Made by a program: the position numbers and the translations under genes
The notes under the pieces: model-generated
Database searches by the model: none
What the model saw: only the letters and a program-made list of their open reading frames with translations
Told to the model about the DNA's origin: nothing
Origin: a virus
Virus record (IMG/VR): IMGVR_UViG_3300031521_000015
DNA length: 64,000 bases
Strand: one strand, 5' to 3'
In this document: in pieces, positions 1 through 64,000 of the stretch
Numbering within the stretch: position 1 is the stretch's first letter
Layout of the letters: each line of letters begins with the position of its first letter

Positions 1-1082
1 ATTCAACTAAATATGTATTTAATGGAATTGTTGTTGAAGTGTTGGTATGACTTGTCTGTAGGGTTTTATGTTGTGAATTAGTGGTTATTTAATGTGGTTG
101 ATAATGGTTATTAATGTTTGGTTATTTGTTTTAATACATAGTATTCCTATAGGGGCGGTGCATTTACATTGTTATGTTCATTATCTGAACGCAATAGTCG
201 GACATCACATATATCGGCATACCAACTTTGGAGTGTAGCGATTGGTAAAACACGAACGTTAATCAAAATGTGTATCGGTTGTGCTTTCGTTCAGCCTTGT
301 TATACCAATACTTTAACTTATTTTTAAGTCATATATTTTACCATATTTACTACCCAATAACCCTCAAACCCACTAATACCAACCACTCACACGAACTCCA
401 CTCTATAACAGTTATATAGCACACATCGTAAAATAAATTCAAACAACCTCAACCTGTTACTATCACTACTCTAACACCAATTATTCACACCCTATTAAAA
501 CCCCGTCACGACAACTCCCTATCGTTAATTAAAATTCAAAAGATAATTAAAAAACAATTCAAAATAAAAAAGAGCCTACAGAAAAATATTCTGCAAACTC
601 AATTTGCTAATTATTTAATTATTAATATAAACTCAAAATATCAAAATCAACTACAACCACTCTCTCACAAATTCTAAACCCTATCTACACTTATACCTAA
701 AATAATCTATACCCTACTTACAATCCATCTCTAAGCTTGTCTAAATTACAAATCTATAAAAATAAATATACCAATCAAATAATTAATTCAGCAAACAAAA
801 AAGAGACTGCTCTAAATTAATTAAAATTCAAAACAGTCCCAATTGGAATAGAATGTTTACACAACTACATTATATCATTTTGTCTATATCTTAACAACAT
901 CCTATATAGGATAAGGGAGGGGGTATATTTTTAAATCCAGAATCTAAGTACCTAATATATAATACCCTACCCTATATAAAATTGGACATAAAAATAAGAC
1001 CATACTAATTAAATATGATCTCAACTTAAATACTAAAAGCCAATACATTATTACTCCTACTATATAATCTACCAACCAATAA

Positions 1083-1388
1083 TCAAATCCTAGCAATTTC
1101 AATATAACTTTTCATTAACTCCTTAACATCAGTATCACTAAGCCTATTTACAATATCAACTGTAATATCATTGAATTGGTTTACCTCATTACTCATAAAA
1201 ATTAAAACCAATACTTGTACTAAAAACATTAATTCTAATCCAACTATACCAATTAGATTCTTATTTGTTATTATCTTAATTAAACTATTATTCATTTTAT
1301 TGCTATGTTCTTTTCTTATTTCCTTTAATGTAATTTCACCTGATTTATATTTATTGTATTGGGCTATTGTCATTGTTGTTGTTTTCAT
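1083..1388 (-). CDS. Hypothetical membrane protein
   Basis: 101 aa, one hydrophobic segment, GGAGAG RBS. Confidence 0.7.
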   Translation of the reverse strand: MKTTTMTIAQYNKYKSGEITLKEIRKEHSNKMNNSLIKIITNKNLIGIVGLELMFLVQVLVLIFMSNEVNQFNDITVDIVNRLSDTDVKELMKSYIEIARI

Positions 1389-1421
1389 ATTAATATTCTC
1401 TCCATTACTTTATTATAGTAT

Positions 1422-1449
1422 ATACTATGAGTCAAACTTTTAATTTGTG
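1422..1449 (-). promoter_or_regulatory. SigK-like sporulation promoter
   Basis: Minus strand CACA-N16-CATAGTAT matches mACm-N16-CATAnnnT. Confidence 0.55.
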
Positions 1450-1511
1450 CTATATTGTTAAATTAAATTTCTAGTATCTAAATCTCATAATAATATAGTA
1501 TTAAATAACTT

Positions 1512-1832
1512 TTAACTTTCGTTTGTAATAAAGTATTCATTACTACTTTCCTTAACTAATACTATCTTAGATTTAGTTCTTTCTGTTAATAAAAAATATC
1601 CTTCTAAAATGCACACCTTATCATAGATTAATATTTGATACCAGTCTATCTTTTCCATAAGTAACCTAATAACTTGAACCTTATCATAATTATTAAAATC
1701 TTCTATATTTATGTTCTTTAATGTAAATTTAAAATCTCCAATAGTAAATTCAATATTTGTATAAAAAGATACACCTTCTTGTATCTCTTCATCTGTCATT
1801 TCTTTTATTGATTTAGTTTGTCCTTTCGCCAT
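1512..1832 (-). CDS. Hypothetical protein
   Basis: 106-aa ORF; upstream AACT-N15-CATATACT promoter-like site at 1869-1895. Confidence 0.65.
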   Translation of the reverse strand: MAKGQTKSIKEMTDEEIQEGVSFYTNIEFTIGDFKFTLKNINIEDFNNYDKVQVIRLLMEKIDWYQILIYDKVCILEGYFLLTERTKSKIVLVKESSNEYFITNES

Positions 1833-1897
1833 ATATAATACAACTCTTTATATAATTAATTACTATATAGTATATGCAATAGTATACTTAAAGTTTC

Positions 1898-2308
1898 TTA
1901 AAATAACCTTAACGCCATATCAAAAACACAAATAACTAATAATACCCATCCAACAATCTCAATTGCTTTATCAAAGATTCCACCTGTTAAGAATAATCTC
2001 AATCCATATCTCTTATTTTTTAATGGCATAAATAATGGTATTCCACTTCTAGTCATGCTATCCAATACTAAATGACTTGAATAGGACACAAACCAAATTA
2101 AGGCAATTTCTTTGCTAAATATATTTATAATTAATGTTGTAAATAACAAAAATATCAAACTATGTGTAAATGTTCTATGGAATGTCATACCAAGTTTACA
2201 ATCCAAATCTGGAGCAATTGAACCAAAAATTCCCAATAACCCTAATGGACTTGCCAGCATGGGAATACTTACCAATGTACCTATAACTAAATGTGTTTTC
2301 TTTGTCAT
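1898..2308 (-). CDS. YdjM/DUF457-type membrane metal-dependent hydrolase
   Basis: Motifs TH, GSIAPDLD, HRTFTHSL, SHLVLDSMTRSGIPL. Confidence 0.85.
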   Translation of the reverse strand: MTKKTHLVIGTLVSIPMLASPLGLLGIFGSIAPDLDCKLGMTFHRTFTHSLIFLLFTTLIINIFSKEIALIWFVSYSSHLVLDSMTRSGIPLFMPLKNKRYGLRLFLTGGIFDKAIEIVGWVLLVICVFDMALRLF

Positions 2309-2798
2309 CGTAAAATCACGCTCCTTTTGTCGCTACGCAAGCCATGCCACTCCTACCCTTCCTATCGCTTAGGCTTTTTATTAGGTTAAATAGGGCTTTA
2401 TACTTGTACTATTTGTCTAGTTATACTTTATGTCCTATAGTCTATATTTCCGTATCTATCGTATTACTGTACCTTATATCGTAGTTTACTATATAAAGCT
2501 TATTGTATTATTTCTTATCTTCTATATAGTATTCTCTATTTTACTTAAAACTATACTATGTATTTAAATTTAAACGCAAAAAATAAGACCATAACTTAAT
2601 ATGATCTTAATAATTTAAGTATTATATAATTTAAAATAGTACCTGACTAAACAACAATGCATAGTATTATAATTAATATTGTAAATAATAAATGTGCTAT
2701 TGTTTACATATCTAGTTTTCTTTCTATTTTATAGATTACAAGCATCATAAATTACTTTTTTAAGTTTATACGTATAATTTTCCTATCTCTTAAAACTA

Positions 2799-3023
2799 TT
2801 AACTTGCAAAACTAGCTAACCATTTTATAAAACTACCAACCCAACCTTCACTTATACTGAAGCTAACACTATTTAACCATGTAAAAAGGTATATTCCTGT
2901 TCCAACCCAACCACATAACACCATTAATTCTCCAAATTCTTTTTTACCCATACATTTAAATATTTTAGATGATATAAAACTAGCTGATCCAACTACTATG
3001 ACATTTGATATCATATTAAACAT
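2799..3023 (-). CDS. SpoIIIAC/AD-like two-TM small membrane protein
   Basis: TM-(IFKCMGKKEFGELMVLCG)-TM resembles the SpoIIIAC loop ILDQMGKKEYAQWVTLLG. Confidence 0.55.
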   Translation of the reverse strand: MFNMISNVIVVGSASFISSKIFKCMGKKEFGELMVLCGWVGTGIYLFTWLNSVSFSISEGWVGSFIKWLASFAS

Positions 3024-3031
3024 ATTATCAC

Positions 3032-3220
3032 CTATCCTATATGTGAAATTACTTGAATTAATTTTACTACTCCAGCAATTGCACTTATAGCTATTTGACT
3101 ATACCCTGCAATGCTTACATATTGTCCCATTTCTGTTTTCCCTAAATTGTTTAATATTTTTTCTCCTACTATTGAAGCTACTCCTAAAGATGTTAAACCT
3201 GCTATTACTACTGCGTTCAT
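3032..3220 (-). CDS. SpoIIIAC/AD-like two-TM small membrane protein
   Basis: TM-(ILNNLGKTEMGQYVSIAG)-TM; GAGGGAG RBS favours the second Met (MNAVV). Confidence 0.6.
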   Translation of the reverse strand: MNAVVIAGLTSLGVASIVGEKILNNLGKTEMGQYVSIAGYSQIAISAIAGVVKLIQVISHIG

Positions 3221-3530
3221 ATTATATCTCTCCCTCATTATTATTTATTATTTAATACAATTCTATTATTTTTCTGTCATAATCTACCTCATAAGATTCC
3301 ACACTATATAAATCATAAATTACTTCTTCCATATCTTGTTCAGTGTTTATTTTAAAATCATTACATTCATTATAATATTCTCTATAGTCTTTTATAAAAT
3401 TTTTAAAAGCAATTGTTTTCATATTTATTTCACCTCACATGTATATTATCTAAATTTAAGGTAATACTATTTATCATAAGGGATACAAGAATTTGAATAT
3501 CATCAGTTTTCAAATTCTTGTATATGAACA

Positions 3531-3836
3531 TTATTTTACGTTGGCTTTTGGAAATTGAATCACATTAGATTTAGCCTTGGACTGAGATTGGGACTTTTTA
3601 GTTTTAGTCTCAGTTTTTGCTTTAACTTTTTTAGGTTGCTCAATTTCTTTATAATTTGCACACATGTTCTTGACAACTTTCCTAAGTTGAATTGTTACAA
3701 AATGAGTAACTTTATATGCAGTTTTAAATGTTCCTATAATTAATCTTCTTACGCTTCTTGGTACAAGTAATAATGCTACATTGACAAGAACCATCATTAA
3801 TATTAATTGACCTAGTGAGTTTATTATGTATTTCAT
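3531..3836 (-). CDS. Hypothetical membrane-anchored basic protein
   Basis: AGGAGG RBS before MKYIINS; N-terminal TM, Lys-rich tail. Confidence 0.7.
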   Translation of the reverse strand: MKYIINSLGQLILMMVLVNVALLLVPRSVRRLIIGTFKTAYKVTHFVTIQLRKVVKNMCANYKEIEQPKKVKAKTETKTKKSQSQSKAKSNVIQFPKANVK

Positions 3837-4218
3837 AAGAAATACCTCCTTCTTAAAGTTTATTTCATATCTCAAAAAGTGAGATAGCTTATCGTAAGTT
3901 TACTGAAATTGATTTGCTAATTACCAATAACTTATAATATAAATATCATTACAATGATTCATCTAGTATATAGTCAACTATTTATACTGAATACCAATTA
4001 AGATTAAGTATTCAAACTTGACTTTCATTGCATATCTAGTATAAATAATCAAGCCATATACTAGATAAATATTGTAGTGATACCATATCATAAGTCTAGT
4101 AATTACATATCAATTCTTAAACTTATGATATATATCTATCTTTTGAAATTAGAATAATCTTATTCAGAATATTCTTTCTTTTGTGATATGTATTCCTCCT
4201 TCAAGGAGGGGTATTTTA

Positions 4219-4845
4219 TTAATAGCATAATACTTTTGCTATATCTTCCATATTCACATCTAATTGAGTTATTTTAAATTGAGTATCATTTTCTGCTTCA
4301 TAATCTTTATTTGTATTTTGGATTATTATAAGTCGTGGCATTGTTAGTTCTTCTTCCCCTGTTTCTTCGTTTATTGCCCTTGTTTTATCCAATATGGCAT
4401 TTATAGTATCGTTATCTTTAAATCGTTTTAAATCTATATAATCATGTCTAATTTGCATTTCTACAATTTGATAATACATGTTTCCATCAAATTTAAAAGA
4501 TACATATAGATCTGGTTTAATATTATTAAATACAGGTTCTATCTCTATTTCTTGAATATCACATCCTAAAGTTTTCAATCCACACAAATATTCTAAAACT
4601 TTTATATTATGAATAGATACTCTTTTTATTTTAGAATCATATGGTACATAAACGAGTTCGTTGGTTTCTTGATTTTTAAAAACTCTGATATATTCTCCCA
4701 TTTCAGCAATCTTTTTAAGTCTCTTTCTTGCAACATCATATGCATAACGTTTTTTTGTAAAATACATATCTGCTATATTTTTTATTGTTGCGTAGCCAAT
4801 AGTCTCTATAAAATCTATTATCAGTTTATCTCTTTCAACTATCAT
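4219..4845 (-). CDS. Replication-relaxation (Replic_Relax)-family wHTH + PD-(D/E)xK nuclease
   Basis: N-terminal ERD..II...ARKRLKK wHTH; H, IKPDLY and IVEMQ motifs; overlaps the FtsK stop (ATGA). Confidence 0.7.
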   Translation of the reverse strand: MIVERDKLIIDFIETIGYATIKNIADMYFTKKRYAYDVARKRLKKIAEMGEYIRVFKNQETNELVYVPYDSKIKRVSIHNIKVLEYLCGLKTLGCDIQEIEIEPVFNNIKPDLYVSFKFDGNMYYQIVEMQIRHDYIDLKRFKDNDTINAILDKTRAINEETGEEELTMPRLIIIQNTNKDYEAENDTQFKITQLDVNMEDIAKVLCY

Positions 4846-6332
4846 AATTTTCTTTTCCCTTCATTAATTGATTTTTTAGTATTACTAGGTAATTTAGTCT
4901 TATCAATAATAGTCATTCCTGTATAATTATCATAAGGAACACAATTAGGTATCTTAGACATGCCTTCTTCTAGCATTTCCTTTTCTGTTTTAATACGAGT
5001 GCCTACTTCTACTAACTTTCTCTTTCCTTGTTTAACTCCATCCCTATGTTGTAATTTCTCTAAGTCATCAAACAATGTTCTGTGATTAGGTTTAATAAAA
5101 GGTTTTATATATTCATATATTTTTTTATTATCAACTATTGGAACTAATCCGTATTCCCATGAATCCAAATGATAAACTATTTCTCTTCTCTTTAAATCTA
5201 ACGCCCTTTTGCTATCATCTGTGGCTATTTCACTTGACTTCTGATTTGCCTGTCTATATGATATATTTATATTTGACATTGCTTTTATGAAGCTAGGGAT
5301 ATTATCAACTGTACTTCTTTGTACACTACTATAAAGAAAGACTGAAAGTGAAGCCCCGTATTGTGCAATGGATTCGATATATCCACTTATTTCTTCTTTA
5401 AGTTTCTTTTCATCACTACCATTACCTTTTGTTTGAAAAAGTGCCATCATTTCATCAAAAGCAATCAGTATCATAGGTTCTTTTGTAAAAACCTTCTTTA
5501 ACTCATTATATTCAAAGATATTATCAACTATTGCTTTTTTCCTATAAGGTTTTATTTTTGAAATTCTATCAGGTATAATTACTTCTTTTATATATTTCAA
5601 TACGTCTCTTGTTTTCTCTAAAGTATCTGCAAAAGCTTTAGTATGAATTACATCCTCATATAGGCAGAGATCATTTTTTGCCACTTGACACAAGTACAAT
5701 TGTAAATCTTCTGGACTACAATTTACTATTAAATTAGTTATCGTACAATCTTCTCCTTTTGATTTTCCGCTTCTTGTAGTTCCTGATACTAATAGATGTG
5801 GATTTTTTCTCAAATCTCCAAATATAGCATTTCCAGCAAAATCATTGCATATAAATAGCTTATAAGGACTTTTCTCTTTAATAATTTCAAATCCCTTTTT
5901 GTCATTTTGATTAAATATAAACTTAGCATTTATCCATTTACTAGCCTTTGAATGATTAAATATAATACAACAACCTAAATTCTCTTCTATCATATCTCTT
6001 TGAGAGTCTAATTTATCAAATGTTAAAGGTGGAACTATATATATCTGTCCAGATAAACCGTAGGGTGTGAATTTGATTTTATTAAGAGCATAAGTAAAAT
6101 ACATTTTGTTATAAAGCCCTGATAAAGTCATAATATCTAACCATGTATTTTTAAATTTATTTATAACCGAAGATTTTTTAGATTCTTTTATTTCTTCTTT
6201 TTCCATTATTGCTATACATATTTTTTTGATTTGTTGTTCTAGTCGCCCTTGGCATTCTTTTTCTTCAGTGTTATCAGGTATTGTTTTAGGTTCTTTTACT
6301 TCTTCTTTTATTTCTTGTTTTAATAATTGCAT
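4842..6332 (-). CDS. FtsK/SpoIIIE-family ATPase
   Basis: PHLLVSGTTRSGKS Walker A, IAFDE Walker B, SVQR motif. Confidence 0.9.
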   Translation of the reverse strand: MQLLKQEIKEEVKEPKTIPDNTEEKECQGRLEQQIKKICIAIMEKEEIKESKKSSVINKFKNTWLDIMTLSGLYNKMYFTYALNKIKFTPYGLSGQIYIVPPLTFDKLDSQRDMIEENLGCCIIFNHSKASKWINAKFIFNQNDKKGFEIIKEKSPYKLFICNDFAGNAIFGDLRKNPHLLVSGTTRSGKSKGEDCTITNLIVNCSPEDLQLYLCQVAKNDLCLYEDVIHTKAFADTLEKTRDVLKYIKEVIIPDRISKIKPYRKKAIVDNIFEYNELKKVFTKEPMILIAFDEMMALFQTKGNGSDEKKLKEEISGYIESIAQYGASLSVFLYSSVQRSTVDNIPSFIKAMSNINISYRQANQKSSEIATDDSKRALDLKRREIVYHLDSWEYGLVPIVDNKKIYEYIKPFIKPNHRTLFDDLEKLQHRDGVKQGKRKLVEVGTRIKTEKEMLEEGMSKIPNCVPYDNYTGMTIIDKTKLPSNTKKSINEGKRKL

Positions 6333-6357
6333 ATCGTTTCCTCCTTTCTTTTAATAT

Positions 6358-6385
6358 ATACTATGATATTTCTTATTGATGTGTT
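6358..6385 (-). promoter_or_regulatory. SigK-like sporulation promoter of the FtsK operon
   Basis: Minus strand AACA-N16-CATAGTAT directly upstream of the AGGAGG RBS. Confidence 0.6.
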
Positions 6386-6399
6386 ACAACTTTTTTATT

Positions 6400-6573
6400 T
6401 TAGAATGTGGAATTTTTAGATTCTTTATTTAGTCTATCTATTTTCCTTACTCGTGATCTAACATTCATCATTTCTATTTTATTCTCTTTGCTATTACCTT
6501 TAAAACAATAAACTGTATATGCAATGGTCATAGAAGCTAACCATCCACCTGCTAATATTAATATTTGTTGCAT
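6400..6573 (-). CDS. Small membrane protein (57 aa, not in ORF track)
   Basis: AAGGAG RBS; MQQILILAGGWLASMTIAYTVYCF... Confidence 0.55.
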   Translation of the reverse strand: MQQILILAGGWLASMTIAYTVYCFKGNSKENKIEMMNVRSRVRKIDRLNKESKNSTF

Positions 6574-6776
6574 TGTCTTTAACTCCTTATTGATTTCTTA
6601 TAATATATACTATTCGATAATGATTTAAATGATACCCATTTAATGAAAATAATCATTAAATAATTACAAAAATCAGTCAAAAACATCTAAATTTACATAA
6701 TTTTTAGTAGTTTTAAATGATTATTTTGATTAAAATAGATATAAACTATAATCAAAACAAATTAATATAATAACAA

Positions 6777-6805
6777 TTGACAAGTAATATTCTTTGTGAT
6801 ATACT
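6777..6805 (+). promoter_or_regulatory. SigA promoter of endonuclease cassette 1
   Basis: TTGACA-N17-TATACT with extended TG. Confidence 0.85.
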
Positions 6806-6811
6806 AATCTT

Positions 6812-6918
6812 AAGGGATAGTTTAGTCTGATCAACTAAATGATAAAGGAGTATCAATCGCCCTTCCCTACTATATTTAGGATTGATAACAAATTAAAATA
6901 CATATTGAAAGGATTGAT
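6812..6918 (+). ncRNA. Structured leader RNA, copy 1
   Basis: P1 AGGGA/TCCCT; P2 loop TGATCA; P3 loop ATCAATC complementary to GATTGAT at 6880 and 6912. Confidence 0.7.
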
Positions 6919-8333
6919 TGTTAATGGAAGAAAAGAAAATTAAACAAGAAAAATTTAAAAAGGTGTTTTTAGATGATTTACCACATGGAGGTAAAGGTGT
7001 TAAAAATTCAAGTATAAATTGGTTGGAATCTAAAAATTATAAAGTAAGATTCATTTATAACAATGTTGAAGGTTGGGTAGAAATTACAGAAGTTAAAAGA
7101 GAAAATGGAAAAACTATGTTAGGTATAAAATATTTAGATAATGATATATTTTATATATTTACAGGTCACTTTCAACAATGTAAATTAAAAGAATTACTTG
7201 GACTAATAAACCATGATTACGTATATAAAGTTAATGAAATAATAAAAGACGAAAAAAGAAATCTATTAATATTAGAACAATTTTATATAAACGGATATAG
7301 ATATTATAAATATGAATGTTTGAATTGTAGATATATTGGTACTATAGCTGAAAGTCATTTAAAAGAAGGAAAAAATTGTTCAATTTGCTCACATCAAAAA
7401 GTTCAAAAAGAAATTAATTCAATATGGGCAACTGATAATGAATTAGTTAAATATTTTGTTAATGAAGAAGAAAGTTATAAATATCCACATTATAGTGAAC
7501 AATCTATTAAAGTAAAATGTCCTGATTGTGGGTCTATACGAAAAATATCAATAATATCTTTATATATAAATGGATTCACTTGTCCAAAGTGTGGTGATGG
7601 AATTTCTATGCCTAATAAAATGATGTTTAACGTATTAGAACAATTATTAGAATTAGACAATTTCAAAAGAGAATATTCACCAGAATGGATAGGCAGAAGA
7701 TTATATGATTTTTACTTCATATATAATGAAAAAGAATATATAATTGAAATGGATGGTGGTTTAGGTCATGGTAATATGGTATATAATGAAAATAATATGA
7801 CTTCAGAAGAATCCTTAGAAATTGATGACTACAAAGATAAAATGGCTGTTGAACATGGAATGCAAAAACCTATTCGAATTGATTGTAATCCCAGCAAATT
7901 TGATTATATAAAAAATAATATATTAATGGATGATAGACTAAATAAACTATTTGATTTGTCTAAAATTGATTGGAATAATGTTTTTCAATATACTTTAACA
8001 AATCAAATGAAAGAAGCTTGTGATTTATGGAATGATGGTAAAAATGTTAAAGAAATAAGTAATGTTTTTAAAATTAGTACAGGTGCGATTCGTAGATATT
8101 TGAATGATGGAAATAAGTTAAATTTGTGTCATTATAATGGATCTGAAAATAGTAAGAATAGTAATATAAGAAATGTAATATGTATAGAATATAATTTGAT
8201 GTTCAATTCCATAACAGAATGTGTAGAACAATTATCAAAAATGTTAAATTTAAAATTCAATATATGTAATATATCAGAGGTATGTAAAGGTAATAGAAAA
8301 ACTCATAATAAATTACACTTTGAATTTGCATAA
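6918..8333 (+). CDS. Zinc-ribbon + PD-(D/E)xK-like (YDFY..IIEMDG) + NUMOD1-like free-standing endonuclease
   Basis: Multiple CxxC; YDFYF..IIEMDGGLGH; C-terminal ISEVCKGNRKTH; paralogous to 46764, 53932 and 62821. Confidence 0.75.
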   Translation: MLMEEKKIKQEKFKKVFLDDLPHGGKGVKNSSINWLESKNYKVRFIYNNVEGWVEITEVKRENGKTMLGIKYLDNDIFYIFTGHFQQCKLKELLGLINHDYVYKVNEIIKDEKRNLLILEQFYINGYRYYKYECLNCRYIGTIAESHLKEGKNCSICSHQKVQKEINSIWATDNELVKYFVNEEESYKYPHYSEQSIKVKCPDCGSIRKISIISLYINGFTCPKCGDGISMPNKMMFNVLEQLLELDNFKREYSPEWIGRRLYDFYFIYNEKEYIIEMDGGLGHGNMVYNENNMTSEESLEIDDYKDKMAVEHGMQKPIRIDCNPSKFDYIKNNILMDDRLNKLFDLSKIDWNNVFQYTLTNQMKEACDLWNDGKNVKEISNVFKISTGAIRRYLNDGNKLNLCHYNGSENSKNSNIRNVICIEYNLMFNSITECVEQLSKMLNLKFNICNISEVCKGNRKTHNKLHFEFA

Positions 8334-8340
8334 ATTTTTA

Positions 8341-8371
8341 AAGCTTAGATTAATTTCTAGGCTTATTTTTT
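8341..8371 (+). terminator. Intrinsic terminator
   Basis: AAGCTTAGA/TCTAGGCTT stem followed by T-tract. Confidence 0.65.
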
Positions 8372-8439
8372 AATTGAAAACAAAAAAGCACCTACAATTA
8401 AAAAATGTAAGTGCTTGGACTGTTATTATTTATATTTGT

Positions 8440-9522
8440 TTAACTCCAAAAATCTGCATTCATCATATCTCGTAATTTTTGTTTTGTTGCAACTGGCTCT
8501 TCCTTGTTTGTATCTTTAGATGTGGTATTATTACTTTTATTTTTACTACCATTTTCTCTAAATTCAAATACTTTTTCTTCATCTTCTAATTCTTCGTCTT
8601 TCATATTATCATAAGCTTCTTGAAGAGTTTGTATATATTCATCTGGACTTGTTACCCCACCAAGTACCATTAAATTCTTACTGCCATAATCGGTCTTTCC
8701 CCACATTTTAGCTTTAAATAATTCTTTCCATTCATCTTTATCATATATACCCTTTTCAAATATACCTCCCATATAAGAACAATCTAAATTATTAGGCATT
8801 ACAAAAGGAGAATTATCCATACTATAATCTACTGCATCTACTAATGATTTGAATTTATCAGCCAATGGTAATATTACTTTATATTTGTTTGCTGAATTAA
8901 TCATTTTAGTATCATTAATATCTACTGCCCCTTCTTGTAATTCATATGAATCTAAAATTAATTTCATACATAGTTTGTTAAATTCGTCTTCATTTTGCAT
9001 TTTGTCATTGTCTATATATTGATAAGAATTGACTACCCCTTGAACTCTTAATTTTGTAATTTTTGAATGTAATTTAAGTGCATTTCCTATTGTTGTCTTT
9101 CCTTCTGACAATGCTGGCATAGCAACAACTAAATTAATTGCTAATTTTGAATTTAAATGCCTTAATACGTTAGTTAATGTTGTAAGTGAACCACCTCCAA
9201 ATCCGCCACCACTAGCTAGATATATTGACGCAACATCATAATTATCTGTTTTATTAGCAAGGAAATTTATAAATTTACTTCTATCTTTTGATATGCTTTC
9301 TTGTGCTACATCTTGATTCCTTCCTGTACCACCACCATTTATTGCCAAGCCATTAATAGTTGAATTATAGTGTTTTAATCTCTTCATTTCATTTATGTTA
9401 GAGTTCACAAATACACCATCGTATACCGATTGTAATACGTTTTCTGAATTATCTAATAAATCCATGAAAGTATCTAATAGTTTATTACCTGTACCACCTG
9501 TCCCAATATTTAGTACGTTCAT
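8440..9522 (-). CDS. tubZ: TubZ tubulin/FtsZ-like partition GTPase
   Basis: IGTGGTGNK, GGGTGRN and SGGGFGGGS tubulin signature; follows a wHTH gene. Confidence 0.9.
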   Translation of the reverse strand: MNVLNIGTGGTGNKLLDTFMDLLDNSENVLQSVYDGVFVNSNINEMKRLKHYNSTINGLAINGGGTGRNQDVAQESISKDRSKFINFLANKTDNYDVASIYLASGGGFGGGSLTTLTNVLRHLNSKLAINLVVAMPALSEGKTTIGNALKLHSKITKLRVQGVVNSYQYIDNDKMQNEDEFNKLCMKLILDSYELQEGAVDINDTKMINSANKYKVILPLADKFKSLVDAVDYSMDNSPFVMPNNLDCSYMGGIFEKGIYDKDEWKELFKAKMWGKTDYGSKNLMVLGGVTSPDEYIQTLQEAYDNMKDEELEDEEKVFEFRENGSKNKSNNTTSKDTNKEEPVATKQKLRDMMNADFWS

Positions 9523-9525
9523 TTC

Positions 9526-9789
9526 TTAACACATCCCCTTTAATTCTAATAATTCTTTCATTCCCTTTTCAGTAACAATATAACTTTTTGCATTTTTAAC
9601 TGATAATCCGTTTTCAATCAATCCTTGGTTGAAAAAATTCAATAATGTATTAGTTACTTTTGTTATACTCATTCCTGTTTTATCCATAATTTCTTTTTTA
9701 GTAGTACCATTTGTTTTTATATTACCTTTGGTTTTATCATTTTCACTTAAAATACTTTGAAGTATTTTAAAATCGTTTTGCGTTATCAT
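9526..9789 (-). CDS. tubR: TubR centromere-binding winged-helix protein
   Basis: 87-aa wHTH (GLIENG..YIVTEKG) immediately upstream of tubZ. Confidence 0.8.
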   Translation of the reverse strand: MITQNDFKILQSILSENDKTKGNIKTNGTTKKEIMDKTGMSITKVTNTLLNFFNQGLIENGLSVKNAKSYIVTEKGMKELLELKGMC

Positions 9790-9905
9790 TATTGTGATTT
9801 CACCTCACTTTTAGATAAGTATAACAAATATATAATTATAAATCAATAGTAATTTTAAAAATATCGTATCTGTATAGTATTTTAATTTTGTAACTGTTTT
9901 AATAT

Positions 9906-9933
9906 ACTATATGTTTAATATACAAATAGTGTT
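9906..9933 (-). promoter_or_regulatory. SigK-like promoter upstream of tubRZ
   Basis: Minus strand AACA-N16-CATATAGT. Confidence 0.5.
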
Positions 9934-10205
9934 ACTATAGTTGTTAAATACTTTATAAATAGTGTAACTATAAAAGTATAGTAGTTTATATATACTATAT
10001 GGATAGTGTATGATTAGTTTATAAATAGTGTGTAAGTAAATCTAAAGTATCTCATTTAGTAAGTAAAGTAAAGTGAAACTTAAAATATCAAAAACTTAAC
10101 TAAATATAAATTATCATAAAAACAAATATAATAATAGTGATTACTTTTTATTACTTTATGGTATACTTATAATATAATTAGAATTCATAAAGGAGTGATT
10201 TAGAT

Positions 10206-10949
10206 TTGGATAACTTTAATGATAATGACAAACATATTGTAGATACTGACTTTATAGAAGTTGACATAGAAGAGAAATTAGAAAATATGAATATAAATAA
10301 AGAACCGTTATATTACACAAGGGTTCAAACAGCTAAAATATTAGGAGAGAATGAAAGTACTATTTCATATTGGAGCAAGCAATTTCAACCATTATTAAAT
10401 TTAAAAATTATTAATATGACTAGGAAATATACAAAAATAGACATAGAAAACTTAATGTTTATTCAAAAATTACTTAGACAGGATCATTTAACTATCCAAC
10501 AAGCACTGGAGTACTGCTCAGAAAAAGGTTTTAATTCAGAATCAGGCTTAGTTGATAGTTCAAATCCATTAGCTGTTCAAACATTTATATCAGCTATGAC
10601 GGTAGAGTTTGATAAAAAGGTATCAGAAATGCAGAATACTATTATTCAGCAACAACGAGAAATGATAGAAAATTTACAGAGTATAATCCTTCAAAATAAT
10701 GAAGAACTCAAGCAAGAAATTTGTTTAACAGTAGATGAGGTGGTCACAGAAAAAATTAATGATTTTGAAAAGAATCTTATAGAAGATCAGTCACAACAAA
10801 TCCAAAATAACTTTAATAACATGAGTAATAAAATCATTAATGAAAATACTAAAATGATGAATGAGTTCAAATGTATCAAATTAGAAGAAATTCAAAAACA
10901 AGAAGAACCAAAAGGATTCTTTAGCAAAATATTCAATTTTAAGAACTAA
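10206..10949 (+). CDS. tubY: TubY-like MerR-HTH/coiled-coil partition regulator
   Basis: MerR HTH (TISYW..RKYTKIDIE), coiled coil, amphipathic tail KGFFSKIF; divergent from tubRZ. Confidence 0.75.
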   Translation: MDNFNDNDKHIVDTDFIEVDIEEKLENMNINKEPLYYTRVQTAKILGENESTISYWSKQFQPLLNLKIINMTRKYTKIDIENLMFIQKLLRQDHLTIQQALEYCSEKGFNSESGLVDSSNPLAVQTFISAMTVEFDKKVSEMQNTIIQQQREMIENLQSIILQNNEELKQEICLTVDEVVTEKINDFEKNLIEDQSQQIQNNFNNMSNKIINENTKMMNEFKCIKLEEIQKQEEPKGFFSKIFNFKN

Positions 10950-11115
10950 TAACTCAACATAAACATTAAATATAATATTAATGTCGAATATGGTATTAAT
11001 TTCTAACCATCAGACAGGTCGTAAGAATGGAGATAGGATTAAAAGAGTATTAGTTGTTGTCTTAAAATTTTAAGTCTCAGATTTGACGAGAAGGGCAATA
11101 TAAGCGATATCTAAT

Positions 11116-11469
11116 AAACAGGACTAATGTAGGACGAAAAATTCAATATTAACTCTTTACATTGCAATATTGTGATTAAAACTATTAATAATTATAGTTT
11201 CGTACTATATCCGTCCTTTTTATCTACCCCAAAAAGCCTTTTTACGTACACCTAGAGTAGCTTTCATGTACTATATCCGTCCTTTTTATAAATATAGAAC
11301 CGTTGATATCACTTAATTAGAAGTGTATGGTAATATAGAATAATTAAAGTTGTTGTAAAGCAACAACAAATATATTTATTAATAGTGGCTTAAAAAGGAT
11401 TGATTTAGTAGATAAAAAGGACTAATATAGGACGTGACAACAATAAAAGGGACTGATGTAGGACGAAAA
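11116..11469. repeat. Iteron cluster / replication origin
   Basis: Six ~23-bp copies of AAAAGGACKRATRTAGKACGAAA at ~11116, 11392, 11414, 11445 (+) and 11198, 11265 (-), upstream of rep. Confidence 0.8.
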
Positions 11470-11489
11470 TATATTGAGGTGGGCTATTT

Positions 11490-12659
11490 ATGGCATATGA
11501 ACAAATATCAATGTTAATGGATAATACAAAACAATTAAATAACGTAAACTATACTTATAAATCATCGGCACTTATAGAAAGCTCTTATGAATTAACAATT
11601 ACAGAACAAAGAATAATCGCATTAGGATGTAAAAAATTACAGCCAATATATATAGAAAACAGACTAACACCGAATGATTTACAAAAAGTTTTAGGAGCAA
11701 TGAAATTCAGTTTGATTGAAATATCTGTGTCGGAATACAGAGAAGAATATGGAATTGTTGGTAATAAAGTATATGATTCAATACAAAATGCTACTGATGA
11801 TTTATATGAAAAAGAAATAGTATATTTTGATGATAATGGTAAACTTTGCAAAAGACGATGGATGTCATCGGTTAATTTTGATAGAAAAAATGGCAACGTA
11901 CAAATAACCTTTAATATAGATCTTATTTTAGATTTATTAGTTTTTAACGGTAAATTTGTTGCTTTGTTTTTTGATATGTCGCAAGATATAAAAAGTAAAT
12001 ATTCATTTCGTATGTATGAAATATTGAAAAATAGTGCTTATTTAGGAAAAATGAAAATTTCAGTCGAAGAATTTAAATTTAAGCTAAAGATAACGGATAA
12101 GTATACTGATTTTGCAGATTTAAATAAAAAGATAATAAAGCCCAATTTAGAAGTAATAAATTTATATAGTGATATATCTCTAGAATATAAAACAATTAGG
12201 TCTGGAAGGAATGTAAAGTGGTTATGTTTTAATATAACTAAAAAAAGAAATACTACTTTTTCAGTAGATAGCAAGTTTAAAGAAAAGATACCTTCGGCAT
12301 TTAATGAAATTTCTACTGCATTAGAAAAATATAATTGTGAATTAACTTCTACTGACGCACAAACATTATTCGATACAGCTATTGAAGTGACTAAAGAGAA
12401 ATATCCAGATACAAATCCTGTTAATTACATTTTAGAAAAAATCAACTATATGGATAGCTATATTACAAAAAAACCTATAGATAATATCATTGGATTCTTA
12501 AAAAACGCAATGGAAGAAGATTATGGATTAAAATCAATTGAAGTTCAACAAAAACAAACTAAATTCAATAATTTTGAAGGAAGAGAATATAATTTTGATA
12601 AACTTGAAGCTGGGTTATTAGGATATGAAGAAGTTGCAATAGAAGATGTAACTAAATAA
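11490..12659 (+). CDS. Rep_3/RepB plasmid replication initiator
   Basis: KSSALIESSYELTITEQRII, KSKYSFRMYEIL, SVEEFK motifs. Confidence 0.9.
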   Translation: MAYEQISMLMDNTKQLNNVNYTYKSSALIESSYELTITEQRIIALGCKKLQPIYIENRLTPNDLQKVLGAMKFSLIEISVSEYREEYGIVGNKVYDSIQNATDDLYEKEIVYFDDNGKLCKRRWMSSVNFDRKNGNVQITFNIDLILDLLVFNGKFVALFFDMSQDIKSKYSFRMYEILKNSAYLGKMKISVEEFKFKLKITDKYTDFADLNKKIIKPNLEVINLYSDISLEYKTIRSGRNVKWLCFNITKKRNTTFSVDSKFKEKIPSAFNEISTALEKYNCELTSTDAQTLFDTAIEVTKEKYPDTNPVNYILEKINYMDSYITKKPIDNIIGFLKNAMEEDYGLKSIEVQQKQTKFNNFEGREYNFDKLEAGLLGYEEVAIEDVTK

Positions 12660-12947
12660 CCCTTACATTAAATTCATTTACTTAAACGCCAAAATACGCC
12701 TCAAATTTAAGACTTGTCCTATCAAAGGTAATAGTTGTTGTCTAAAATTAGAACGTCTTAGAGAGTCGAATAAGGGTAAATAAATCCTATATATAGATAT
12801 ATGAGAATGTAGTAGAAATTATTACATTCTTTTTTTATGTTTTGAATTAAATTGATAATTATATTATTTTAAAACAAATTAATGTATAAATGATTGACAA
12901 ATAACTTCAACAGGTTTAATATGGTAATTGAGGAAGGAGGGGAAAAT

Positions 12948-13925
12948 ATGGACGAAAATCTATTCGCAAAGATACCAACAATTTTATTCTATGAAATAAT
13001 TGAAGATGAAATAACAGAAAGAAACAAATGCGTAAAAGAGAATAGTATCTTAACTAATATAAGAGATAGTAAGGTTCTACTAATACTATATCAATTATAT
13101 ATAAGAACAAATTATACTAATGAATGTGATACATCTGTCAGCAAGCTAATAAATAAATGCAACTATTTCAGTAATACTAAAACCAAAGATGAATTTAAAT
13201 CTATATTAAATAATCTGTGCAATTTAAAATATATTAATACAAGTGATGATATAAATAAATTAAAGCATAATGATTTAATAACATTTGGCACAAGTAAGTT
13301 AATTGATATGGATAGCTTTGTAATACTAGAACAAAAAGAATTAAATACAATAACTTCAAGTAGTACAAGTAATAAAGAAATATTAAATCTTTTAAAAGTA
13401 TATTTATATCTCAAGTGCAAATGTAATAAAAGAAAAGATGGAGATAATATTCAAAAGGCTGGTGGAAGGGCACAAGTTGCTTATCCTAGCTATAATAACA
13501 TAACTGAATATACATATACTAGTGAAAGCCATATAGTTGAATACATAACCAAACTTAAAGAGTTAGGGATGATAGAATATAGAAATCTAGGTAAAAAGTA
13601 TCTTGAGAATGATCCTAATAAGAAAATAACTGATTGCACTAATTTATATGTTATAACAAATTTAGTGCAGGGAGAATATGTTGATTTAGAATTTAAAGAA
13701 GGATTAAAACAACAAAGAAATTTTTATGAGAAAGATGGATATATAATAATTAATGATAATAGCATAAATGATAAATCTATATATGGACGCAAAGGTTATT
13801 TAACTAAGAAACTAAATAATAATACTATAACAGAAAAAGAAATAAAAGAACTTGAATTGATAGATACTGATATAGAAGAATATAAAACAAAATACAAACC
13901 TAAAAAAGAAAAGAAGAGAGAATAG
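12948..13925 (+). CDS. Hypothetical wHTH/replication-type DNA-binding protein
   Basis: GGAGG RBS at 12948; AYPSYNNI..YITKLKELGMIEY wHTH-like segment. Confidence 0.6.
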   Translation: MDENLFAKIPTILFYEIIEDEITERNKCVKENSILTNIRDSKVLLILYQLYIRTNYTNECDTSVSKLINKCNYFSNTKTKDEFKSILNNLCNLKYINTSDDINKLKHNDLITFGTSKLIDMDSFVILEQKELNTITSSSTSNKEILNLLKVYLYLKCKCNKRKDGDNIQKAGGRAQVAYPSYNNITEYTYTSESHIVEYITKLKELGMIEYRNLGKKYLENDPNKKITDCTNLYVITNLVQGEYVDLEFKEGLKQQRNFYEKDGYIIINDNSINDKSIYGRKGYLTKKLNNNTITEKEIKELELIDTDIEEYKTKYKPKKEKKRE

Positions 13926-14005
13926 TCTGGGCGACTTCCAAGGCGAACAGGAGAGTCTTACTAATTCTTATTATATATTTATTAGTTCTTATTACACCTC
14001 CATTG

Positions 14006-14070
14006 TAGTCTTGTCATAAGACTGTTACATTAAGGGTAAGCTTGAACTAATAGTCTTGTAATGAGACTAG
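14006..14070. repeat. Pair of palindromic sites
   Basis: AGTCTT-GTCAT-AAGACT and AGTCTT-GTAAT-GAGACT. Confidence 0.6.
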
Positions 14071-14132
14071 AATTGAATTCGGCTTGAGAAGTGTGATTAA
14101 ATGGTGAATAAAACAAATTAATATATAAAGTG

Positions 14133-14161
14133 TTGACAAATTAATAGAATTATGGTAAGAT
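14133..14161 (+). promoter_or_regulatory. SigA promoter
   Basis: TTGACA-N17-TAAGAT with extended TG. Confidence 0.7.
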
Positions 14162-14241
14162 AATACTTGTAAGGAGGAAATAAGAAATTTAGTAATTCAA
14201 CACATTTAAATAAATTAATGTATAAAAAGGTGGTGAAAGAT

Positions 14242-14406
14242 ATGAGTAATGTAATAGAGTTTAAATCAAGAAGTAATGATATTATAGAAACGCACTTAAT
14301 CAGGTTTTATCAATTAAAGGTTAAAAATTTCAGTGGAACTCTTGAAGATAATGAGATAATAGAGTTTGATAAAGAGTGTGAATGGTTAAAAATACATATA
14401 GGTTAG
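14242..14406 (+). CDS. Hypothetical protein
   Basis: AAGGTGG RBS before MSNVIEFK. Confidence 0.6.
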   Translation: MSNVIEFKSRSNDIIETHLIRFYQLKVKNFSGTLEDNEIIEFDKECEWLKIHIG

Positions 14407-14446
14407 TAGTAAATAATAAAATAATACAAACAAAGGAGATTAAAAA

Positions 14447-15055
14447 GTGAAAATAGTTATTGATATAGATAGTTCAACCATAGATACTTGCAGGAGTATA
14501 ATAAACTTACATAACAAACTGTATGATAATAAAATTGAATATCAGGAAGATTATTCGTGGAATTTCTACCCCATGATAAAAACTATAGAAGAATTAAAGG
14601 AATTATTCAAGTTATTTGACCACAAAGATTTTTATAAAAGTGATACATTGGTTGTTTTTGACAAAGCTATTCAAGTTATAAATGGATTATCTATGCAGAA
14701 TAAAGTGATTTTTTGTAGTAAACACGATATAGCTAGAAGACCTATAACGAGTAAATGGATATATGAGATATTCCCAACTGCCAATTTAGAATTCACAGAC
14801 ACGTTTAATAAAAGTATAGTTGGAAAAGTTGATATAGTTATCGATGATAAACCTGAAGCACTTTTGAGTGTAGATGCTGATTATAAAATACTGTTTGGAA
14901 CATATGACTGGAATAAAGACTACAATGGACTAAGAGCAAATAATTGGAAGGAAGTAGATAATATGATTAAAATAATAGAAAATACAACTAGAAATAACAA
15001 ATTAAATGACAAAGTAATAAATAATAAAAGGATGGTAGGAGACAATGAAAGATAA
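14447..15055 (+). CDS. HAD-family 5'(3')-deoxyribonucleotidase-like protein
   Basis: IVIDID motif I, K..IVIDDKP motif IV, WN..R.NNW tail. Confidence 0.8.
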   Translation: MKIVIDIDSSTIDTCRSIINLHNKLYDNKIEYQEDYSWNFYPMIKTIEELKELFKLFDHKDFYKSDTLVVFDKAIQVINGLSMQNKVIFCSKHDIARRPITSKWIYEIFPTANLEFTDTFNKSIVGKVDIVIDDKPEALLSVDADYKILFGTYDWNKDYNGLRANNWKEVDNMIKIIENTTRNNKLNDKVINNKRMVGDNER

Positions 15056-15263
15056 TTACGGTTGTACAAATGAGAAGTTTGCGAATGAATTTAGACAATA
15101 CATAGATGGTTTTAACGATACATATGATAAGGACGAGCACTATAGCAATAATGATAGAATTACTGAAGCGTTTCTAATTGGGGCTGATATAAGTGATTAT
15201 AATTTGAGTAGATGGGACAAAGGTAAGTTAGCAAGATATAGAAATGATATGGATAAAAGATAA
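15045..15263 (+). CDS. Hypothetical protein
   Basis: AGGAG RBS, overlaps upstream gene. Confidence 0.6.
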   Translation: MKDNYGCTNEKFANEFRQYIDGFNDTYDKDEHYSNNDRITEAFLIGADISDYNLSRWDKGKLARYRNDMDKR

Positions 15264-15302
15264 TACATATTACATAAATTAATACATAAAGGAGAGAATA
15301 AA

Positions 15303-15776
15303 ATGAATAAATACATAGGTACATATAGAATATCATGTGAGTTTGATAGAAGAAATTTAGAACCAATAAAAGAAGATACATTTATAATTTGTGCTAGTAA
15401 TGGACAAATATACAGAGTAAGTGATAATTTACTCGCTTATTATAAGCCAAAGCGAGGTAATTCAGAACAGTTTGCAACTAAACTAATAGATAAGGGAGTT
15501 AAAAGTGTTAATAATTGTTCTAGCGATGGAGATATGTTGATTTATTTTAGTGAAGATAGTTTAGACATAGTTGCTGAAGAAGTAGGTGCTAGTACAAATG
15601 GTGCAGATATAAAACCAAGCAGTATAAAAAACCTTAGAAAATTAGATTGGTTCAAAAAGAATAAACAATATTATATAGATAAAGGATATTATAAAGAAAA
15701 AGAAGAATTGACCGAAGAAGAGAAAGAAGTTTATAGACAACGATTTGTAAATAATATTAATAAGAGTGTGGAGTAG
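15303..15776 (+). CDS. Hypothetical phage protein
   Basis: 157 aa, AAGGAG RBS. Confidence 0.7.
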   Translation: MNKYIGTYRISCEFDRRNLEPIKEDTFIICASNGQIYRVSDNLLAYYKPKRGNSEQFATKLIDKGVKSVNNCSSDGDMLIYFSEDSLDIVAEEVGASTNGADIKPSSIKNLRKLDWFKKNKQYYIDKGYYKEKEELTEEEKEVYRQRFVNNINKSVE

Positions 15777-16169
15777 TTAAAATTGTTCGATAGAAAGTCG
15801 ATTACAGGCTTAAGATGAGGTTTTAGAGTAAATAAGGTACAAGTTGTCTAGTTAAGAATCTAAATCGAAATAAGGCATTATTTTTGAGTTTCTTGTAATA
15901 AACTTTAGATGCCGATGAAGAGTTAAAAATATGGGTTGGTTTTAATTTTAAAATGTAAGGTGATAAGTTCTTCGTTAAATTGTGTAGAACGTCTTAGAAA
16001 GTGGGAAGTCGAGTTTTTGTCGAAGAATGTGGATAAGGTATGATAATAGTAAAAGCATTAAGCATTATTATAAAACAAATTAATGTATAAAATAAAACCC
16101 GATATAATGCGTGTTTTATTGGGATTTTGAAATGAGATGGATAATAAAAAAATAAAGGAGAGTAAAATA

Positions 16170-18740
16170 ATGGATAATATAAATATTTGGTTTGCCAGAA
16201 ATAAAGATGGTGATATAGTTACAATAGACAAAGTTAATGAGGATAATAGATATGAAGAATATAAGTGTCCAATATGTGAAAGTAAACTTATTTCAAAATT
16301 AGGTGATATTAATAAACATCATTTTGCACATAAAGATGCTAGTAAATGTGATAGTGAGGCTCAAGTCCATTTCTTTGTTAAGAACGAATTAATAAAACAA
16401 GGATATGTTTTTAAAGTTAAATTAGATGATGAAATTAAAGAATTTGTCTGTAAAGAAGTTTTAATAGAACAATCTTATGAAACTGAATTTGGTACGTATA
16501 GACCTGATATAACTATAATAACTAAAAATGATGAAACTATTTACTTTGAAATAGCCAACACTAATAAAAAGAAAATAGAAGAGTATTTGGATATTTGGGT
16601 GAAACTCAATAATATAGTTGTTGAAGTTGAAACGAAAGAATTGATAGATGGAAATATAACTAATGAATTTAAAGCTTTATTCTATGAGGGGAAATGCTTT
16701 AATATCAGCAAAGACGAAAATGAATATTACGAACTAATAGGAAAAGTTAAATTAAACAAATATAAATATCCAATAGAGCAAGTTAATAAACTAAGCTGGT
16801 TATGGAAAGATATTAATAGATATTTATTAGGAGAATTAGAAATATCTGAGTTAAGTGATTTGATACAAGCTATAGAAGATGAAGAATTAAGAGAAATAGT
16901 AGTTTCCATATTGAGAAAAAATAAATGTACAGGAATTATGGAAGATTATATTAATTATAATGTGAATAATTTAAAAAATATTGAAATAAGTGAAAATTGC
17001 AATATTTCAGTAGATATTCCAACAAAATATTGTGATAAAATTTATGGATATTATGATTTGAAATATCTACTAATCGACTATGATAAAACGTTCTACGATA
17101 GGGTTAAATTTTATTCTATAAATGAAATAAGTAAGAAAACATTAAAGAATATCGAAAGATATAAGAAATTTATAGCAGTAAGTAATATAATAAAGGAAAA
17201 ATATATAGAAGACGAAATAAAAATAAGTTTCCATGAAGATTCAAATATATATCTATTTTATTATACAACATTTATATCTAATATAAAAATGGATGATGAA
17301 ATAGATGATATTGTGACTAATATTAAGAATGAAATAAACAAAGTAGATAAAAAAAAGATTAAAGCACAATTTGAATTCAATACATTATTAAATATGTGTA
17401 AGAATGGTGAGATAAGTTTGGAAGCCCTTGCAGATAATATAAAAAATAACAAATATAAAGAATATGTTGAAACAACATTAAAAATTAATAAAAATATTTT
17501 AAATGATTATCTAGATTTTAATATAAAAAAACACACAGAAATTTTAAATAATATAAATAGTTCAATATCATTTAAAACAGAATTACCAAGATTAATTCAT
17601 GATAGAATTTATGAATATTTTATTTTATCAGTGTATTGGGATGATTCTATTATTTTAAGTAATAAAATTATAAATTATGATACAAAAAATATATTATATG
17701 TATTAAACTATTTAAATGTATTTAATTACATTAAAGAAAAATATAATGAATATACTATTAAATATACTTCTTGTCGTGATAATTTTGAATTATATAAAGA
17801 TTCCATAAAGATATTTGATTATAGTTTAAAGGAAGATATTAAAAATATATATAATAAAATAGATAAACAGATATATTCTAGGGATAATTACATTAAAGAT
17901 ATGCAAGTTTTATGTAATTATATAAATAATAACTACAAATGCATATGTGATGCAAATCTAAATGATTATAATACATTATTGTCATTTACTTATTATTTTA
18001 CAAATGACGTATGTAGGAAATATAGTTTAGGAATAGGAAGATGTGTAGATTATAATTCAAATACAGAATATTATATAGATCATATAAACAGAATGATTAG
18101 AAATGACTATGATGAAATTGTATGTGAAGAAATAAATAAAATAGATTCTAATGTAAAAACCATACAATTAAATAATAGAGTATATTTAACATATGATACT
18201 GGATCGGTTATTACAGAAGATTATTTTGTATTTAATGAATATATTGAGGAAAATACCTTAAATACAATAATAAATTTTTATTATGAAAATATAAAAATTT
18301 CAGAAAAATATAATAATATATTTAAAGATTATTATATAACATGTAAAAATATTAAAAATAATTATTCTATTATATTACTAAATAATGGAATAGAAATTTA
18401 TTACAAAGAAGATTCAGTTTTTAAATCAGCTTATTTTAATATAGATTCTATAGATAATATCATTAATAATAAAGAATTTAAATTAGCATTAATTGAAAAT
18501 GTTGAAGATTTTGAAAATTATAATAAAATAAAAGAATTAGTAGATAATTTAAATCATAAATATATTAAAGTTAATAAACAGTGGAGATTTAAATTCAATG
18601 TAAGACGTAATACTATAGATATATATGAATCTATATCTAACTTTTTTAACTCTATACAAATTAATGAAATTAAATTTCAAGATATAGAAAAGAAAATAAG
18701 TGATAAGATAAGAAATTATGTTTATAAGATGGAGGAGTAA
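16170..18740 (+). CDS. CoiA-like nuclease with long C-terminal extension
   Basis: CPIC..HHFAH..C zinc motif, YRPDI and YFEI PD-(D/E)xK core; RBS favours second Met. Confidence 0.7.
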   Translation: MDNINIWFARNKDGDIVTIDKVNEDNRYEEYKCPICESKLISKLGDINKHHFAHKDASKCDSEAQVHFFVKNELIKQGYVFKVKLDDEIKEFVCKEVLIEQSYETEFGTYRPDITIITKNDETIYFEIANTNKKKIEEYLDIWVKLNNIVVEVETKELIDGNITNEFKALFYEGKCFNISKDENEYYELIGKVKLNKYKYPIEQVNKLSWLWKDINRYLLGELEISELSDLIQAIEDEELREIVVSILRKNKCTGIMEDYINYNVNNLKNIEISENCNISVDIPTKYCDKIYGYYDLKYLLIDYDKTFYDRVKFYSINEISKKTLKNIERYKKFIAVSNIIKEKYIEDEIKISFHEDSNIYLFYYTTFISNIKMDDEIDDIVTNIKNEINKVDKKKIKAQFEFNTLLNMCKNGEISLEALADNIKNNKYKEYVETTLKINKNILNDYLDFNIKKHTEILNNINSSISFKTELPRLIHDRIYEYFILSVYWDDSIILSNKIINYDTKNILYVLNYLNVFNYIKEKYNEYTIKYTSCRDNFELYKDSIKIFDYSLKEDIKNIYNKIDKQIYSRDNYIKDMQVLCNYINNNYKCICDANLNDYNTLLSFTYYFTNDVCRKYSLGIGRCVDYNSNTEYYIDHINRMIRNDYDEIVCEEINKIDSNVKTIQLNNRVYLTYDTGSVITEDYFVFNEYIEENTLNTIINFYYENIKISEKYNNIFKDYYITCKNIKNNYSIILLNNGIEIYYKEDSVFKSAYFNIDSIDNIINNKEFKLALIENVEDFENYNKIKELVDNLNHKYIKVNKQWRFKFNVRRNTIDIYESISNFFNSIQINEIKFQDIEKKISDKIRNYVYKMEE

Positions 18741-18741
18741 T

Positions 18742-18903
18742 ATGGATATTCAAAAAATATTTAGTAAAAGAGTGGCAATCCAATTACTCAATATGGGAAA
18801 TATAATACTATACACAGAGCAGAATAAAAAGTTCCCAAAACTTAAAGTATTCTGTTTTGTGAATACTAATAAATTAAACAATGATTGGAATTTGCTAAAA
18901 TAA
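18742..18903 (+). CDS. Small DUF5659-like protein
   Basis: IFSKRVAIQLLNMGN..VFCF; similar to 27178. Confidence 0.55.
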   Translation: MDIQKIFSKRVAIQLLNMGNIILYTEQNKKFPKLKVFCFVNTNKLNNDWNLLK

Positions 18904-18944
18904 ATATACAAAATTCAAATTATAATTCAAAGGAGACAAAATAT

Positions 18945-21713
18945 ATGGCGATGAATAAACAAATTAAACTATATTCTATAAACTTAGGAATGGTTAAAAC
19001 AGGAGATGAAAAGCAATTATATTCAATGAAGTATGTAAATGATGGCTCTATGTTCAGAATTAAGCAAAATTTATCAAATAGAATAAAGAATAAACTGGAT
19101 ACTACAGAGTGGACAAGCGAATGTAATACTATTTTTAAAAAGGAATTAAAAGAAAATATATTATATAAAATTATTAATCGAGAAAATAAAAAAATAACTA
19201 AAATGATACATAACACAATTAATGATTTTAATGAAGTTAGATACGTAGATAGTAAATATTTTAAAGAAACTAATGTAATTGCATTCTTTGATAATGTGCT
19301 TACAAGAACATTAAAATTAGAAAGTGAAGAACCTACTTTAGACTTTATAGTAATTGAAGTAGGAAATACTGATATGCTAATAGTAAAACAAGTAATAGAA
19401 AAAGGATTAATTATAATAAGTAGAGAAATGGAATATGATAAGGTAATTTCAGTTGATAATAAATATAAATTCTTTACTGCTGGAGCTGGGCAAACTCGTC
19501 AAAAGAAATTTATGATGATAAAGGAAGATGTTTGGAAAACTTACGAAGAAACATTAATGTGTGGATTGACTATAGAGCAAGTCAATAAAGTAGGGGGAAT
19601 GAACATAAATAAGTTTAATGCATATTTAAGTTTGAATAATTCGGCTTCGGAAGTGGTAGAAAATTTTGATATAGATAAATGTATTGTAGTGGACGATTTT
19701 ACAGAAATAATAAATGATACAGTTGATTATATTACAAGAGATGATGAAGTAGATAACGGGATAACAGAATATACTACAAAAGGAGGCAAGAAAGTCAAAC
19801 GAAAAAATAAAAAAACTGATTGGAGTATAAAAAGAGAAAAGAAAGATATATCTTTTGATTTTATGGATGGAGCAGGAATTTGTTTAAGTAATGTATTCAA
19901 TAAAAATACTCAAATAAGATTACCTTGGTTTAAGGGCTTGTTATGTCCCATAAATTATAAAAAATACATAGAAGAAAATAAGGATTGTTCTGTAAAGGTA
20001 AAAGACATATATGGAAAAGAGTATGATATTTTAGAAGATGATATTCAAGTTATATTTACAAAAAGTCAGTTCAAAATGTGGAAATTCTATAAAGATTGGA
20101 ATGAATATAAAACATATTTCAAGAAATATGAATGCACATGTAATAAATGTATGGAAGATGAAGACAAATTAAAGAATATGAGAATAAATTATCAAATGCT
20201 TCAAACTCTTACAGAAATGAGTGATGAAGAAATAGAATATTTAACTAAAGATGTTAAATCGTTAGTTAATGAAGTACATAGTAGTAAAGATAAACAACTT
20301 GAATTTTTAGGAGCAACCCTTGAAACAAAATATAGGGATTATATGCAAGAAATAATAAGGTTGTACCCCGAGATACTAACAAGCAAGTACATAAAAAAAC
20401 AACTAAGTGATACAATTACAAGCTTTAAGAAGGAAGCAAATAGTGGAAGAATCAAACTTCATGCAAAAAGAACTTTTATAATACCAGACTTAATACATTT
20501 TATGAGTGTATTATTTGGAAATGGACAAGACTATGCACTAGGTGAAAATGAAGTATTCTTCAATACATATAAAGATAGTAAAAGACTAGCATTATTACGT
20601 TCTCCTCATTTAAGCCGAGAATGGTGCTTAAGAAACAATATAAGTAATGAAAAAACAAAGTACTTTAAAACTAATGGAATATATGTGAGTGCTAAAGATT
20701 TGGCTTATTTGGTATTAATGTTCGATGTAGATGGAGATGAAGCCTTAGTTGTTGAGGATTGTGAGGAACAAAAATGGTTATTAGATTTGGCTGAAAAACA
20801 AATGAGTGAGTTAGTTCCTTTATATTACGAAATGGGTGGGGGAGAAGGAAAAGTTATAAATCCTATAAACATATTCAACTCTTTAAAATTTGTATATGAG
20901 AAGTCCAATATAGGTAAGGTTAGCAATACATTGACAAATATATTTTCAAAAGATGATTCTGAAAAAAATATGGATAACATAAAAAAGCTATGTGCATATA
21001 ATAACTGGATAATTGATAGTGCAAAAAAATTAGAGCTTCCTAAACTGCCAAAAGATATAAAACAACTAATGAATAATAAATTATATCCATACTTTTTTCA
21101 ATTTGCAAAGAACAAAAAAAGAAATGAGTGTAGAGATATAGGAAACGGAGTAATTGATAGAATTTGTAAGAGTATTAGCAATATAAAAAATACAGATTTT
21201 GATTATTCAAAAGGGTTTGGAAGATTTAATTTAAAGAAATTATTACATAATAACAAAATAGAAATAGATTATAATGTTATTGATTTTTATTTGAAGTTAG
21301 AAAATAGTACAAGAATACTTATTAATCAATATGCAACTAAATATAAGGAGGAAGATGCAGAATTTAATTATAAAGAATTAGCTTATAATCAAGCTAAAGA
21401 AGATACCTTAAAATATTCAAAAGAGATGAATATTGATTATTTAGATTTAATAGATATGATAATTAAATATGCATTTAATGAGGACGAAATGAAACTAGCT
21501 TTTATATTTAATGTATTTGGAGCAGTAATAATCAATAATCTAAATAACAATTTAGAATTATCATTAAATGATGAGACTGTTGAAATGTGTGATTGTTGTG
21601 GCAAAAGATTTGAAAAGAAGTCAAATAATGCAAAATATTGTTATAAGTGTGCTAAAGACATAGAAAAAGAACTAACAAAGGAAAGAGTAAGAAAATTTAG
21701 AAATAAAGAATAA
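18945..21713 (+). CDS. yonO: YonO-type single-subunit phage RNA polymerase (RdRP-like fold)
   Basis: AGQTRQKK, DGAG, QIRLPWFKG, RSPH and catalytic FDVDGD; AGGAG RBS before 18945. Confidence 0.9.
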   Translation: MAMNKQIKLYSINLGMVKTGDEKQLYSMKYVNDGSMFRIKQNLSNRIKNKLDTTEWTSECNTIFKKELKENILYKIINRENKKITKMIHNTINDFNEVRYVDSKYFKETNVIAFFDNVLTRTLKLESEEPTLDFIVIEVGNTDMLIVKQVIEKGLIIISREMEYDKVISVDNKYKFFTAGAGQTRQKKFMMIKEDVWKTYEETLMCGLTIEQVNKVGGMNINKFNAYLSLNNSASEVVENFDIDKCIVVDDFTEIINDTVDYITRDDEVDNGITEYTTKGGKKVKRKNKKTDWSIKREKKDISFDFMDGAGICLSNVFNKNTQIRLPWFKGLLCPINYKKYIEENKDCSVKVKDIYGKEYDILEDDIQVIFTKSQFKMWKFYKDWNEYKTYFKKYECTCNKCMEDEDKLKNMRINYQMLQTLTEMSDEEIEYLTKDVKSLVNEVHSSKDKQLEFLGATLETKYRDYMQEIIRLYPEILTSKYIKKQLSDTITSFKKEANSGRIKLHAKRTFIIPDLIHFMSVLFGNGQDYALGENEVFFNTYKDSKRLALLRSPHLSREWCLRNNISNEKTKYFKTNGIYVSAKDLAYLVLMFDVDGDEALVVEDCEEQKWLLDLAEKQMSELVPLYYEMGGGEGKVINPINIFNSLKFVYEKSNIGKVSNTLTNIFSKDDSEKNMDNIKKLCAYNNWIIDSAKKLELPKLPKDIKQLMNNKLYPYFFQFAKNKKRNECRDIGNGVIDRICKSISNIKNTDFDYSKGFGRFNLKKLLHNNKIEIDYNVIDFYLKLENSTRILINQYATKYKEEDAEFNYKELAYNQAKEDTLKYSKEMNIDYLDLIDMIIKYAFNEDEMKLAFIFNVFGAVIINNLNNNLELSLNDETVEMCDCCGKRFEKKSNNAKYCYKCAKDIEKELTKERVRKFRNKE

Positions 21714-22302
21714 TCATGTAACGGAATAGAAAGTATACTCTAACACGCATGGTTATCACGTTTATAAGTGGTCAACATAAAAAATATATTTTATAAAAAT
21801 GGGTTATAAGCTAGTGATACCAACGTTTGTAGCGTTTTGGTCAAATTCTGTAAATGGAAAAGAAAAGACTGAGAAGTCGTAAATTATCAGCACAATGTCT
21901 AAGTGTGCAAAGGAGTTGTATTGATATTAAAGTACAATCCAGTAGGGTAGATTATGCCTAGCATATTTGCCCTACATAAAAAATAAAACAAATTAAAATA
22001 AAATAAAAAGATAGTATTGCTCAATTTTGAGTTTATTATACCAACGCCCTTAAGTGGGCGAAATACCTTTCATTAATTCATTTTTCATAACTCCCTTTAT
22101 TAATATTTTAATCTCTCTCCTGACATTGGCAAGGTACAAACAGGTATTCTTGCCTTGTTGGAGAAAGAAATAAGTAGGAGTAATATGAGTTTGTAATAAA
22201 TTAATGTATAAAGAAATACAGATTTAATAAGATTAATTCAACTTAATTGTTGTTTTAAATAAATTATAGGGTTGCGAACTGATTACGCAAGGAGGAATAG
22301 AA

Positions 22303-22773
22303 ATGGATAATAAAACAATTGAACAAAATAGAGATTCTTTAATTGAATCACTGATAACCGAAGAAAATGAATTACTACAAAAGATCAAACATTCAAGAGA
22401 TAATAAGGATTTTGGTACTTATAAGAATCTAATTAGAGCTTTAGCAGATGTAACTTCTTTGAAACAAAAGGAATTAGCTAATATACCTAGAGAAACTTGG
22501 ATAGAAAAGAGTTCTCATTATTACGAGGGTAGAGAAATAGAAAAAGGCGATAATGAATATATTGCCACTTGGGAACAAAAAGGTGATGAAATAAGAAATC
22601 ATAGAACATTTAAAGTAGAAAAAGAAGTACCTACTATAAAAATTGAGCTGAGTAATGATTATATTATAGAAGAAGATAGATTAACTATTCCTATGAAGAT
22701 TGGGAAGTATAATTATGAAATTCATGCTAGAAAAATTGATAATAAGTGGGTTACTGAAAGCAAAAGTATATAA
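22303..22773 (+). CDS. Hypothetical protein
   Basis: 156 aa, AGGAGG RBS. Confidence 0.7.
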   Translation: MDNKTIEQNRDSLIESLITEENELLQKIKHSRDNKDFGTYKNLIRALADVTSLKQKELANIPRETWIEKSSHYYEGREIEKGDNEYIATWEQKGDEIRNHRTFKVEKEVPTIKIELSNDYIIEEDRLTIPMKIGKYNYEIHARKIDNKWVTESKSI

Positions 22774-22880
22774 AATATAACTTTTAAATGACAAATTAAT
22801 GTATAAACAAATAGTAAATATCCCTAATTAAAGGGTTATAAATAAATTAAATTAAAACAGAGAGAAAGAGGAGAAATATT

Positions 22881-23132
22881 ATGTTATTAAATAAAGATAG
22901 AAAAGAAGAGTTGTTCGCACAAGGAGAATTTAAGTCAAAAGCTGAAAGATCAAGAGTCGCTAAAGCCAATGAAGAAGCTCGAGGTGCAGAATTAAATGCA
23001 GTTATAAAAGAATATACAGATTTCTTAAAAGTTGGTGAAAAATTAGTAATTGGTAATTTACATATAGAAAAGAAGCTAAAAGATGAAGAAGTAATTATTA
23101 AAGTTAAATATGTAGAACCAAAGGTTAAGTAA
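22881..23132 (+). CDS. Divergent HU-like protein lacking the DNA-binding arm
   Basis: AVIKEYTDFLKVGEKLVIG resembles the HU core; position similar to SPbeta yonN. Confidence 0.4.
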   Translation: MLLNKDRKEELFAQGEFKSKAERSRVAKANEEARGAELNAVIKEYTDFLKVGEKLVIGNLHIEKKLKDEEVIIKVKYVEPKVK

Positions 23133-23249
23133 TTAAATAAATTGGATATATCAAAAGAGATTTAATTGAGTTTTACTTATATTAAGTCTCTCTTTGACTA
23201 TTATTCACTTTGTCAATAGACATAATATATAATAGAGGGAGACTTACTT

Positions 23250-24725
23250 ATGAGCAAAAAGAATAAGGATAATGATATAATTTTAAGTTTTGTCGGTGGA
23301 AGTAGGGACGATATTTGTGGATCTGCTTTATTAATTAGCTATCCTATAGGAAATGACAAACATAAATGCGTTTGTCTAGAATGTGGCATGATACAAGGAG
23401 AATCAAAACCAGAGATAGAATATTCAATGAATAAAAAAATGGTTGAAAATATTCCAGTAGGAGGTATTTCGGGAGTGTTTTTAATGCACTCCCACGTCTG
23501 AGTAGACCATATTGGGAACACACCTATATTTGGACAAGATATATTCAAAGGTGAAATAATTACAACAGAAGAATGTTTAATGATATCTAAAGAATTATTA
23601 AAAGATAGTGTGTATTTACATGATTGTTTAATAAAAGGTTTAAAAGCAAAAGGGAAAAGACCTAAAAACTTATATACTGAATTAGATATGTATAAGATGT
23701 TAGAGAAGGTAAAAACAGTTGAAACACATCAAGTATATAAATTTGATGATTGGTTAAGTTATGAATTTTATAATTCTGGACATGTATTAGGTGGTACTCA
23801 ATTGAAACTTACTTTTAGACTACCTAACAATAATATAAAATCCTTAGTTTACACAAGCGATTTGGGATCAGATTACAATTTAAAATATAAACCATTTGTA
23901 AAGAAAAGAGATATAATTCCTAAGGCTTCAATGTACGTTTTTGAGGCAACTTATTCAAACTCTGAAAAGTGCTTTGATAAAAATTTAGTAGAAAAAGAAA
24001 GAAATGAACTAAAAGAAACTTTAACTAAATATTTAAAAAGTGGACACCGAGTATTTTTTCCTTCCTTTTCTTTCGGGCGTACCCAAGAGTTACAATTTTT
24101 AATAAATTCGTTTTTTAAAGATGAAGAATGGTTTAATGAAATACCAGTAACAATTGATGGAAGATTAACTAATTCTATATGTGATACTTATAGCAAGATA
24201 TTAAAATATGATGAATTTGAGGACTGGGAGAGAATAAAAAACTGGAAGAATTTTCGTTATAATAAAGAATATAAAGGTACTTTGGGAATATTATCTAAAA
24301 GAGAATGTGGAATTTACATAAGTTCTAGTGGATTTGTTCAACCTAAAACACGTAGTTGTGACTATGTTAAAAATTTTATGGGAGTTACAGGAGATCTAAT
24401 TTGTTTCGTAGGATATTACGGAGCTGAAGGTTCAATTTCTCATGAATTAGTTACTAGACCAATAGGCACTCCTATTAAAATTGATGGAAGTACATTAATA
24501 AAAAGTTGTGATGTTCTTACTCAGAAAACATTTTCGAGCCACATTCAACAAGAAGAAATTTTTAGCTACTGGAGTCAAATAAACACAAATAAGATTCTAA
24601 TACACCATTGTACTGAAGAAGGAAAAATTGAAATGAAAGAAAAGGGAACTGAATATCTACAAAGTAAAAATAAAACAACTAAAATTGTAGGAGTAAGTAA
24701 ATTTGCTTCACAATTCATTTTATAA
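23250..24725 (+). CDS. Metallo-beta-lactamase/beta-CASP nuclease interrupted by in-frame TGA (23499-23501)
   Basis: GSALL..LECG, HSHV*VDHIG, SGHVLGG, YTSDLG, EATY, GRTQE, FSSH; both ORF halves are in the same frame. Confidence 0.85.
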
Positions 24726-24758
24726 ACAAATTAATGTAGAAATAAGGAGAGAAATAGA

Positions 24759-24881
24759 ATGAAAAATTCAACTAAGCGTACATTATCAGGATTTAACTAT
24801 CAGTCCTTAAATAATTTACAAAACCAACCAATTAAAATGTTAAATGAAAAGAAAAAGAATAACGAAAAGGTGGAGAAATAA
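24759..24881 (+). CDS. Small hypothetical protein (40 aa)
   Basis: AAGGAG RBS; fills the gap before the yonK-like gene. Confidence 0.4.
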   Translation: MKNSTKRTLSGFNYQSLNNLQNQPIKMLNEKKKNNEKVEK

Positions 24882-24883
24882 TT

Positions 24884-25075
24884 ATGAAAGAAACTAAAAA
24901 TGTAAGTTTTTCAAAAGCAGTAATAACTGAGGAAGATGGAGAATTTAAGATTACAGAAGTTGGAAAAGATGATTCTAAAACATACAATCTAACAAATCAA
25001 ATTAGAAAATGGATTGGAGAAGACGGACTAACTGTAACAATTAAAAAGGATAATGATATACCATCTGAAGAATAA
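24884..25075 (+). CDS. yonK: YonK-like protein
   Basis: ITEVGKDDSKTYNL..IRKWIG..LTVTIKKDNDIP resembles SPbeta YonK; syntenic. Confidence 0.6.
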   Translation: MKETKNVSFSKAVITEEDGEFKITEVGKDDSKTYNLTNQIRKWIGEDGLTVTIKKDNDIPSEE

Positions 25076-25080
25076 AATGT

Positions 25081-25730
25081 GAACAAAGGCATGTACTAGA
25101 AATAGACGTGACCTTTCATTAAAAGAACTGTTTTATTTGCTTATCTACCATGTGTAGAATAAGAGCGTTGGAATTCGTATTCGATAACCAACTATTTAAA
25201 GTGGAAGTTTAGACTAAGTTGAAATATGCTTAGTTAATCTTCATACCTCAGTATTGCAAACTAAGGGTTTTTGTGATAATAGAATTGTGTATTCTTCGGA
25301 AATAATTCTATATTATTGGCTGATGATACTTATGAGATTGATAGAATTGTAAGTGGAAGTCTTCTAATGGTTTTAGGTGATCCATTGATATCTTACTCAT
25401 ATTATGAGGAAATAGAAAAACCTATGATACAATTTACGCTTCACAATGTGCGACAAAAATACATTGTATTAGTGGTGAGAACGATACAATTGACGTTCAA
25501 AAGGCACAAGGAGTTGATATAGGTTGTCTTCTTAAGAGTGGATGGATATCCCACAAAACCTACTACAAAATAATTCTTCACAAGGCTATGACTTTACTAC
25601 TTAAAGTTAACCCTCAAATAGTGCCGATTATATAATAGTTGAAGTACAAAACTATTACTGCATAAGATTAGTGGTTTTCCATACGGGTGCAGATTCTTAA
25701 ATAATTCCAGATAAGTTTATGGAATATTAT
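25081..25730 (+). ncRNA. Candidate large structured ncRNA
   Basis: More than 10 consecutive hairpins, a UUCG loop, long-range GGCAC/GTGCC pairing, no credible CDS. Confidence 0.55.
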
Positions 25731-25855
25731 CTCAATTTATATTATAAACTAAAATATTCAATATGTAAATAGAAAATAAATTAAATATATAATAAAACTC
25801 ACATAGGTATTGTGAGCTTTTAATATGTTTAAAATTAATTAAAAATTAAAATAAG

Positions 25856-26083
25856 ATGGAGAGATATGAGATGGTTATGAAAAACGATGGTAGGGAATCA
25901 ACTAAAATGAAAAAGAATAAGCAACACAAAAAATATAAGGATAGAAAATGTAGTAATAAGGAATGTGGAAATTTGTTAAACATTGATGAAATGGTAATTA
26001 ACAATGATTATGATATATTACCTGATGGTAGTTATGCTTTTTATTGTTCTTATTGTGACAATACTGAAATTGTAAAATTATAA
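25856..26083 (+). CDS. Small zinc-ribbon protein
   Basis: CSNKEC and CSYC. Confidence 0.55.
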   Translation: MERYEMVMKNDGRESTKMKKNKQHKKYKDRKCSNKECGNLLNIDEMVINNDYDILPDGSYAFYCSYCDNTEIVKL

Positions 26084-26136
26084 TCTAAATAAAATAAAAG
26101 ATTAAATAAGAATATAATAATGAGGGAGAAATTATT

Positions 26137-27153
26137 ATGAATGATGAAAAGTTAAAAATAAGACAAAATGAAGAAAAAGAAGAATATATTTGGAGAATGT
26201 ACGAAAATAAAATTGCCAATGAACTAACTAATAATCAAGTTAGAGATGTAATATGTAATATGTTAAACATCAATGTCAGAGAAAGTTATTTAAGAGGAAT
26301 AGCAAAAAACTTCGGGATAGGATATAAAAAGAAAGAAATAAATGATAACTTTGACAAATCAGTTATGATTATTAATGATATTCACGCACCTTTTGAAAGA
26401 GAAGATTTATTAGAGATAATAACAAAACATGCGAATGAAATTGACACCTTAGTTATTGGTGGAGATTTTATGGATTGTGAAACCATTTCTAGTTTTCCTA
26501 AGATAAATAGAAGTAGTCTTAATGAAGAATTGATCTATTCATATAATTTAATGAAGAAAATCAGAAAGATATTAAACAAAGGTCAAAGAATTGTATTAAT
26601 AAATGGAAACCACGAAGAAAGGCTTAAAATGATGATTTCTAAAATGCATGAGAAAGACTTACAAAAATTTATCAATCCTAATATTTTAGAAATGTTGGTA
26701 GATGGATTTACCATTTATGAAGATAACAAGAAAATAAAATATGAGGGTGTTCAAGGGGTCACATATATACCACATTGGTATGTTAATATTGATAATAAAA
26801 TAATAATATCACATCCAAAAGATTTTTCAGGTGTTGATGGTAAGATGTGTGAGAAGATAAGTGAACATTTTTTAAATAAACATGAGGAATTTGAGATACT
26901 TTTATTTGCACATACTCATAAGTATAGTCAAATGAAAGTTAGCAGAAGACAAGGCGTTTATGTAGTTGAAAATGGTTGCTTGTGTAAAAATCACGAGTAC
27001 GCTGATATAGGGAAGCTTGGCTACACACCACAGGACTATTGCTATACAATTATAAAATATAATAATGAAGAGAAAATAAATTATAACAATATTCAAGTTT
27101 ATCATTTAGATGACTTAGAAACAAAACAAGAAAATTATAAAGTATTTATTTAA
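26137..27153 (+). CDS. Calcineurin-like metallophosphoesterase
   Basis: DIH, GDFMD, GNHE, HTH motifs. Confidence 0.85.
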   Translation: MNDEKLKIRQNEEKEEYIWRMYENKIANELTNNQVRDVICNMLNINVRESYLRGIAKNFGIGYKKKEINDNFDKSVMIINDIHAPFEREDLLEIITKHANEIDTLVIGGDFMDCETISSFPKINRSSLNEELIYSYNLMKKIRKILNKGQRIVLINGNHEERLKMMISKMHEKDLQKFINPNILEMLVDGFTIYEDNKKIKYEGVQGVTYIPHWYVNIDNKIIISHPKDFSGVDGKMCEKISEHFLNKHEEFEILLFAHTHKYSQMKVSRRQGVYVVENGCLCKNHEYADIGKLGYTPQDYCYTIIKYNNEEKINYNNIQVYHLDDLETKQENYKVFI

Positions 27154-27177
27154 CAAATTAATTTAATGAGGTGTAAT

Positions 27178-27342
27178 ATGAATACAAAAATCATAATAAA
27201 TCCAACTATAGCTAGGCAACTTTTACATAAAGGACATGCTATAGTAGATATTAAACCTAAAAAAGAAAATCAAAAAGAAACTGTATTTGTATTTGATAAT
27301 ACAGAACAATTTAAAAATGATTTGACTTCTATTTCTAAATAG
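27178..27342 (+). CDS. Small DUF5659-like protein (54 aa)
   Basis: GAGGTG RBS; IARQLLHKGHAIVDIKPKKEN..TVFVF. Confidence 0.65.
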   Translation: MNTKIIINPTIARQLLHKGHAIVDIKPKKENQKETVFVFDNTEQFKNDLTSISK

Positions 27343-27389
27343 GAGTCTTTTTATTATAAAAAATTCATAGAAAGAAGGAATATATAGAA

Positions 27390-28187
27390 ATGGAGAAATA
27401 TTATGGATTTGTTTATATAACAACAAACATGATAAATGGAAAAAGATACATAGGACAACATAAATTTAAAAAAGATTGGAAATATTATTTGGGTAGTGGA
27501 GTAATAATAAAAAGAGCTATTAAAAAATATGGACGAGAAAACTTTGTACGTGATATAGTGGCATTAACCTATACAAAAGAAGAATTAAATCATTTAGAAG
27601 AAGAATTTATAAAAAATTATAATGCAGTATATGATGATAATTATTATAATATATCAAGTGCTTCAATGGGTGGCAATGGAACTATGGACGGAAAAACAGA
27701 GGAAGAAATTAAAATTATAAGGCATAAGATGAGTGAATCACATAAAAAGTATACTCAAGAAAATAGCTATTGGTTTGGGAAAAATAAAACAGATGAAACA
27801 AAAGATAAAATAAGCAATTCATTAAAAGGAAGATTTGTAGGTGATAAACACCCTTTATATGGAATAAGAAGATTAGACATGGAGGGAGAAAATCATCCAC
27901 AAGCGAAAAGAGTAATTTGCATTACAACTGACAAAGTATTCAATACAATAAAAGAAGCAGGAGAATATTATAATATTAAATCTCCTTCTCATATCGGAGG
28001 ATGTTGTAGACGTGAAAGAAATTATTGTGGAAAATTAGATGATGGAACTAGACTAGAATGGCAGTATTATGAGGATTGTGATAGTGTTGATAAAGTTCAA
28101 TGTACTACACACGCAAGTCAATCACTGATTGTAGTTAACTATGATGGTGTTGAATATATTAGAGATATAAATTTACAAATCAATTAG
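27390..28187 (+). CDS. GIY-YIG homing endonuclease with NUMOD3/NUMOD1 domains
   Basis: GFVYITTNMINGKRYIGQ, YLGSG, ETKDKIS, KRVIC..F.TIKEA. Confidence 0.9.
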   Translation: MEKYYGFVYITTNMINGKRYIGQHKFKKDWKYYLGSGVIIKRAIKKYGRENFVRDIVALTYTKEELNHLEEEFIKNYNAVYDDNYYNISSASMGGNGTMDGKTEEEIKIIRHKMSESHKKYTQENSYWFGKNKTDETKDKISNSLKGRFVGDKHPLYGIRRLDMEGENHPQAKRVICITTDKVFNTIKEAGEYYNIKSPSHIGGCCRRERNYCGKLDDGTRLEWQYYEDCDSVDKVQCTTHASQSLIVVNYDGVEYIRDINLQIN

Positions 28188-28210
28188 TTAAAAAATAAAA
28201 TAAAGGATTA

Positions 28211-28807
28211 ATGGTGAAAGTAATGGGAGAATATCAAGTAATAAATCCGATACATAATGAAATAAAGATAAATTCTGCTTTAAGGGATAAAACAGTATAT
28301 TTAGTAGGACAAATTGATGATGATACTTCATTAGAAATAACTCATTTTCTACGTAGGATCAATGACAATGATTTAAAATCAAACAATATAAATAAACAAA
28401 TCACAATAATCATTGATTCCTATGGTGGTTCAGTGTGGTCTGGAAATGCAATTATTGGAATGATGAATTATTTAAAATCTAAAGGATACACAATTACAGG
28501 AATAGTACAATCTATGTGCTTCAGCATGGCATTCGATATTTTATGCAACTGTGACAAAAGATATGGATATTCTCATTCTGAATATATGATACACCAAAGT
28601 CAAGGTGGTAATCCTTATGGGGCATTAGTGAAAGCTGAAAGAATGGTTGCATATAATAAAAAGCAATGGAATAAATCTGTTGAATATTATATTAAAGATA
28701 CTAAAATCACAAGAGAACAAATAGAAAACTTATACGAAACAGATTTAGAATGGTTTATGTTGAGTGAAGAAGCTTTGGAATTAAATGTTATTAATAAAAT
28801 AATATAG
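28211..28807 (+). CDS. clpP: ClpP-like protease subunit
   Basis: IDSYGGSV, FSMA (catalytic Ser), MIHQ, LSEEALEL. Confidence 0.8.
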   Translation: MVKVMGEYQVINPIHNEIKINSALRDKTVYLVGQIDDDTSLEITHFLRRINDNDLKSNNINKQITIIIDSYGGSVWSGNAIIGMMNYLKSKGYTITGIVQSMCFSMAFDILCNCDKRYGYSHSEYMIHQSQGGNPYGALVKAERMVAYNKKQWNKSVEYYIKDTKITREQIENLYETDLEWFMLSEEALELNVINKII

Positions 28808-28817
28808 AAGGATATAG

Positions 28818-29201
28818 GTGAGAGAAATGTGTGATATTAATGAAAATGAATTAAATGAAGATATGGAAGATGATACATCATTGGAATCTTTATCTAAAGA
28901 TGAATTGATTGATGTAATTGAACAGCTAATGAACTCAAAAGATGTAGAAGTTAATACTGAAAATATACAAAACCTTGGTTTAAACGAAAAAGAATTTGCA
29001 AAAGGATTGTCATCAGTGTCTCTAATAGCTGGTCAATATACTGGGCTAAAAAATGTTGGAATTGATAGTGCAAGTGCTATTGATATATTAATTAATATGG
29101 CTAATACAGAATTCAATCTAAAATTAAATGAAATGACATGCACTAATAATAAAGCAGTTGCAGGAATTCAACAAACAATATCTGAACAAAATCAAGTATA
29201 A
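28818..29201 (+). CDS. Hypothetical protein
   Basis: 127-aa ORF in operon. Confidence 0.65.
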   Translation: MREMCDINENELNEDMEDDTSLESLSKDELIDVIEQLMNSKDVEVNTENIQNLGLNEKEFAKGLSSVSLIAGQYTGLKNVGIDSASAIDILINMANTEFNLKLNEMTCTNNKAVAGIQQTISEQNQV

Positions 29202-29219
29202 AGGTGAGGTAAAGAATTA

Positions 29220-29879
29220 ATGGATTATAAATTTAAAATTGATAAGTTAATTGGTTTAATACTAGATTCGGTAGAAAATGAACAAAATACTAATCTAATA
29301 CTAGATAGTTCTATTGCATATGATGTTTCAAAAGAATTATTATATAAATTTAATGCTAACTTTGAATATCAAGATGGTAATTCTTTTGATGAATTATTAA
29401 AAGAAAATGACGTATTATCATTATTTACTACATGTAGTGAAGATGGAAGAGTTAGACATTTTTTAGGAACAGTTTTTGATGAAGATGGTAATACATATCC
29501 AGATGAAGATTCTGAGGTTATTTTTATTCAAGATAGTTTATATGACTGTATTGATACGGATGTATTTGAAGGGCAAATCGGAATATTAATAGATAATGAA
29601 GAAGAATTTAAAAGAATTGTTGAAGCATTGAGAGAAGATGAGTGCGATGGAGATTGCGATAATTGTACATTACACGATGATGACGAAGATTACGAAAAGG
29701 AAATTAATGAGGATTTATTTGAAACTTTAGCAGATGAAATGTTAGTAAGTATTGGAGAATATGCTGAAAATGATAAAGAATTAGCATACGAAATTATCTG
29801 TGATAAGTTAGAAGAAGCTTATTTTATGGGAAGAGAAGATTTTAGAGATGAACTACAAGATAAATTATATAAAATCTAA
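29220..29879 (+). CDS. Acidic hypothetical protein
   Basis: 219 aa, CDGDCDNC motif, very acidic. Confidence 0.7.
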   Translation: MDYKFKIDKLIGLILDSVENEQNTNLILDSSIAYDVSKELLYKFNANFEYQDGNSFDELLKENDVLSLFTTCSEDGRVRHFLGTVFDEDGNTYPDEDSEVIFIQDSLYDCIDTDVFEGQIGILIDNEEEFKRIVEALREDECDGDCDNCTLHDDDEDYEKEINEDLFETLADEMLVSIGEYAENDKELAYEIICDKLEEAYFMGREDFRDELQDKLYKI

Positions 29880-30006
29880 CAAATTAATGTAGAAAATACA
29901 GAATAAAAGTGACTAGAATATTATTTTATTCTAGTCTTTAATATTTTATGAAACTTGTAAAAAGGTAACTTAAAGTTATCTTAATTAACTCATAAATAAT
30001 CATATG

Positions 30007-30079
30007 AGAAATTGAGAGAGCCGACTTTCAGTTTCTTTTTTAGAGGTTTATTTGTTATCGGCAAATTAACAAATAAGTC
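30007..30079 (+). promoter_or_regulatory. Two-hairpin kissing-loop leader
   Basis: Loop GCCGA of hairpin 1 is complementary to loop TCGGC of hairpin 2. Confidence 0.5.
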
Positions 30080-30095
30080 ATAAAATACGAAAGGA

Positions 30096-31496
30096 ATGAT
30101 TATAATTATGGGTAAAAATAACAGATTTATAGTAAATAAAGAAATATTGACAAAAACAAAACAAGGTGGAGTAGATTGGTTAGATAATAAAGAAATTGAA
30201 GTTTACTTTACAGACACAAAAGAAAGTTATATTTTAAAAGTTGAAGACACACTAAAGGACAAAAATAACATCACAAAATTATTATTGTCTTATAGTGGAA
30301 TAAATTATAAAAAGTATTTACAAGTTGGACAAGTATTAAATGGGAACTTAGAGCACTTATTTAGTCATTGGGATATAAGGGGCAATAAATTAAGACCATA
30401 TAGGTTATCTGATGATGGTACATATTGGATTGGTATAGCAAGCAATGATAAAGAATTCTATTTTAATGGAAAAAATTCAGAAGAAATAATGAAGCATAGT
30501 TGGTATATATCTAATGGATATTTAGTGTGTACATTCACAAAAGATAATATATATAATACTATAAGATTAAATCGGTTGGTTCTAAATGCAATAGATAGAA
30601 ATGTTGTAGTAAATCATTGTGGTGGTAACAAAATGGATAATAGAATAGAAATGTTATCATTGTCAGACCATGAAGATAATATGAAAGAACTATTGCCTAG
30701 TAAATTAAATAATACCGGAATTACTGGATTATCGTTTAAGAATAATAAATATAATATATCTTGTAGCGTAAATGGATTTAGTTATACTTGCGAATATTAT
30801 AATACAGACGAAGCCTTAAAAGATTTATTAATAATTCAAAGAAATTATGGCTATAGGCACAATGAAAATTTATATTATATGTTAGATAATATAACTGAAG
30901 ATTATATAGATACTTTAGTTAGTAAAGTAGAAAACAATATAAGTAAAAGAAAAACAAACCCAATAGTATGCAAGAATACATTTGAGTTGTCTGAGGATGG
31001 TTTGTTTTATTGGATGTATGATAAGAACAATAAAAGATGTAAAATATCAATTGAAGACTTAGAATTAGTTAAACAAGGTAATTGGAGATATGCTTTAAAT
31101 AATTCTAAAGAATACTTTAGTGGTGATATTATATGTGATGGGAAAAGAAAAGGTATATTTTTACATAGGTATTTGATGGAGCTAATTGATACTAAATATA
31201 AACATTGGTATGTAGACCATTTGAATAGTAATGGTTTAAATAATACTAGAGAGAATATAGTGATTACTGATGCACAAGGAAATGGTATTAATAAGAATAG
31301 AAAAGATATTAAAATTGAAGATAATAATACATATAGGTGTAAGATAGTTCTAAATAAAAAGAAATATTTCAAAACTTTTCATACATACGAAGAAGCAATG
31401 AAATGCAGAGATGAAATAATAGTAGAATTAATGAAAAATAGAGTTGAATTTAGAACAAAAGAAGAATTAGATAACTATTTAAAGACAATAAAATAA
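30096..31496 (+). CDS. Tandem HNH homing endonuclease with AP2-like domains
   Basis: VNHCGGNKMDNR and LHR..VDHLNSNGLNNTRENI. Confidence 0.8.
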   Translation: MIIIMGKNNRFIVNKEILTKTKQGGVDWLDNKEIEVYFTDTKESYILKVEDTLKDKNNITKLLLSYSGINYKKYLQVGQVLNGNLEHLFSHWDIRGNKLRPYRLSDDGTYWIGIASNDKEFYFNGKNSEEIMKHSWYISNGYLVCTFTKDNIYNTIRLNRLVLNAIDRNVVVNHCGGNKMDNRIEMLSLSDHEDNMKELLPSKLNNTGITGLSFKNNKYNISCSVNGFSYTCEYYNTDEALKDLLIIQRNYGYRHNENLYYMLDNITEDYIDTLVSKVENNISKRKTNPIVCKNTFELSEDGLFYWMYDKNNKRCKISIEDLELVKQGNWRYALNNSKEYFSGDIICDGKRKGIFLHRYLMELIDTKYKHWYVDHLNSNGLNNTRENIVITDAQGNGINKNRKDIKIEDNNTYRCKIVLNKKKYFKTFHTYEEAMKCRDEIIVELMKNRVEFRTKEELDNYLKTIK

Positions 31497-31609
31497 ATTA
31501 TTAGGATTAGGTTGAAATATATCTAGTCCTTTTTATTGTTTTGTAATGTTTATCTACATGGTAAGCAATTAGAATAATAATTATTTAAAAAATTAAAGGA
31601 AGTGAAAAA

Positions 31610-32815
31610 ATGGCAGTTAGTAAAACAACTAAAGGCACTGCAACTAAAACTACTGTCATAAAGGACAAAATAGAATGTAGTTGTTGTGGGAAAGAAAAAG
31701 TGTTAGCTGAATTTTATAAATCTAATTCTAGGCTAAATAGGTATAGGAAAAAGATACATATTTGTAAATCATGTTTATGGGATTTGTGTAGAGATTTAAT
31801 AGAAGAAAGCAGAGATATGCAAGTAGGAATATACAGAACTTGTATGTATATTGATGCTCCGTTTTTTGAAACTCCTTTTTCTTCGGCAATAGATGAAGTT
31901 TGTATGAAAGATGGATTAAAATTAGATATATCTGATGATATAGAAAGTCAAGTTAAAGTTTTTCAAAAATACATGAAGAATATAAATTCATTAGGACAAT
32001 ATGAACAATATACTTATGAAAATGGAGAAAGTATTGATTCAAAATCAGTAGTAGTTAAAAAGGAAGAAAAAGAAATAGCGTTAAATACAACAGATAGAGA
32101 TAAACAAAATGAAAATGATGTAATTTCTATGTTGGGATATGACCCTTTTGAAACAGAAAATAAAAAAGATAGAAGATATTTATTCAATCGTTTAGTAGAT
32201 ATGCTTGATGATAGCGTTCTTGAAGATAATTTATTATTAATGAGCATTATAGAAATAGTAAAGGGATTTAATCAGATTGATAAAATAAACGAAGGAATAT
32301 CAATGTATACTACAGATGTTGAAAAATTAACAAAAAACAATGGAAGTATTAAATCATTGATTGATACAAAGAAAAATCTAATGACTACTATATTAAAAAC
32401 TGCTGAAGATAATGGAATTTCAACTAAATTTAATACAACAAAATCAAAAGGTTCGGGAACTTTGGCTGGTATTATGAAGAGATTACAAGATATTGGATTA
32501 GATGAAGCAAAGGTTAATTTATATGATATTGAAACATCACAATCGATGAGACAAATAGCAGATATAAGTCATCAAAGTATAATGAGTCAATTACAGTTAA
32601 ATGAATCAGATTATACTGATATGATAGCACAACAAAAAGATGCTATATATAATATGAATAATGAATTAATAAAAGCAAAAGAAGAACTAAGAAAAACTAA
32701 AATTTACTTAAAATCTCAAGGATTGATTTTAGAAGAAATCAATAATGTGGTAGAAGTAGATTTTGAAGAAGATAATAATAATTTTGGATTGGGTAATAGA
32801 ACATTGTTAGAATAG
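31610..32815 (+). CDS. Zinc-finger phage protein upstream of terminase (possible small terminase)
   Basis: CSCCG..FYKS..CKSC; position before terL. Confidence 0.5.
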   Translation: MAVSKTTKGTATKTTVIKDKIECSCCGKEKVLAEFYKSNSRLNRYRKKIHICKSCLWDLCRDLIEESRDMQVGIYRTCMYIDAPFFETPFSSAIDEVCMKDGLKLDISDDIESQVKVFQKYMKNINSLGQYEQYTYENGESIDSKSVVVKKEEKEIALNTTDRDKQNENDVISMLGYDPFETENKKDRRYLFNRLVDMLDDSVLEDNLLLMSIIEIVKGFNQIDKINEGISMYTTDVEKLTKNNGSIKSLIDTKKNLMTTILKTAEDNGISTKFNTTKSKGSGTLAGIMKRLQDIGLDEAKVNLYDIETSQSMRQIADISHQSIMSQLQLNESDYTDMIAQQKDAIYNMNNELIKAKEELRKTKIYLKSQGLILEEINNVVEVDFEEDNNNFGLGNRTLLE

Positions 32816-32831
32816 ACAAAGGAGATTAAGT

Positions 32832-33038
32832 ATGGATAATAAATATATAATATTTTCAGTATTGATTGAATGTGAAGAAAATGGAATAAAAAGATATGAT
32901 TCTACAACTTTAAGTGACTATATGAATGGGCAATCAGAAGAACAATGTTGGGAACAAACAAGAATATTTTGCGAAGAAGCTGGGAAGAAATTTAATGCAA
33001 AATGGATATTATGTGGTAGTCATATAGTAACTTTTTAA
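32832..33038 (+). CDS. Hypothetical protein
   Basis: AAGGAG RBS. Confidence 0.6.
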   Translation: MDNKYIIFSVLIECEENGIKRYDSTTLSDYMNGQSEEQCWEQTRIFCEEAGKKFNAKWILCGSHIVTF

Positions 33039-33058
33039 CAAATTAAAACAATAAATTA

Positions 33059-33087
33059 TTGACAATGATATCCTAATAAGGTATTAT
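33059..33087 (+). promoter_or_regulatory. SigA promoter of endonuclease cassette 2
   Basis: TTGACA-N17-TATTAT. Confidence 0.8.
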
Positions 33088-33092
33088 TATAT

Positions 33093-33198
33093 TAGAAACT
33101 AGATAAGGAGTTATAAACCGTATCGAAAAGGAGTATCCGAACTCCCTGTTTCTATTTTTATAAATTTCGGAAAATAAATTAAAGTACGAATCGGAGGT
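33093..33198 (+). ncRNA. Structured leader RNA, copy 2
   Basis: P1 TAGAAAC/GTTTCTA; P2 loop TTATAA; P3 loop TCCGA complementary to TCGGA at 33167 and 33191 (RBS). Confidence 0.75.
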
Positions 33199-33206
33199 AT
33201 TACATT

Positions 33207-34304
33207 ATGGAAACTAAAACATGTACTAAATGTGGACAAGAGTTCCCAATGTCTAAAGAATATTTTGAACCCAGAAAAGAATCAAAAGATGGATTCAGAA
33301 ATCAATGTAGAGATTGCAGAAATATCAATAGAAGAAATATATATGATGATAAATATAAAAGTGAAGATAATAGAAGATGGCAACAAGAAGAAATAGATAT
33401 ATTGAATAAATATTATGAAATTATGAGTAACAATGAATTACAAGAAAAGTATTTAAACACTAGAACTATTTCTCAAATAATAGATTATGCAAGTAAAAAA
33501 TTAAACTTACATAAACATGATGACGTTAAAATATATTATAGTGATGGTACAACAATGGGGTGGACAAAAGAAGATGATGAATATTTATTAAAAAACTATC
33601 CATCAACAAATTTTAAAGAAATGGAATTAGCTTTAGGAAAAAACAGTTTTACAATAACAGCTAGAGCTATTAAAAAGGGAATACAAAGAGATAATAAGTA
33701 TTCTGAAGAAGAAATAAATATCGTAAAAAAGTATTATGCAGACAATGAAAACAAATGGATTATTGATAATTTTATGAGTAGTAGAAGTAAGACTGAAATA
33801 ATAGGATTAGCAAATCGTTTAGGAATAAATAAAAATGATGAACTGATATTTCAAATAAGAGTTGATACTGGCTTAAAAAATTTAAAATGTATACCTGACC
33901 AAACAGGTTCTAATAGTCCTTGTTGGAAAGGTGGAACAGACGTATTAAGATTATATGTAAGAAACCATATTAGAAAATGGAACAAAGATAGTTTAAAATA
34001 TTATAATAATAAATGTTTTATTAGTGGAGATTCAGAAAATTTGATAATCCATCATGGATACTCTTTTAAAGACATATTGAATGAGACTATAAAAGAATTA
34101 GGACTTACTTATAATAATGATTTATCTAATTATAGTAATGGTGAACTTAGAAATATAATAGATTTATCAAATGAAAAACACTATAAATATGGTTTTGGAA
34201 TCCCTTTAACCAAAGAATTACATTTATTATTTCATAAAACTTATGGTTTTGTAAATTACACAAATGAACAGTTAATAGAATTTAAAAATAATTATGCTAG
34301 TTGA
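33207..34304 (+). CDS. HNH-type endonuclease with zinc finger and Myb-like repeats
   Basis: CTKC..CRDC; W..EE repeats; CFISG..IHH..LHLLFHKTYG. Confidence 0.75.
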   Translation: METKTCTKCGQEFPMSKEYFEPRKESKDGFRNQCRDCRNINRRNIYDDKYKSEDNRRWQQEEIDILNKYYEIMSNNELQEKYLNTRTISQIIDYASKKLNLHKHDDVKIYYSDGTTMGWTKEDDEYLLKNYPSTNFKEMELALGKNSFTITARAIKKGIQRDNKYSEEEINIVKKYYADNENKWIIDNFMSSRSKTEIIGLANRLGINKNDELIFQIRVDTGLKNLKCIPDQTGSNSPCWKGGTDVLRLYVRNHIRKWNKDSLKYYNNKCFISGDSENLIIHHGYSFKDILNETIKELGLTYNNDLSNYSNGELRNIIDLSNEKHYKYGFGIPLTKELHLLFHKTYGFVNYTNEQLIEFKNNYAS

Positions 34305-34400
34305 TAATAAATAAGCTTCAATAACTGAAGGCGTGGTAACACGTCTTTTGTTGCGTTTATGCAAACTTTATTGATATAAAAAGGTGGTGTGGGCAAAAAG

Positions 34401-36252
34401 ATGGGAATTGGAAAGCAAAACTTATCACAAAGAAAATTAGAAGGATATATGAAATATGTAGAAATGATACAGTGGGGCAGAAAAAATCCTGCACGAACGA
34501 TTCGTTGAGGATTTCATGGGAATTCAATTTTTAGATTTACAAAAATATATATTTATGAATATGTGGACTACGCCATTTGTATTGTTATGCCAATGTAGGA
34601 ATAGTGGGAAAAGTACGATTTCAGCTCCATTTTTGATGGCGAAATCCATATTATACCCAAACTTTTATAGTTATATAATATCAACAAATGGTAGTCAAGC
34701 TCAGGAAACTTTCTTAAAAATAGAAAAAATAACCAAGAGACAATTATCTTCATTTACGGGTTTAACAGATTTCTTTCAAAATGAAATAATTACTTCAAAT
34801 GCTAACAAAGATGGGTTCACTCATAAACCAGAGTCATTTACTTTCGAAGTATTTAATGGTAGTAAAGTACATACATTGAACTCAAACTATGATGGATCAC
34901 GTGGGAAAAGAAGCATGTGCAATTTTTATGACGAAACTGGATTTATGTTAGAAAAAGCTTTTGGTGCAACTGAACCATTTACAACACAAAATGCAGACTT
35001 TAAGTTAGGAGGAGATATTGACGTATCACTAGAACCACAAAGTTTTCCAAACCAACTTATATACGCTTCTTCGGCATCAAGTATAGATACTTATTTTTTT
35101 AAAAAATATAAAGAATTTAGTAAACAAATGCTATTAGGAAATAAAAATTATTTCTGTGCTGATATTAAGTGTGATTTAGTTTTAAATCCTATGTTTAATG
35201 GTAAATTATATCCAGTATCTTTGCTAACACAAGAAAAAATAGATAATGCTATGAGAGAAAATAAAGAACAAGCTCTTAGAGAATACCATAATATGTTTTC
35301 TAAAGAAGGTGGAGAACAACAACCATTTAAAAGAGGACAAATAATAAAAAATAGTGAAGTCAGAAGACCAATGTTGGTAAACGAAGGAAATATTGAACGA
35401 CATATCACAGCTTTTTATGATCCTGCAAGAAGTTTTGATGACTCTGCTGTATTGTTTGCTGAATTTATGAAAGATAAGGAATTAGGATGGACTTGTAAAA
35501 TAATAAATGCAGTAAGATTAGTAGATATAGGAACGAAGAAAAAAATACCAATGAGAACACCTGAACAAATAGAGTATATTAGAAATTTATTAGTAGATTA
35601 TAATGGTCAAGGATTTGGAGAATATGAAAATATAGGTGCAATATTGGTAGATTCAGGAGCTGGTGGAGCAGGAGTTAATATTGCAGATTATTTTATGGAA
35701 GAGTGGACAGATAAAAAAGGAATGAAAAGAAAAGGTTTGATAGATGCTATAGAATCTAAAGAATATACAAATAAATTTCCTGAAGCTGTAGATAAAATGC
35801 GATTAATTTCTCCTAAAAAATATAGGACTGAAATGTTTGATGCCTTGGTGGAAATGATTAATTTAGATTTAGTTTCGTTTACGGAAACATATGACATGAA
35901 AGGATTTATAAGTATTCCTGTAGAAACAGAAATAATATATAAAGACGAAAAAACAAAAACAGATAAAAAACAAAAAGAGATAAAATATAAGCAAGCAAAT
36001 TTATGTTTCGAAGAACAATTGGCTTTAAAAACTATAGATAAACTAAAAGAACAATTGGTGCAAATATATAGATTCGATAATGCTGAAAGAACTTCACATA
36101 AATACGCTTTATCTCCTGAAAAACAAAATACTATGCATGATGACTTGGCTTATTGTGGAGCAATGATGGGTTGGTATTTAAAACAATTAAGGAGAGAAAA
36201 TATAACTAATGAAGATGATGATGATGAAGACCGTCAATGGGTATTTTGGTAA
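34401..36252 (+). CDS. terL: Terminase large subunit; N-terminal segment out of frame because of a 4-nt insert at 34497-34500
   Basis: RNSGKS Walker A, FYDE Walker B, YDPARSFDDS and HDD nuclease motifs; upstream frame reads ..QWGRKNPAR, downstream frame FVEDFMG. Confidence 0.9.
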
Positions 36253-36310
36253 CCTTATTATCTATTTAATAAACAACAAAATAAACAAAGAAAGAAGGTG
36301 ATTAGCAAAA

Positions 36311-37939
36311 ATGACAACTTCTAAAAAAATAAACTCTACAGATAATAAAAAATCAGCAGGCAGACCTGTCGGTTCTAAAAACACTTTTACAAAAAAGCAA
36401 GTGTCTGATATGCAACTAAAAATAGATGAATTAGAAAAACAATATAATTCTTATAATGATGTTGTAGATAGTTTTGTAGATGGATTTGTGTTGGAAATGA
36501 CGCAAAATATAAAAACGATAGATATGGATACATTGCAAAGATGGTTTAGTAATCCTGATGATTATATGCAACAAATTAGTAATTTACTTACATATTATTA
36601 TATAATTGATGGGAATATATCTCAACTATATGATTTAATATTTTCATTACCTGAACTTAATTATAAAATAAAAACTTATAAAAGATTAGGTAGCTATGAA
36701 AATGATATGTTAGCTATAAAAATAGCTTTAGAAAGAAATGTTAAACATAAGACATTAACTAGAGAATTACTTGTTCAATTAGCTAATAATGGTTCTGTTG
36801 TTGGCACATGGTTAGGTAGTAAAAAAGAACCTTACTTCAATGTATTTGATGATTTAGATTATATTTATCCATATGGAAACTATAAAGGAAAGATGGTTGG
36901 AGTATTTGATTTATCATACATTGATACACTCACCCCAGAACAAAAAGTAGCTTTATATGATAACTTGAAACCATTGGTTACAGAAAACTTATACAACAAA
37001 TGGAAAGATGAAAGAGATACTGAAAAGAAAAAAATATTACAATTAATTGTATTGCCACCAGATAGGTCATTAGTTGCTAGAACTAGGGTATTATCACATA
37101 ATCAAAGATTAGGATTGCCTCACGGTACTCAAGCAATTTTTGATTTACAACACAAACAAAAGATGAAAGATTTAGAGCGTTCTATGGCTGATAAAATTAT
37201 AAGAGCAATAGCCGTAGTAAAAATGAGAGATAAAGATGATAACGACGTTAAAGTTAAGGAAACTGTACAAAGGAAAGTATTTGAAAAAATAAAGAAAGCA
37301 TTAGAAAAAAATACAAGTGGGAAGAATGGATTAACTTGTATATCAATGCCGTCCTTTGCCGATTTTTCATATCCTGAATTCAAAGGAGCAGACGAGATAT
37401 TAAACCCTAATAAATATGATAGTGTTAACAATGATATTACTATGGGGACTGGTATCTCGTCTGTATTGGGAAATGGATCAGGTGGTAATTATTCAAGTGC
37501 GAACTTAAATCTTGATATAATTTATAGTAAGATAGCTACAATGTTAGAACAAATTGAAGAAATATATAATCAATTAATAGTTATTACACTAGGTCAAAAT
37601 AAAGGTTCTAATTATTACTTTGAATATGATAAACAAAAATCATTAACCAAAAAAGAAAAATTAGATATTTATAAAGGATTATCAGATAAAGGATTTAGCA
37701 TTAGACCTATGATTGAATTAGTTGGTGGAGACTTTGAATCATTTATAAATGAAAGTATATACGAAATAGATGATTTAAAATTAAGAGAAAAAATTATCCC
37801 ACAATTGACATCATTCACATCTACTGATACAGATTCAAATCAAATAGGAAGGACCACAGTGGATAACCCTACTAATGAGTCAACAATTACAAGTAAAGAA
37901 ACTGGTGGGAACAACAATCCAAAACCTAGTACAACATAG
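36311..37939 (+). CDS. Portal protein (putative)
   Basis: 542 aa directly after terL; GISSVLGNG..NYSSA. Confidence 0.75.
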   Translation: MTTSKKINSTDNKKSAGRPVGSKNTFTKKQVSDMQLKIDELEKQYNSYNDVVDSFVDGFVLEMTQNIKTIDMDTLQRWFSNPDDYMQQISNLLTYYYIIDGNISQLYDLIFSLPELNYKIKTYKRLGSYENDMLAIKIALERNVKHKTLTRELLVQLANNGSVVGTWLGSKKEPYFNVFDDLDYIYPYGNYKGKMVGVFDLSYIDTLTPEQKVALYDNLKPLVTENLYNKWKDERDTEKKKILQLIVLPPDRSLVARTRVLSHNQRLGLPHGTQAIFDLQHKQKMKDLERSMADKIIRAIAVVKMRDKDDNDVKVKETVQRKVFEKIKKALEKNTSGKNGLTCISMPSFADFSYPEFKGADEILNPNKYDSVNNDITMGTGISSVLGNGSGGNYSSANLNLDIIYSKIATMLEQIEEIYNQLIVITLGQNKGSNYYFEYDKQKSLTKKEKLDIYKGLSDKGFSIRPMIELVGGDFESFINESIYEIDDLKLREKIIPQLTSFTSTDTDSNQIGRTTVDNPTNESTITSKETGGNNNPKPSTT

Positions 37940-37945
37940 AAGTAG

Positions 37946-38131
37946 GTGATAAATATGAACATACTAGTTGCAAAGAGAAACGATTTAATTACTATTAGTG
38001 CAGGTAGTAATAGGTTACTAATTAATAAAGATAATGAATTGTTTGAAAAACTAAATAAATTATCAAAAGAAGAAATTAAAACTTGGTATGAAATTAATAG
38101 ATTTAATGACTTATTAGATTTAAATAATTAA
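37946..38131 (+). CDS. Hypothetical protein
   Basis: 61-aa ORF in head operon. Confidence 0.55.
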   Translation: MINMNILVAKRNDLITISAGSNRLLINKDNELFEKLNKLSKEEIKTWYEINRFNDLLDLNN

Positions 38132-38206
38132 ATATTCAATTAATATAATTGTTTATTATACGTATTTTAATATTTAATATACTCAACATTGAAAGGTGGT
38201 GATAAT

Positions 38207-39790
38207 TTGGAAGAACAAAATAAAAAGTTAGGACAATTTAAAATGTCGTTAAATTCATTAGAAACAGTCCCAAATGATCCAACAATTTTAAAAAGCGATA
38301 TAGTAATATTTGACTTTGAAAAAAGTGGAAATAATCAAGTGATTACCAAAGAAGTAGCACTAGATAATATGAAGTTTTTAATAGGAAAAAGGTTATGTTG
38401 TAAATATATTAATAAAGAAGATAATGGTGGGGCTTTAGATGCTCTTGGAACACATGAGCAATATGAAACCACTAATAGATTGGGAGAAGATGTAATTTAC
38501 ACCGCAACCGAGGGAATTGGATTTATTGAAGATGTTTATATTGGAACATATACAGATGATAGTGGAATAGAAAAAGAAGCTGTTATAGGTAAGTGCATAT
38601 TTTGGTGTGATGACCATTATAGCGATGTCATAAATTTAATGAAGCAATGGATATCAGATAGCATCAAAATCCACTTTTCAGTAGAATATTACTACTATAA
38701 TTATACAGTAGAAAATGGAATTGAATATATTCAGAGTCCTATAATTTTCAATGCCTTAACGGCTTTAAATAGTGAAGATAGGGGCAATGCGATTGAAGTA
38801 TTACCAGCATATGACTGTGCAACATTAACAAGTTTTAATGAATTAAAAGATCAATGGAATAAAGCAGTAAACAGTTTAAAGTCTAACAATGAGTTAGATT
38901 CTAATAAATTAAATAATGACCAAAAGGAGGAAACAAAAACGATGGAAAATAAATTTTTAAAAGCCCTAAATGAATTATCTGTTGGTGATTTAAGATCAGC
39001 AATAATAAATGCGTTAGGTGATATTATGACAGCTAATGAGTACGAAAATATGTGGATTAGCAACTATGGAATATTTAGTGAAAGTAAATATTTTATATAT
39101 GAAACTTATGAAGATAATAAATGGGTGAATTATAAAGTTGCATACACACTAGGAGAAGGTGATTCTATAATTGTAGACTATGCGAATAAGGAAAAGGTAG
39201 AAGGTCAATATACTTATGTTTCAGTAAACGAATTACAAGAACTTGAAACTTCTAAAAACGCAAAAGCTGATTTAGATACTGCTAATGCAAAAATTGAAGA
39301 ATTGAATAGTGAAATCGTATCTTTAAATGAAAAAGTGATTGAGAAATCAAATAATTCTAAAGTAGATACTGATAAATTTAATGAATTAACAAATAAATTA
39401 GTTGCTATGAATTCTATGATAACAGAAATGCAACCAATTGTAGATCAATACAATAAAGAAGTATTTGAAAAATCATTAAATGAAGCAACAGAATCTTATA
39501 AAATTAAATTCACTAGTGTAAATGCTTTAGAAGTATTTGAAGAAGAAGCAACACAAGAATTAGTTAAAGAATCTGTTAATTCTGATAAAAAGAAAGCAGA
39601 TAAAGCTAAATACAGTTTAAATGCTTTAATTGTTGAAAATATTAAACCGGTTGAAAAAGAGATAGACGCAGATGACATAATGTCAAATGTACCTAAAATC
39701 AGTATTAATCAAATAGTTAAGTTAGAAGATAATGAAGATTTAATACCTGCTGATGAAAATGTTTTATCAAAATATGGATTAAAATATTAA
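38207..39790 (+). CDS. Prohead protease/scaffold (YonD-like)
   Basis: H..G..FSVEY protease-like N-terminus, coiled-coil C-terminus; internal AGGAGG RBS at MENKFL could give a scaffold-only product. Confidence 0.65.
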   Translation: MEEQNKKLGQFKMSLNSLETVPNDPTILKSDIVIFDFEKSGNNQVITKEVALDNMKFLIGKRLCCKYINKEDNGGALDALGTHEQYETTNRLGEDVIYTATEGIGFIEDVYIGTYTDDSGIEKEAVIGKCIFWCDDHYSDVINLMKQWISDSIKIHFSVEYYYYNYTVENGIEYIQSPIIFNALTALNSEDRGNAIEVLPAYDCATLTSFNELKDQWNKAVNSLKSNNELDSNKLNNDQKEETKTMENKFLKALNELSVGDLRSAIINALGDIMTANEYENMWISNYGIFSESKYFIYETYEDNKWVNYKVAYTLGEGDSIIVDYANKEKVEGQYTYVSVNELQELETSKNAKADLDTANAKIEELNSEIVSLNEKVIEKSNNSKVDTDKFNELTNKLVAMNSMITEMQPIVDQYNKEVFEKSLNEATESYKIKFTSVNALEVFEEEATQELVKESVNSDKKKADKAKYSLNALIVENIKPVEKEIDADDIMSNVPKISINQIVKLEDNEDLIPADENVLSKYGLKY

Positions 39791-39892
39791 TAAAACAAAT
39801 TAAATATTTATTAGTTGAAATGATATATATTAATAAATATTAAATAATAAATTAAAAATAATAACAAAATAAAGAAACTAGGAGTGATATAT

Positions 39893-40414
39893 ATGGCTAC
39901 AATACTTAGAGACGCATTGACAGTTATACCAAATCATAATATTTCAGAAATCAATACTATTTGGGCTAAACCAGTTGCAAATGGTGCTATTCTAACAGGT
40001 TCAAATATGGACAATGGTGGATTAGTTGAATTTGCAGGAAGAAATGCTGATGGAAATAGACAATGCAAACCATTTGATGGAACTGGAGAATATTTTATTC
40101 TACAAACTCATGTTGAAGACCAATTATTAGTTGATATGGGAGAGACAGATTATAAGTCATTCTACAATAAAATTGGAGAACCTGTAAGATTAGTTAGAGC
40201 AGAAAAAGGAATTAATCAAGAATTATCAGGATATACAGTTAAAGGTGGAGTTACTTTAGCTTTAGACTTACCTGTAATTTGGGACGCTACTAATAAAGTA
40301 CACCAAGTAATAGATGTTATAACAACTGAAACACAAATAGCAACTGTAGTAGGGTTAGATACTGACTTCGGATACAATGCTGGAGCTACAACAATCAGAA
40401 TTGAATATAAATAA
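39893..40414 (+). CDS. Head decoration/capsid-associated protein (putative)
   Basis: Lies between scaffold and capsid genes. Confidence 0.55.
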   Translation: MATILRDALTVIPNHNISEINTIWAKPVANGAILTGSNMDNGGLVEFAGRNADGNRQCKPFDGTGEYFILQTHVEDQLLVDMGETDYKSFYNKIGEPVRLVRAEKGINQELSGYTVKGGVTLALDLPVIWDATNKVHQVIDVITTETQIATVVGLDTDFGYNAGATTIRIEYK

Positions 40415-40447
40415 TAATAAATTAAAAAAAGAAAGGATGATATAAAA

Positions 40448-41509
40448 ATGGAATTAAATAAAGATTTCCTACAACTAGGGAAAAGAGTATACAATAACAA
40501 AACATCAGTAAATGCAGAAGGAGTAAACGAGGACGAGAATGTAGTAATTGAATTAGCTCATAAAGCTATAAATGCAAATGGAACTATAAATAACATTCAA
40601 GCGTATAGAGATTTAAACCAATTAATAATAAATACAGCAGAAAAATTACAACAACCAAACAGACAACAATATATAGACATAGTTTCTGACTATAAAAAAG
40701 TTGGTGCTAATGACATCATGCAATATAATGTAGAAGATAAAATAACTAAAGTAACTACTGCTGTAACAGCAACAGGCACAGGAGTTAATTTTACTAAAGT
40801 TCCTTCATTCGCAAGCAAAATATATGCAACACCTGTAAAACACCAATTCGGTATTAAATATTCTATTTCAGAAATGTATTCTGATCCAATTAACCAATTT
40901 AGAAATGCAGTAAATTTAGTTAGCGAAGAAAAAACAAGATATATCTTATCACAAATATTTGTTGCCGTAAGAGAAGCTTCTGCTAATGCTAAGATTCCTT
41001 CAAGACAAAAATATAGTGGTGCAGGTATTACTTTTGCAGGATTTAAAGGGATTGAAAGTTCTCTATTAAGATATGGTAGAAATGTTAAGCCAGTTATGAT
41101 AGCTGACACTGCTCTTATTGGTTCTTTGGCTGATAAGCAAGCAAGCGTTACTGTAACAGGTGCATCTACTATTCCTTTATATTTAACAGATGCTATGAGA
41201 GAATCCTTATTAAGAGATGCTACTCTAGAACAAATTTCAAAAACACTTGCTATTTCTATAGATAATCCTTATACAGATAACATGAACTCTAAAGTTGACT
41301 TACCAGTAGATGAAGCAATTTTAATTGCAGGTGGTTCTGCTTCTCCATTAAAAGTTACAGAATTTGGGGATATGGCTTTACTTTCAGATACTATTCAAGA
41401 ACATATTGAAAATGAAGAAGCTTATGTGAAGATTTCTTATAAGGTAGACATAACTTTATTATTAAATAGAGCTATTGGTTACATAAAGGACACTTCTGTA
41501 ATTCTTTAA
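40448..41509 (+). CDS. Major capsid protein (putative)
   Basis: 353 aa, expected position, followed by a terminator. Confidence 0.75.
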   Translation: MELNKDFLQLGKRVYNNKTSVNAEGVNEDENVVIELAHKAINANGTINNIQAYRDLNQLIINTAEKLQQPNRQQYIDIVSDYKKVGANDIMQYNVEDKITKVTTAVTATGTGVNFTKVPSFASKIYATPVKHQFGIKYSISEMYSDPINQFRNAVNLVSEEKTRYILSQIFVAVREASANAKIPSRQKYSGAGITFAGFKGIESSLLRYGRNVKPVMIADTALIGSLADKQASVTVTGASTIPLYLTDAMRESLLRDATLEQISKTLAISIDNPYTDNMNSKVDLPVDEAILIAGGSASPLKVTEFGDMALLSDTIQEHIENEEAYVKISYKVDITLLLNRAIGYIKDTSVIL

Positions 41510-41518
41510 TAAAATAAT

Positions 41519-41549
41519 GGGACTTCTTTAATTAGGAGTCCTTGTTTTA
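41519..41549 (+). terminator. Intrinsic terminator after capsid gene
   Basis: GGGACTTCT/AGGAGTCCT stem plus T-rich tail. Confidence 0.7.
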
Positions 41550-41577
41550 ATAATTTAAATTTGAGGAGAGAAAAATA

Positions 41578-42120
41578 ATGAGTAAAAATACAGTAACATT
41601 AATAAGAAAACAATCTGATCCATTTGAGGTTAATTATCCATTTGCATTACCAGAAGGTAAACTAACACACTTTGATTGGGTGGGAACTAAAGGAAGTATT
41701 ATAAGTAAGAGAGATATACCAATTGAAGTATTCCAATGGTTAAAAGATAGTACAACAACTTTTGCAAATGGACATTTGATAGTTGAGGAAAAAGACAATG
41801 AGGATTTAGAAGAAGATGCTAAATATTTAGTAGAAGACGTAGAAGAAAAACAAGCAGAAATTAGAGAAGCTATAAAGACTAAAGATGAAATACAAACAAT
41901 GTTAACAACAGGAAATCAACAAGTATTAAAGAAAGCATTAAATGAATTAATTAAAGATATTACAGACGAAGATCAAATTAAAGAAGTAAAAAGTTATATA
42001 TATAGAACTGCAATAGATATCGGTATTGATTCTAGTGCTAAAAGAAAAGTAATCTGTGAATGGTATGGATTATCTAACGTTGAAAATTGTGGTTACATAT
42101 TCGACGAAGAAACAAAATAA
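41578..42120 (+). CDS. Phage structural-region hypothetical protein
   Basis: GAGGAG RBS; follows capsid gene. Confidence 0.65.
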   Translation: MSKNTVTLIRKQSDPFEVNYPFALPEGKLTHFDWVGTKGSIISKRDIPIEVFQWLKDSTTTFANGHLIVEEKDNEDLEEDAKYLVEDVEEKQAEIREAIKTKDEIQTMLTTGNQQVLKKALNELIKDITDEDQIKEVKSYIYRTAIDIGIDSSAKRKVICEWYGLSNVENCGYIFDEETK

Positions 42121-42143
42121 GTAAAGGAAGGTGAGGTATTATT

Positions 42144-42557
42144 ATGGCTGTAACAGATTATGATACTATATGGGAAACCTTTCGAGATATCTCAGGATTA
42201 GATGATGAATTATTACCTAGTGACGAAAATGGAATATATATAGAAATTCATAATGCAGTAAGAAAATATAATATCAAAACCGATGATAGTGAAGAAAAGT
42301 TAACCTATGTAGATTCAACAGAAACTATAAGTAGGTTGTTAGACGATAATAGATTAGAATTACTTGCATTATTTATTAAACAAAATATATTAGAAAGTAA
42401 ATTGGAATACTTTGAGCAAATATATCAATACGATTTGAAAGAAGTTAAAAGTAAATTCTTTAAAGATCAAGTTTCTACTAGGCAATCCACTATTGAAAAA
42501 GTAGAAAAAGATATACTAGAAAGACTGAGTTATATGGATACTCATGATTTAAACTAA
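42144..42557 (+). CDS. Head-tail adaptor (putative)
   Basis: Size and position. Confidence 0.5.
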   Translation: MAVTDYDTIWETFRDISGLDDELLPSDENGIYIEIHNAVRKYNIKTDDSEEKLTYVDSTETISRLLDDNRLELLALFIKQNILESKLEYFEQIYQYDLKEVKSKFFKDQVSTRQSTIEKVEKDILERLSYMDTHDLN

Positions 42558-43789
42558 TGAAAGATTTTAGTAATTACAAAAAGCATATTGAGATTGATAT
42601 GAAAAGTTATAGTGGTAAATTTCATTTTAATGAACAACTAAAACAAGAAGGCACTGATATAAAAATAAATAAACAAAGTAGCCAAATGATAGATGGATTG
42701 GATACTCCTATTAGAGCAATCGTAAGAAATCATGGTAATGAGTATAATGAATTAAAAGAAGAACGTTCTGTAATGATTGATAAAAAGTATAATTATAAAG
42801 TTGGAGATTATATTGAATATTTAGGTGATATATATTTAACCAATGCTTTTATAGATAAAGATAATCCATTTTTTAATACTACTAAAATGACAAAGTGTAA
42901 TTATATTCTAAAATGGATGGATGATGGCATTTTATATCAACAACCTTGCATTATCTATAATAATACTAAATATACAGGTGGAACTAAAGTTCAAAATGGA
43001 TTTACAGAAGTTGATGCTATGGTTAATATAACTATACAAATGAATGATAATACAAGGAAGATAAACTATGGTAAAAGACTATACACTATGAAAAATGCAT
43101 GGCAAGTTACGTTGATTGATAATATTACAACTGGAAATGTTTTTTCATGGACACTTGGTAAAGATAGTATAAATACCAATGACGATATAGTTAATGAAAT
43201 TTGTGATGCATTTTTACATAACTATGCAATTACTTTAAGTTCGAATTCTGAATCAATAGTTGAGACATCTACTTATCAAATAGTTACAAATGTTACTGAT
43301 AATAATGTAAGTGTACCAAACCCTATAATCACATATACTTCATCAGATGAAACTATTGCTACAGTTAATTTAAATGGCTTAGTTACTGCTTTAAAAATTG
43401 GTAATTGTACTATAACTGCAAGTGTGGGTAGTGTTTCAACTAGCCTAGTATTAAATGTTACTGCTAAGACAATAACTCCTGTGATATCTTATGGATATAA
43501 ATTCAGTCAAGGTGTGAGTATCAAACAGTACGTAACTTCAATTTTGACTTGCACAGAGACTACCGATTCTGTAACAACTCCTTTAAATATTTCATGTAGT
43601 TGGGATAGTGTAGGACAATCGTTGATTAGTACTAATAAGATAGTTGTAACAACAAAGAGTTCTTCAAGTATAGGTATTAAAAATGCATTAATTACTTCAA
43701 GTATAGTAGCACATTTAACTGTAACTGATATTGATACTGGTGCATTAATTCTTGACAATGTTGCTATAACATTTGTTAATGGATTATAA
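42557..43789 (+). CDS. Head-closure-like protein with C-terminal Ig-like (Big_2) domain
   Basis: TYTSSDETIATVNLNGLVTALKIGNCTITAS. Confidence 0.7.
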   Translation: MKDFSNYKKHIEIDMKSYSGKFHFNEQLKQEGTDIKINKQSSQMIDGLDTPIRAIVRNHGNEYNELKEERSVMIDKKYNYKVGDYIEYLGDIYLTNAFIDKDNPFFNTTKMTKCNYILKWMDDGILYQQPCIIYNNTKYTGGTKVQNGFTEVDAMVNITIQMNDNTRKINYGKRLYTMKNAWQVTLIDNITTGNVFSWTLGKDSINTNDDIVNEICDAFLHNYAITLSSNSESIVETSTYQIVTNVTDNNVSVPNPIITYTSSDETIATVNLNGLVTALKIGNCTITASVGSVSTSLVLNVTAKTITPVISYGYKFSQGVSIKQYVTSILTCTETTDSVTTPLNISCSWDSVGQSLISTNKIVVTTKSSSSIGIKNALITSSIVAHLTVTDIDTGALILDNVAITFVNGL

Positions 43790-43919
43790 AACAAATTAAT
43801 ATAATAAGGAATTGATAAAACAGAACTTTTATTGGGTTTTTAAGTTTTGAGAATGTGGCTATAGGCTAGGTGTAGAAAATTAAAATTAATTAAAATGATG
43901 GAGGTGATAGTAAATAATT

Positions 43920-44480
43920 ATGAGTTTAGATAGTTTTAAGGTATTTAAAGATTACATAAGAAAAATGGTTCTTGAGGATAGTGAATTACAAAAACTCATT
44001 TACTATCCTTACTCAGATGCACTTGATAGAGCTGATTTAGAAAATCCCTACGATATATTTTCAGAAGATACTGCAACAAATAGTAGTAATGGTGTGCATG
44101 GAGTCTTATTGTTTAAAAGGCAAGCAGATATTATCATGAACGCAGAAATGCCATTGGTTCTAATATCTTTTGAAACAACAAAGAGAAGTAAATATATATC
44201 AAATGTTTATATTATATGTAAAATAATATGCAAAGGAACAAATATTCAAGAATTAAATGATGGTAGTAGTAGGATTTATAGTATTAAAAGAAAAATTAAT
44301 GATAATCTTGAAACAGCTAATATAAATAATATTGGGGAATTTACTGAGAACTCTTTTCAAGAACTTTCCATTAACAGTGAAAATGATGCCATGTTGTTGA
44401 TGTATAAAGGGTTCGGAACTAATGCAGAAATATCATCGAATAAAAATTATCAACTTAGAAAGTATGGTAAAACATTATGA
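43920..44480 (+). CDS. Neck/tail-terminator protein (putative)
   Basis: LQKLIYYP motif; position. Confidence 0.5.
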   Translation: MSLDSFKVFKDYIRKMVLEDSELQKLIYYPYSDALDRADLENPYDIFSEDTATNSSNGVHGVLLFKRQADIIMNAEMPLVLISFETTKRSKYISNVYIICKIICKGTNIQELNDGSSRIYSIKRKINDNLETANINNIGEFTENSFQELSINSENDAMLLMYKGFGTNAEISSNKNYQLRKYGKTL

Positions 44481-45355
44481 TTACTGAAATAAATGATTTA
44501 GATAATTATTTTATGAGACCACAATTTATTGAAGGTATGGGTAATATATATCCTATTAGTATTTTTGACCATGACGTATTTTCTAAGTTAGCAGGCAAAT
44601 ATATCACACAAGGTATTACTACATTGCATAATTTATATAAGGTTAATAAAAAAACTAACGTGTTAGATTACTTTGTAAGCACATCGTTAAAAATGGATAA
44701 GGAAATTGAATATTTAAATAATATAAAACAATATACTCCTATTAATGAAGATGAACAGTCTAAATATAATGAGTTAATGCAATTGCTTAACTTATATAAT
44801 AGTGGACAGGTAATGACCTATTCAATATATGAATTAGAACAACTATTTTCTTTATTATTTAAAAAACAAGTAATGTTTAAATGTTTAAGTCAAGAAGAAT
44901 TAAATTATGTTTTTCAAATAGAAAATGATGGTTTATATATTACTAGAGATAATTTTAAAGAATTGCGTGGTATTGTAATGTGGCAAAATCTTCTTTATGA
45001 AATGCCTACATCAAAAGATAAACGAATTAATGAAGAAATTCAAAGAACAATTAAATCTCAAACTAAAGATAATAAAGGTGGAGATTTATGTGCAATGTTA
45101 TCAGTTGTAGGTTCTGAAAGAGGATTATCAGATGAAGAAATATTTAAATATACATATTATAGATTACGATTTGATTATGAAATTATAACTAGAAAAAATT
45201 ATAATATATTTATGTTTATGTTAAGAAGCCAAGGATGTAATGATGCTAAAATAATAGAACTTAGCGAACAGGTGAACCTTAGATTTAATCCTTATGACAT
45301 GATAGTTGGTGATTTTAAAGTTAATTCGCTAGATAAAATATTGCAACAAAAATAA
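44477..45355 (+). CDS. Tail-region hypothetical protein
   Basis: Overlaps previous stop; EIFKYTYYRL chaperone-like motif. Confidence 0.55.
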   Translation: MITEINDLDNYFMRPQFIEGMGNIYPISIFDHDVFSKLAGKYITQGITTLHNLYKVNKKTNVLDYFVSTSLKMDKEIEYLNNIKQYTPINEDEQSKYNELMQLLNLYNSGQVMTYSIYELEQLFSLLFKKQVMFKCLSQEELNYVFQIENDGLYITRDNFKELRGIVMWQNLLYEMPTSKDKRINEEIQRTIKSQTKDNKGGDLCAMLSVVGSERGLSDEEIFKYTYYRLRFDYEIITRKNYNIFMFMLRSQGCNDAKIIELSEQVNLRFNPYDMIVGDFKVNSLDKILQQK

Positions 45356-45427
45356 TAAAGATATTTATTTGGGAAACCAAATTAATAAATAAATTAAATG
45401 AAAAAATTAAAAGGAGGAATAATAACA

Positions 45428-46537
45428 ATGAGTAAAATAATAGAAGACTCTTTAATGAAAGACGTTGTTGAATTTAAAATTGGTCGAGTATTTTTATATG
45501 ACGCTAAGACTAAAATAGAATATGCTACAGCAACGGTAAAAACTTCAGAAATGAATGCAAAAGCAGACCAAATAGAGGTAAAATCAGGTACGGATAACGA
45601 TATAACATATATTATCGATAAACCTAAAACAGTAGTATTTACAATAGAAGACGTTATTCAAGATCAAAACTTATTTGCATTAAAAATGGGTGATGGTATG
45701 AAGGACGCTGACGCTACGGTAGACGGATTTCATATGCCAGAATTATACGCAGTTGAATTATCAGGTGCAGATAAGATTGTAACCTTATCAGAAGAACCAA
45801 AATTAGGGGAAGAAGTTACTTTTACTAATCCAATAACAGGAAATCAAATTGATTCTGTAAATGTAACTCAAGATACAGTAAATAAAAAAGTATTTAAAAT
45901 AGTAGACGCTAGTATTGCAGTAGGAGATAATATTCAAGTTGGTGGATTTAAGTTCATAGGAAAACTTGGAGATAAGTATTTCAATCTAACATCATCTAGT
46001 TCAGTGCCAGAATTATTTGCAGTAGTAGAAATTCCATTAGTAAAACCTGATATGAGTGCATTATGCGATAAATTATATATATTGCCTCGTTGTAAACTAA
46101 GTGCAACTACTGATTCAAAAAATGAGTCCGATCCAAAAGAAGTAGATGCTAAACATGAATTAACAGTAATGAAACCAGTAGGTGCTAAATACTTAGGAAC
46201 TGTATATTATAAATTCCCAAATTCAGTTGCAGATCCAACTCCAATTACTGATTTAACAGGCATATCTACTTTAGCTGGTAAAATTGATTTAACATTCACA
46301 GCACCAGCAGATGCAGATAATATAGAAGTACAATATAAGTTATCAACAGATTTAAATTGGGTTGAAACAAATATAGGAGGAACTACAGGTGTAAGAGTTG
46401 CTACGGCTGTATCTGAAACCGACATTTCTAAAACAATATTAGGATTATCATCGGGTACATATGACGTAAGACTAGTTGTTGACGGTGGATTATATGAAGG
46501 AATAAGTAATTCAGTAACTTCAATTGTAGTAGCATAA
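45428..46537 (+). CDS. Major tail (tube) protein with C-terminal FN3-like domain
   Basis: AGGAGG RBS before MSKII; C-terminal IDLTFTAP..VQYK..GLSSGTYDVRL. Confidence 0.65.
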   Translation: MSKIIEDSLMKDVVEFKIGRVFLYDAKTKIEYATATVKTSEMNAKADQIEVKSGTDNDITYIIDKPKTVVFTIEDVIQDQNLFALKMGDGMKDADATVDGFHMPELYAVELSGADKIVTLSEEPKLGEEVTFTNPITGNQIDSVNVTQDTVNKKVFKIVDASIAVGDNIQVGGFKFIGKLGDKYFNLTSSSSVPELFAVVEIPLVKPDMSALCDKLYILPRCKLSATTDSKNESDPKEVDAKHELTVMKPVGAKYLGTVYYKFPNSVADPTPITDLTGISTLAGKIDLTFTAPADADNIEVQYKLSTDLNWVETNIGGTTGVRVATAVSETDISKTILGLSSGTYDVRLVVDGGLYEGISNSVTSIVVA

Positions 46538-46623
46538 TAAAATTAAAATTAAACAATGAATAAATAGACATCTTTCTAGGTGTCTATCCTTGATTGTTTA
46601 AAAACAAATTATAAATAATCAAT

Positions 46624-46652
46624 TTTACAATAATACCTAAATATGGTATTAT
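46624..46652 (+). promoter_or_regulatory. SigA promoter of endonuclease cassette 3
   Basis: TTTACA-N17-TATTAT with extended TG. Confidence 0.7.
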
Positions 46653-46756
46653 TGTAATGTAGGATAAATAAGGAAGTCATGAGCCTTATTGAAAAGGAGT
46701 ATTCCGAACTCCCTTCCTATATTACATATAAATCGGAAAATAAATTCAACGGAGGA
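46653..46756 (+). ncRNA. Structured leader RNA, copy 3
   Basis: 12-bp P1; P2 loop TCATGA; P3 loop TTCCGA complementary to TCGGAA (46733) and CGGA of the RBS (46750). Confidence 0.75.
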
Positions 46757-46763
46757 ATTAGTG

Positions 46764-48293
46764 ATGGAAGAAAGGGAATATCAACAAATTATTGAACAAT
46801 GGGAACTAGAACATAATGAATTAATTGAAAGTGGAACGTGTAGAAAGATATTTTTAGATGTATTACCTAAATCAAATCACAATGGTGGAAGTATAGATTG
46901 GAAAAATAGCAACGACTATAAAGTATATTTTATAGATAAAAATGTTGCAGGTTATGTAATGATAATAAATTATAGAAGTATTGGACAAGAACTACAAATA
47001 TCTTATCTACAAGATATATATAAAATAAATACAGGAGATTTTACACAATGTAAATTAGGGAATATAGTTGGTACAAAAACAAGTAATTTTAAATATAAAA
47101 TTGGGCAAATAATAAAAGATAATAAAAGAGATATAACAATAACCGATTATAAAAATGAAAAAGGAAAAAGTAAACTTTATAAATACAAATGCAATACGTG
47201 TGGATTTGATTGTGGAGAACATTATTCAATAAGAGATAAGGAATATAAAGATGAATTTTGGATACCAGAACATAATCTACTTAGTCGAGATACAGGTTGT
47301 GCTTGTTGTAATAGTACAATTATAGTAAAAGATATAAATAGCATATCTAAAACAAATCCAGAAATGGCGAAGTTCTTTTTAAATATTGAAGATACTTATA
47401 TTCATAGTGAATGTAGCAATAGAAAAGTATATGTAAAATGTAAAGAATGTGGGAAAATAAAGAAGAAAAAAGTTTCTGTAAATTCTTTTGTTTCAAATGA
47501 AAGTATTGGTTGTGAATATTGTGGCGATGGGAAAAGTTACGCTGAAAAATTCATGTTTAATATTTTAACTCAATTAAATATAGAATTTATTCCAGAGTAT
47601 TCTCCGGATTGGATAGGCAAAAGAAGATATGATTTTTACATTCCATCAATGAATTTAATTATAGAGATGGATGGTGGTTGGCATGAAAATGACAACAAAA
47701 TGAGTGGACAAAGTTCTAAGGAGTCAAAAGCAATTGATGATTATAAAGAAGAAATGGCTATGTTACATGGAATAAAGAAACCAATTAGGATTAATTGTTA
47801 TTTTAGAATTAGAAAATATGAAAATATAAAGAATAATATACTAAATAGCGATTTAAATTATTATTTTGATTTAAATAAAGTTGATTTTAAGAAAGCTGAT
47901 GAACAATCTCATAAGCCAATAGTAAAAGAAGCTTGTGAATTATGGAATAGTGGGATTAGAAGTACAGGGGAAATAGGTAAGATTTTAAAAATATCAAGTT
48001 CATGTGCACTTAGTTATTTGAAGAAAGGTAAAAATCTCGATTGGTGCGATTATACTGTAGAAGATAGTGAAAAATTCAAAATAGAACATATTAGAAAAGT
48101 CACAAAAAACAATTGTAAACCAGTTGAAATATTTAAAGATAATATAAGTCAAGGAATATTTCCATCAGCACAAGAATTAGATGAAAAAAGTGAAGAATTA
48201 TTTGGAGCAAAGCTAAACTTTTGTAAAATATCAGCAGTATGCCGAGGTAAAAAGCCACAATATAAAGGATATACTTTTAAATTTGTAGCCTAA
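46764..48293 (+). CDS. Zinc-ribbon + PD-(D/E)xK-like + NUMOD1-like endonuclease
   Basis: RRYDFY..IIEMDGG.H; GGAGG RBS puts the start at 46761/46764, not 46689. Confidence 0.75.
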   Translation: MEEREYQQIIEQWELEHNELIESGTCRKIFLDVLPKSNHNGGSIDWKNSNDYKVYFIDKNVAGYVMIINYRSIGQELQISYLQDIYKINTGDFTQCKLGNIVGTKTSNFKYKIGQIIKDNKRDITITDYKNEKGKSKLYKYKCNTCGFDCGEHYSIRDKEYKDEFWIPEHNLLSRDTGCACCNSTIIVKDINSISKTNPEMAKFFLNIEDTYIHSECSNRKVYVKCKECGKIKKKKVSVNSFVSNESIGCEYCGDGKSYAEKFMFNILTQLNIEFIPEYSPDWIGKRRYDFYIPSMNLIIEMDGGWHENDNKMSGQSSKESKAIDDYKEEMAMLHGIKKPIRINCYFRIRKYENIKNNILNSDLNYYFDLNKVDFKKADEQSHKPIVKEACELWNSGIRSTGEIGKILKISSSCALSYLKKGKNLDWCDYTVEDSEKFKIEHIRKVTKNNCKPVEIFKDNISQGIFPSAQELDEKSEELFGAKLNFCKISAVCRGKKPQYKGYTFKFVA

Positions 48294-48421
48294 TAACTTA
48301 AACCAAGCAATAGAAAATTAAATAACTAAACACAAAACAACCTAAGGCATCTTATTAATTAAGGTGTCTTTTATTATACCTAAAATGAAATACATTAATA
48401 ATATAAAGGAAGTGACAATAC

Positions 48422-48868
48422 ATGGCAGATTTTAATAGTCTAGAAGCATTCTATTCTCAATTACAAACGAATGTAGGAGAAATATTAAGAGATGAAGCAG
48501 AAAAAATAAAAGGAATTATACAAGACTATGTTATAACTGTTATCTATAGTTCATATTCTCCTCAAGTCTACTCTAGAACGTCAGAATTGTTAAATTCGAT
48601 TATAATTGATTATAAAATAGTAGGAAATGAATATATAGCAGAAATAAAACTTGATCCAAGTGCTATGCAATCTCCTTCAAACTCAGAAAATAAAAATCCT
48701 TTACCAATTACAGATATTGCAGAGATGTTTGCAGAAGGTCTAGGGTATAAAAGAGGTGGAAAAGAAATGGATATGATTGGAGATACTTATGAAAATTATG
48801 TGGTAACTGGAGATGCAATTAAAGATATTATTAGTATGCTAAAATCAAAAGGATATGATTTTTCATAA
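48422..48868 (+). CDS. Tail completion/HK97-gp10-like protein (putative)
   Basis: YSPQVYSRTSELLNSI motif. Confidence 0.55.
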   Translation: MADFNSLEAFYSQLQTNVGEILRDEAEKIKGIIQDYVITVIYSSYSPQVYSRTSELLNSIIIDYKIVGNEYIAEIKLDPSAMQSPSNSENKNPLPITDIAEMFAEGLGYKRGGKEMDMIGDTYENYVVTGDAIKDIISMLKSKGYDFS

Positions 48869-49205
48869 AACGATAACAACATAAATTGTTCATTTTAAAG
48901 GAATATAATTATTAAAACAAATTAATATAAATATGTATTGACTTTATAAAGCGATGGTATTATAGTATAAATATACCAATTAACAAATTAATATATAAAG
49001 TCAATACATAATTTTCAAAGACGTATATTTTAATGGTGATTCCAACACCAAAATTTATTTAGAATACATGCAATGAGTAATTTATGACTAAGGGTAGCTC
49101 CCTTAGTCGGATTATTCTAACTAAATAAACAGTAGAAATACGATTAAAGTATATGCAGAAACGCATGTATTAAGAATAAATTAAAATAAAAAGGAGTTGT
49201 TTTGA

Positions 49206-50177
49206 ATGGAACAAAACAAAATTATCAAATTATTTACAGAAGGAAAAGTACAAGTAAAGGAGCGAGAATTTACAAAAGTATTAGGTGGATTTTCTGAGTC
49301 GAGTCCAATTATTACTGATAGACAAATTGCAGAATTATTAGAATATGCAAAAGGAGCTAGAAGTGTAAGGCAAAGATTGTCCGATAATTTACAACATTTT
49401 GAATTTGGAGTTGATATTTTAGATTTAAAATCTAGTGTCCCACAGCAGGACACTACAAAGGAAGCATTGAAAACACTAGGTTATACAGATCAAGCTATTA
49501 ATTTAGCTAAAAATATTTATGTATTTTCTGAAGCAGGATTTTTATTATTTTTAAAATTTGCAGAAGGAGATAAAGCAGTAGAGTTATATAAAGATTTCAT
49601 TGAAGATTATTTTAAAATTAAGGCAGAGAACATTGTTATGGAAAAGACTTTACAAGAAAGTAAAGAATCTTTTATAGAAGAAAGAAAATATATATTAGGT
49701 AGTGTAATAATGGAATCTGATACTTCTAAGAAATTAGTATTATTAGAAAGAGATAAAAAATTAGAAGAACAAATTAAACAAATAGATATAACTTTAGCAA
49801 AAGAACAATTAATGGAACAAGTACAAGATAGTTTAGCTATCGCAGATAGATTTACTAACTCAAATAAGTTATATGACGTAGGTGAATTTAGTAAGATATT
49901 AAATATTCCAAAGTTTGGACGTAATAAATTATTTGAATGGATGAGAGATAATAAAATATTAAGAGCAAATAATGAACCTTATCAAAATCAAGTAGACATG
50001 AACCATTTTAAGGTTATACCAATAGAAGGAAACAGATTTGCTGATTCAAAAACACTAATAAAATCACAAGGCATTTCTTACATAATTAAAAAGTTGATTA
50101 AAGATGGTAAAATACAATCTAAATCTTATGAAGATATTATAAAGAATATAGATGAGAACTTGAAAGTTGCTAATTAA
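49206..50177 (+). CDS. Phage antirepressor with KilAC-type C-terminal domain
   Basis: IYVFSEAG N-terminal domain; VGEFSKIL..GRNKLFEWMR..PYQ. Confidence 0.8.
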   Translation: MEQNKIIKLFTEGKVQVKEREFTKVLGGFSESSPIITDRQIAELLEYAKGARSVRQRLSDNLQHFEFGVDILDLKSSVPQQDTTKEALKTLGYTDQAINLAKNIYVFSEAGFLLFLKFAEGDKAVELYKDFIEDYFKIKAENIVMEKTLQESKESFIEERKYILGSVIMESDTSKKLVLLERDKKLEEQIKQIDITLAKEQLMEQVQDSLAIADRFTNSNKLYDVGEFSKILNIPKFGRNKLFEWMRDNKILRANNEPYQNQVDMNHFKVIPIEGNRFADSKTLIKSQGISYIIKKLIKDGKIQSKSYEDIIKNIDENLKVAN

Positions 50178-50214
50178 AAATAAATTAATATATAAATAGG
50201 AGTAGTGATAAATA

Positions 50215-50391
50215 ATGAATAATCAAAAATGGGATAAAGAATATCCAACACAATATTTAAAAGAAGTTGACTTTTTAACTGAAAAGGGATTTAGATGGGC
50301 TTTTGTTAAAACTAATGATTTTGGTGTAAGAATTTATAAGTATACAAAGTCAAAGGAATTGTTTAAAGCATTAAGTGAATTTTATAACTAA
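50215..50391 (+). CDS. Small DUF5659-like protein (58 aa)
   Basis: AGGAG RBS; DKEYPTQYLKEVDFL..YKYTKSKELFKAL. Confidence 0.6.
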   Translation: MNNQKWDKEYPTQYLKEVDFLTEKGFRWAFVKTNDFGVRIYKYTKSKELFKALSEFYN

Positions 50392-50481
50392 ATTAAAATG
50401 ATTAAGACAAGTTAGAGATAGTTTTATAGCTATCTCTTTTTGTTGTGCAAAAATAATTGATTGATAGGAGAAGCGATAAAT

Positions 50482-51222
50482 ATGGAGAAAATAAATAAAA
50501 AGCAATTAATGGACATTTTAGGTGTTAAAGATCGAGCATTAACCGTTATAGAACAAAGAAATACATTAGAATCAAGACTAGATGAAAAAGGATATAAATT
50601 GATTAATAAAACAAAAGAAGGCAGAAGTAATACATATGAAATAGAGAAGATAAATGATAGTAAGAAATTATTAAATGATATCTCAAAAATTATGTTTGGA
50701 ACTAAAAATGATTACTCTTTTGGTGACTATTTTATGTATAGATTATTTAATATTAATAAACCAATTACAAAAGAAATGTTATCTAAATGGTGTAAAGTTA
50801 ATAGAAAAACAATAACTAGGTGGGATGAAAAAATGTTAATGAATAATATATTATCAAAAGATGGTTATTTTTATATTGCTATGGAATTTGATAATGATAA
50901 GAAACCTACATACAGAATAACATGCAAAGAAGAATATTCTTCTTATATTAAATGTAGTAGATTCGCAAATAAGAAACAGGAAATAGCACAAAAATATAAA
51001 AAAGATGAAATTGATTATGATACTATGCAAATGCTAATGGATAGTGTTACTGCATATGCTCAAACTATTGAAGATAAATTCGTATATAGAGTTAGTAAGT
51101 TTCAATTGCAAAAGGAAAATCAACTATTTAAAGATATTTATAAATTAATTACTGATACATATGAATCTAAGAAGTTTAATGAATATTATATTGATTGGCT
51201 TGAAAGTGTTAAAGAAAATTAA
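50482..51222 (+). CDS. Hypothetical HTH-containing protein
   Basis: AGGAG RBS before MEKINK; TKEMLSKWCKVNRKTITRW HTH. Confidence 0.65.
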   Translation: MEKINKKQLMDILGVKDRALTVIEQRNTLESRLDEKGYKLINKTKEGRSNTYEIEKINDSKKLLNDISKIMFGTKNDYSFGDYFMYRLFNINKPITKEMLSKWCKVNRKTITRWDEKMLMNNILSKDGYFYIAMEFDNDKKPTYRITCKEEYSSYIKCSRFANKKQEIAQKYKKDEIDYDTMQMLMDSVTAYAQTIEDKFVYRVSKFQLQKENQLFKDIYKLITDTYESKKFNEYYIDWLESVKEN

Positions 51223-51545
51223 TACATGCACATTATGCCTCGTATTAATATAACTAGTAAGGTCTATAATGTGCATATATAAAATAAATTAAGAAAAATC
51301 ATACTTGGATTGTGAGGTACGAACAAGACAAAATTGAGTCCCTTTAGGGACGCCTTAAGGCAGGGCGTATAGATATTAAACATCATTTAGTGAATATATA
51401 AGTCTTGTAGCTAACGCTACGCTTTCTTCCACCTAACGGTGTCAGATAAATTTATTTTCTAACTCCGTAAACTTTACCTTTTTTAAAATATAAAGGTGAA
51501 AATTATAAATAATTTCAACAAAATATGTAAGACTAGAATTAACTT

Positions 51546-52307
51546 CTAGTCTTTTTGTTTATCTTCACTATTAAGGAATTCAGCAGTGTCTTTTAATTTT
51601 TCTAATTCATTATCTGTTAGTTTGCCAAGTCCACCATTTTCATAAATGTGTTGTATATCATCTAAAAATTTTATAAATCGTGCATTATCTTTGTCTGAAT
51701 AGTGTTTTAGAAAACGATGAAAGGCGTCATAAAATTTTTCAACTTTTAAATTAGTTGTAAAATAATCATATCCTTTGTATTTTTCAAAAATTTGTATTAC
51801 AGATGGTTCAAAATTCAAATTTGTAAAAAGTCCGTCTAATAAATTATCAATAAAGTTTGAAATTAGTTTATCAAGTTCTAATTCAGAATCGAATCTTTTG
51901 TGATACTCTGATGAAATTTTTCTAACTTCTTCGATTTCATCAGGACTCATTCCCTCCATAGGGTCTTCGAACTTATTTGGTTCAAGGTATGTTATAATTC
52001 TTTCTTGCATTGTATTTAAGTCTACACCTTTTGTAACTACTAAATTTTGTGGAACAGGTATATTTTTTATTGATTGTTCAATTACACTAGATGGATATTT
52101 TATTGGGAAATTATAGTTAGTTTCAAATAAAGATTCAAAAGAAACTCTAAAGAAACTGCACAGAGCATCAATATGATTTTTTGGAAGACTTTCAAAAGTG
52201 TCGTTGCAATATCTCCCTATTGTATTCCTATTAATTCCTGTTCCCTCTGATAATTCTTTTTGAGTAATATTATAAAAGGTCATATATGTGTTTAATCTTG
52301 ATTTCAT
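51546..52307 (-). CDS. XRE-family HTH repressor-like protein
   Basis: ITQKELSEGTGINRNTIGRYCN. Confidence 0.85.
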   Translation of the reverse strand: MKSRLNTYMTFYNITQKELSEGTGINRNTIGRYCNDTFESLPKNHIDALCSFFRVSFESLFETNYNFPIKYPSSVIEQSIKNIPVPQNLVVTKGVDLNTMQERIITYLEPNKFEDPMEGMSPDEIEEVRKISSEYHKRFDSELELDKLISNFIDNLLDGLFTNLNFEPSVIQIFEKYKGYDYFTTNLKVEKFYDAFHRFLKHYSDKDNARFIKFLDDIQHIYENGGLGKLTDNELEKLKDTAEFLNSEDKQKD

Positions 52308-52567
52308 ATTACATTCACCTCTTAATTAATTATATACTATATCAAGAAATGTTTCAATAATGATATTTAGAAGTTTAAATAAAAAACATAAAAGTTTTTA
52401 AAAAGGTATTGCAATGTTTCTAAAGTGGTATTATAATGAACATATGGTAAACAAAACAAACATTACCAAATAAAAATAAGGCGATAACTAAATAAGCTAC
52501 CACCAAAATACCTCGCAAGTATTATTGTAGCATAGTTATTCCTGAAAAATCAAGGGAGATGTGTTAA

Positions 52568-53257
52568 ATGGGACAAGTATTAACAACTGAAAATGTAATG
52601 GAAATGAATTGTACAAAGGAGTTATTTATTCAATATGGTCGTTTTTGTGAAAGACATGGGATTAAAAATTATAGTGATATAAATAATTATGAAGATTATT
52701 TAAATTGTAATGCAACTAATTGGGAGAAATATATTGATCTAAATAAACAAGGTAAGAAGTGTTATATAAAAATTATTATCAAACAACAAATAATTAATTT
52801 TATTGAAAAACTAATTTCTAATGAATATAAGGTGATTTTAATAGATGGTAAAAGTCCAATTCTAATAGATGATGATTTAGAATATTATTTATACGAGTTA
52901 TTAGATGATATATTGTATATAACAAGACAAGGTGACGAATTGAAGGTCATACATAATGATAAAACTAAAATAAAATTAACAGGCTATAAAGATATGAGTG
53001 GTGTAGAAATTTTTGCTAGACAATATCTTGATACTTGTCAGTATGGGGATTTAATTGTAAAGGACTCATTAGAACAAGTTGAATTTAGAGATGATAATTT
53101 TAGGCATACAAAGGATCTTTACAATAGATGCAAGGATATAACTAATATAAGAACAGTTTCAGAAGATAATGAACATTATAGCATGAATTGGGATTGTATT
53201 ATCGTTGGATATAGAAAAGATAATAATTATATAGAACAAATTTGGCAAAGATGCTAA
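52568..53257 (+). CDS. Hypothetical protein divergent from the repressor
   Basis: 229 aa, GGGAG RBS, TTGCAA-N17-TATTAT-like promoter upstream. Confidence 0.65.
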   Translation: MGQVLTTENVMEMNCTKELFIQYGRFCERHGIKNYSDINNYEDYLNCNATNWEKYIDLNKQGKKCYIKIIIKQQIINFIEKLISNEYKVILIDGKSPILIDDDLEYYLYELLDDILYITRQGDELKVIHNDKTKIKLTGYKDMSGVEIFARQYLDTCQYGDLIVKDSLEQVEFRDDNFRHTKDLYNRCKDITNIRTVSEDNEHYSMNWDCIIVGYRKDNNYIEQIWQRC

Positions 53258-53387
53258 ATAAACAATTAAAATTAAATATTGCAAGAAGTATAAACTATGG
53301 TATACTGGATATAATAATAGAAAAAGGACGAATTGCAGTTCGCCCATAGATTCTAAGTCTTATGCTCTTGCGTTAGGTTTCCGTGTT

Positions 53388-53525
53388 CTACTTCAGAAAA
53401 CCTAAAATGAGAGCTATTATTATGTCTTTACTTATACCGTTCTCATTAGCATAAATAATTAGTTTGATGGTTATAGCGAATAAAATTACCTTTATAAGAC
53501 TTTCAATTATGTACCCCATATTCAT
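53388..53525 (-). CDS. Small hydrophobic peptide (45 aa), candidate type I toxin
   Basis: AGGAGGTG RBS; MNMGYIIESLIKVILFAITIKLIIYANENGISKDIIIALILGFLK. Confidence 0.6.
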   Translation of the reverse strand: MNMGYIIESLIKVILFAITIKLIIYANENGISKDIIIALILGFLK

Positions 53526-53809
53526 TTAAAAAACACCTCCTTTTAAGTATTTTGCCATAAAAACACTTATTAATAATTTATATGGTAAAATACTTAAAAG
53601 AATTAGGTAGAACATTATTAGGGGACACAAGACTAATATTATATAGTTCAAAATTTATAGTTTTAATAAAATGTAAATCCCTTTATTTATATTTTAACTT
53701 TCTCTATACAATACAGTGATTATATTATACCATAAATGTATAAAAATGGATATGAAATTGAAAATAAAATTGATTATAATTTGCTCGTAAGAGTGTTATA
53801 ATATATAGT

Positions 53810-53923
53810 AGGAAGAAATAAATATAATAAGTAGTCGACGATTTGTTATATTGAATGGGTTAGCTCCAATTAACCTTTCTTCCTTTTTTATTTAATATTG
53901 GAGAAATAAATTATATTGGAGGA
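53810..53923 (+). ncRNA. Structured leader RNA, copy 4
   Basis: P1 AGGAAGAA/TTCTTCCT; P2 loop GTCGAC; P3 loop CTCCAAT complementary to ATTGGAG at 53897 and 53915. Confidence 0.75.
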
Positions 53924-53931
53924 ATTTAAGA

Positions 53932-55551
53932 ATGGAAGGAAATAGACAATTAAATCAAGAAGAATATATGGAGATTATTGAAAAATTTAAGGAAAATAAT
54001 AGAGAAGATTATGAGAGTGGTAAATGTAAAAAGATATTTTTGGAATGTTTGCCTAGATGGGGAAAAGGTGGAAAAGCAAAAGAAGGTAGTATAAATTGGA
54101 TTGAATCAGTGAATAAAAATTATTATATATTTTTTATATATGGTGTTCATGAGGATTATATAAGATTAATAGATTATTCATATGATAAACAATTAAAAAT
54201 AACAATTGAATATTATGGTGAAAACTTAAGTTTAAATGCAGGGAGCATTAATAATTGTCAAATAGGCAAACTATTCAATATAAGGAATAAAGAATATTTA
54301 TATAATAGAGGTGATATTGTCAAAGGAAAGCATTCAAATTTATTGATATTAGAACAATTAATTATTAAATCAAACTATAGTTATAAAGTTAAAGGATATA
54401 AATATAAATGTTTGTCATGTGGAGATATAGATGAAATTTCTCAAAGAGATATTCTACGTGGAGTAGGTTGTGAAATTTGTTGTCCAAATTCTCAAAAAGT
54501 CGTAAAAGAGATAAATTCTATATGGAAAACGAACCTAGAACTAGTTAAATACTTTGTAAACGAAGAAGATACTTGGAAATACACAATTGGTAGCCATAAA
54601 AAAGTGTGGTTTAAGTGTTTGGACTGTTATTATAGAAAAGAAATGACTATTGATAATTTTGTAAGGAACGGATTTTCATGTAATAAATGTGGGGATGGTA
54701 TTTCAGTGCCAAATAAAATAATGTTTAATGTGTTAGAACAACTAAATGTTCAATTTGAAGCAGAAAAGAAAGTAGAATGGTGTAAATTTTTATATAAAAA
54801 TAAACGAAGACAAGGTTATTATGATTTCTATTTTGAGCAAGATGGCAAAAAATACATTATAGAAATGGATGGGGGTCTAGGTCATGGTAAGGGGAATTTT
54901 AAGAATAATATGACTGCTAAAGAATCACAATTTATTGATGATGAAAAAGATAGATTAGCTATTGAACATGGAATTGAAGTAATTAGAGTTGACTGTGACC
55001 ATCGTATGTACTATGGATTTGATTATATAAAAAATAATATATTATCTAATGTTAATATAAATAATTTGTTTTTATTAGCCAATATTGATTGGAGTAAGGT
55101 TTTGAAATTTGTTTCGTCAAGTAGAATCAAAGAAGCTTGTGATTTATGGAATATCGGTATTCATAGTACAACTGAAATTTCCAAAATTATGAAGATGAGC
55201 AGAACAACAATTTGCACGTATTTAAAAATAGGATTTGAACTGAAAATAACAGATTATACTGTGGAAATTTCAAAAAATATTAATAATAATAATACTATAG
55301 AAAGAAATAAACAAAAGTTAAGTACTAAAATAATTTGTATAGAAAATGGTATTATATTTAATTCCATTTCTGAATGTGAATTAAATAGTTTTAAAATATT
55401 TGGAATAAAAATGTTTAATAGTGCTATAACTAAAGTATGTCAAGGGAAACAGCAACATCATCAAGGATATCAATTTAGATACTTAAAAGACCTTACCGAA
55501 GAACAAATAAAAGAAATTCAAGAAAATGCAAAATTAAATCAAGCAATATAA
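53932..55551 (+). CDS. Zinc-ribbon + PD-(D/E)xK-like + NUMOD1-like endonuclease
   Basis: YYDFYF..IIEMDGGLGH; paralogue of 6918. Confidence 0.75.
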   Translation: MEGNRQLNQEEYMEIIEKFKENNREDYESGKCKKIFLECLPRWGKGGKAKEGSINWIESVNKNYYIFFIYGVHEDYIRLIDYSYDKQLKITIEYYGENLSLNAGSINNCQIGKLFNIRNKEYLYNRGDIVKGKHSNLLILEQLIIKSNYSYKVKGYKYKCLSCGDIDEISQRDILRGVGCEICCPNSQKVVKEINSIWKTNLELVKYFVNEEDTWKYTIGSHKKVWFKCLDCYYRKEMTIDNFVRNGFSCNKCGDGISVPNKIMFNVLEQLNVQFEAEKKVEWCKFLYKNKRRQGYYDFYFEQDGKKYIIEMDGGLGHGKGNFKNNMTAKESQFIDDEKDRLAIEHGIEVIRVDCDHRMYYGFDYIKNNILSNVNINNLFLLANIDWSKVLKFVSSSRIKEACDLWNIGIHSTTEISKIMKMSRTTICTYLKIGFELKITDYTVEISKNINNNNTIERNKQKLSTKIICIENGIIFNSISECELNSFKIFGIKMFNSAITKVCQGKQQHHQGYQFRYLKDLTEEQIKEIQENAKLNQAI

Positions 55552-55607
55552 AATAATTGGAATTTTTACCTAATATATGGTATATTATACTATGAGGTGA
55601 TTATTCT

Positions 55608-56231
55608 ATGAAGGGAAAATTATTAAAATTAAAAGGTTTTATAAAAGAACATAAAAAATCGAGTATTATAAGTTTGATTGTAATTGCATTAATATTAGTT
55701 GCAAGTTATATAGGATATTTTAATTATGGAATAGGAATGTCAGAGAAACAAAAGACTAATAGAATAAATTTAACATTGTCAACTAAAAATTATAATAAAG
55801 CTAGGGATATGACAAATATATACTTCAAAGGAACTGATGCACAATCGTCAGCAATAAATAAACTTTTCGTATCAACAATTGACCTATGTGAACAATCTAA
55901 TACTGGAAGTTTAGAAGAAGCTATGAATCAATATAAGGCTTTAAAAGATCATATTGATTCATTAAAAATAATTAAAACAGAAATAGTTAATCCTAAATAT
56001 TCTAGTGGCTATCAAAATATTGAAATAACTGTACAAAATAATGGCAAAGAAAATATAAGTTATGTAAAAATAGGCTTAGATTTCAAAGATAAAAATGGTA
56101 ATATAATTCAATCAGATTGGACGAATGATGACTCTATTATAAAACCAAATGCAACACAAAAATTAACTAAAATGGTATCTAAAGATATTAAATATGATAC
56201 AGTGCAATCAGAAATATTAGACTTTAAATAA
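55608..56231 (+). CDS. Membrane-anchored FxLYD-like domain protein
   Basis: N-terminal TM; ITVQNNGKENISYVKIGLDFKDKNGNII. Confidence 0.7.
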   Translation: MKGKLLKLKGFIKEHKKSSIISLIVIALILVASYIGYFNYGIGMSEKQKTNRINLTLSTKNYNKARDMTNIYFKGTDAQSSAINKLFVSTIDLCEQSNTGSLEEAMNQYKALKDHIDSLKIIKTEIVNPKYSSGYQNIEITVQNNGKENISYVKIGLDFKDKNGNIIQSDWTNDDSIIKPNATQKLTKMVSKDIKYDTVQSEILDFK

Positions 56232-56291
56232 GACTTAGATAAAATATTCTAAGTCTTTTTATTATGCAGAAATGAAGGAGAGAAATAAAAT

Positions 56292-56828
56292 ATGGGAAAT
56301 TTATTAGAAAAACATCAAAAAAATGCGTATAGATATAAAAATAAAGACCTCATTTTGTATCATCCAAGTGACGAACAATACGAGGAAATCAAACAATTGG
56401 TAAAAGATAGTATACAAATAGATAAAGAGATGAACATAAGTGGAGAATTACAATTTAAAAGTGTAAGGTTTATAATAAGGGAAATTACTTCAATTGGACA
56501 CTCCATAGATGAATACGGTGACAATGAAGTTCAAGAAAAATTAGATAATGGTGATAGAACACTAGTTTTATTATATAGAGAAATTGAAACATTCATTACT
56601 GAAATAGTAGATGATATATTCTATGATTATACACAACAAATTAAATTAATGGATAACTTATTAAATATAACAAATAGTAACGATAATTTAGAGAGAATGA
56701 AAGTAAAAATGAATAAATTCTTTAAGAAATATAAAATTAATATGCAATTTGAAGATTTTATGAAAATAGCAAATGACCCAAATGCGATACGGGAATTGAC
56801 CAAAAAATTAAATATAAAAACCAAGTAA
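56292..56828 (+). CDS. Tail assembly chaperone (putative)
   Basis: Directly precedes tape measure gene. Confidence 0.5.
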   Translation: MGNLLEKHQKNAYRYKNKDLILYHPSDEQYEEIKQLVKDSIQIDKEMNISGELQFKSVRFIIREITSIGHSIDEYGDNEVQEKLDNGDRTLVLLYREIETFITEIVDDIFYDYTQQIKLMDNLLNITNSNDNLERMKVKMNKFFKKYKINMQFEDFMKIANDPNAIRELTKKLNIKTK

Positions 56829-56891
56829 AGAAGTGCCAAATAATCGGTACTTCTTTTATTTTTGTGTAAATGAAAGGAGATAAGATTATAA

Positions 56892-59800
56892 ATGGCATAT
56901 CAAAATTCAATTAGTTTAGGGATAAAATTACAACCCACTAGTGAGATACAAACTGAATTAAAAACTGCAATAGAACAATTAAATAAAAATTCAAGTATAG
57001 ATTTAAAAATAGATACAACACAGGTCAATAAATCATTAAAGGAATTTAGTAATACATTAGATAATATTAATAATAAATTAAAGAATGGATTTAATTTTCA
57101 AGGGGTTTTTAATAATCAAGCAATTGGTGTAGAAGTAGTAACAAATAAATTAAAAGAAGAACAAAAAGCAATTGAACAAACTGAAAATGCTATGAAAACT
57201 TTATCTAGTACTAAAATGGGCAATTCTGATTCTAATGGTAATATAACAGAAACATTAAAAACTGTCGAACAATTGCAAATTGGTATTGGTAATACAACTA
57301 AATTAACTACTGATTTAGCAACTGGTTTAAAAACTGCTAGTAATACAGAAAATTTTCAAAAATTAGAAAATATAATTGATAATTTACAAAGCAAATTAAG
57401 TAAGTCTAGTAATAATAAATTTATAAATGAATCAGTAATTACTGAATTACAAAATCGATTAAATTCAATAAATACAAATTCTGCCGACAAAGAATTTAAA
57501 GAATTACAAACTACTATTAACAACTTAGGCAGTTCAGATAGCCAAATAGTTCGTTTGCAAAATACAATAAGTAAAATGGAATCTAGCCTTACTTCTATGA
57601 AAAGCAAGTATGGAAGTTTAGTAGGTGATAGTAGTTCAAAATCTTCACTAGATGCTTATATATCTGAAATAGAAAAGTTAAAAACATTAATGGCTAGTTT
57701 GCAAAATGGAGGCACTATTAGTGGAAGTAAGTTAGCCTCTGAATTAAATCAAGGAACTGAAGCGAGCAGAAATCTATCTAATTCGGTAAAAAATAGTAGT
57801 AATGCATTAAAATTAGCGACTACAGATAGTGAAACGTTTGGACAATCAATTAAACGTGCATTAAGCAATACTGGACTTTACCTTGGAACTTATCAAGCAG
57901 TTCAAATGTTATCTAATTCTTTTAGAGACGCTATCACTTATGTAGTTCAATTAGATAGTGCAATGACAAATTTAAAAAAAGTAACTCAAGAAACAAATCA
58001 AACATATTCAAGTTTTTTAAATCAAGCACATGATATTGCTATGGAATATGGTTCTCAGGCTGATAAAGTTGTTGATGCAACTACTTCTTGGGCAAAAACA
58101 GGAGAATCTTTAAAAAATGCTACAGAATTAGCTAAAAACACTATGCTATTAACAAAAGTTGGTGATATTGATAGTGTCGCAATGGCTCAACAATATATGA
58201 TTGCCCCACTAAAAGCATTTCAGATAGAAGCAAGTAAAAGTATAACATTAATTGATAAATATAATAATATTTCTAATAATATGGCTACAAGCACTACAGA
58301 TTTAGGCGAGGCCCTTTCAAAATCTGCAAGTAGCATGTCTACTGCTGGAAATACCTTAGACCAAACATTGGCTATAATATCAACTGCTGAATCACAAACA
58401 AAATTAGGTGGAGATGTTGTGGGTCAAGCCCTAAAATCTGTCTCCCTTAGAATAGCATCATTTAAAGATGAGAATGGAGAATTAATACCTAAATTTGAGA
58501 AACAGTTAAGTGCTTTAGGTGTTACTATGAGAGATACCACAACTGGACAAATACTACCAACTTTTGACATATTACAACAAGTTGGAGAAAAATTCAAAAC
58601 AATGAATACAAACGATAAATTAAATGTAAGTGAACTTTTAGGTGGTAAATTACAGGCAAATGTAATTAGTTCCGTATTGAATAATGTAGATGAATTGAAT
58701 AGAGCGTATAGTTTAGCACAAAATAGTTCAAATAGTGCGATGAATGAATTTAAAACCTATCAACAAGGAGTACAATATAGTATTGACCAATTGAAAGAAT
58801 CTATTTCAAATATGTATAAAGAATCAATGAACTCATCTAGTTTAAAATCGTTTGTAGACTCTTTAACAATAATGGTTAGCACATTTGGAAATTTAAAAAC
58901 GGTAATAGCAGTTGCAACTACGGCTTTTTTATTATTTAAAGGGCAAGCTATTACAAGTGCAATTGCCAGTTTAGGTTCGTATATATCAACTTTATTTTCA
59001 GTAGTGAAAGCAGAAGGTGCATTAACTGTTGCGACAGCAGAATTAGATATAGCTCTATCTACTAATCCTTTTGGATTAATTGCAATGGCTATTACAGGAG
59101 TTATTGTTGTTATGGACGCTTTAACAACTTCCCAAAATAACTTAAAACAATCTAATGCAGAATACGTACAATCACTACAAACTAGTAATCCAAACCAAGG
59201 ACAAGAATTATTAAATAATTATAAAAAATTAGAGTCTGAGCTATCAACATTAAAACAAGGTACACAAGAATATAAAACTAAAGAAGAAGAATTAGCAACT
59301 GCACAACAATCGTTAATAAGTTTATATCCTCAAGCTTCTTCGGCAATAGATGAAAATACAGGTAAAAAGAAATTAAATGCAGATGCGACACAAAAGTTAA
59401 TTGACAAAGATAAAGAATTAGCACAGGCAAAAGCAATTGAAACATTGAGCAATAACAAAGTTGGCAATACTGACGATGTAGCAAAGATGGTTGAAGCGTA
59501 TAAAAAAGCACAGGAAGAAATGAAAAGATTGACTGAGGATTATAATAATGGAGTAACAAGTCAAGAAGTAATTTCAATAGGAGCTAACGGACCTCATAAG
59601 AGTTCTGTTAGTACAGATAGTCAATTAAAAGATACAACCAAAGAATATGAAGATTATAAACAAAAAATATTAGCAGTTCAGTCTGCATTGAGTTCTCTAG
59701 ATAGTAAGAACACAAAATTTGCAGGTTCTTTAGATGAAGTAAATAATGCAATGGGAAATAGTTCAGAAAAAACTGATGATAACACTAAGGTTATAAATGA

Positions 59801-62627
59801 TAATACTCAAGCAAAAAATGATAATACAAATGCAGATAATGGTGCAAATACTCAAGCAAATGCAATAACAAAAGCAACAAAGGCTTATTCAGAATCAACT
59901 CAGGCAATAGCACAAGCACAATCTTATCTCGATAAACTTAATAAATCACAAGCAGTAACGCCTGCTTTAGTTAAACAAATGAGCAAAGCATATGGTACAG
60001 ATGTTACAGAAAGTTTAAATAGTGCTTCCACGGCACAAGAATATTTAACTGGCAAGATAAAAGAACAACAAACTGCACAACAGGATGCTTATTTAATAAT
60101 GAAACAGGACGACGAACAATTTTACCAAGACAAAATTAAAAACAATGAAGGATATGAAAATCAAATAAACTCATTTTTAAATAGTTTTGTTTCTGATAGT
60201 AATGGTGCATACAATGTTGACTTGTCCAATTATACTACATTAAACGGGCTCAAGAGTGGTGCTATGGGGGAATTGAGCATTGCTGTAGATAGTTGGATGA
60301 GTAAGTATGTAGATGTCACTGCGTCTGGATATAATGTAGATTATAATAATTTCACAAATTTGATTTCAGCAAAGTCAGAAATATTAAAACAATTTGCAGG
60401 ATCTATGGCTCAATTTTGGGACGATACTAGTCAAGCGTTTACTGAAGGTGCTTATGGTGGAATAGATTTATCTGGTGGAGCAAATAATGAACAATATGAA
60501 GATTTTACAAAAAAGGCTTCGGGAATATTAGCTACAGGAGATAAAATTAGAAGTGCTTATAAAGATTTGGATAAAATATATGCAGGTGGTGGACTGAATC
60601 TTGATAAATTTGGTGGAGGCATGGGAAATTCTGACTTCAGTGGTACGGGTAGCCCAAATAAAGGTTCGTCTGGGAAATCAGATGCCGAAAAAGAAGCCGA
60701 AAAAGCACAAAAATTAGCAGAAGAAATATCAAAATTAAAAAGTGAAATAGAACCTGACAGGTATCTAGATTTCAATAATGCAGTAAAACAAGCAGATAAT
60801 GAATTATCTTTAAATAAAACATTATTAGATTCATTAAAAGAAGGTAGCCCAGAATACCAACAAGCAGAGTTAAAAAATATAGAGATATATAAACAAAAAC
60901 AAACTGCTTTAAAAAGTTTAAATGATGAACAAAAAAAAGATGCAGAAGAGAAAAAAACAAAATTGGCTAATCTTGGCTTTGAGTTTGACGCCAATGGCAA
61001 ATTAATAAACAGCCAACAAAAATTATTATCTTTACAAGAACAAGTAAATTCAATGGGTGGTAATACAGAAGCTGATAAGCAAGCAAAAGAAGATGCAATA
61101 AAAAATCTTAAAGATATTAATGATGAAACTAAAAAATATATAGAGTTAGTCGGAGATAAAATTCCTAAAACTACTGCTGAATGGCAAGAGCAAGCTAATG
61201 AAATTTCTAAAGTTAACGAACAAATTAAGAAAGCCAACATAGATATTCTTAATAATGCGAAAGAAGAATTAGCACAAGATATTCTAAAAGACGCACAAGA
61301 AAAAGTTGATGAATTAAAAAAACAAGCAGATGAATCAAGAGAAGATGCAAAGCAATCGTTAGAAGATGAAAAGACAAGTAAATTAGCACTTTGGGACGAA
61401 AAGATTAAATCTAAACAAGCTGAATTAGATGCTATGAATGATGAAACGTCTGATAATGAAACTAAACTCAAGAAACTTAAAGTAGAGTTGGCTAACTTAC
61501 AAAGAGATAATTCTACAGAAGCACAAGGAAGAATACAAGATGTAAATACCCAGATTACCGATTTACAAAAAACTATTAAAAAAGATGCATTATCCAAAGA
61601 AATTGATAGTTTAAATAATCAAAAGCAAATTCAGAGCGATAATTACGATCAGCAACTAAGCGATTTAGAAAAAGCAAATAAAGAACAAGAAGCAGAAGAT
61701 GAAAAACATTATTCGGAGTTATTAAATGAGAAGAATGCCTATAATAAAGCTGAAAAAATGATTAATAAAAATCAACAAAGCGATATGTATGATTTATACT
61801 CAAAATATAGCGAAGATTATAAAAAGATGGGTGTAGATTTATCAACAAGCGTTGACGCTTCTTTGAAAAAAATAACTGAAGCTATTAGTAATTTAAACAA
61901 TGTTAAAATTAGAAACAATAATTCTAGTGATGGTGGAAACGGTGATGGTGAGTCATCATCAAACCATTATGAAAATACAACTAGTAGTGGAACGCATTAT
62001 ACTGATATAGGTTCTGGAATAATATCAGATCATCCATTAACCAATGATGAGATAAACACTATAAATAAAGGGTCAAGTGGTAGTTCTAGTTCAAGTAAAC
62101 CATCTACAACTGTTACTAATAGCAATGGTTCTACAACTACTACTCATAGTGATGGAACTAAAAGTTATAGTAACGGAGATTATACAGATTCCAATGGATA
62201 TTATCATACAGCTGGATATGATACAGGTGGAAGAACTCCAAGTAATATTGATTCTAATGGTAAAATAGGTATATTACATGCAAGTGAAAAGATATTAAAC
62301 GCCAAAGATACTGTTCAATTTGATAGTTCTATGTTGAAAATTGATGAAATTTATAATTCCCTTAAAGAGTCGGGGGCTTTACTTGGTCAGTTATCACAAT
62401 CATATTCTAATATTGGCAATTTAGCTATGCCAACACTAGGTATTGATTTGAATAAAATAGCAAATAGTGTTGTTAATAATAGCAATGCTGATAATAGTAG
62501 TTCTAGTAATATAAATATAAATAATAATTATCAAGTCGACGCTACTTCTGATTTTAATACAAAAAACTTTAGTAATAATCTAGATAAACAGTTAAAACAA
62601 ACATTGAGAAAATACGGAAAAATATAA
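56892..62627 (+). CDS. Tail tape measure protein
   Basis: 1911 aa, TP901-type core (LDSAMTNLKKV..GQALKSVSLRI), coiled coils, GYDTGG..LHASEKIL tail. Confidence 0.9.
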   Translation: MAYQNSISLGIKLQPTSEIQTELKTAIEQLNKNSSIDLKIDTTQVNKSLKEFSNTLDNINNKLKNGFNFQGVFNNQAIGVEVVTNKLKEEQKAIEQTENAMKTLSSTKMGNSDSNGNITETLKTVEQLQIGIGNTTKLTTDLATGLKTASNTENFQKLENIIDNLQSKLSKSSNNKFINESVITELQNRLNSINTNSADKEFKELQTTINNLGSSDSQIVRLQNTISKMESSLTSMKSKYGSLVGDSSSKSSLDAYISEIEKLKTLMASLQNGGTISGSKLASELNQGTEASRNLSNSVKNSSNALKLATTDSETFGQSIKRALSNTGLYLGTYQAVQMLSNSFRDAITYVVQLDSAMTNLKKVTQETNQTYSSFLNQAHDIAMEYGSQADKVVDATTSWAKTGESLKNATELAKNTMLLTKVGDIDSVAMAQQYMIAPLKAFQIEASKSITLIDKYNNISNNMATSTTDLGEALSKSASSMSTAGNTLDQTLAIISTAESQTKLGGDVVGQALKSVSLRIASFKDENGELIPKFEKQLSALGVTMRDTTTGQILPTFDILQQVGEKFKTMNTNDKLNVSELLGGKLQANVISSVLNNVDELNRAYSLAQNSSNSAMNEFKTYQQGVQYSIDQLKESISNMYKESMNSSSLKSFVDSLTIMVSTFGNLKTVIAVATTAFLLFKGQAITSAIASLGSYISTLFSVVKAEGALTVATAELDIALSTNPFGLIAMAITGVIVVMDALTTSQNNLKQSNAEYVQSLQTSNPNQGQELLNNYKKLESELSTLKQGTQEYKTKEEELATAQQSLISLYPQASSAIDENTGKKKLNADATQKLIDKDKELAQAKAIETLSNNKVGNTDDVAKMVEAYKKAQEEMKRLTEDYNNGVTSQEVISIGANGPHKSSVSTDSQLKDTTKEYEDYKQKILAVQSALSSLDSKNTKFAGSLDEVNNAMGNSSEKTDDNTKVINDNTQAKNDNTNADNGANTQANAITKATKAYSESTQAIAQAQSYLDKLNKSQAVTPALVKQMSKAYGTDVTESLNSASTAQEYLTGKIKEQQTAQQDAYLIMKQDDEQFYQDKIKNNEGYENQINSFLNSFVSDSNGAYNVDLSNYTTLNGLKSGAMGELSIAVDSWMSKYVDVTASGYNVDYNNFTNLISAKSEILKQFAGSMAQFWDDTSQAFTEGAYGGIDLSGGANNEQYEDFTKKASGILATGDKIRSAYKDLDKIYAGGGLNLDKFGGGMGNSDFSGTGSPNKGSSGKSDAEKEAEKAQKLAEEISKLKSEIEPDRYLDFNNAVKQADNELSLNKTLLDSLKEGSPEYQQAELKNIEIYKQKQTALKSLNDEQKKDAEEKKTKLANLGFEFDANGKLINSQQKLLSLQEQVNSMGGNTEADKQAKEDAIKNLKDINDETKKYIELVGDKIPKTTAEWQEQANEISKVNEQIKKANIDILNNAKEELAQDILKDAQEKVDELKKQADESREDAKQSLEDEKTSKLALWDEKIKSKQAELDAMNDETSDNETKLKKLKVELANLQRDNSTEAQGRIQDVNTQITDLQKTIKKDALSKEIDSLNNQKQIQSDNYDQQLSDLEKANKEQEAEDEKHYSELLNEKNAYNKAEKMINKNQQSDMYDLYSKYSEDYKKMGVDLSTSVDASLKKITEAISNLNNVKIRNNNSSDGGNGDGESSSNHYENTTSSGTHYTDIGSGIISDHPLTNDEINTINKGSSGSSSSSKPSTTVTNSNGSTTTTHSDGTKSYSNGDYTDSNGYYHTAGYDTGGRTPSNIDSNGKIGILHASEKILNAKDTVQFDSSMLKIDEIYNSLKESGALLGQLSQSYSNIGNLAMPTLGIDLNKIANSVVNNSNADNSSSSNININNNYQVDATSDFNTKNFSNNLDKQLKQTLRKYGKI

Positions 62628-62707
62628 AGAAATTTATTAAAACAATTATCTTATTTGTAATTTATTAGTTATAATTACTCTTAAAGTATGTTATAATATA
62701 TAGATAT

Positions 62708-62812
62708 GGAAGGATAGATTGAAAAGTCGCGAGTTCAATTGATAAGCTCTCTCCAATGAGTTTCCTTTCCTTTTATACATATTGGAGCAATAAATTAAAT
62801 TATATTGGAGGA
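62708..62812 (+). ncRNA. Structured leader RNA, copy 5
   Basis: P1 GGAAGGA/TCCTTTCC; P2 loop TCGCGA; P3 loop CTCCAAT complementary to ATTGGAG at 62781 and 62804; TG-TATAAT at 62689-62697. Confidence 0.75.
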
Positions 62813-62820
62813 ATTTATTA

Positions 62821-64000
62821 ATGGAGAGAATTAGCCAAGAAAAGTATTTAGAAATTATAAATAAATTTAAAGAAGAAAATAAAGAAGATTATGAGAATAG
62901 TAAAATTAGAAAAGTATTTTTAGATATTTTACCACATGGAGGAAAAGGTAAAAAGGGAGGAAATATATCTAATAAATGTATTAATTGGGATTACTCAAAA
63001 AACTTCAAAATATATTTCATATACAAGGACAGAGAAGGATATATTAAAATTATTGATTATGAAAGAGATAAAAAGAATTATATATTAATAGAATTCAATG
63101 ATAAGGAAGATGAGGTTTTTACTTGTGATTTTCAAAGATGTAAAATAGGAAAAATATTAGGTAAAGCAACTGGAGATTTTAAAATAGAAATAGGAATGAT
63201 ATTTAAAGATAATAAAAGAAATATCACCATTACTGATGCAAAGAAAGATGAAAAAGGGCTAAAATATTATAAATATAAATGTAACGAGTGTGGGTTTGAA
63301 TGTGGCGAACATTATTCTACTAGAGATAAAATATATAAAGAAGAGTATTGGATAACAGAAGGAAATTTAAAAGATGGAAAAGGTTGTTCTTGTTGTTGTA
63401 GTTCATCACATATTGTAGTCAAAAATATTAATTCGATTGTTATTACTGATCCTTGGATGATACCTTATTTTCAAGGAGGATATGAGGAAGCTAAGAAATA
63501 TACTGCTAGAAGCAATGAAAACATAATACCGTTATGTCCTGACTGTGGAAAAGTAAAATCAAAGAAAATGAGGATAAATACAATTTATGAACATCATTCA
63601 ATAGCTTGTATTTGTAGTGATAAATTTCCCTATCCCGAAAAATTTGTTTTTAGTATTTTGATACAATTGGGGCTAGATTTTGAAACACAATTGAATAAAT
63701 CTTCGTTTAATTGGTGTAAAAAATACAAATATGATTTTTATTTTGAATATAACAATGAACAGTATATTGTAGAAACTCATGGTATGCAACATTATGAAGA
63801 AGGATTTACGCATTTAAAAGATTCTAGAATGCTTAAAGAAGAACAAGAAAATGATAGATTAAAGAAAGAATTAGCTTTAGCAAATGGTATTAAAGAAGAA
63901 AATTATATAGTGATAGATTGTAGGAAAAGTACATTAGAATGGATTAATAATAGTATATTAAACAATGAAAAGATGATAACTAAATTTGATTTGAGTAATA
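62821..64000 (+). CDS. Zinc-ribbon + PD-(D/E)xK-like endonuclease, cut by window edge
   Basis: MERISQEKYLEII..RKVFLDILPHGGKG..KYDFYF..IVETHG; paralogue of 46764 and 53932. Confidence 0.75.
   Translation, partial: MERISQEKYLEIINKFKEENKEDYENSKIRKVFLDILPHGGKGKKGGNISNKCINWDYSKNFKIYFIYKDREGYIKIIDYERDKKNYILIEFNDKEDEVFTCDFQRCKIGKILGKATGDFKIEIGMIFKDNKRNITITDAKKDEKGLKYYKYKCNECGFECGEHYSTRDKIYKEEYWITEGNLKDGKGCSCCCSSSHIVVKNINSIVITDPWMIPYFQGGYEEAKKYTARSNENIIPLCPDCGKVKSKKMRINTIYEHHSIACICSDKFPYPEKFVFSILIQLGLDFETQLNKSSFNWCKKYKYDFYFEYNNEQYIVETHGMQHYEEGFTHLKDSRMLKEEQENDRLKKELALANGIKEENYIVIDCRKSTLEWINNSILNNEKMITKFDLSN

What the first reader, a model, noticed from the sequence alone, without database searches (positions are those of the whole stretch)
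1083..9933. Possibly sporulation-controlled DNA-transfer module: SpoIIIAC-like pair + Replic_Relax nuclease + SpoIIIE/FtsK ATPase, plus tubRZ
Seen: mACA-N16-CATAnnnT sites on the minus strand at 1422-1449, 6358-6385 (before the FtsK ATPase) and 9906-9933 (before tubRZ), with a near match at 1869-1895; two tandem two-TM proteins with a GKKE/GKTE loop. Known: that pattern is the SigK consensus (the -10 is shared with SigE); SpoIIIAC/AD belong to the mother cell-forespore SpoIIIA-Q complex; SpoIIIE pumps DNA into the forespore. Inference: the element switches on its own nuclease, translocase, membrane proteins and partition filament during sporulation to get its DNA into spores or out of the mother cell.
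Basis: partly seen in the sequence, partly recalled or inferred. Interest (0 to 1): 0.75.

Follow-up and report, generated by a model that had tools for sequence, protein, structure and literature searches.

The report
Sporulation-promoter DNA-motor operon in clostridial phage-plasmid
A large Clostridium phage that lives as a plasmid carries a conserved operon (DNA-pumping ATPase, nuclease-like DNA-binding protein, small membrane proteins resembling spore-channel parts) behind promoters that closely match those used by the sporulation sigma factor SigK, so the phage probably handles its own DNA when its host makes spores, but this has not been tested at the bench.

Summary
The window is an uncultured c-st/SPbeta-like Clostridium phage-plasmid (26% GC) with Rep3, TubZ/TubR/TubY, a YonO-like RNA polymerase and tail genes.

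On the minus strand lies a conserved operon:
- a 57-aa membrane protein
- a soluble FtsK-like ATPase
- a 208-aa winged-helix plus PD-(D/E)xK protein, a remote Replic_Relax/MOBC relative
- a 101-aa membrane protein and a 56-aa protein
- two SpoIIIAC/AD-like two-helix membrane hairpins

I built a weight matrix from 21 start-site-mapped C. difficile SigK promoters. Five of 12 genes in this cluster have such a site at promoter distance, against 1 of 40 elsewhere (p=0.0016). The pre-ftsK or operon promoter is conserved in eight distinct relatives, including phage c-st. The tubR site is not conserved and overlaps centromere-like iterons.

SigK dependence and any DNA transfer into spores remain inference. 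The FtsK/Replic_Relax pair is already known, with unknown function, in Bacillus phages. The sporulation-type promoter and the SpoIIIAC-like genes are, as far as I found, new. Earlier scan notes on other genomes saw filament-plus-ATPase cassettes, but not this promoter.

The parts
6606..6635 (-). Promoter-like site before orf57: GTATCA-N15-AATAGTATA. The -10 block is shared with the other promoters.
   Evidence: SigK matrix 11.6 bits, 33 nt before the ATG. Conserved in L004, L006, L011, L013, L014 and c-st.
6400..6573 (-). orf57, a small protein with an N-terminal hydrophobic helix; first gene of the operon
   Evidence: Sequence. A 56-57-aa ORF stands at the same place in all relatives.
6357..6387 (-). 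SigK-type promoter before ftsK: GTAACA-N16-CATAGTATA
   Evidence: 20.4 bits, the best site in the window. Both boxes are invariant in six loci. It is the top site in L006, L011 and L013.
4842..6332 (-). Soluble FtsK/SpoIIIE-family ATPase, 496 aa
   Evidence: PF01580 at 48.3 bits. Walker A is GTTRSGKS and Walker B is FDE. Matches FtsK (2ius) and TcpA (6o1w) chains in the PDB. No TM segment.
4219..4845 (-). 208-aa winged-helix plus PD-(D/E)xK nuclease-like protein, a remote Replic_Relax/MOBC relative; its start overlaps the ftsK stop
   Evidence: AF2 model pLDDT 92. Fold matches to Bax1, EndoMS and FokI. Invariant P111 D112 and E129-x-Q131. hhalign to PF13814 proteins E=2e-5 and to c-st CST194 99%.
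3531..3836 (-). 101-aa protein with one TM helix and a lysine-rich tail (ATG at 3836 behind a GGAGG)
   Evidence: A 92-107-aa ORF stands at the same place in relatives.
3252..3422 (-). orf56, a small acidic soluble protein
   Evidence: Present in L006, L007 and others.
3032..3220 (-). SpoIIIAC/AD-like two-TM hairpin 1 (62 aa, loop LGKTEM)
   Evidence: TIGR02848 E=1.3e-3 over its full length, 19 bits against a cut-off of 56.65. 14 of 43 family representatives hit PF06686. Nearest Atlas clusters are SpoIIIAC, score 0.92.
2799..3023 (-). SpoIIIAC/AD-like two-TM hairpin 2 (74 aa, loop MGKKEF), a distant paralogue of hairpin 1
   Evidence: No HMM hit of its own. Matches the hairpin-1 family profile at E=5e-5 and E=6e-4. 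Nearest Atlas clusters are SpoIIIAC, score 0.86.
2576..2608 (-). Terminator-like hairpin plus T-run that ends the operon
   Evidence: Read from the sequence. A similar hairpin follows orf101 near 1000-1040.
1898..2308 (-). YdjM-family membrane metal-hydrolase with a conserved GC-rich leader
   Evidence: PF04307 E=2e-22. Same position in L004 and L005, and in pCKL555A.
1868..1897 (-). Weaker SigK-like site before orf106: GAAACT-N15-CATATACTA
   Evidence: 13.8 bits, 36 nt before the ATG. Conservation was not tested.
1421..1451 (-). SigK-like site before orf101: AGCACA-N16-CATAGTATA
   Evidence: 12.7 bits. The same promoter and gene start are conserved in L014.
1083..1388 (-). orf101, a one-TM protein of unknown function
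8440..9789 (-). tubR (9526-9789) and tubZ (8440-9522)
   Evidence: PF00091 at 39.5 bits. Similar to c-st TubZ (E=1e-12) and TubR (E=4e-4).
9905..9935 (-). High-scoring SigK-like site 116 nt before tubR: GTAACA-N16-CATATAGTA. Its -35 box overlaps an iteron.
   Evidence: 19.2 bits. Not found before tubR in L004, L011 or L014.
9921..10031 (-). Three exact ACACTATTTRTA repeats, a candidate TubR centromere (tubC/tubS)
   Evidence: Relatives carry different repeats at this place.
9818..9846 (-). SigA-like promoter TTGATT-N17-TATACT with TG, close to tubR
   Evidence: L004 has TTGATT-N17-TATAAT at the same place.
10206..10949 (+). TubY homologue (MerR-type HTH plus coiled coil), divergent from tubR
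   Evidence: PF13411. 28% identity, E=7e-19, to c-st CST188.

Best explanation
Shown. This is a conserved accessory operon of c-st-like clostridial phage-plasmids. It encodes a soluble FtsK-type hexameric motor ATPase translationally coupled to a winged-helix plus PD-(D/E)xK protein of the Replic_Relax/MOBC-relaxase kind. It also encodes several small membrane proteins, two of them divergent members of the SpoIIIAC/AD family. It lies next to the TubZRY partition system.

Inferred, about 55%. The operon is transcribed by RNA polymerase carrying the sporulation sigma factor SigK. SigK is reported to act early as well as late in several clostridia.

Inferred further, and more weakly. The winged-helix nuclease recognises a site on the element's own DNA. 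One candidate is the near-palindromic TAGTATATACTA block repeated at three promoters. It then loads the ATPase, which is held at the membrane by the small TM proteins. In this way the plasmid-prophage DNA is processed or moved when the cell commits to sporulation. The direction is open: capture in the spore, or replication and release from the doomed mother cell.
For: Operon composition and synteny hold in this window and 13 fetched relative loci, about 11 distinct (L005, L007 and L012 nearly duplicate L004 and L006). They include c-st, C. botulinum pNPD1_1, and C. tetani and Clostridium sp. records.

Promoter evidence:
- The independent SigK matrix gives 20.4 bits at 6357-6387, the top site of the window.
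- Both boxes are invariant across six loci whose proteins are only 50-77% identical.
- The best site in 8 of 9 further relative loci (6 distinct; the exception is L014, where it ranks second) is upstream of ftsK or of the small ORF before it, including c-st at 17.9 bits.
- Sites are enriched at promoter distance in this cluster, 5 of 12 against 1 of 40.
- The geometry is uniform: the -10 box ends 25-36 nt before the ATG.
- The -35 box is the AC type that separates SigK from SigE (PMC3789822).

Context:
- An early role of SigK in several clostridial species is stated in PMC10747680.
- The SpoIIIAC-like pair follows ftsK in 11 of the 13 fetched clostridial relative loci, about 9 of 11 distinct, and in the window; pCKL555A and the C. 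tetani locus lack it.
Against: - No transcript data.
- The promoters can also be read as mediocre SigA sites (GTAACA-N18-TAGTAT).
- In the analogous Bacillus phage Fah, the FtsK gene is a delayed gene in a phage reported to depend on SigA RNA polymerase for its early and late genes (review PMC4113786).
- The conserved block extends about 10 nt beyond the -10 box and is near-palindromic, so part of the conservation may reflect an operator or a protein-binding site.
- Three of the five sites score at background level.
- The SpoIIIAC-like genes have no SigK-like site of their own in this window.
- The ATPase has no membrane domain.
- C. baratii pCBJ and C. kluyveri pCKL555A carry related ATPases without a comparable site upstream of ftsK.
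Confidence: 0.42

Rival explanations
1. A vegetative or lytic DNA replication and processing module. As in gamma-like Bacillus phages, the FtsK plus Replic_Relax pair would be an early or delayed-early function, read by SigA RNA polymerase or with a phage factor. The likeness to SigK promoters would then be an AT-rich coincidence or an operator.
For: The same gene pair, in the same order and overlapping, occurs in Geobacillus and Bacillus temperate phages, and that Geobacillus locus has no SigK-like site upstream of ftsK. In Fah the FtsK gene is a delayed gene, and Fah is reported to depend on SigA RNA polymerase. The phage has its own YonO-like polymerase. The conserved block is near-palindromic.
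Against: The invariant C of CATA and the absence of a TTG -35 box do not fit SigA. The score of 20.4 bits exceeds all 25 randomisations. The -35 box GTAACA at a fixed 15-16 nt spacing is conserved across the family. The block is absent from all plus-strand (lytic) operons in the window.
Confidence: 0.27
2. A mobilisation module. The nuclease-like protein would be a MOBC-type relaxase and the ATPase a TcpA/FtsK-type coupling protein, letting the phage-plasmid be transferred through the conjugation pore of a co-resident element.
For: PF13814 is classed as the MOBC relaxase family and occurs beside a coupling protein in mobilisable elements (PMC5357655). The ATPase matches the pCW3 coupling protein TcpA (6o1w, E=6e-9). 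Many plasmid hits of the ATPase are typed as mobilisable.
Against: That paper pairs MOBC relaxases with VirD4-type and not TcpA-type coupling proteins. The closest plasmids are typed non-mobilisable. The ATPase has no TM anchor. The protein fails the PF13814 cut-off. Mobilisation gives no reason for sporulation-type promoters or SpoIIIAC-like genes.
Confidence: 0.12
3. A plasmid-maintenance accessory of the partition filament. The motor and nuclease would resolve or untangle plasmid multimers, or position the DNA together with TubZ or ParM in growing cells.
For: The module sits beside TubZRY here and in c-st, pNPD1_1, L004, L011 and L014, and beside ParM in pCBJ and pCKL555A. Earlier scan notes report filament-plus-ATPase cassettes in other phages of spore-formers (unchecked).
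Against: Adjacency alone is weak evidence. The idea does not explain the membrane proteins or the promoter type. The tubR SigK-like site is not conserved.
Confidence: 0.12
4. Interference with host sporulation. The SpoIIIAC/AD-like hairpins would insert into or poison the SpoIIIA-SpoIIQ channel, so that the phage delays or blocks spore maturation. The ATPase and nuclease would serve another role.
For: The hairpins resemble SpoIIIAC at family level. The mother-cell-type promoters would put them in the compartment where SpoIIIA proteins are made.
Against: The similarity is remote. A temperate plasmid-prophage gains little from killing spores. There is no evidence of interaction.
Confidence: 0.07

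Closest known systems
Clostridium botulinum phage c-st, genes CST192-CST197 beside tubZ/tubR/tubY (CST188-190)
   Same: Same gene order: small ORF, FtsK-like ATPase (31% identity), 205-aa winged-helix nuclease (hhalign 99%), a SpoIIIAC-like 62-aa protein plus a second hairpin, next to TubZRY. A SigK-like site (17.9 bits) with the same -10 block lies before CST192.
   Different: In c-st the operon is divergent from tubRZ. There is one upstream promoter instead of two, and a second SigK-like site follows the nuclease gene. The c-st genes are annotated only as hypothetical or FtsK-like, and I found no published function.
FtsK/SpoIIIE plus Replic_Relax gene pair of Bacillus and Geobacillus temperate phages (gamma/Fah, BtCS33, phiCM3, vB_GthS_PK5.1, RBClin15)
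   Same: Small ORF, soluble FtsK-like ATPase, and an overlapping protein of about 205 aa with the same architecture. Reviews have speculated on a link to DNA translocation or sporulation (PMC4113786; PMC11526630).
   Different: Those proteins pass PF13814 and this one does not. The Geobacillus locus I fetched has no SpoIIIAC-like genes and no SigK-like promoter. In Fah the FtsK gene is a delayed gene, in a phage reported to depend on SigA RNA polymerase.
MOBC (PF13814) restriction-endonuclease-like relaxases with coupling proteins in mobilisable elements
   Same: Winged-helix plus PD-(D/E)xK architecture beside a P-loop DNA-translocase gene.
   Different: Below the family threshold. The motif is ExQ instead of ExD or ExK. 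The partner ATPase is FtsK/TcpA-like and has no membrane anchor. No T4SS genes are present.
SpoIIIAC and SpoIIIAD of the SpoIIIA-SpoIIQ mother cell-forespore channel
   Same: Two-TM hairpins of about 60-70 aa with a conserved G-K-x-E loop, occurring as a tandem pair, with full-length sub-threshold HMM matches.
   Different: 19 bits against a cut-off of 56.65. They are encoded in a phage operon and not in spoIIIAA-AH. They form their own family of about 50 clusters at 50% identity.
Sporulation-sigma-controlled genes of mobile elements (SPbeta sprB, the skin and yin elements)
   Same: Prophage-borne genes behind mother-cell sigma promoters, which tie the element's behaviour to sporulation (PMC10747680; PMC5499854 abstract).
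   Different: Those promoters drive recombination directionality factors for excision. Here they would drive a motor, nuclease and membrane-protein operon on an extrachromosomal element.
SPP1 gp31.1/gp31.2/gp32
   Same: A soluble FtsK/VirB4/TrwB-like ATPase with small membrane proteins, proposed to form a translocon; non-essential; function unknown (PMC6316719).
   Different: A much larger ATPase (836 aa), no nuclease partner, and early lytic expression.

Membership tests
FtsK/SpoIIIE DNA translocases | P-loop motor domain above the Pfam threshold, with Walker A and B motifs | tested here: met
   PF01580 at 48.3 bits against 24. GTTRSGKS and FDE motifs. FtsK chain 2ius E=2.6e-13.
FtsK/SpoIIIE DNA translocases | N-terminal multi-span membrane anchor that places the motor at the septum | tested here: not met
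   No hydrophobic segment in the 496 aa. It is therefore not a SpoIIIE orthologue.
FtsK/SpoIIIE DNA translocases | C-terminal gamma winged helix that reads polar DNA motifs | tested here: inconclusive
   No Ftsk_gamma Pfam hit. The AF2 model is too poor to judge, pLDDT 46.
Replic_Relax / MOBC relaxases (PF13814) | Match to the family HMM above the gathering score | tested here: not met
   No hit for the window protein. Only 2 of 20 relatives hit, at E about 0.02. c-st CST194 hits at E=0.01.
Replic_Relax / MOBC relaxases (PF13814) | Profile-level homology to bona fide members | tested here: inconclusive
   hhalign of A1 against 26 relatives of a Geobacillus-phage Replic_Relax protein, mostly PF13814-annotated: 76.7%, E=2e-5, 149 columns. 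PD aligns with D, and ExQ aligns with ExD.
Replic_Relax / MOBC relaxases (PF13814) | Winged-helix N-domain plus restriction-endonuclease-like fold with conserved acidic residues | tested here: met
   pLDDT 92. Fold matches to Bax1, EndoMS and FokI. Invariant E103, P111, D112, E129 and Q131.
Replic_Relax / MOBC relaxases (PF13814) | Site-specific nicking at an oriT | not testable with these tools
   Needs purified protein and DNA substrates.
SpoIIIAC/SpoIIIAD (PF06686, TIGR02848) | HMM score above the curated cut-off | tested here: not met
   Hairpin 1 scores 19.1 bits against 56.65 and has no Pfam hit. Hairpin 2 has no hit.
SpoIIIAC/SpoIIIAD (PF06686, TIGR02848) | Family-level relationship (two-TM hairpin, G-K-x-E loop, full-length alignment) | tested here: met
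   Full-length match at E=1.3e-3. 14 of 43 relatives hit PF06686, best 8e-5. Three tandem pCBJ copies hit at E=5e-4 to 3e-3, one of them named SpoIIIAC/AD family in the RefSeq annotation. Atlas neighbours are SpoIIIAC.
SpoIIIAC/SpoIIIAD (PF06686, TIGR02848) | Encoded in a spoIIIAA-AH operon | tested here: not met
   Phage operon, with no other spoIIIA genes nearby.
SigK-dependent promoters | -35 AC (GTAACA), 15-17 nt spacer, -10 CATAnnnTA | tested here: met
   6357-6387 matches all 15 positions of the C. difficile consensus, 20.4 bits. The site is conserved.
SigK-dependent promoters | Transcription start and sigK dependence in vivo | not testable with these tools
TubZRC/TubZRY type III partition | Tubulin-fold GTPase, upstream winged-helix TubR, TubY, and centromere repeats | tested here: met
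   PF00091 at 39.5 bits against 33. Similar to c-st TubZ, TubR and TubY at E=1e-12, 4e-4 and 7e-19. Three iterons.

The most novel reading that the evidence does not exclude
The phage-plasmid uses SigK timing to assemble a conjugation-like machine inside the sporangium. A relaxase-like nuclease and an FtsK motor would be docked, through SpoIIIAC/AD mimics and other small membrane proteins, at the mother cell-forespore interface. The machine would deliver a copy of the element's DNA into the forespore through or beside the SpoIIIA-SpoIIQ channel. This would explain how low-copy, unstably lysogenic phages such as c-st reach spores.
Probability: 0.1. Interest if true: 0.92.

Novelty: new variant of a known kind. 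Interest (0 to 1): 0.64.

Why it matters
FtsK/SpoIIIE homologues have been noted in phages of spore-formers for some years (the 2014 review read here already discusses them), with only speculation about their role. Here the clostridial version, including that of the botulinum-toxin-converting phage c-st, shows a near-consensus and evolutionarily conserved SigK-type promoter, and it is linked in one operon to SpoIIIAC/AD-like membrane proteins. That turns a vague idea into a concrete, testable hypothesis: that plasmid-prophages run a dedicated DNA-handling programme during sporulation. It bears on how such elements, some of which carry toxin genes, persist through spores or are lost from them.

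Tried and rejected
- Near-identical DNA in the phage and plasmid collections: none found.
- Whole-genome search: no genome is held for this window or for L004 and L005.
- Defence-system reading: PADLOC gave only weak generic P-loop hits. Rejected.
- Rfam on 1-12000: no family. No tRNAs.
- Complex prediction of the ATPase with the nuclease: no verdict. Not counted as evidence either way.
- AF2 model of the ATPase: too poor to use, pLDDT 46.
- Profile search of the nuclease family against PDB sequences: only noise.
- Phage sigma factor in the window: none among the ORFs scanned against Pfam; not every window ORF was scanned.
- YonO-type promoter as an explanation for the block: the YonO promoter is undefined in the literature, and the block is absent from the plus-strand late genes.
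- My first idea, that the tubR sites are mere iteron by-products, is only partly right. The -35 box does lie in an iteron, yet the site is the second best SigK match in the window.
- Forespore sigma (SigF/SigG) and SigE readings: they fit the -35 boxes worse. This was judged by eye against the published consensus and was not scored.

Full report
**What the window is.** The sequence has 26% GC. It carries a Rep3 initiator, TubZ and TubR, a MerR-type TubY homologue, portal and capsid genes, a 1911-aa tape measure protein and several HNH homing endonucleases. A 942-aa ORF is 34% identical over its full length to a protein of SPbeta-like Bacillus phages (annotated RNA-dependent RNA polymerase in Psychrobacillus phage Perkons) and 35% identical to one of Clostridium phage D-1873, and I read it as YonO-like. 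No near-identical record exists in the phage or plasmid collections, and no host genome is held. TubZ, TubR and TubY are homologous to CST189, CST190 and CST188 of phage c-st. This is therefore an uncultured c-st/SPbeta-like clostridial phage-plasmid.

**The genes of the finding.** All lie on the minus strand, in this order:
- orf57 (6400-6573), with one hydrophobic helix.
- A 496-aa FtsK-family ATPase (4842-6332). It matches PF01580 at 48 bits, has Walker A GTTRSGKS and Walker B FDE, has no TM segment, and its best solved relatives are FtsK and the pCW3 coupling protein TcpA.
- A 208-aa protein (4219-4845) whose start overlaps the ATPase stop.
- A 101-aa protein with one TM helix and a basic tail (3531-3836).
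- orf56 (3252-3422).
- Two two-TM hairpins (3032-3220 and 2799-3023), followed by a terminator-like hairpin.
- A YdjM-family hydrolase (1898-2308), then orf106 and orf101.

**The 208-aa protein.** It has no Pfam, NCBIfam or PADLOC hit. It folds confidently (pLDDT 92) into a winged helix plus a PD-(D/E)xK nuclease fold, with structural matches to Bax1, EndoMS and FokI. E103, P111-D112 and E129-x-Q131 are invariant in 20 homologues. It is clearly homologous to c-st CST194 (hhalign 99%). Its family profile aligns end to end with an alignment of 26 relatives of a Geobacillus-phage Replic_Relax protein, mostly PF13814-annotated, at 76.7% probability and E=2e-5, with the acidic motifs in register. 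PF13814 is the MOBC relaxase class (PMC5357655). 'Replic_Relax nuclease' is thus a fair description of what the protein resembles, but it fails the family's own threshold.

**The hairpins.**
- Hairpin 1 matches TIGR02848 (SpoIIIAC) over its full length at E=1.3e-3, but at 19 bits against a cut-off of 56.65.
- An exhaustive profile search found about 50 clusters at 50% identity of proteins of about 60-aa. Fourteen of 43 representatives hit PF06686, and no other family recurs.
- The nearest language-model clusters for both hairpins are SpoIIIAC families.
- Hairpin 2 is a distant paralogue of hairpin 1.
- In C. baratii pCBJ, three tandem copies lie downstream of a related ATPase, and the RefSeq annotation names one of them a SpoIIIAC/AD family protein.
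- These are divergent family members in a phage setting, not spoIIIA orthologues.

**Conservation of the module.** The order small ORF, ATPase, nuclease, protein of about 100 aa, then hairpin pair recurs in Clostridium sp. genomes (L004, L005), large metagenomic and IMG/VR contigs (L006, L007, L011-L015), c-st (L002) and C. botulinum pNPD1_1 (L016). L005, L007 and L012 nearly duplicate L004 and L006. C. tetani (L018) and C. kluyveri pCKL555A (L017) have the ATPase and the nuclease without the hairpins. The module is usually next to TubZ, or next to ParM in pCBJ and pCKL555A. Bacillus and Geobacillus temperate phages share only the ATPase-nuclease pair.

**The promoters.** Because that pattern was chosen after the sites had been seen, I built an independent matrix from 21 TSS-mapped C. 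difficile SigK promoters. Their consensus is GTAACA, a 15-16 nt spacer, then CATAgTATA (PMC3789822 Table S7).
- Over both strands of the 64-kb window, the two best sites are 6357-6387 (20.4 bits, identical to the consensus) and 9905-9935 (19.2 bits). A true site is expected to score 14.2. Twenty-five Markov randomisations had maxima of 14.5-19.4.
- Counting the best site 20-130 nt before each start codon, 5 of 12 genes of this cluster reach 11.5 bits, against 1 of 40 other genes (p=0.0016).
- The pre-ftsK promoter has both boxes invariant in six loci.
- In relatives, the best-scoring site of the whole locus is upstream of ftsK or of the preceding small ORF: 20.4 bits in L006, L011 and L013, and 17.9 bits in L004, L005 and c-st. 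In L014 it ranks second, at 16.8 bits.
- The -10 block recurs before the operon in pNPD1_1 and in a C. tetani plasmid.
- The orf101 promoter is conserved in L014, while an overlapping TTGACT is not.
- The -35 AC is the feature that separates SigK from SigE promoters.

**Limits of the promoter evidence.**
- The tubR site is unique to this window. Its -35 box lies in one of three ACACTATTTRTA iterons. Relatives have other repeats and instead keep a SigA-like TTGATT-N17-TATAAT near tubR.
- Three of the five sites score at background level.
- The conserved block runs about 10 nt past the -10 box and is near-palindromic, so it may also be an operator or a binding site for the operon's own winged-helix protein.
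- No RNA data could be obtained.
- In Bacillus phage Fah, the FtsK gene is a delayed gene, and Fah is reported to depend on SigA RNA polymerase for its early and late genes.

**Interpretation.** The composition of the operon is secure. I put SigK-type control of it at about 55%. SigK is reported to act early as well as late in several clostridia (PMC10747680). Expression at the onset of sporulation is therefore conceivable, as is late expression in the mother cell. What the machine does is inference. By analogy with relaxase plus coupling-protein pairs, and with SPP1 gp31.1-gp32, the nuclease-like protein probably marks the element's DNA and the ATPase moves or remodels it at the membrane. Delivery into the forespore is the most exciting version and the least supported (about 10%). 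The rivals are a vegetative or lytic replication module, conjugative mobilisation, a partition accessory, and interference with sporulation.

**Novelty.** Already known or annotated are the ATPase plus Replic_Relax pair in phages, TubZRY, and sporulation-sigma control of prophage excision factors. In the papers I searched I did not find the conserved SigK-type promoter on this operon, or its linkage to SpoIIIAC/AD-like genes, across c-st-like phage-plasmids. Earlier notes of this scan describe filament-plus-ATPase cassettes in other phages of spore-formers, but not this promoter or this gene set.

Noticed in passing
window 18885-21713 (+): A 942-aa ORF with no Pfam hit, 34% identical over 98% of its length to a protein of SPbeta, phi3T and Perkons (annotated RNA-dependent RNA polymerase in Perkons) and 35% to one of Clostridium phage D-1873. 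I read it as YonO-like: the phage apparently has its own single-subunit RNA polymerase.
   Followed up: partly
window 6918-8333 (+), promoter 6777-6805: An HNH homing-endonuclease paralogue (phrog_4538; other copies at 46689, 53932 and 62821) sits between tubZ and the FtsK operon. In L004, L011 and L014 these two are adjacent. It has the best SigA consensus of the region: TTGACA-N17-TATACT with TG.
   Followed up: partly
window 2309-2400 (-): An unusually GC-rich leader of about 90 nt before the YdjM hydrolase gene, conserved in L004 and L005. RNAalifold gives only a weak stem, and there is no Rfam hit.
   Followed up: partly
window 1898-2308 (-); L017 6736-7131: A YdjM-type membrane metal-hydrolase follows the FtsK module here, in L004 and L005, and in C. 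kluyveri pCKL555A. It may belong to the same functional unit.
   Followed up: no
L002 8234-8264; L016 7028-7058: In c-st and C. botulinum pNPD1_1, a second high-scoring SigK-like site (17.9 and 16.7 bits) lies directly after the nuclease gene, ahead of the genes that lead to the SpoIIIAC-like pair. This window has no counterpart.
   Followed up: partly
L001 1-813; L017 2874-3785: In C. baratii pCBJ and C. kluyveri pCKL555A, the related FtsK-like gene lies near a ParM/StbA actin-type partition gene instead of TubZ. The motor is thus repeatedly linked to a segregation filament of either type.
   Followed up: no
window 11113-11469: 28-nt direct repeats (three copies) and matching inverted copies just upstream of the Rep3 gene: probable origin iterons.
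   Followed up: no
window 1-1083: About 1 kb without convincing ORFs and with strong strand asymmetry (G-rich on the minus strand). It has no similarity in the phage collection, no tRNA and no Rfam hit. In c-st the homologous module abuts the terminal repeat, so this could be a genome-end or packaging region.
   Followed up: partly
window 2576-2608 and about 1000-1040 (-): Two terminator-like hairpins share nearly the same sequence (AAGATCAT...ATGGTCTT plus a T-run). One follows the hairpin genes and the other follows orf101.
   Followed up: no

Follow-up and report, generated by a model that had tools for sequence, protein, structure and literature searches.

The window analysed here, a 64,000-nucleotide stretch of DNA from a phage whose source is a peat metagenome, carries five copies of a real, covarying and portable RNA, each forming the leader of a free-standing, endonuclease-like gene. 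In these copies and in 21 relatives from outside the window, the loop of one hairpin (P3) always matches two sites downstream, one of which is the ribosome-binding region, and the same arrangement accompanies selfish genes that are unrelated to one another. We read the leaders as an AT-rich, divergent variant of the catalogued orphan motif int-alpA (Rfam RF02996), and propose that they probably serve to throttle translation of the nuclease genes that follow them.

Five leaders and the genes they precede

An earlier note on this DNA had described five leader sites, each with a promoter followed by a three-way junction (P1; J12; P2; J23; P3), and had taken the leader to be a portable regulatory RNA; all five sites were found in place, and each of these elements was present at every one of them. 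A covariance model (R1), seeded with copy 5 and one homologue from outside the window, recovered precisely the five sites within the 64 kb, all on the + strand (6810–6917, 33092–33203, 46656–46761, 53808–53928 and 62706–62817), with no match of E<2 beyond them. Weaker R1 matches at 48343–48415 and 49085–49156 were set aside as ordinary hairpins. Covariance searching yielded a family of 26 distinct copies, drawn from the window and at least 11 IMG/VR phage contigs; with model R2, copies 1–5 scored 71.1, 84.1, 88.2, 76 and 104 bits, respectively. Weak R2 matches before T4 mobB and SPbeta yonV, and in MCE-2014, were rejected as simple hairpins or terminators rather than the motif, and scanning viral contigs with a loose DNA pattern returned mostly chance matches (2/80 real). 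A BLAST search of the leader against GenBank phages produced promoter-like matches in Staphylococcus phages only, and no cultured phage with the motif; a protein-based search of genome contigs gave no relative. The sequencing runs listed as containing this DNA are all DNA runs from peat metagenomes, with none of RNA among them.

Sigma-70-type promoter elements lie before all five leaders, each ending 3–8 nt before its model match. As any one promoter-like match is no more than expected by chance in such AT-rich DNA, the promoter call rests on this conserved position; for copy 4, a consensus scanner chose another upstream promoter site.

6777–6805, + strand: promoter-like element of copy 1, TTGACA-17-TATACT, read from the sequence and its conserved position relative to P1
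33059–33087, + strand: promoter-like element of copy 2, TTGACA-17-TATTAT, with 11/12 consensus matches
46624–46652, + strand: promoter-like element of copy 3, TTTACA-17-(TGg)TATTAT, from sequence and conserved position
53794–53802, + strand: putative extended -10 box of copy 4, TGTTATAAT, from conserved position
62689–62697, + strand: putative extended -10 box of copy 5, TGTTATAAT, from sequence and conserved position

Downstream of these elements, the parts of the junction are as follows.

6813–6868, + strand: three-way junction of copy 1 (P1 AGGG(A)/TCCCT; J12 TAG; J23 TGATAA)
6852–6858, + strand: P3 loop of copy 1, ATCAATC, on a weak P3; P2 is TTTAGT/ACTAAA with loop C-TGATCA
33094–33153, + strand: three-way junction of copy 2 (P1 AGAAAC/GTTTCT; J12 TAG; J23 CGAAAA; J31 CT), with P2 ATAAGG/CCGTAT (loop AG-TTATAA-A) and P3 GGAG/CTCC (loop TATCCGAA)
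46653–46726, + strand: three-way junction of copy 3 (P1 up to 12 bp; J12 TAA; J23 TGAAAA; J31 CT), with P2 ATAAGG/CCTTAT (loop AAG-TCATGA-G) and P3 GGAG/CTCC (loop TATTCCGAA)
53810–53884, + strand: three-way junction of copy 4 (P1 AGGAAGAAA/TTTCTTCCT; J12 TAA; J23 TGAAT; then a U-run), with a long P2 (loop A-GTCGAC-G) and P3 GGTTA/TAACC (loop GCTCCAAT)
62708–62770, + strand: three-way junction of copy 5 (P1 GGAAGGA/TCCTTTCC; J12 TAG; J23 TGATAA), with P2 ATTGAA/TTCAAT (loop AAG-TCGCGA-G) and P3 (A)GCTC/GAGT(T) (loop TCTCCAAT)

In the window copies P1 is AU-rich, and P2 comprises 6–12 bp closed by a loop of 7–10 nt that carries a palindrome. J23 had been given as GAWA, which describes four of the five copies and fails for copy 4. 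When the core was folded in isolation, the junction was the minimum-energy structure in 23/26 members; copy 1, with the weakest P3 of the five, is among the exceptions, and the minimum-energy fold of copies 3 and 4 is the junction. Whole-leader folding z-scores were unremarkable. In alignments of related sequences fitted to the model, which favours structure, paired cells amounted to 93.8 % for seven sequences (∼50 % with the partner slid), with 16 of 20 pairs changing on both sides, and to 92.8 % for all 26, where 20/20 stem pairs covaried and none of 500 shuffles reached the observed values.

The genes behind the five leaders all resemble endonuclease genes.

6924–8333, + strand: endonuclease-like gene 1 (469 aa, phrog_4538, E=2.5e-60)
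33207–34304, + strand: endonuclease-like gene 2 (365 aa), with an N-terminal Zn-finger region matching HNH / endonuclease VII PHROG families
46764–48293, + strand: endonuclease-like gene 3 (509 aa, phrog_4538)
53932–55551, + strand: endonuclease-like gene 4 (539 aa, phrog_4538), with a DUF4379 Zn finger and an I-HmuI-like NUMOD C-terminus
62821–64000, + strand: endonuclease-like gene 5 (phrog_4538), continuing past the window end

That two unrelated nuclease families are represented, as previously claimed, agrees with these assignments: the four phrog_4538 proteins are paralogues with 38–46 % identity, and the copy-2 protein, HNH / endonuclease VII-like, differs from them. An AlphaFold model of the gene 4 protein (mean pLDDT 81) gave fold matches that were weak but consistently to PD-(D/E)xK-type nucleases (best E=0.008), and PDB sequence searches with the nucleases returned nothing significant. 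Gene 2 lies directly upstream of a terminase gene. Across the family, each of the 26 copies stands before a homing-endonuclease-like gene, and these genes fall into at least four unrelated types; those of the relatives include GIY-YIG, treble-clef Zn-finger/CapR-type and HNH-like proteins.

Complementarity of the P3 loop to two downstream words

Two words downstream of each junction, termed T1 and T2, are complementary to the P3 loop, with T2 lying over the Shine–Dalgarno sequence (SD) or the spacer.

6880–6887, + strand: T1 of copy 1, GATTGATA, complementary to the P3 loop; duplex -9.1 kcal/mol
6912–6918, + strand: T2 of copy 1, GATTGAT, reaching from the 3' end of the SD (AAGGA) into the spacer; -7.5 kcal/mol; ATG at 6924
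33166–33171, + strand: T1 of copy 2, TTCGGA; duplex -7.3 kcal/mol
33191–33197, + strand: T2 of copy 2, TCGGA, inside the SD TCGGAGG; -7.0 kcal/mol; ATG at 33207
46733–46738, + strand: T1 of copy 3, TCGGAA; duplex -7.9 kcal/mol
46750–46756, + strand: T2 of copy 3, CGGAG, inside the SD CGGAGGA, read from the sequence (the automatic pick was the adjacent GGAAT); ATG at 46764
53897–53903, + strand: T1 of copy 4, ATTGGAG; duplex -8.8 kcal/mol
53915–53921, + strand: T2 of copy 4, ATTGGAG, the SD itself; -8.9 kcal/mol; ATG at 53932
62781–62787, + strand: T1 of copy 5, ATTGGAG; duplex -9.1 kcal/mol
62804–62810, + strand: T2 of copy 5, ATTGGAG, the SD; -10.6 kcal/mol; ATG at 62821

The earlier note had observed that the loop and both targets change together, and the words read in all five copies bear this out: ATCAATC faces GATTGAT twice in copy 1, TCCGAA faces TTCGGA and TCGGA in copy 2, TTCCGA faces TCGGAA and CGGA(G) in copy 3, and CTCCAAT faces ATTGGAG twice in each of copies 4 and 5. 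Permutation confirmed the same for the whole family, with a cognate loop–target score over the 26 leaders of 362.5 versus 232 ± 13 for permuted combinations (z ∼10), a value that 0/20,000 permutations reached. Altogether, the 26 leaders contain 19 different P3 loop words, each with two matching words downstream in its own leader. Allowing internal G.U wobbles lengthened the duplexes by 33 nt in total, as opposed to only 3 nt for A.C mismatches; this tolerance of G.U and not of A.C fits pairing between RNA strands and does not fit repeats in DNA.

T1 was found in 26/26 leaders, at a distance of 8–18 nt from P1 in 25 of them and never at less than 8 nt, and in all five window copies it is followed by the AAYAAATT spacer, which had also been noted before. 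The claim that the second target overlaps the SD likewise stands, as T2 covers the SD or the spacer in each of the five; in the family it ends 0–14 nt from the start codon in 25/26 leaders, usually with GGAG or GGA inside it. In the remaining leader (L168) T2 ends 25 nt before the start codon chosen by the script; translation may in fact begin at an earlier ATG. Mean duplex energies were -9.7 kcal/mol for T1 versus -8.6 kcal/mol for T2, T1 being the more stable in 20/26 leaders. The loop that T2 can pair with lies 50–70 nt upstream, and in predicted folds the SD sits outside any strong local hairpin. Two further candidates were discarded: a leader peptide starting after T1, as copy 2 has no start codon there, and an internal promoter in the AAATAAATT spacer, a word that about half of the family lacks.

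A proposed translational throttle and its alternatives

From sequence, we consider it fairly probable that the leader is a translational throttle, in which the P3 loop would pair with the RBS and T1 would act as an internal competitor. Each site would thus be a self-contained unit for expressing one selfish endonuclease gene, where a host-type promoter would start transcription at the base of a leader of ∼60–75 nt that folds into the three-way junction and exposes the P3 loop as an anti-RBS sequence. With the loop on T2 (SD, spacer or start region), the 30S subunit would be excluded and nuclease translation kept low, whilst T1, the duplicate target shortly after P1, would be a rival partner for the same loop. 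The fraction of translatable mRNA would then be set by the partition of the loop between T1 and T2, and also by the supply of free loops, including those of other leader molecules. We infer that such pairing would occur in vivo and that it would repress translation. The simple cis switch of the earlier note, with the loop on either a decoy or the RBS, fares less well: in most leaders T1 is the stronger of the two partners and also lies closer to the loop, so a purely intramolecular equilibrium would, on paper, leave the RBS mostly free.

Possible, though we have our doubts, is an attenuator combined with a trans-acting small RNA. Transcripts would often end at the U-rich tract after P1, giving an RNA of ∼65–75 nt whose P3 loop is free; in mRNAs that read through, T1 would cover the loop of the same molecule, and the T2/RBS of these mRNAs would be blocked in trans by the free RNAs, docking via the self-complementary P2 loop, with an output that is dosage-insensitive and copy-specific. 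Such a scheme resembles the C4 RNA of P1/P7 and plasmid copy-control RNAs, and would give sense to T1 as the better cis partner, that is, as a mask for the loop. Termination is suggested by int-alpA, which is filed as an sRNA and has a terminator-like consensus (a GC-rich P1 of 8 bp and seven U); a run of four or more U within 12 nt of P1 occurs in 17/26 leaders, but is absent from copies 1 and 3, P1 is short and AU-rich in the window, and a terminator scan of copies 2 and 4 (those scanned) did not call P1. As T1 never starts within 8 nt of P1, terminated RNAs would be without it. For docking, P2 loops hold a 6-nt palindrome in 18/26 leaders, versus a shuffle mean of 3, and no two copies within one genome have the same one, which hints at dimerisation or trans action; this within-genome difference, however, is also found in 9.5 % of permutations and is not significant. 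Moreover, copies 4 and 5 have a P3 word in common, as do copies 2 and 3, and copies would therefore cross-talk unless P2 provides specificity.

It is unlikely, in our estimate, that the leaders are RNA-only, self-addressed dosage governors for selfish genes, in which terminated or processed leaders would find their cognate mRNA by means of a P2 kissing loop with a copy-specific palindrome, the P3 loop would then block the RBS and T1 would mask the mRNA's own loop. If true, every mobile nuclease gene would have an address code and an anti-RBS word of its own, and the orphan int-alpA family would have its first mechanism.

A riboswitch-like or protein-binding aptamer, with the junction and a P3-loop:T1 pseudoknot as the pocket for a metabolite or for a phage or host protein, seems quite improbable. 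Once bound, the ligand would hold the loop on T1 (translation on) or free it for T2 (off), and the nearly equal duplex energies of T1 and T2 are as expected of a switch; the spacing from P1 to T1 is narrow, and the junction nucleotides (UAG, GAAAA/GAUAA, CU) are conserved between variable stems. The loop and pseudoknot sequences vary freely, however, which is unusual in a ligand pocket, the downstream genes (selfish nucleases, integrases etc.) have no common metabolism, and known riboswitch classes in Rfam gave noise-level scores only (e.g. SAM-V, 15.8 bits; SAM/SAH, 11.5 bits).

Hardly credible is a reading at the DNA level, in which a DNA-binding protein would recognise the loop word and both of its inverted copies and the RNA fold would be incidental, for example an endonuclease repressing its own promoter as the I-TevI protein does through an operator similar to its homing site (PMC2988022): the words do lie within 100 bp of the promoter, but the word in opposite orientation is always in the loop of a hairpin with a covarying stem, copies differ by G.U-compatible and not A.C changes, the same word occurs with unrelated proteins (copies 2 and 3) and different words with paralogues (copy 1 versus copies 4 and 5), and the position of T2 follows the RBS, not the promoter.

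Kinship with int-alpA and comparison with known systems

The motif had not been recognised in the earlier note; its architecture proved to be that of int-alpA, and with this match to a described Rfam family part of the novelty is gone. The int-alpA consensus runs P1, UAG, P2, C/UGAAAA, P3, CU, P1', U-rich tail and purine word, the same order as in the leaders. The window copies have the corresponding junctions (J12 UA(G), J23 (C)GAAAA(G) and, in copies 2 and 3, J31 CU). As in int-alpA, the leaders also have a U-rich tract, with a family mean of six U among the ten nucleotides that follow P1, and a loop-complementary purine word, for which the consensus has the loop aaCCuUua and the tail uaAgGG. 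Searched alone, copy 2 gave 34.4 bits with RF02996 (E=3.6e-6, model positions 1–71), below the gathering score of 35.8 bits, and copies 3 and 5 searched alone gave no match at E≤10. When the whole window was scanned against Rfam, first at the gathering score and then at E≤5, all five leaders were missed, an outcome of filter and threshold given the score of copy 2 by itself. Recognition is mutual: a leader of a related phage (L180) scored 32.4 bits with RF02996 and is the best R2 match in its locus, in the same register (24.3 bits, E=0.0034), so that this leader and copy 2 bridge the two models. Apart from L180, RF02996 had no match on the viral contigs holding most copies, and none in E. coli K-12, in phages c-st, T4, SPbeta, SPO1 and Twort, or in Clostridium phage BG3P, Staphylococcus phage MCE-2014 and Yersinia phage fHe-Yen9-04. 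Reading the leaders as an AT-rich variant thus combines a copy 2 close to the cut-off, with the same consensus, and copies 3 and 5 without a score in a window whose scans miss all five.

In Rfam, int-alpA is filed with function unknown; it reportedly stems from the 224-motif survey of Weinberg et al. in 2017. The main text of PMC5737381 does not name it. Besides the order of elements and the junctions, the leaders have in common with it a P3 with a CCU-containing loop and a purine word after the tail. They differ in their AU-rich P1, where the consensus has a GC-rich one of 8 bp, in a longer P2 with a palindromic loop, in the second target over the RBS, which belongs to the design of these leaders, and in their neighbours, which are homing endonucleases and not int or alpA. 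The consensus structure line draws the tail unpaired, and to our knowledge pairing of the loop with T1 and T2 is absent from the Rfam annotation of int-alpA. As the Rfam model misses the AT-rich branch, the family would be larger than its current membership suggests. An orphan motif without an assigned function would hereby gain a testable mechanism for keeping mobile nucleases harmless to the phage, and a module this compact and portable, whose loop and target words can be programmed, could help to tune translation in Firmicutes.

The P2 loop recalls the kissing-loop dimerisation site of HIV-1 (DIS), likewise a purine-flanked, self-complementary 6-nt hairpin-loop word that varies by lineage and stays palindromic; the context here is instead the mRNA leader of a bacterial phage, with dimerisation only hinted at.

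Analogies with the C4 antisense RNA of P1 and P7 and with RBS sequestration of the I-TevI type had been drawn before, and are reasonable as functional ones. C4 (Rfam RF01695), reportedly described by Citron and Schuster in 1990, undergoes RNase P processing and works via Rho-dependent polarity on ant. As in the leaders, the antisense element comes from the same transcript as its target, a loop pairs with a downstream RBS region, and loop and target words co-change between relatives to give specificity types. The fold is another one, with no match to RF01695 in Rfam scans of the window or of copies 2, 3 and 5; moreover, one loop here has two alternative targets, whereas C4 uses two loops for two adjacent words.

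For homing-endonuclease genes of T-even phages, low and tightly controlled translation is a known theme, with RBS-sequestering structures at I-TevI, I-TevII, I-TevIII, segB and Aeh1 mobE (PMC2988022). The leaders precede the same class of gene, and their apparent purpose is the same, low translation of a potentially harmful selfish nuclease via pairing of the SD region. In the T-even phages this is achieved by a stable local hairpin that is bypassed by a late promoter inside it, which removes the 5' arm, whereas predicted folds of the leaders show no strong local hairpin around the SD; instead, a distant junction loop would be placed on the RBS in competition with a duplicate target, with the promoter ahead of the entire structure.

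The leader RNA and its fold

The window derives from a peat-metagenome phage, and reading its sequence at the coordinates proposed in the earlier note located a leader at each of the five sites. All five copies share one layout, which runs from 5′ to 3′ as a promoter-like element, a three-way junction (stems P1–P3), a U/A-rich linker, a first word complementary to the P3 loop (T1), an AAYAAATT spacer and a second such word (T2) lying over the Shine–Dalgarno sequence (SD) or over the spacer preceding the ATG. The promoter-like elements are of the sigma-70 type, being TTGACA-17-TATACT, TTGACA-17-TATTAT and TTTACA-17-TATTAT in copies 1–3 and having TGTTATAAT extended −10 boxes in two copies. A gap of 3–8 nt separates them from the junction, itself ordered as P1, UAG/UAA, P2, UGAUAA/CGAAAA/UGAAAA/UGAAU, P3, 0–2 nt and the 3′ strand of P1. 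Searching the window with a covariance model trained on copy 5 plus a single outside homologue returned precisely these five places, with no further copies at E < 2. A hairpin at 49085–49110 (ACTAAGGG-TAGC-TCCCTTAGT), upstream of the ORF at 49206–50177, was rejected as an ordinary stem-loop.

Viral contigs encoding homologues of the downstream proteins were scanned for the leader, giving 26 distinct leaders from the window and at least 11 IMG/VR phage contigs. BLAST of GenBank phages and covariance-model searches of selected phage genomes found no cultured phage carrying the motif. For a set of 7 sequences, 93.8 % of cells were paired, compared with ∼50 % when the partner was slid, and both sides had changed in 16 of 20 stem pairs; with 26 leaders, all 20 stem pairs covaried, 92.8 % of cells were paired and none of 500 shuffles attained these values, figures that are generous because the alignments were fitted to the model and the sequences are related. 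The junction was also the minimum free energy fold of the isolated core in 23 of the 26. The proposal of a covarying three-way-junction leader RNA was thus borne out.

Words in the P3 and P2 loops

Among the 26 leaders the P3 loop carries 19 distinct words, each leader having two matching words downstream. The summed loop–target score was 362.5, against 232 ± 13 when loops were permuted among leaders, and none of 20 000 permutations equalled it; the earlier observation that the loop and both targets change together therefore holds across this wider set. T1 begins 8–18 nt from P1 and T2 ends 0–14 nt before the start codon, each in 25 of 26 leaders; the exception for T2 is a related locus (L168) whose start codon is uncertain. 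T1 forms the more stable duplex in 20 of the 26 (means of −9.7 and −8.6 kcal/mol for T1 and T2). Because the loop word follows the region of the ribosome-binding site (RBS) through 19 sequence types, these comparisons imply that loop–RBS pairing is under selection. At one related locus (L144:1571–1650) T1 and T2 are 31 nt apart, and a five-codon mini-ORF (MKGMR), not observed in other copies, lies in the T1 region with its start overlapping T1.

The P2 loop contains a 6-nt Watson–Crick palindrome in 18 of the 26 leaders (21 with G·U allowed), compared with 3 on average and at most 9 for shuffled P2 loops; none of the P3 loops is palindromic. The five window copies carry five different words.

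P2-loop palindromes of the window leaders
6827–6833, copy 1, TGATCA
33109–33117, copy 2, TTATAA
46674–46683, copy 3, TCATGA
53833–53840, copy 4, GTCGAC
62724–62733, copy 5, TCGCGA

No palindrome is shared between copies within one genome, an outcome also seen in 9.5 % of permutations. Such palindromes suggest kissing-loop self-recognition.

Genes downstream of the leader

Four of the window proteins are paralogues (38–46 % identity) belonging to the PHROG family phrog_4538; they have treble-clef zinc fingers, and their C-terminus is I-HmuI-like. When one of them was modelled with AlphaFold (mean pLDDT 81), its fold gave matches that were weak but consistently to nucleases of the PD-(D/E)xK type (best E = 0.008), namely R2 endonuclease, Bax1, cap-snatching endonucleases and AbaSI. 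The copy 2 protein is unlike the other four, its N-terminus matching HNH and endonuclease VII PHROG families. In relatives, the leader also stands before genes for GIY-YIG enzymes (Pfam E = 6e-11 to 4e-08), for DUF4379/CapR zinc-finger proteins and for members of further PHROG families annotated as 'homing endonuclease' or 'HNH endonuclease', which confirms the suggestion that it is portable across nuclease families. As the window endonuclease genes are flanked by packaging and tail genes (terminase, portal, tape measure), they are free-standing insertions.

The match of the ORF directly after endonuclease gene 2 (34516–36252) to a large-terminase profile does not begin until position 144 of the profile, so the N-terminal part of the terminase must be encoded separately or upstream in another frame. 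Other phrog_4538 homologues follow a different conserved leader (1430–1500 in each of L001, L006 and L011), composed of GGAG, a hairpin, GTAGCTAC and then CCTCC-(T)GAC(G)-GGAGG. The arrangement resembles a local hairpin that sequesters the SD, with an SD-like word upstream as competitor, and would thus solve the same problem in a second, unrelated way.

Kinship with int-alpA and probable competition for the P3 loop

The earlier note did not recognise the motif, a view that has to be revised. Rfam scans of the entire window gave no leader match, and copies 3 and 5 did not match RF02996 (int-alpA, a motif without assigned function) at E ≤ 10; searched alone, however, the 96 nt of copy 2 matched the int-alpA model along its full length at 34.4 bits (cut-off 35.8 bits), having gone unreported by cmscan of the whole 64 kb at E ≤ 5. 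Speed filters drop sub-threshold family members in long AT-rich queries. The int-alpA consensus (P1, GC-rich and 8 bp; UA; P2; CGAAAAG; P3 with loop aaCCuUua; CCUG; P1′; uuuuuuua; uaAgGG) agrees with the window copies in element order and junction sequences, and itself contains loop–tail complementarity, CCUU with AAGG. A related contig (L180) has an int-alpA match near threshold (32.4 bits), and the later leader model used on relatives selects this place in the same register as RF02996. From the shared order, the copy 2 score and this agreement in register, we infer that the window leaders are divergent AT-rich relatives of int-alpA, to which the Rfam model is largely blind. The L180 leader (1501–1606) keeps the two-target design (loop AAUCCUUA, T1 UAAGGA, T2 AAGGAG); the protein encoded after it belongs to phrog_25531 and has a primase-like segment, but is no recognisable endonuclease.

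As to function, T1 and T2/RBS probably compete in cis for the P3 loop. Pairing of the loop over the SD or start region would block initiation, with T1 as competitor for the same loop; since T1 in most cases pairs more strongly and lies closer to the loop, a lone message would be mostly translatable, and output would therefore be set by extra free loops or by a factor that acts on T1. Such loop competition is most coherently extended by an attenuator/sRNA model, whereby leaders terminated after P1 would expose a free P3 loop and dock via the P2 palindrome. The int-alpA P1 and U run resemble a terminator, and T1 always keeps a distance of at least 8 nt from P1, so that terminated leaders would lack T1; the window leaders, however, have a weak P1 and, in two copies, no U run, and for these reasons we place this model beside cis-competition as its main, if rather unlikely, rival. 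Less likely than either is an aptamer for a ligand or protein, which we consider improbable. With internal G·U pairs allowed the duplexes grow by 33 nt in total, and with A·C allowed by only 3 nt, as would be expected of RNA pairing and unlike DNA repeats; a DNA operator, likewise less likely than the first two readings, is very improbable. The proposed block of the RBS by loop pairing fits the T-even homing endonuclease genes, whose RBS is hidden in RNA structure (PMC2988022).

What the first reader, a model, noticed from the sequence alone, without database searches (positions are those of the whole stretch)
6821..62740. Every copy of the leader RNA carries a different 6-nt palindrome in its P2 loop
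Seen: TGATCA (6828), TTATAA (33111), TCATGA (46677), GTCGAC (53834), TCGCGA (62727). Sequence varies but self-complementarity is kept in 5 of 5, mostly flanked by purines. Known: the retroviral DIS uses such loops for kissing homodimers. Inference: each RNA homodimerises only with itself, giving cassette-specific concentration or copy-number sensing that could flip the RBS switch.
Basis: partly seen in the sequence, partly recalled or inferred. Interest (0 to 1): 0.8.

Follow-up and report, generated by a model that had tools for sequence, protein, structure and literature searches.

The report
Self-pairing tip loops in phage leaders
The folded RNA leaders in front of this Clostridium-type phage's selfish nuclease genes each carry a hairpin tip whose six central letters differ from copy to copy but stay self-complementary, which most likely lets two leader RNAs pair tip to tip as HIV genomes do; the same kind of tip turns up in other, unrelated bacterial RNAs.

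Summary
All five hexamers sit where stated, each in the apical loop of hairpin P2 of a covarying three-way-junction leader in front of a homing-endonuclease gene.

It is not chance. Across about 30 homologous leaders there are 22 distinct P2 loops. Fourteen hold a Watson-Crick 6-nt palindrome (1.5 expected, P~1e-13), four more pair through G·U only, two keep a 4-nt palindrome and two have none. Ten different hexamers occur.

The hexamer always sits 1-3 nt from the 5' stem and 0-1 nt from the 3' stem. It is therefore off the stem's symmetry axis and is not part of one DNA palindrome.

The same design recurs in a second leader type for these genes, and in a ~230-nt Elusimicrobiota RNA with more than 40 copies per genome.

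Best reading (0.55): a DIS-like kissing loop that pairs RNAs carrying the same hexamer.

Not supported: "every copy different" is no more than sampling from a diverse pool (P=0.37). One related phage uses UCAUGA in two cassettes, and AU-only hexamers should pair weakly. Concentration sensing and any link to the RBS switch are untested.

One copy (c2) scores just under the Rfam int-alpA cut-off. This scan found the same phenomenon earlier in other phage genomes.

The parts
6812..6926 (+). Leader c1, from P1 to the ATG at 6924, in front of a phrog_4538 homing-endonuclease-like gene
   Evidence: CM R1 20.5 bits, R2 63 bits
6820..6840 (+). c1 P2 hairpin GUUUAGU[CUGAUCA]ACUAAAU; palindrome UGAUCA at 6828-6833
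   Evidence: this is the only TGATCA in the window
33093..33209 (+). Leader c2, in front of a zinc-finger nuclease-like gene (ATG at 33207)
   Evidence: RF02996 int-alpA 34.4 bits against cut-off 35.8
33103..33123 (+). c2 P2 hairpin AUAAGG[AGUUAUAAA]CCGUAU; palindrome UUAUAA at 33111-33116; 9-nt loop of the form AR-N6-A
46659..46766 (+). Leader c3, in front of a phrog_4538/HNH-like gene (ATG at 46764)
   Evidence: sigma-70-like promoter at 46624-46652
46668..46689 (+). c3 P2 hairpin AUAAGG[AAGUCAUGAG]CCUUAU; palindrome UCAUGA at 46677-46682
   Evidence: the same loop occurs in L069, L072, L091, L331, L359 and six Clostridia genomes
53809..53934 (+). Leader c4, in front of a phrog_4538/HNH-like gene (ATG at 53932)
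   Evidence: the three-way junction is the MFE fold
53822..53851 (+). c4 P2 hairpin (11-bp stem) with loop A-GUCGAC-G; palindrome at 53834-53839
62706..62823 (+). Leader c5, in front of a phrog_4538 gene (ATG at 62821; the ORF runs off the window)
62718..62739 (+). c5 P2 hairpin AUUGAA[AAGUCGCGAG]UUCAAU; palindrome UCGCGA at 62727-62732
   Evidence: this is the only CGCG in the window; homologue L007 keeps the loop with a compensatory stem change
53864..53921 (+). Context in c4: P3 loop CUCCAAU (53864-53870), a decoy AUUGGAG (53897-53903) and the RBS AUUGGAGG (53915-53922). The same three-part complementarity occurs in c1 (6852 / 6880 / 6912), c2 (33136 / 33167 / 33191), c3 (46703 / 46733 / 46750) and c5 (62751 / 62781 / 62804)

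Best explanation
The P2 apical loop is a DIS-like kissing loop. Its six-letter self-complementary core is held open by 1-3 unpaired nucleotides on the 5' side and 0-1 on the 3' side. It pairs with the identical loop of a second leader RNA. The P2 stems are weak, so this contact could mature into an extended duplex. By default the partner is another transcript of the same cassette, but any RNA with the same hexamer qualifies. The hexamers therefore define compatibility groups rather than one private address per cassette. Dimer formation rises with the square of transcript concentration, so it would make the stability or translation of the nuclease mRNA dose-dependent, with the mRNA acting as its own antisense RNA. 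Shown here: selection for self-complementarity, its fixed position in the loop, and its recurrence in other RNAs. Inferred: that pairing is intermolecular and RNA-RNA. Guessed: the direction of the effect. I favour dampening at high dose, by analogy with antisense copy-number control, and any coupling to the choice of the P3 loop between decoy and RBS.
For: (1) Retention. Fourteen of 22 distinct P2 loops hold a Watson-Crick hexamer palindrome against 1.46 expected (P=8e-14), and 18 of 22 do if G·U is allowed against 4.5 expected. The background rate in window hairpin loops is 7.7%.
(2) Covariation. Ten different hexamers occur, and each of the three symmetric position pairs takes 2-4 Watson-Crick pair types. 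UCAUGA, UCGCGA and UGAUCA, for example, differ by double changes.
(3) An intramolecular cause is excluded. A 6-nt palindrome cannot fold on itself, because the middle pair would leave no loop.
(4) The hexamer is not part of one DNA palindrome. In 17 of 17 loops it lies 1-3 nt from the 5' stem and 0-1 nt from the 3' stem, so its axis is offset from the stem's axis (chance product 1e-5). The review of RNA dimers describes the HIV-1 DIS as a six-nucleotide palindrome in an apical loop flanked by conserved purines that are needed for dimerisation (PMC7357161).
(5) Departures from perfect palindromy mostly keep RNA pairing. UAAUUG, UAGCUG, UUGUGA and UAGUUA are G·U-compatible, and only CGUACA (L009) is not.
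(6) The loop sequence is conserved while the stems covary. CUGAUCA sits on three different stems, AAGUCAUGAG on four or more, and GUUCGAAA on three. P1, P2 and P3 covary strongly: 90% of cells are paired and 0 of 500 shuffles reach that.
(7) The loop is not an operator for the gene's own protein. The same loop precedes phrog_4538, treble-clef zinc-finger and T5orf172 proteins, and the leader serves GIY-YIG, NUMOD/I-HmuI and HNH-type genes.
(8) The hexamers persist against genome-wide avoidance. The only CGCG and the only TGATCA in 64 kb are in the c5 and c1 loops, and GATC occurs 46 times against about 130 expected.
(9) There is independent recurrence. In a second leader architecture for these genes, six of seven distinct hairpins are palindromic right through the tetraloop, and a conserved GUAGCUAC follows. 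In a ~230-nt Elusimicrobiota repeat RNA, 15 of 23 distinct apex loops hold a hexamer palindrome against 2.0 expected, with the same flank geometry.
(10) Pairing is calculated to be selective. Homoduplexes give -5 to -8 kcal/mol for c1, c3, c4 and c5, while every cross-pair is -2 or weaker.
Against: UUAUAA (c2) and UAAUUA give only about -0.5 kcal/mol as bare duplexes, yet AU-only hexamers are the commonest type in the Elusimicrobiota RNA, which could favour recognition by a symmetric protein instead. Exceptions exist among clear homologues: pentaloop UCGCU (L048, L627), AUAGG (L482), UAGCU on three stems (only AGCU is palindromic) and CCGUACA. Individual loop sequences, flanks included, are conserved across distant phages, so specific sequence may matter as well as symmetry. 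The leaders do not fold better than shuffled sequence (z from -1.3 to +0.8), and P2 alone is marginal (0 to -5.5 kcal/mol). Many loops share descent, so the P values overstate independence. Alignment A7 was fitted to the model.
Confidence: 0.55

Rival explanations
1. The hexamer is the binding site of a two-fold symmetric protein, either a dimeric RNA-binding protein on the loop or a dimeric DNA-binding protein or enzyme on the duplex DNA. The symmetry would then reflect the protein and not RNA-RNA pairing.
For: Individual loop sequences are conserved with their flanks. AU-only hexamers, which pair weakly, are common. The type-2 leaders carry perfect 8-12-nt palindromes that look like operators. 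I-TevI is known to autorepress through an operator near its own promoter (PMC2988022).
Against: At least ten different hexamers occur, five or six of them within one phage, which would need as many specificities. The same loop precedes unrelated proteins. The module occurs in Clostridia phages, Campylobacterota and Elusimicrobiota, which share no obvious specific factor. The hexamer's axis is offset from the stem's axis. Four loops are symmetric only through G·U, which means nothing in DNA. Known homing endonucleases of these classes bind asymmetric sites as monomers (established knowledge).
Confidence: 0.2
2. The palindromy is a by-product and has no function of its own. It could come from hairpin-templated mutation (quasi-palindrome correction) extending the inverted repeat into the loop, or from shared descent from one palindromic ancestor plus chance in AT-rich sequence.
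For: TTATAA and TAATTA are common in this genome (136 and 94 copies). Shuffles of such loops give a palindrome 18% of the time. Many loops are related by descent. The type-2 hairpins are perfect palindromes without unpaired flanks, as template switching would produce.
Against: Template switching would produce a palindrome continuous and coaxial with the stem, whereas type-1 loops keep asymmetric unpaired flanks. Ten hexamers differ by paired changes. GC-containing hexamers survive in a genome that purges such words. The excess holds after each loop is shuffled within its own composition (P=8e-14). The pattern recurs independently in the Elusimicrobiota RNA.
Confidence: 0.07
3. The loop pairs with a different RNA, not with itself. 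The partner would be either a leader of another cassette (a network of heterodimers) or a cis-encoded antisense transcript. The palindromy would then only ensure that sense and antisense loops are identical.
For: Loops beginning YUNR or UNR (CUGA, CUAG, UUAG) resemble the U-turn loops of antisense RNA systems (established knowledge: Franch et al. 1999). Two cassettes in G003 share UCAUGA. Dozens of Elusimicrobiota copies share UAAUUA.
Against: An antisense partner would match any loop, so it does not explain palindromy. Cross-pairs between the window's own hexamers are calculated to be weak. No antisense promoter was sought or seen.
Confidence: 0.1

Closest known systems
HIV-1 dimerisation initiation site (DIS) and the oskar 3'UTR dimerisation loop
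   Same: An apical hairpin loop with a 6-nt self-complementary core and unpaired flanking nucleotides. The c2 loop AG-UUAUAA-A has the 9-nt AR-N6-A format. Different natural variants keep the symmetry. The element lies in a 5' leader that also governs translation (PMC7357161).
   Different: This is a DNA phage mRNA, not a packaged genome. Hexamers here are often AU-rich, whereas those of DIS and oskar are GC-rich. Loop length ranges from 7 to 10 nt. There are several orthogonal hexamers per genome. Dimerisation has not been shown.
int-alpA RNA motif (Rfam RF02996; Weinberg et al. 2017, PMC5737381), an orphan motif
   Same: The same three-way junction and joining sequences: P1-CUAG-P2-CGAAAAG-P3 (loop with CCUU)-CCUG-P1', then a U-rich tract and AAGG. 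Copy c2 aligns end to end at 34.4 bits, and a related phage has a 32.4-bit match.
   Different: No copy reaches the cut-off of 35.8 bits, and c3 and c5 do not match at all. P2 is much longer here (6-11 bp with a 7-10-nt loop against 4 bp with about 5 nt). The genes are homing endonucleases rather than integrase or alpA. Self-complementary P2 loops are not part of the published description as far as I could find.
RBS-sequestering leader hairpins of T-even homing-endonuclease genes (I-TevI, I-TevII, I-TevIII, segB, mobE)
   Same: An RNA structure in the leader of a selfish nuclease gene that can pair with the ribosome-binding site and so limit translation (PMC2988022).
   Different: Those are simple hairpins that a late promoter placed inside them relieves. 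Here a three-way junction has a loop that matches both a decoy and the RBS, plus a separate self-complementary loop.
Antisense-RNA kissing control of plasmid copy number (ColE1 RNA I/RNA II, R1 CopA/CopT); from established knowledge
   Same: Loop-loop contact whose rate depends on RNA concentration gives dose control. The 7-nt loops here (CUGAUCA, CUAGCUA) fit the YUNR pattern.
   Different: There the two partners are separate complementary transcripts. Here a palindrome would make one transcript its own partner.

Membership tests
DIS-type palindromic kissing loop | A 6-nt self-complementary sequence in the apical loop of a hairpin | tested here: met
   Five of five in the window; 14 of 22 distinct homologous loops by Watson-Crick pairing and 18 of 22 with G·U
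DIS-type palindromic kissing loop | Conserved unpaired flanking purines (two on the 5' side, one on the 3' side) | tested here: inconclusive
   The geometry is kept: 5' flank of 1-3 nt and 3' flank of 0-1 nt in 17 of 17 loops. Flanks are purines in four of five window copies, but pyrimidines occur elsewhere (C-UGAUCA, GC-UUGCAA-U, and CC-/AC- in the Elusimicrobiota RNA)
DIS-type palindromic kissing loop | Palindrome-dependent dimer formation, restored by compensatory changes | not testable with these tools
   Only natural compensatory variation (ten hexamers) and duplex energies are available
int-alpA RNA (RF02996) | Score at or above Rfam's gathering cut-off (35.8 bits) | tested here: not met
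   No match in the window at gathering; c2 scores 34.4 bits; c3 and c5 have no match at E<=10
int-alpA RNA (RF02996) | Three-way junction with the joining sequences CUAG / CGAAAAG / CCUG and a pyrimidine-rich P3 loop | tested here: met
   The c2 alignment covers model positions 1-71. The other copies keep UAG/UAA, UGAWAAG and an anti-RBS P3 loop
int-alpA RNA (RF02996) | Association with integrase or alpA genes | tested here: not met
   The downstream genes are homing-endonuclease types
T-even type RBS-sequestering leader of homing-endonuclease genes | Leader sequence complementary to the gene's own RBS | tested here: met
   The P3 loop is complementary to the RBS region in every copy and covaries with it
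T-even type RBS-sequestering leader of homing-endonuclease genes | Relief by a late promoter located inside the inhibitory structure | tested here: not met
   The promoter-like -10/-35 elements lie upstream of P1, so the whole structure is transcribed

The most novel reading that the evidence does not exclude
A portable 'bacterial DIS'. A hairpin whose loop holds a self-complementary hexamer in a fixed asymmetric register would be a general self-pairing module that needs no protein. Several unrelated RNAs would have adopted it: two architectures of phage nuclease-gene leaders, relatives of int-alpA, Campylobacterota hairpins, and an Elusimicrobiota RNA with more than 40 copies per genome. It would let an RNA act as its own antisense, giving dose-dependent control with orthogonal 'channels' set by the hexamer.
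Probability: 0.25. Interest if true: 0.9.

Novelty: new variant of a known kind. Interest (0 to 1): 0.72.

Why it matters
Functional RNA homodimers are rarely documented outside retroviruses and a few eukaryotic mRNAs (PMC7357161). Here comparative data alone show selection for a self-complementary loop in bacterial-virus mRNAs, in a format close to the HIV-1 DIS, with ten natural 'compensatory' variants ready to test.

If the loops do pair, selfish nuclease genes would measure their own transcript dose without any protein. That would be a new regulatory principle for mobile elements and a source of small orthogonal RNA-RNA connectors. It would also give a first functional clue for the orphan int-alpA motif and for a very abundant, undescribed Elusimicrobiota RNA.

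Tried and rejected
- **Rfam:** nothing reached gathering in the window.
- **Weak rli59 (RF01484) resemblance of L091:** 20 bits against a cut-off of 100. Not pursued.
- **No whole genome is held for the window**.
- **Metagenome scan for CTCCAAT...ATTGGAG...ATTGGAGG:** Nearly all hits were false, with two true leaders.
- **Viral scan for ATCAATCG...GATTGATAA:** no true leader found.
- **Search for real int-alpA members, to test palindromy in that family:** the consensus BLAST against phages and RF02996 over 150 Clostridia genomes found none.
- **Promoter scan:** uninformative in this AT-rich DNA (129 sites found, 126 expected).
- **Single-sequence folding:** no better than shuffles. The structure rests on covariation.
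- **Idea that each loop is an operator for its own protein:** rejected, because the same loop precedes different protein families.
- **Idea that the c3 loop pairs with its own start codon region:** seen in the MFE fold, but rejected as a general explanation because other hexamers have no such partner.
- **'Every copy different' as a selected property:** not significant.
- **Weak CM hits left out as doubtful:** L046/L086, L077 and L486.

Full report
**What is there**

The window is 26.6% G+C and comes from a large tailed phage. It encodes a portal, a terminase and a 1911-aa tape measure protein. The portal is 54% identical to that of Clostridium phages c-st and D-1873, and 38% identical to those of SPbeta-like Bacillus phages.

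The five reported sites are exact. Each lies about 15-25 nt into a leader of 108-126 nt. The leader follows -35/-10-like elements and precedes a free-standing homing-endonuclease-type gene. Four of these genes belong to phrog_4538, with HNH, treble-clef and NUMOD-like signals. The c2 gene encodes a different zinc-finger protein.

**The RNA**

By eye, and then by covariance models, the leader is a three-way junction with these parts in order:
- P1.
- P2, a hairpin with the palindromic loop.
- A joining sequence UGAWAAG.
- P3, whose loop is complementary both to a 'decoy' just 3' of P1 and to the real RBS.

Model R1 was built from c4, c5 and four viral-contig homologues. It recovered c2 and c3 at E~1e-5 and c1 weakly.

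R2 searches of 52 viral records found matches in about two dozen of them. Together with pattern hits they gave about 30 leaders. On the 28-sequence alignment all 20 base pairs of P1, P2 and P3 show changes on both sides. 90% of cells are paired against 58% in shuffles (0 of 500) and about 50% when partners are slid. The alignment is model-fitted, so these figures lean towards the structure.

Single sequences do not fold better than shuffles. The case for the structure is therefore comparative.

**Is the palindrome more than chance?**

In this AT-rich DNA, 7.7% of generic hairpin loops of 7-10 nt contain a 6-nt palindrome.

Among 22 distinct P2 loops:
- 14 contain a Watson-Crick hexamer palindrome. 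Shuffling each loop within its own composition predicts 1.46 (P=8e-14).
- Four more are self-complementary through G·U (UAAUUG, UAGCUG, UUGUGA, UAGUUA).
- Two keep only a 4-nt palindrome (UAGCU on three stems, and CCGUACA).
- Two have none (UCGCU, AUAGG).

Ten hexamers occur: UCAUGA, UCGCGA, UGAUCA, GUCGAC, UUAUAA, UAAUUA, UUCGAA, UAGCUA, UUGCAA and AAGCUU. Each of the three symmetric position pairs takes several pair types. This amounts to covariation across a pairing that cannot be intramolecular.

The loops are conserved while their stems change by compensatory substitutions. For example, c5 has AUUGAA/UUCAAU and L007 has GUUGAA/UUCAAC with an identical loop. CUGAUCA sits on three different stems.

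**RNA level or DNA level?**

Four points favour RNA.
1. The hexamer always sits 1-3 nt from the 5' stem and 0-1 nt from the 3' stem (17 of 17 loops, chance product 1e-5). Its axis is therefore displaced from the stem's axis, and the whole is not one inverted repeat, operator or cruciform. Asymmetric, mostly purine flanks are also what the HIV-1 DIS has, and there they are required for dimerisation (PMC7357161).
2. Six of the seven imperfect position pairs in loops of 7 nt or more, counting the type-2 hairpin ACUGUGCAGU, are G·U. That preserves RNA pairing only. The count is small and post hoc.
3. The same loop (AAG-UCAUGA-G) precedes phrog_4538, treble-clef and T5orf172 proteins. The leader also serves GIY-YIG and NUMOD/I-HmuI genes. 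The loop is therefore not an operator for its own product, unlike the I-TevI precedent (PMC2988022).
4. The genome purges such words, yet keeps its only CGCG and its only TGATCA in these loops.

**Recurrence elsewhere**

This is the strongest new evidence.

(a) Homologous nuclease genes in other viral contigs carry a second leader architecture. It reads GGAG, then a perfect 8-12-nt palindrome, then a conserved GUAGCUAC, then a CCUCC/GGAGG hairpin. In six of seven distinct versions the palindrome runs through the tetraloop (UGCA, UAUA, ACGU, GAUC, CUAG), which a simple hairpin does not require.

(b) I scanned species-representative genomes for the 18-nt top of c3's P2 and got 50 hits. About 17 would be expected by chance, and a similar number lie in coding DNA. 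The remaining hits fall into three groups:
- True leaders in Clostridia genomes (Gudongella, Anaerovirgula, Acetobacterium, Eubacterium, Clostridium, Cand. Colivicinus), probably prophages.
- Three Campylobacterota hairpins.
- A structured Elusimicrobiota repeat of about 230 nt, with 23-43 matches in each of three ~1.5-Mb genomes and fewer in two others, and no Rfam match.

In 98 copies of that repeat the apex loop varies. Fifteen of 23 distinct loops again hold a hexamer palindrome (2.0 expected) in the same register: XX-UAAUUA-X, AC-UUAUAA, AAG-UCAUGA-G, AA-UUGCAA-R, A-CUUAAG and AC-GUAUAC-A.

A module that works in such different hosts and RNAs is more easily explained by an intrinsic RNA property than by a shared protein.

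**What does not hold**

- 'Every copy different' is true of the window. Across six genomes, however, there are two within-genome repeats against 2.9 expected (P=0.37).
- G003 has UCAUGA in two cassettes, and the Elusimicrobiota genomes reuse one hexamer many times. The hexamers therefore look like compatibility groups, not private addresses.
- Calculated homoduplexes are -5 to -8 kcal/mol for c1, c3, c4 and c5 and cross-pairs are -2 or weaker. UUAUAA and UAAUUA give only about -0.5.
- Nothing here tests dimer formation, dose sensing or coupling to the RBS switch.

**Relation to known families**

- c2 aligns over the whole RF02996 model at 34.4 bits, with a cut-off of 35.8.
- A related phage has a 32.4-bit match.
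- c3 and c5 do not match.
- The window has nothing at gathering.

The leaders are therefore an expanded relative of that orphan motif, with a much larger P2. I found no description of self-complementary loops for it. I could not obtain true members to check.

**Verdict**

The kissing-loop reading is the best supported (0.55) but unproven. The 'one address per cassette, concentration sensor' extension is speculative and in part contradicted.

This scan reached similar conclusions earlier on other phage genomes. New here are:
- the asymmetry and G·U arguments;
- the negative test of distinctness;
- the second leader type;
- the Elusimicrobiota RNA.

Noticed in passing
L490, L499, L506, L511 and about 100 further loci (G053-G057, Elusimicrobiota MAGs): An undescribed structured RNA repeat of about 230 nt. 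Three ~1.5-Mb genomes give 23-43 matches each (G053 43, G056 40, G054 23); G057 and G055 give 9 and 3. There is no Rfam match. It has a closing helix AACAGC/GGCUGUU, a long hairpin with a palindromic apex, GAAUGUUU, and a GC-rich hairpin with a tetraloop, and it ends in GCCGUUUUU. Genes that often follow begin with a prepilin-type N-terminus (KGFTLIELLVV).
   Followed up: partly
L001 1440-1500, L006, L010-L012, L361, L363, L367, L368, L373, L378, L381, L382, L404, L411, L415, L455, L464, L475: A second leader type in front of related nuclease genes: GGAG, then a perfect 8-12-nt palindrome (AACUUGCAAGUU is the commonest), then an invariant GUAGCUAC, then a CCUCC-N6-GGAGG hairpin over the RBS.
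   Followed up: partly
L489, L498, L516 (Campylobacterota, including Sulfurimonas indica): A terminator-like hairpin capped by the same AAGG-AAGUCAUGAG-CCUU apex, just upstream of small hydrophobic ORFs (for example MNPIFIIILLLLVV).
   Followed up: no
window 1-64000: Strong avoidance of short palindromes: GCGC 0, CGCG 1, GGCC 1, CCGG 3 (about 18 expected from base composition), GATC 46 against about 130, TCGA 47 against 72-144.
   Followed up: partly
L627 108-176 (G027:78807-78875): A near-threshold int-alpA match (32.4 bits) that my model R2 missed. Its P2 loop is the non-palindromic pentaloop UCGCU, the same as in L048.
   Followed up: partly
L091 81-202 (G003:77287-77408): A weak full-length alignment to Listeria rli59 (RF01484, 20 bits, cut-off 100) with the same helix order and the AAAUAAAU tail. 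It may be a distant relative or may be chance.
   Followed up: no
L070 and L045 just upstream of the leader; L086 (G001:6213-6333): A repeated hairpin AAGGGAUUUAYCUWAAAGUCCCUU(UCC), terminator-like, directly before some cassettes.
   Followed up: no
window 46564-46587: A terminator-like hairpin ends the preceding gene just before the c3 promoter, so c3 is probably its own transcription unit.
   Followed up: no

Follow-up and report, generated by a model that had tools for sequence, protein, structure and literature searches.

The locus described here raises the question of how a gene is read in which a stop codon interrupts the metal-binding motif of the encoded nuclease. In the window, that is the whole 64,000-nucleotide stretch of the IMG/VR virus record IMGVR_UViG_3300031521_000015 that was analysed, nucleotides 23487-23510 read CAC TCC CAC GTC TGA GTA GAC CAT, letter for letter as given in the preliminary description. 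As written, this DNA encodes HSHV-stop-VDH, and the contiguous HxHxDH of MBL motif 2 is absent unless six nucleotides are skipped, in which case HSHVDH is regained. The ORF 23250-23501 (83 codons, closed by the TGA) shares its frame with the open frame 23502-24725, and the first ATG in the downstream frame is located at 23580. At the site itself (GUC UGA GUA, 23496-23504) codons for the same residue flank the in-frame stop, and nine nucleotides would thereby correspond to one amino acid. As set out below, the gene probably encodes a single CPSF73-like beta-CASP metallo-nuclease of 489 residues, which would be produced by a programmed short translational bypass ('stop-hop'). The features of the site are compiled in Table 1.

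Table 1. Positions of the gene halves and of the putative bypass elements in the window.
Feature	Position	Strand	Description
ORF1	23250..23498	+	beta-CASP nuclease codons 1-83, ending ...FLMHSHV; carries the HxH half of MBL motif 2
SD-like word	23459..23465	+	Shine-Dalgarno (SD)-like AGGAGGT, 5 nt 5' of the hairpin; -11.6 kcal/mol duplex with the 16S 3' end
5' stem-loop	23471..23493	+	GGGAGUGU, 7-nt loop, GCACUCCC; 8 bp; 3' end 2 nt ahead of the take-off codon
Codons at the site	23487..23510		CAC 23487, TCC 23490, CAC 23493, GTC 23496-23498, TGA 23499-23501, GTA 23502-23504, GAC 23505, CAT 23508
Putative take-off codon	23496..23498	+	GUC (Val83); rarest Val codon of the window
6-nt coding gap	23499..23504	+	UGA stop (23499-23501) and putative landing codon GUA (23502-23504)
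ORF2	23505..24725	+	from GAC (Asp), DHIGNTPIF..., stop 24723-24725; xDH half of motif 2, MBL motifs 3-4, beta-CASP domain, motifs A-C

The identity of the encoded protein was inspected from its downstream part and from its family. The downstream part matches the beta-CASP domain PF10996 with an E-value of 2.8e-07, above the gathering score, and the family profile matches the solved RNases CPSF73, Ysh1, IntS11, FttA and TTHA0252 with E-values down to 2.7e-47 (2.7e-47 to 1.8e-32 for the Ysh1, IntS11, CPSF73 and FttA chains). In an alignment of 37 homologues the residues H178, D204, E232, H431, H452 and H453 are invariant, those of the window included. The His, His, Asp and His residues of HxHxDH are metal ligands, and all full-length homologues in this alignment have an ungapped HxH-xDH at the position where the window has HSHV-stop-VDH. 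Consequently, the window carries two extra codons (6 nt) within MBL motif 2, and the earlier claim that a skip of six nucleotides restores HSHVDH is borne out by the ungapped motif of the uninterrupted homologues. The region around the gene harbors phage YonK-like, terminase, portal and tail genes, and in relatives a YonO-type RNA polymerase gene (PF05183) adjoins the nuclease gene upstream. A close relative was found among GenBank phages neither by DNA nor by protein, and the scan of genome contigs yielded distant relatives only, with 20-27% identity. The homologue of Clostridium phage c-st is broken by an insertion sequence.

The interruption is not unique to one assembly or strain. The same GTCTGA insert is present in a further IMG/VR contig (L009), whose protein is 95% identical to that of the window at a dS of 0.59. 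It is also present in L008, which provides no independent support because its DNA is identical to the window over the gene. The next closest relatives, seven loci from several samples (L001-L007, 90% identical to the window), have 7 nt at the same place, CAY GTC CCC A GTA GAC CAT. Altogether 13 versions of the insert, that of the window included, were seen as DNA, all at one junction and 4-24 nt in length. With the gap given in square brackets, the 4-nt versions are GTC[TGAG]GAT (L093) and GTC[TGAC]GAC (L111), and the 5-nt versions are CTG[TGATA]GAT (L088) and CAT[TGAAT]TTA GAC (L113). The 6-nt gap of the window and L009 is followed in length by the 7-nt gaps of L001-L007 and of L097 (TGC[TGACAGC]GAC), by 8 nt in L091 (GTC[TGACGGTA]GAC) and by 11 nt in L112 (CTT[TGAAATCACTA]GAC). 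Longer inserts of 13 nt are found in L089 (GTC[TGACGACTCAGTT]GAC) and L096 (CAT[TGAGTTAAGTCAA]GTA GAT), one of 14 nt in L098 (GTC[ACGACACCAACGTT]GAT) and one of 24 nt in L090. About three further versions are seen in the protein tails of N-terminal fragments, giving a total of about 16 related versions; the word-index searches for such fragments gave 9 and then 4 matches, so these counts are minimum values. Further DNA was reached through proteins from the searches which begin right at xDH.

The interrupted genes other than those of L008 and L009 are 27-90% identical to the gene of the window and originate from at least 15 samples. Thus, both the diverged interrupted homologues and L009 contradict an insert restricted to a single assembly or strain. 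No break at the junction was found in 78 other IMG/VR loci (L010-L087) or in three further metagenome-contig loci; the scan of metagenome contigs yielded four loci. When the interruption is mapped onto a tree with 69 members of the family, about 9 changes of state are required, of which at least 8 fall across well-supported branches. This implies that the insert has often been gained or lost, or has been moved by recombination.

Every interrupted gene seen as DNA has a single break at the same junction, and excision of the insert restores HxHxDH each time. This bears on the possibility that the genes are recoded with extra residues left in the product, namely by readthrough of the UGA in the window (HSHVxVDH) and by +1, -1 or +2 frameshifts in the relatives. 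An eight-residue HxHxxxDH would result from readthrough in the window, from a +1 shift at CCC-A in L001 or from a -1 shift in L088, and the readthrough product would comprise 491 residues, the length of many homologues. However, the metal ligands are arranged as exactly HxHxDH in every uninterrupted homologue, extra residues would break this motif, and the 13-nt and 24-nt inserts would place up to eight residues inside it. The inserts fall in all three length classes modulo 3, and since their lengths vary from 4 to 24 nt no one frameshift or readthrough event serves every gap. Each insert length would call for a mechanism of its own, and the match of the flanking codons, Val with Val and Leu with Leu, would be left unexplained. 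Recoding of this kind is therefore considered unlikely.

The codons at the edges of the inserts show recurring properties. A TGA in the frame of ORF1 leads 11 of the 13 versions, and the remaining two are led by sense codons that are seldom used here, CCC with 8 of 219 Pro codons and ACG with 36 of 838 Thr codons. Eight of the 13 versions have GTC as their take-off codon, the least used of the Val codons in the long ORFs of the window (27 of 672, 4%). In seven versions the gap closes with a codon synonymous with the take-off codon, six times as GTC followed by GTA or GTT and once as CTT followed by CTA (Leu); the latter occurs in a separate clade, so that the codon identity has changed on both sides together. 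A synonymous landing codon is missing in the other six versions: two of three positions match in L111, L097, L096 and L113, and the match is poor in L093 and L088. The 4-nt versions can also be parsed in other ways that yield a valid motif. Perfect codon matches are likewise missing in the yeast mitochondrial byps (PMC5009743). In the window, TGA closes 2 of the 39 long plus-strand ORFs and is not found in frame inside any other long ORF, and no tRNA gene was found there. An alternative genetic code with TGA as a sense codon was rejected, as TGA ends normal genes and the relatives contain frame-shifting inserts.

An insert that is cut from the mRNA as a micro-intron, by some cleavage-and-ligation or editing activity, would account for the variable lengths, as exact removal from the RNA restores the motif at any insert length. 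Yet apart from the in-frame TGA in 11 of 13 versions the inserts are devoid of a common boundary sequence, and the in-frame stop, the rare take-off codon and the synonymous flanks are signals which a ribosome reads and not signals for splicing. Furthermore, we know of no RNA-removal activity in bacteria or phages that acts on segments of 4-24 nt. Removal at the RNA level is thus judged about as improbable as recoding with extra residues.

Upstream of the site, the interrupted and uninterrupted loci differ substantially. A strong SD-like word is found in 14 of 15 interrupted loci (the exception being L113), 38-66 nt 5' of the take-off codon, with duplex energies of -8.7 to -15.6 kcal/mol versus the 16S 3' end, whereas 33 distinct uninterrupted loci have a median of -3.6 and a best value of -6.1 kcal/mol. 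Most interrupted loci further have a stable hairpin which finishes 0-3 nt 5' of the take-off codon, and the 40 nt upstream of the site fold with a median of -11.5 kcal/mol as compared with -4.7 kcal/mol in the 33 uninterrupted loci. The contrast in SD-like word and hairpin corresponds to Mann-Whitney p values of about 1e-6 to 1e-7, which are uncorrected for phylogeny and confounded by it. L092, the closest and only close uninterrupted relative available as DNA, has neither the SD-like word nor the hairpin.

The two stem-loops proposed in the preliminary description fared differently. The hairpin that places the insert at its apex (GTCT-GAGT-AGAC, extended by TCCCA/TGGGA) has an energy of -7.9 kcal/mol and does not rise above chance (z -0.69; 47 of 200 shuffled sequences are as good). 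The complementarity of GTCT and AGAC also occurs in L090 and L091, but this recurrence is dictated by the codons themselves, and the apex hairpin was not retained as a signal. By contrast, the GGGAGTG/CACTCCC stem immediately 5' of the site, which had been listed as an alternative, represents the conserved structure. Its energy of -14.3 kcal/mol is better than chance (z -3.1; 1 of 200 shuffles as good), and within the clade of the window 100% of the cells in the stem are paired across five distinct sequences. Two compensatory pairs (GGGAGTG/CACTCCC versus GGCTGTG/CACAGCC) go along with a serine codon that has switched between TCC and AGC. In other clades the hairpin of the interrupted loci is located at the same place and is built from different sequences. 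A pattern scan of the IMG/VR DNA for the hairpin matched two known contigs only.

Codon variation dips immediately 5' of the site and rises again immediately 3' of it. The window and L009 differ there at 1 of 28 codons as compared with 25% over the whole gene, and L001 and L002 at 3 of 28 as compared with 37%. The last 25 or so residues 5' of the site hardly differ between the uninterrupted protein P0004 and the interrupted protein P0272, and hence no insert-specific nascent peptide is apparent.

Purifying selection on either half of the gene is strong, with dN/dS values of 0.03-0.09 overall and of 0.043-0.075 for ORF2. The downstream parts of the window and L009 differ by 96 synonymous and 25 non-synonymous changes (dS 0.59, dN/dS 0.043), and dN/dS for the upstream parts is 0.088. 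For L001 and L002, which have the 7-nt insert in common, dS amounts to 1.09 and dN/dS to 0.06, with a value of 0.027 for ORF1. In the first codons 3' of the gap, the window and L002 show nine differences, eight of which are synonymous. As synonymous differences begin with the first codons past the gap, translation of the downstream frame starts at the gap and not at the ATG at 23580. What the comparison shows, in short, is a genuine insert that recurs at one junction, two gene halves that are each translated under selection, and the accompanying signals.

Some T4 genes have split ribosome-binding sites, and the succession of an SD-like word and a hairpin resembles them. This raises the possibility of two chains, in which ORF1 would stop at the UGA, ORF2 would be initiated from a hairpin-split ribosome-binding site, and the two products would assemble. 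With the hairpin folded, the SD-like word is brought to about 7 nt from the GUC, and the topoisomerase pieces split at T4 gene 60 can indeed assemble (10.1101/2022.08.31.505936). Against this, ATG, GTG and TTG are absent at or near the point of resumption in the window and in most relatives, the codons there being GTA, GTT, CTA, GAT and GAC, and divergence that is solely synonymous begins at the resume codon itself. The matched flanking codons would find no explanation either. Two separately initiated chains are hence regarded as improbable, marginally more so than the removal of a micro-intron.

An inactivating indel in a decaying gene, or an artefact of assembly, is very improbable. It is true that in none of the interrupted relatives is the gene called in one piece, and that the c-st homologue is disrupted. 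However, dN/dS is 0.03-0.09 in both halves between lineages with a common insert and each interrupted gene has one break at the same junction in at least 15 separate samples and assemblers; the pseudogene was rejected on dN/dS, and an assembly error on the presence of the insert in many independent assemblies. Owing to the splitting by gene callers, a putatively active CPSF73-like nuclease is annotated as two fragments or as a pseudogene.

A programmed hop, as had been suggested from the window alone, is supported by the many diverged inserts, which are mostly led by TGA and flanked by synonymous codons, together with the purifying selection on both halves. We infer the hop, its efficiency and the role of each signal from these data, and programmed bypass is the reading in which we place good, though not full, confidence. 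The ribosome would decode ORF1 up to the GUC codon of Val83. As no other Val codon is used less often in the window, the tRNA probably pairs only weakly with this GUC. With the UGA in the A site and the GUC in the P site decoding would stall, the peptidyl-tRNA(Val) would unpair from GUC, the mRNA would slide by 6 nt and the tRNA would re-pair with GUA. Decoding would then restart at GAC and yield ...H-S-H-V-D-H-I-G-N..., i.e. an intact zinc-binding HxHxDH in a 489-residue enzyme; the junction peptide expected from the hop is MVENIPVGGISGVFLMHSHVDHIGNTPIFGQDIFK. The 5' hairpin and the SD-like word probably promote the forward movement. At take-off the 3' arm of the hairpin would be located inside the ribosome, and the hairpin could fold again only while the mRNA is moving out; in this way it may serve as a ratchet in the forward direction. 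This fits a preprint in which base pairing of mRNA on its exit is proposed to power forward bypassing (10.1101/2024.12.09.627546).

In order to compare the site with known systems, engineered stop-hops are considered first. In synthetic E. coli stop-hops matched codons are placed around a stop, and nine nucleotides specify one amino acid (Weiss et al. 1987, via PMC5009743). This is the geometry of GUC UGA GUA being read as Val in the window, except that the window site is natural, conserved and equipped with upstream signals. The engineered stop-hops of Weiss et al. are said to have been of low efficiency. According to a review from 2016, natural in-frame stop hopping was not known (PMC5009743). 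The stop-hop proposed here from sequence comparison would be a natural counterpart to the engineered ones, and would represent a very rare way of reading a gene.

A natural case for comparison, T4 gene 60, has a 50-nt bypass within a MobA homing-endonuclease element (10.1101/2022.08.31.505936; PMC5462505), and its gap travels with the homing endonuclease (10.1101/2022.08.31.505936). Common to both systems are an insert that splits the metal-binding motif of a phage enzyme and a scattered distribution of the insert-bearing forms on the family tree. The window also has the take-off and landing codons for the same residue (GUC, GUA), the stop in the A site and the 5' stem-loop that are typical for gene 60. 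On the other hand, the gap of the window comprises 6 nt (4-24 nt in the relatives) instead of 50 and hence leaves no room for an internal SD word. In the gene 60 type such a word is internal and near the landing site, whereas in the beta-CASP genes the SD-like word lies 5' of the hairpin and outside the gap. Between the beta-CASP insert and the T4 gene 60 cassette there is no sequence homology, and no distinctive nascent peptide was seen. Flanking gene tables and a Pfam scan revealed no endonuclease gene beside the interrupted beta-CASP loci; the nearest endonuclease gene in the window, a SegE-like GIY-YIG (27390-28187), is 3.9 kb off. A homing-endonuclease cassette as at T4 gene 60 was rejected, since it is absent beside all interrupted loci examined.

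Alongside T4 gene 60, the closest known case is the terminase of the Streptomyces phage Hau3, a candidate for regulatory bypass with two 10-nt coding gaps (Smith et al. 2013; PMC10732093), the junction peptide of which was found by mass spectrometry in E. coli (PMC10732093). Hau3 and the window share a short frame-disrupting insert at a conserved junction of an enzyme, with a slow codon at the 5' end of the insert, as well as a proposed 5' stem-loop with a flanking SD word, and in both removal of the insert restores the conserved protein (PMC10732093). In Hau3, however, the insert is led by the rare sense codon UUA and occurs in 3 of 100 terminase genes, whereas the beta-CASP inserts are mostly led by UGA, vary from 4 to 24 nt and occur in many diverged lineages. 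The window version stays in frame and belongs to a beta-CASP nuclease of low-GC phages.

The byps of Magnusiomyces capitatus are 27-55 nt long. They belong to mitochondria with relaxed decoding and an unused A-site codon (reviewed in PMC5009743), whereas the beta-CASP inserts are 4-24 nt long, UGA-led and found in phages of bacteria. Very few natural systems of programmed bypass are described, namely T4 gene 60 and its homologues, the yeast mitochondrial byps and the Hau3 candidate, and a literature search on bypass in the beta-CASP nuclease gene family found nothing. The locus offers a natural series of gaps from 4 to 24 nt at one junction, led by stops or by hungry codons, with matched and unmatched landings and with the SD word and hairpin as common 5' signal. 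It comes close to a ready-made mutational set for what drives short-range sliding of the ribosome and for how strict the codon pairing at landing has to be.

It is possible, albeit tentatively, that these low-GC phages have a short-gap bypass that is independent of the gene and driven by the 5' SD word and the hairpin, even with unmatched landing codons. This reading builds on short inserts in several genes, namely in the beta-CASP HxHxDH motif and in terminase genes of the window and of a relative. In the same gene-independent reading, and with the same reservation, the inserts would often be gained and lost, and might be scars of protection against homing endonucleases or gates of lytic genes that sense release factor 2 or the growth state. 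When the window was scanned for further split genes, only one site stood out, in the N-terminus of the terminase gene, which has its own 4-nt insert CGA[ACGA]TTC (34494-34503). A terminase homologue with 50% identity is continuous at this insert point, and the same homologue is interrupted at two other points, once within its Walker A motif by GGC[TGAGT]AAA and once by CTT[TGACAACTT]AAA, the latter being a 9-nt Leu-Leu insert of the stop-hop type.

Like the beta-CASP nuclease gene, the terminase large-subunit gene (phrog_5989) of the window is split, here between two overlapping ORFs. The 5' ORF encodes ...WGRKNPAR, with CGA (34494-34496) as the codon of the last arginine, and then runs through ACG ATT CGT into TGA, while a skip of four nucleotides (ACGA) leads to an identical CGA codon (34498-34500) followed by FVEDFMGIQ.... 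At the corresponding point a homologue of 50% identity contains the unbroken WGRRNPVKFAELV. No significant 5' hairpin is found at the window terminase site (z -0.58).

Coordinates of the interrupted genes, their neighbours and homologues
Sequence	Feature	Position
Window	942-aa phrog_8308 protein	18885-21713
Window	beta-CASP nuclease gene (+)	23250-24725
Window	SegE-like GIY-YIG + NUMOD3 homing endonuclease gene	27390-28187
Window	ORF with CxxC ... HH pattern	33207-34304
Window	terminase, 5' ORF	34401-34508
Window	terminase, 3' ORF	34468-36252
Window	terminase insert site	34494-34503
Window	ORF compared with the CxxC ... HH ORF	53932-55551
L115	terminase inserts	1588-1604, 1704-1718
L089	nuclease and polymerase-like gene	1-1463
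L085, L087	in-frame TAG	4309 (each)
L086	in-frame TAG	3154
AP008983.1	c-st homologue	160538-161110

The terminase homologue of a relative (locus L115, IMG/VR 3300028664_000009) carries two different short inserts, both of which start with TGA, at positions where the window terminase is uninterrupted. One of them, GGC[TGAGT]AAA (proposed skipped bases in square brackets), lies within the Walker A motif (RNGG|KST); the other, CTT[TGACAACTT]AAA, is in-frame and has identical Leu codons. The same relative (loci L008 and L114-L115) possesses a beta-CASP gene without a single difference from that of the window in 1476 nt of DNA, yet its terminase, equally far downstream, shares only 50% protein identity with the window's, which suggests either that the genome is mosaic or that the contig is chimeric.

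With respect to endonucleases, the ORF immediately 5' of the interrupted terminase start displays a CxxC ... HH pattern. Pfam detects no nuclease domain in it and it has no similarity to the ORF at 53932-55551; if it were an endonuclease, the terminase insert would be located about 190 nt from its gene. The SegE-like gene is free-standing and lies 3.9 kb downstream of the proposed bypass site in the beta-CASP gene, a distance too large for the two to form one cassette.

The window nuclease is of the CPSF73 / FttA / IntS11 type. In L089, another relative with the interrupted gene, a gene matching PF05183 (YonO-type single-subunit RNA polymerase) lies directly 5' of it. In the window, the phrog_8308 protein, for which no Pfam match is obtained, is encoded about 1.5 kb upstream of the nuclease, with two small ORFs between. 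The nuclease could serve the phage's own polymerase as a factor for transcript 3'-end processing or for termination.

Phages with a named host yield a single match, in Clostridium botulinum phage c-st. This distant homologue (27% identity) appears to be interrupted by the insertion sequence ISCbt1. Three further distant homologues (L085, L086 and L087; 26% identity) have SDNHGDH in place of HxHxDH. Each contains one in-frame TAG at an unrelated position, and TAG may be a sense codon in these phages.
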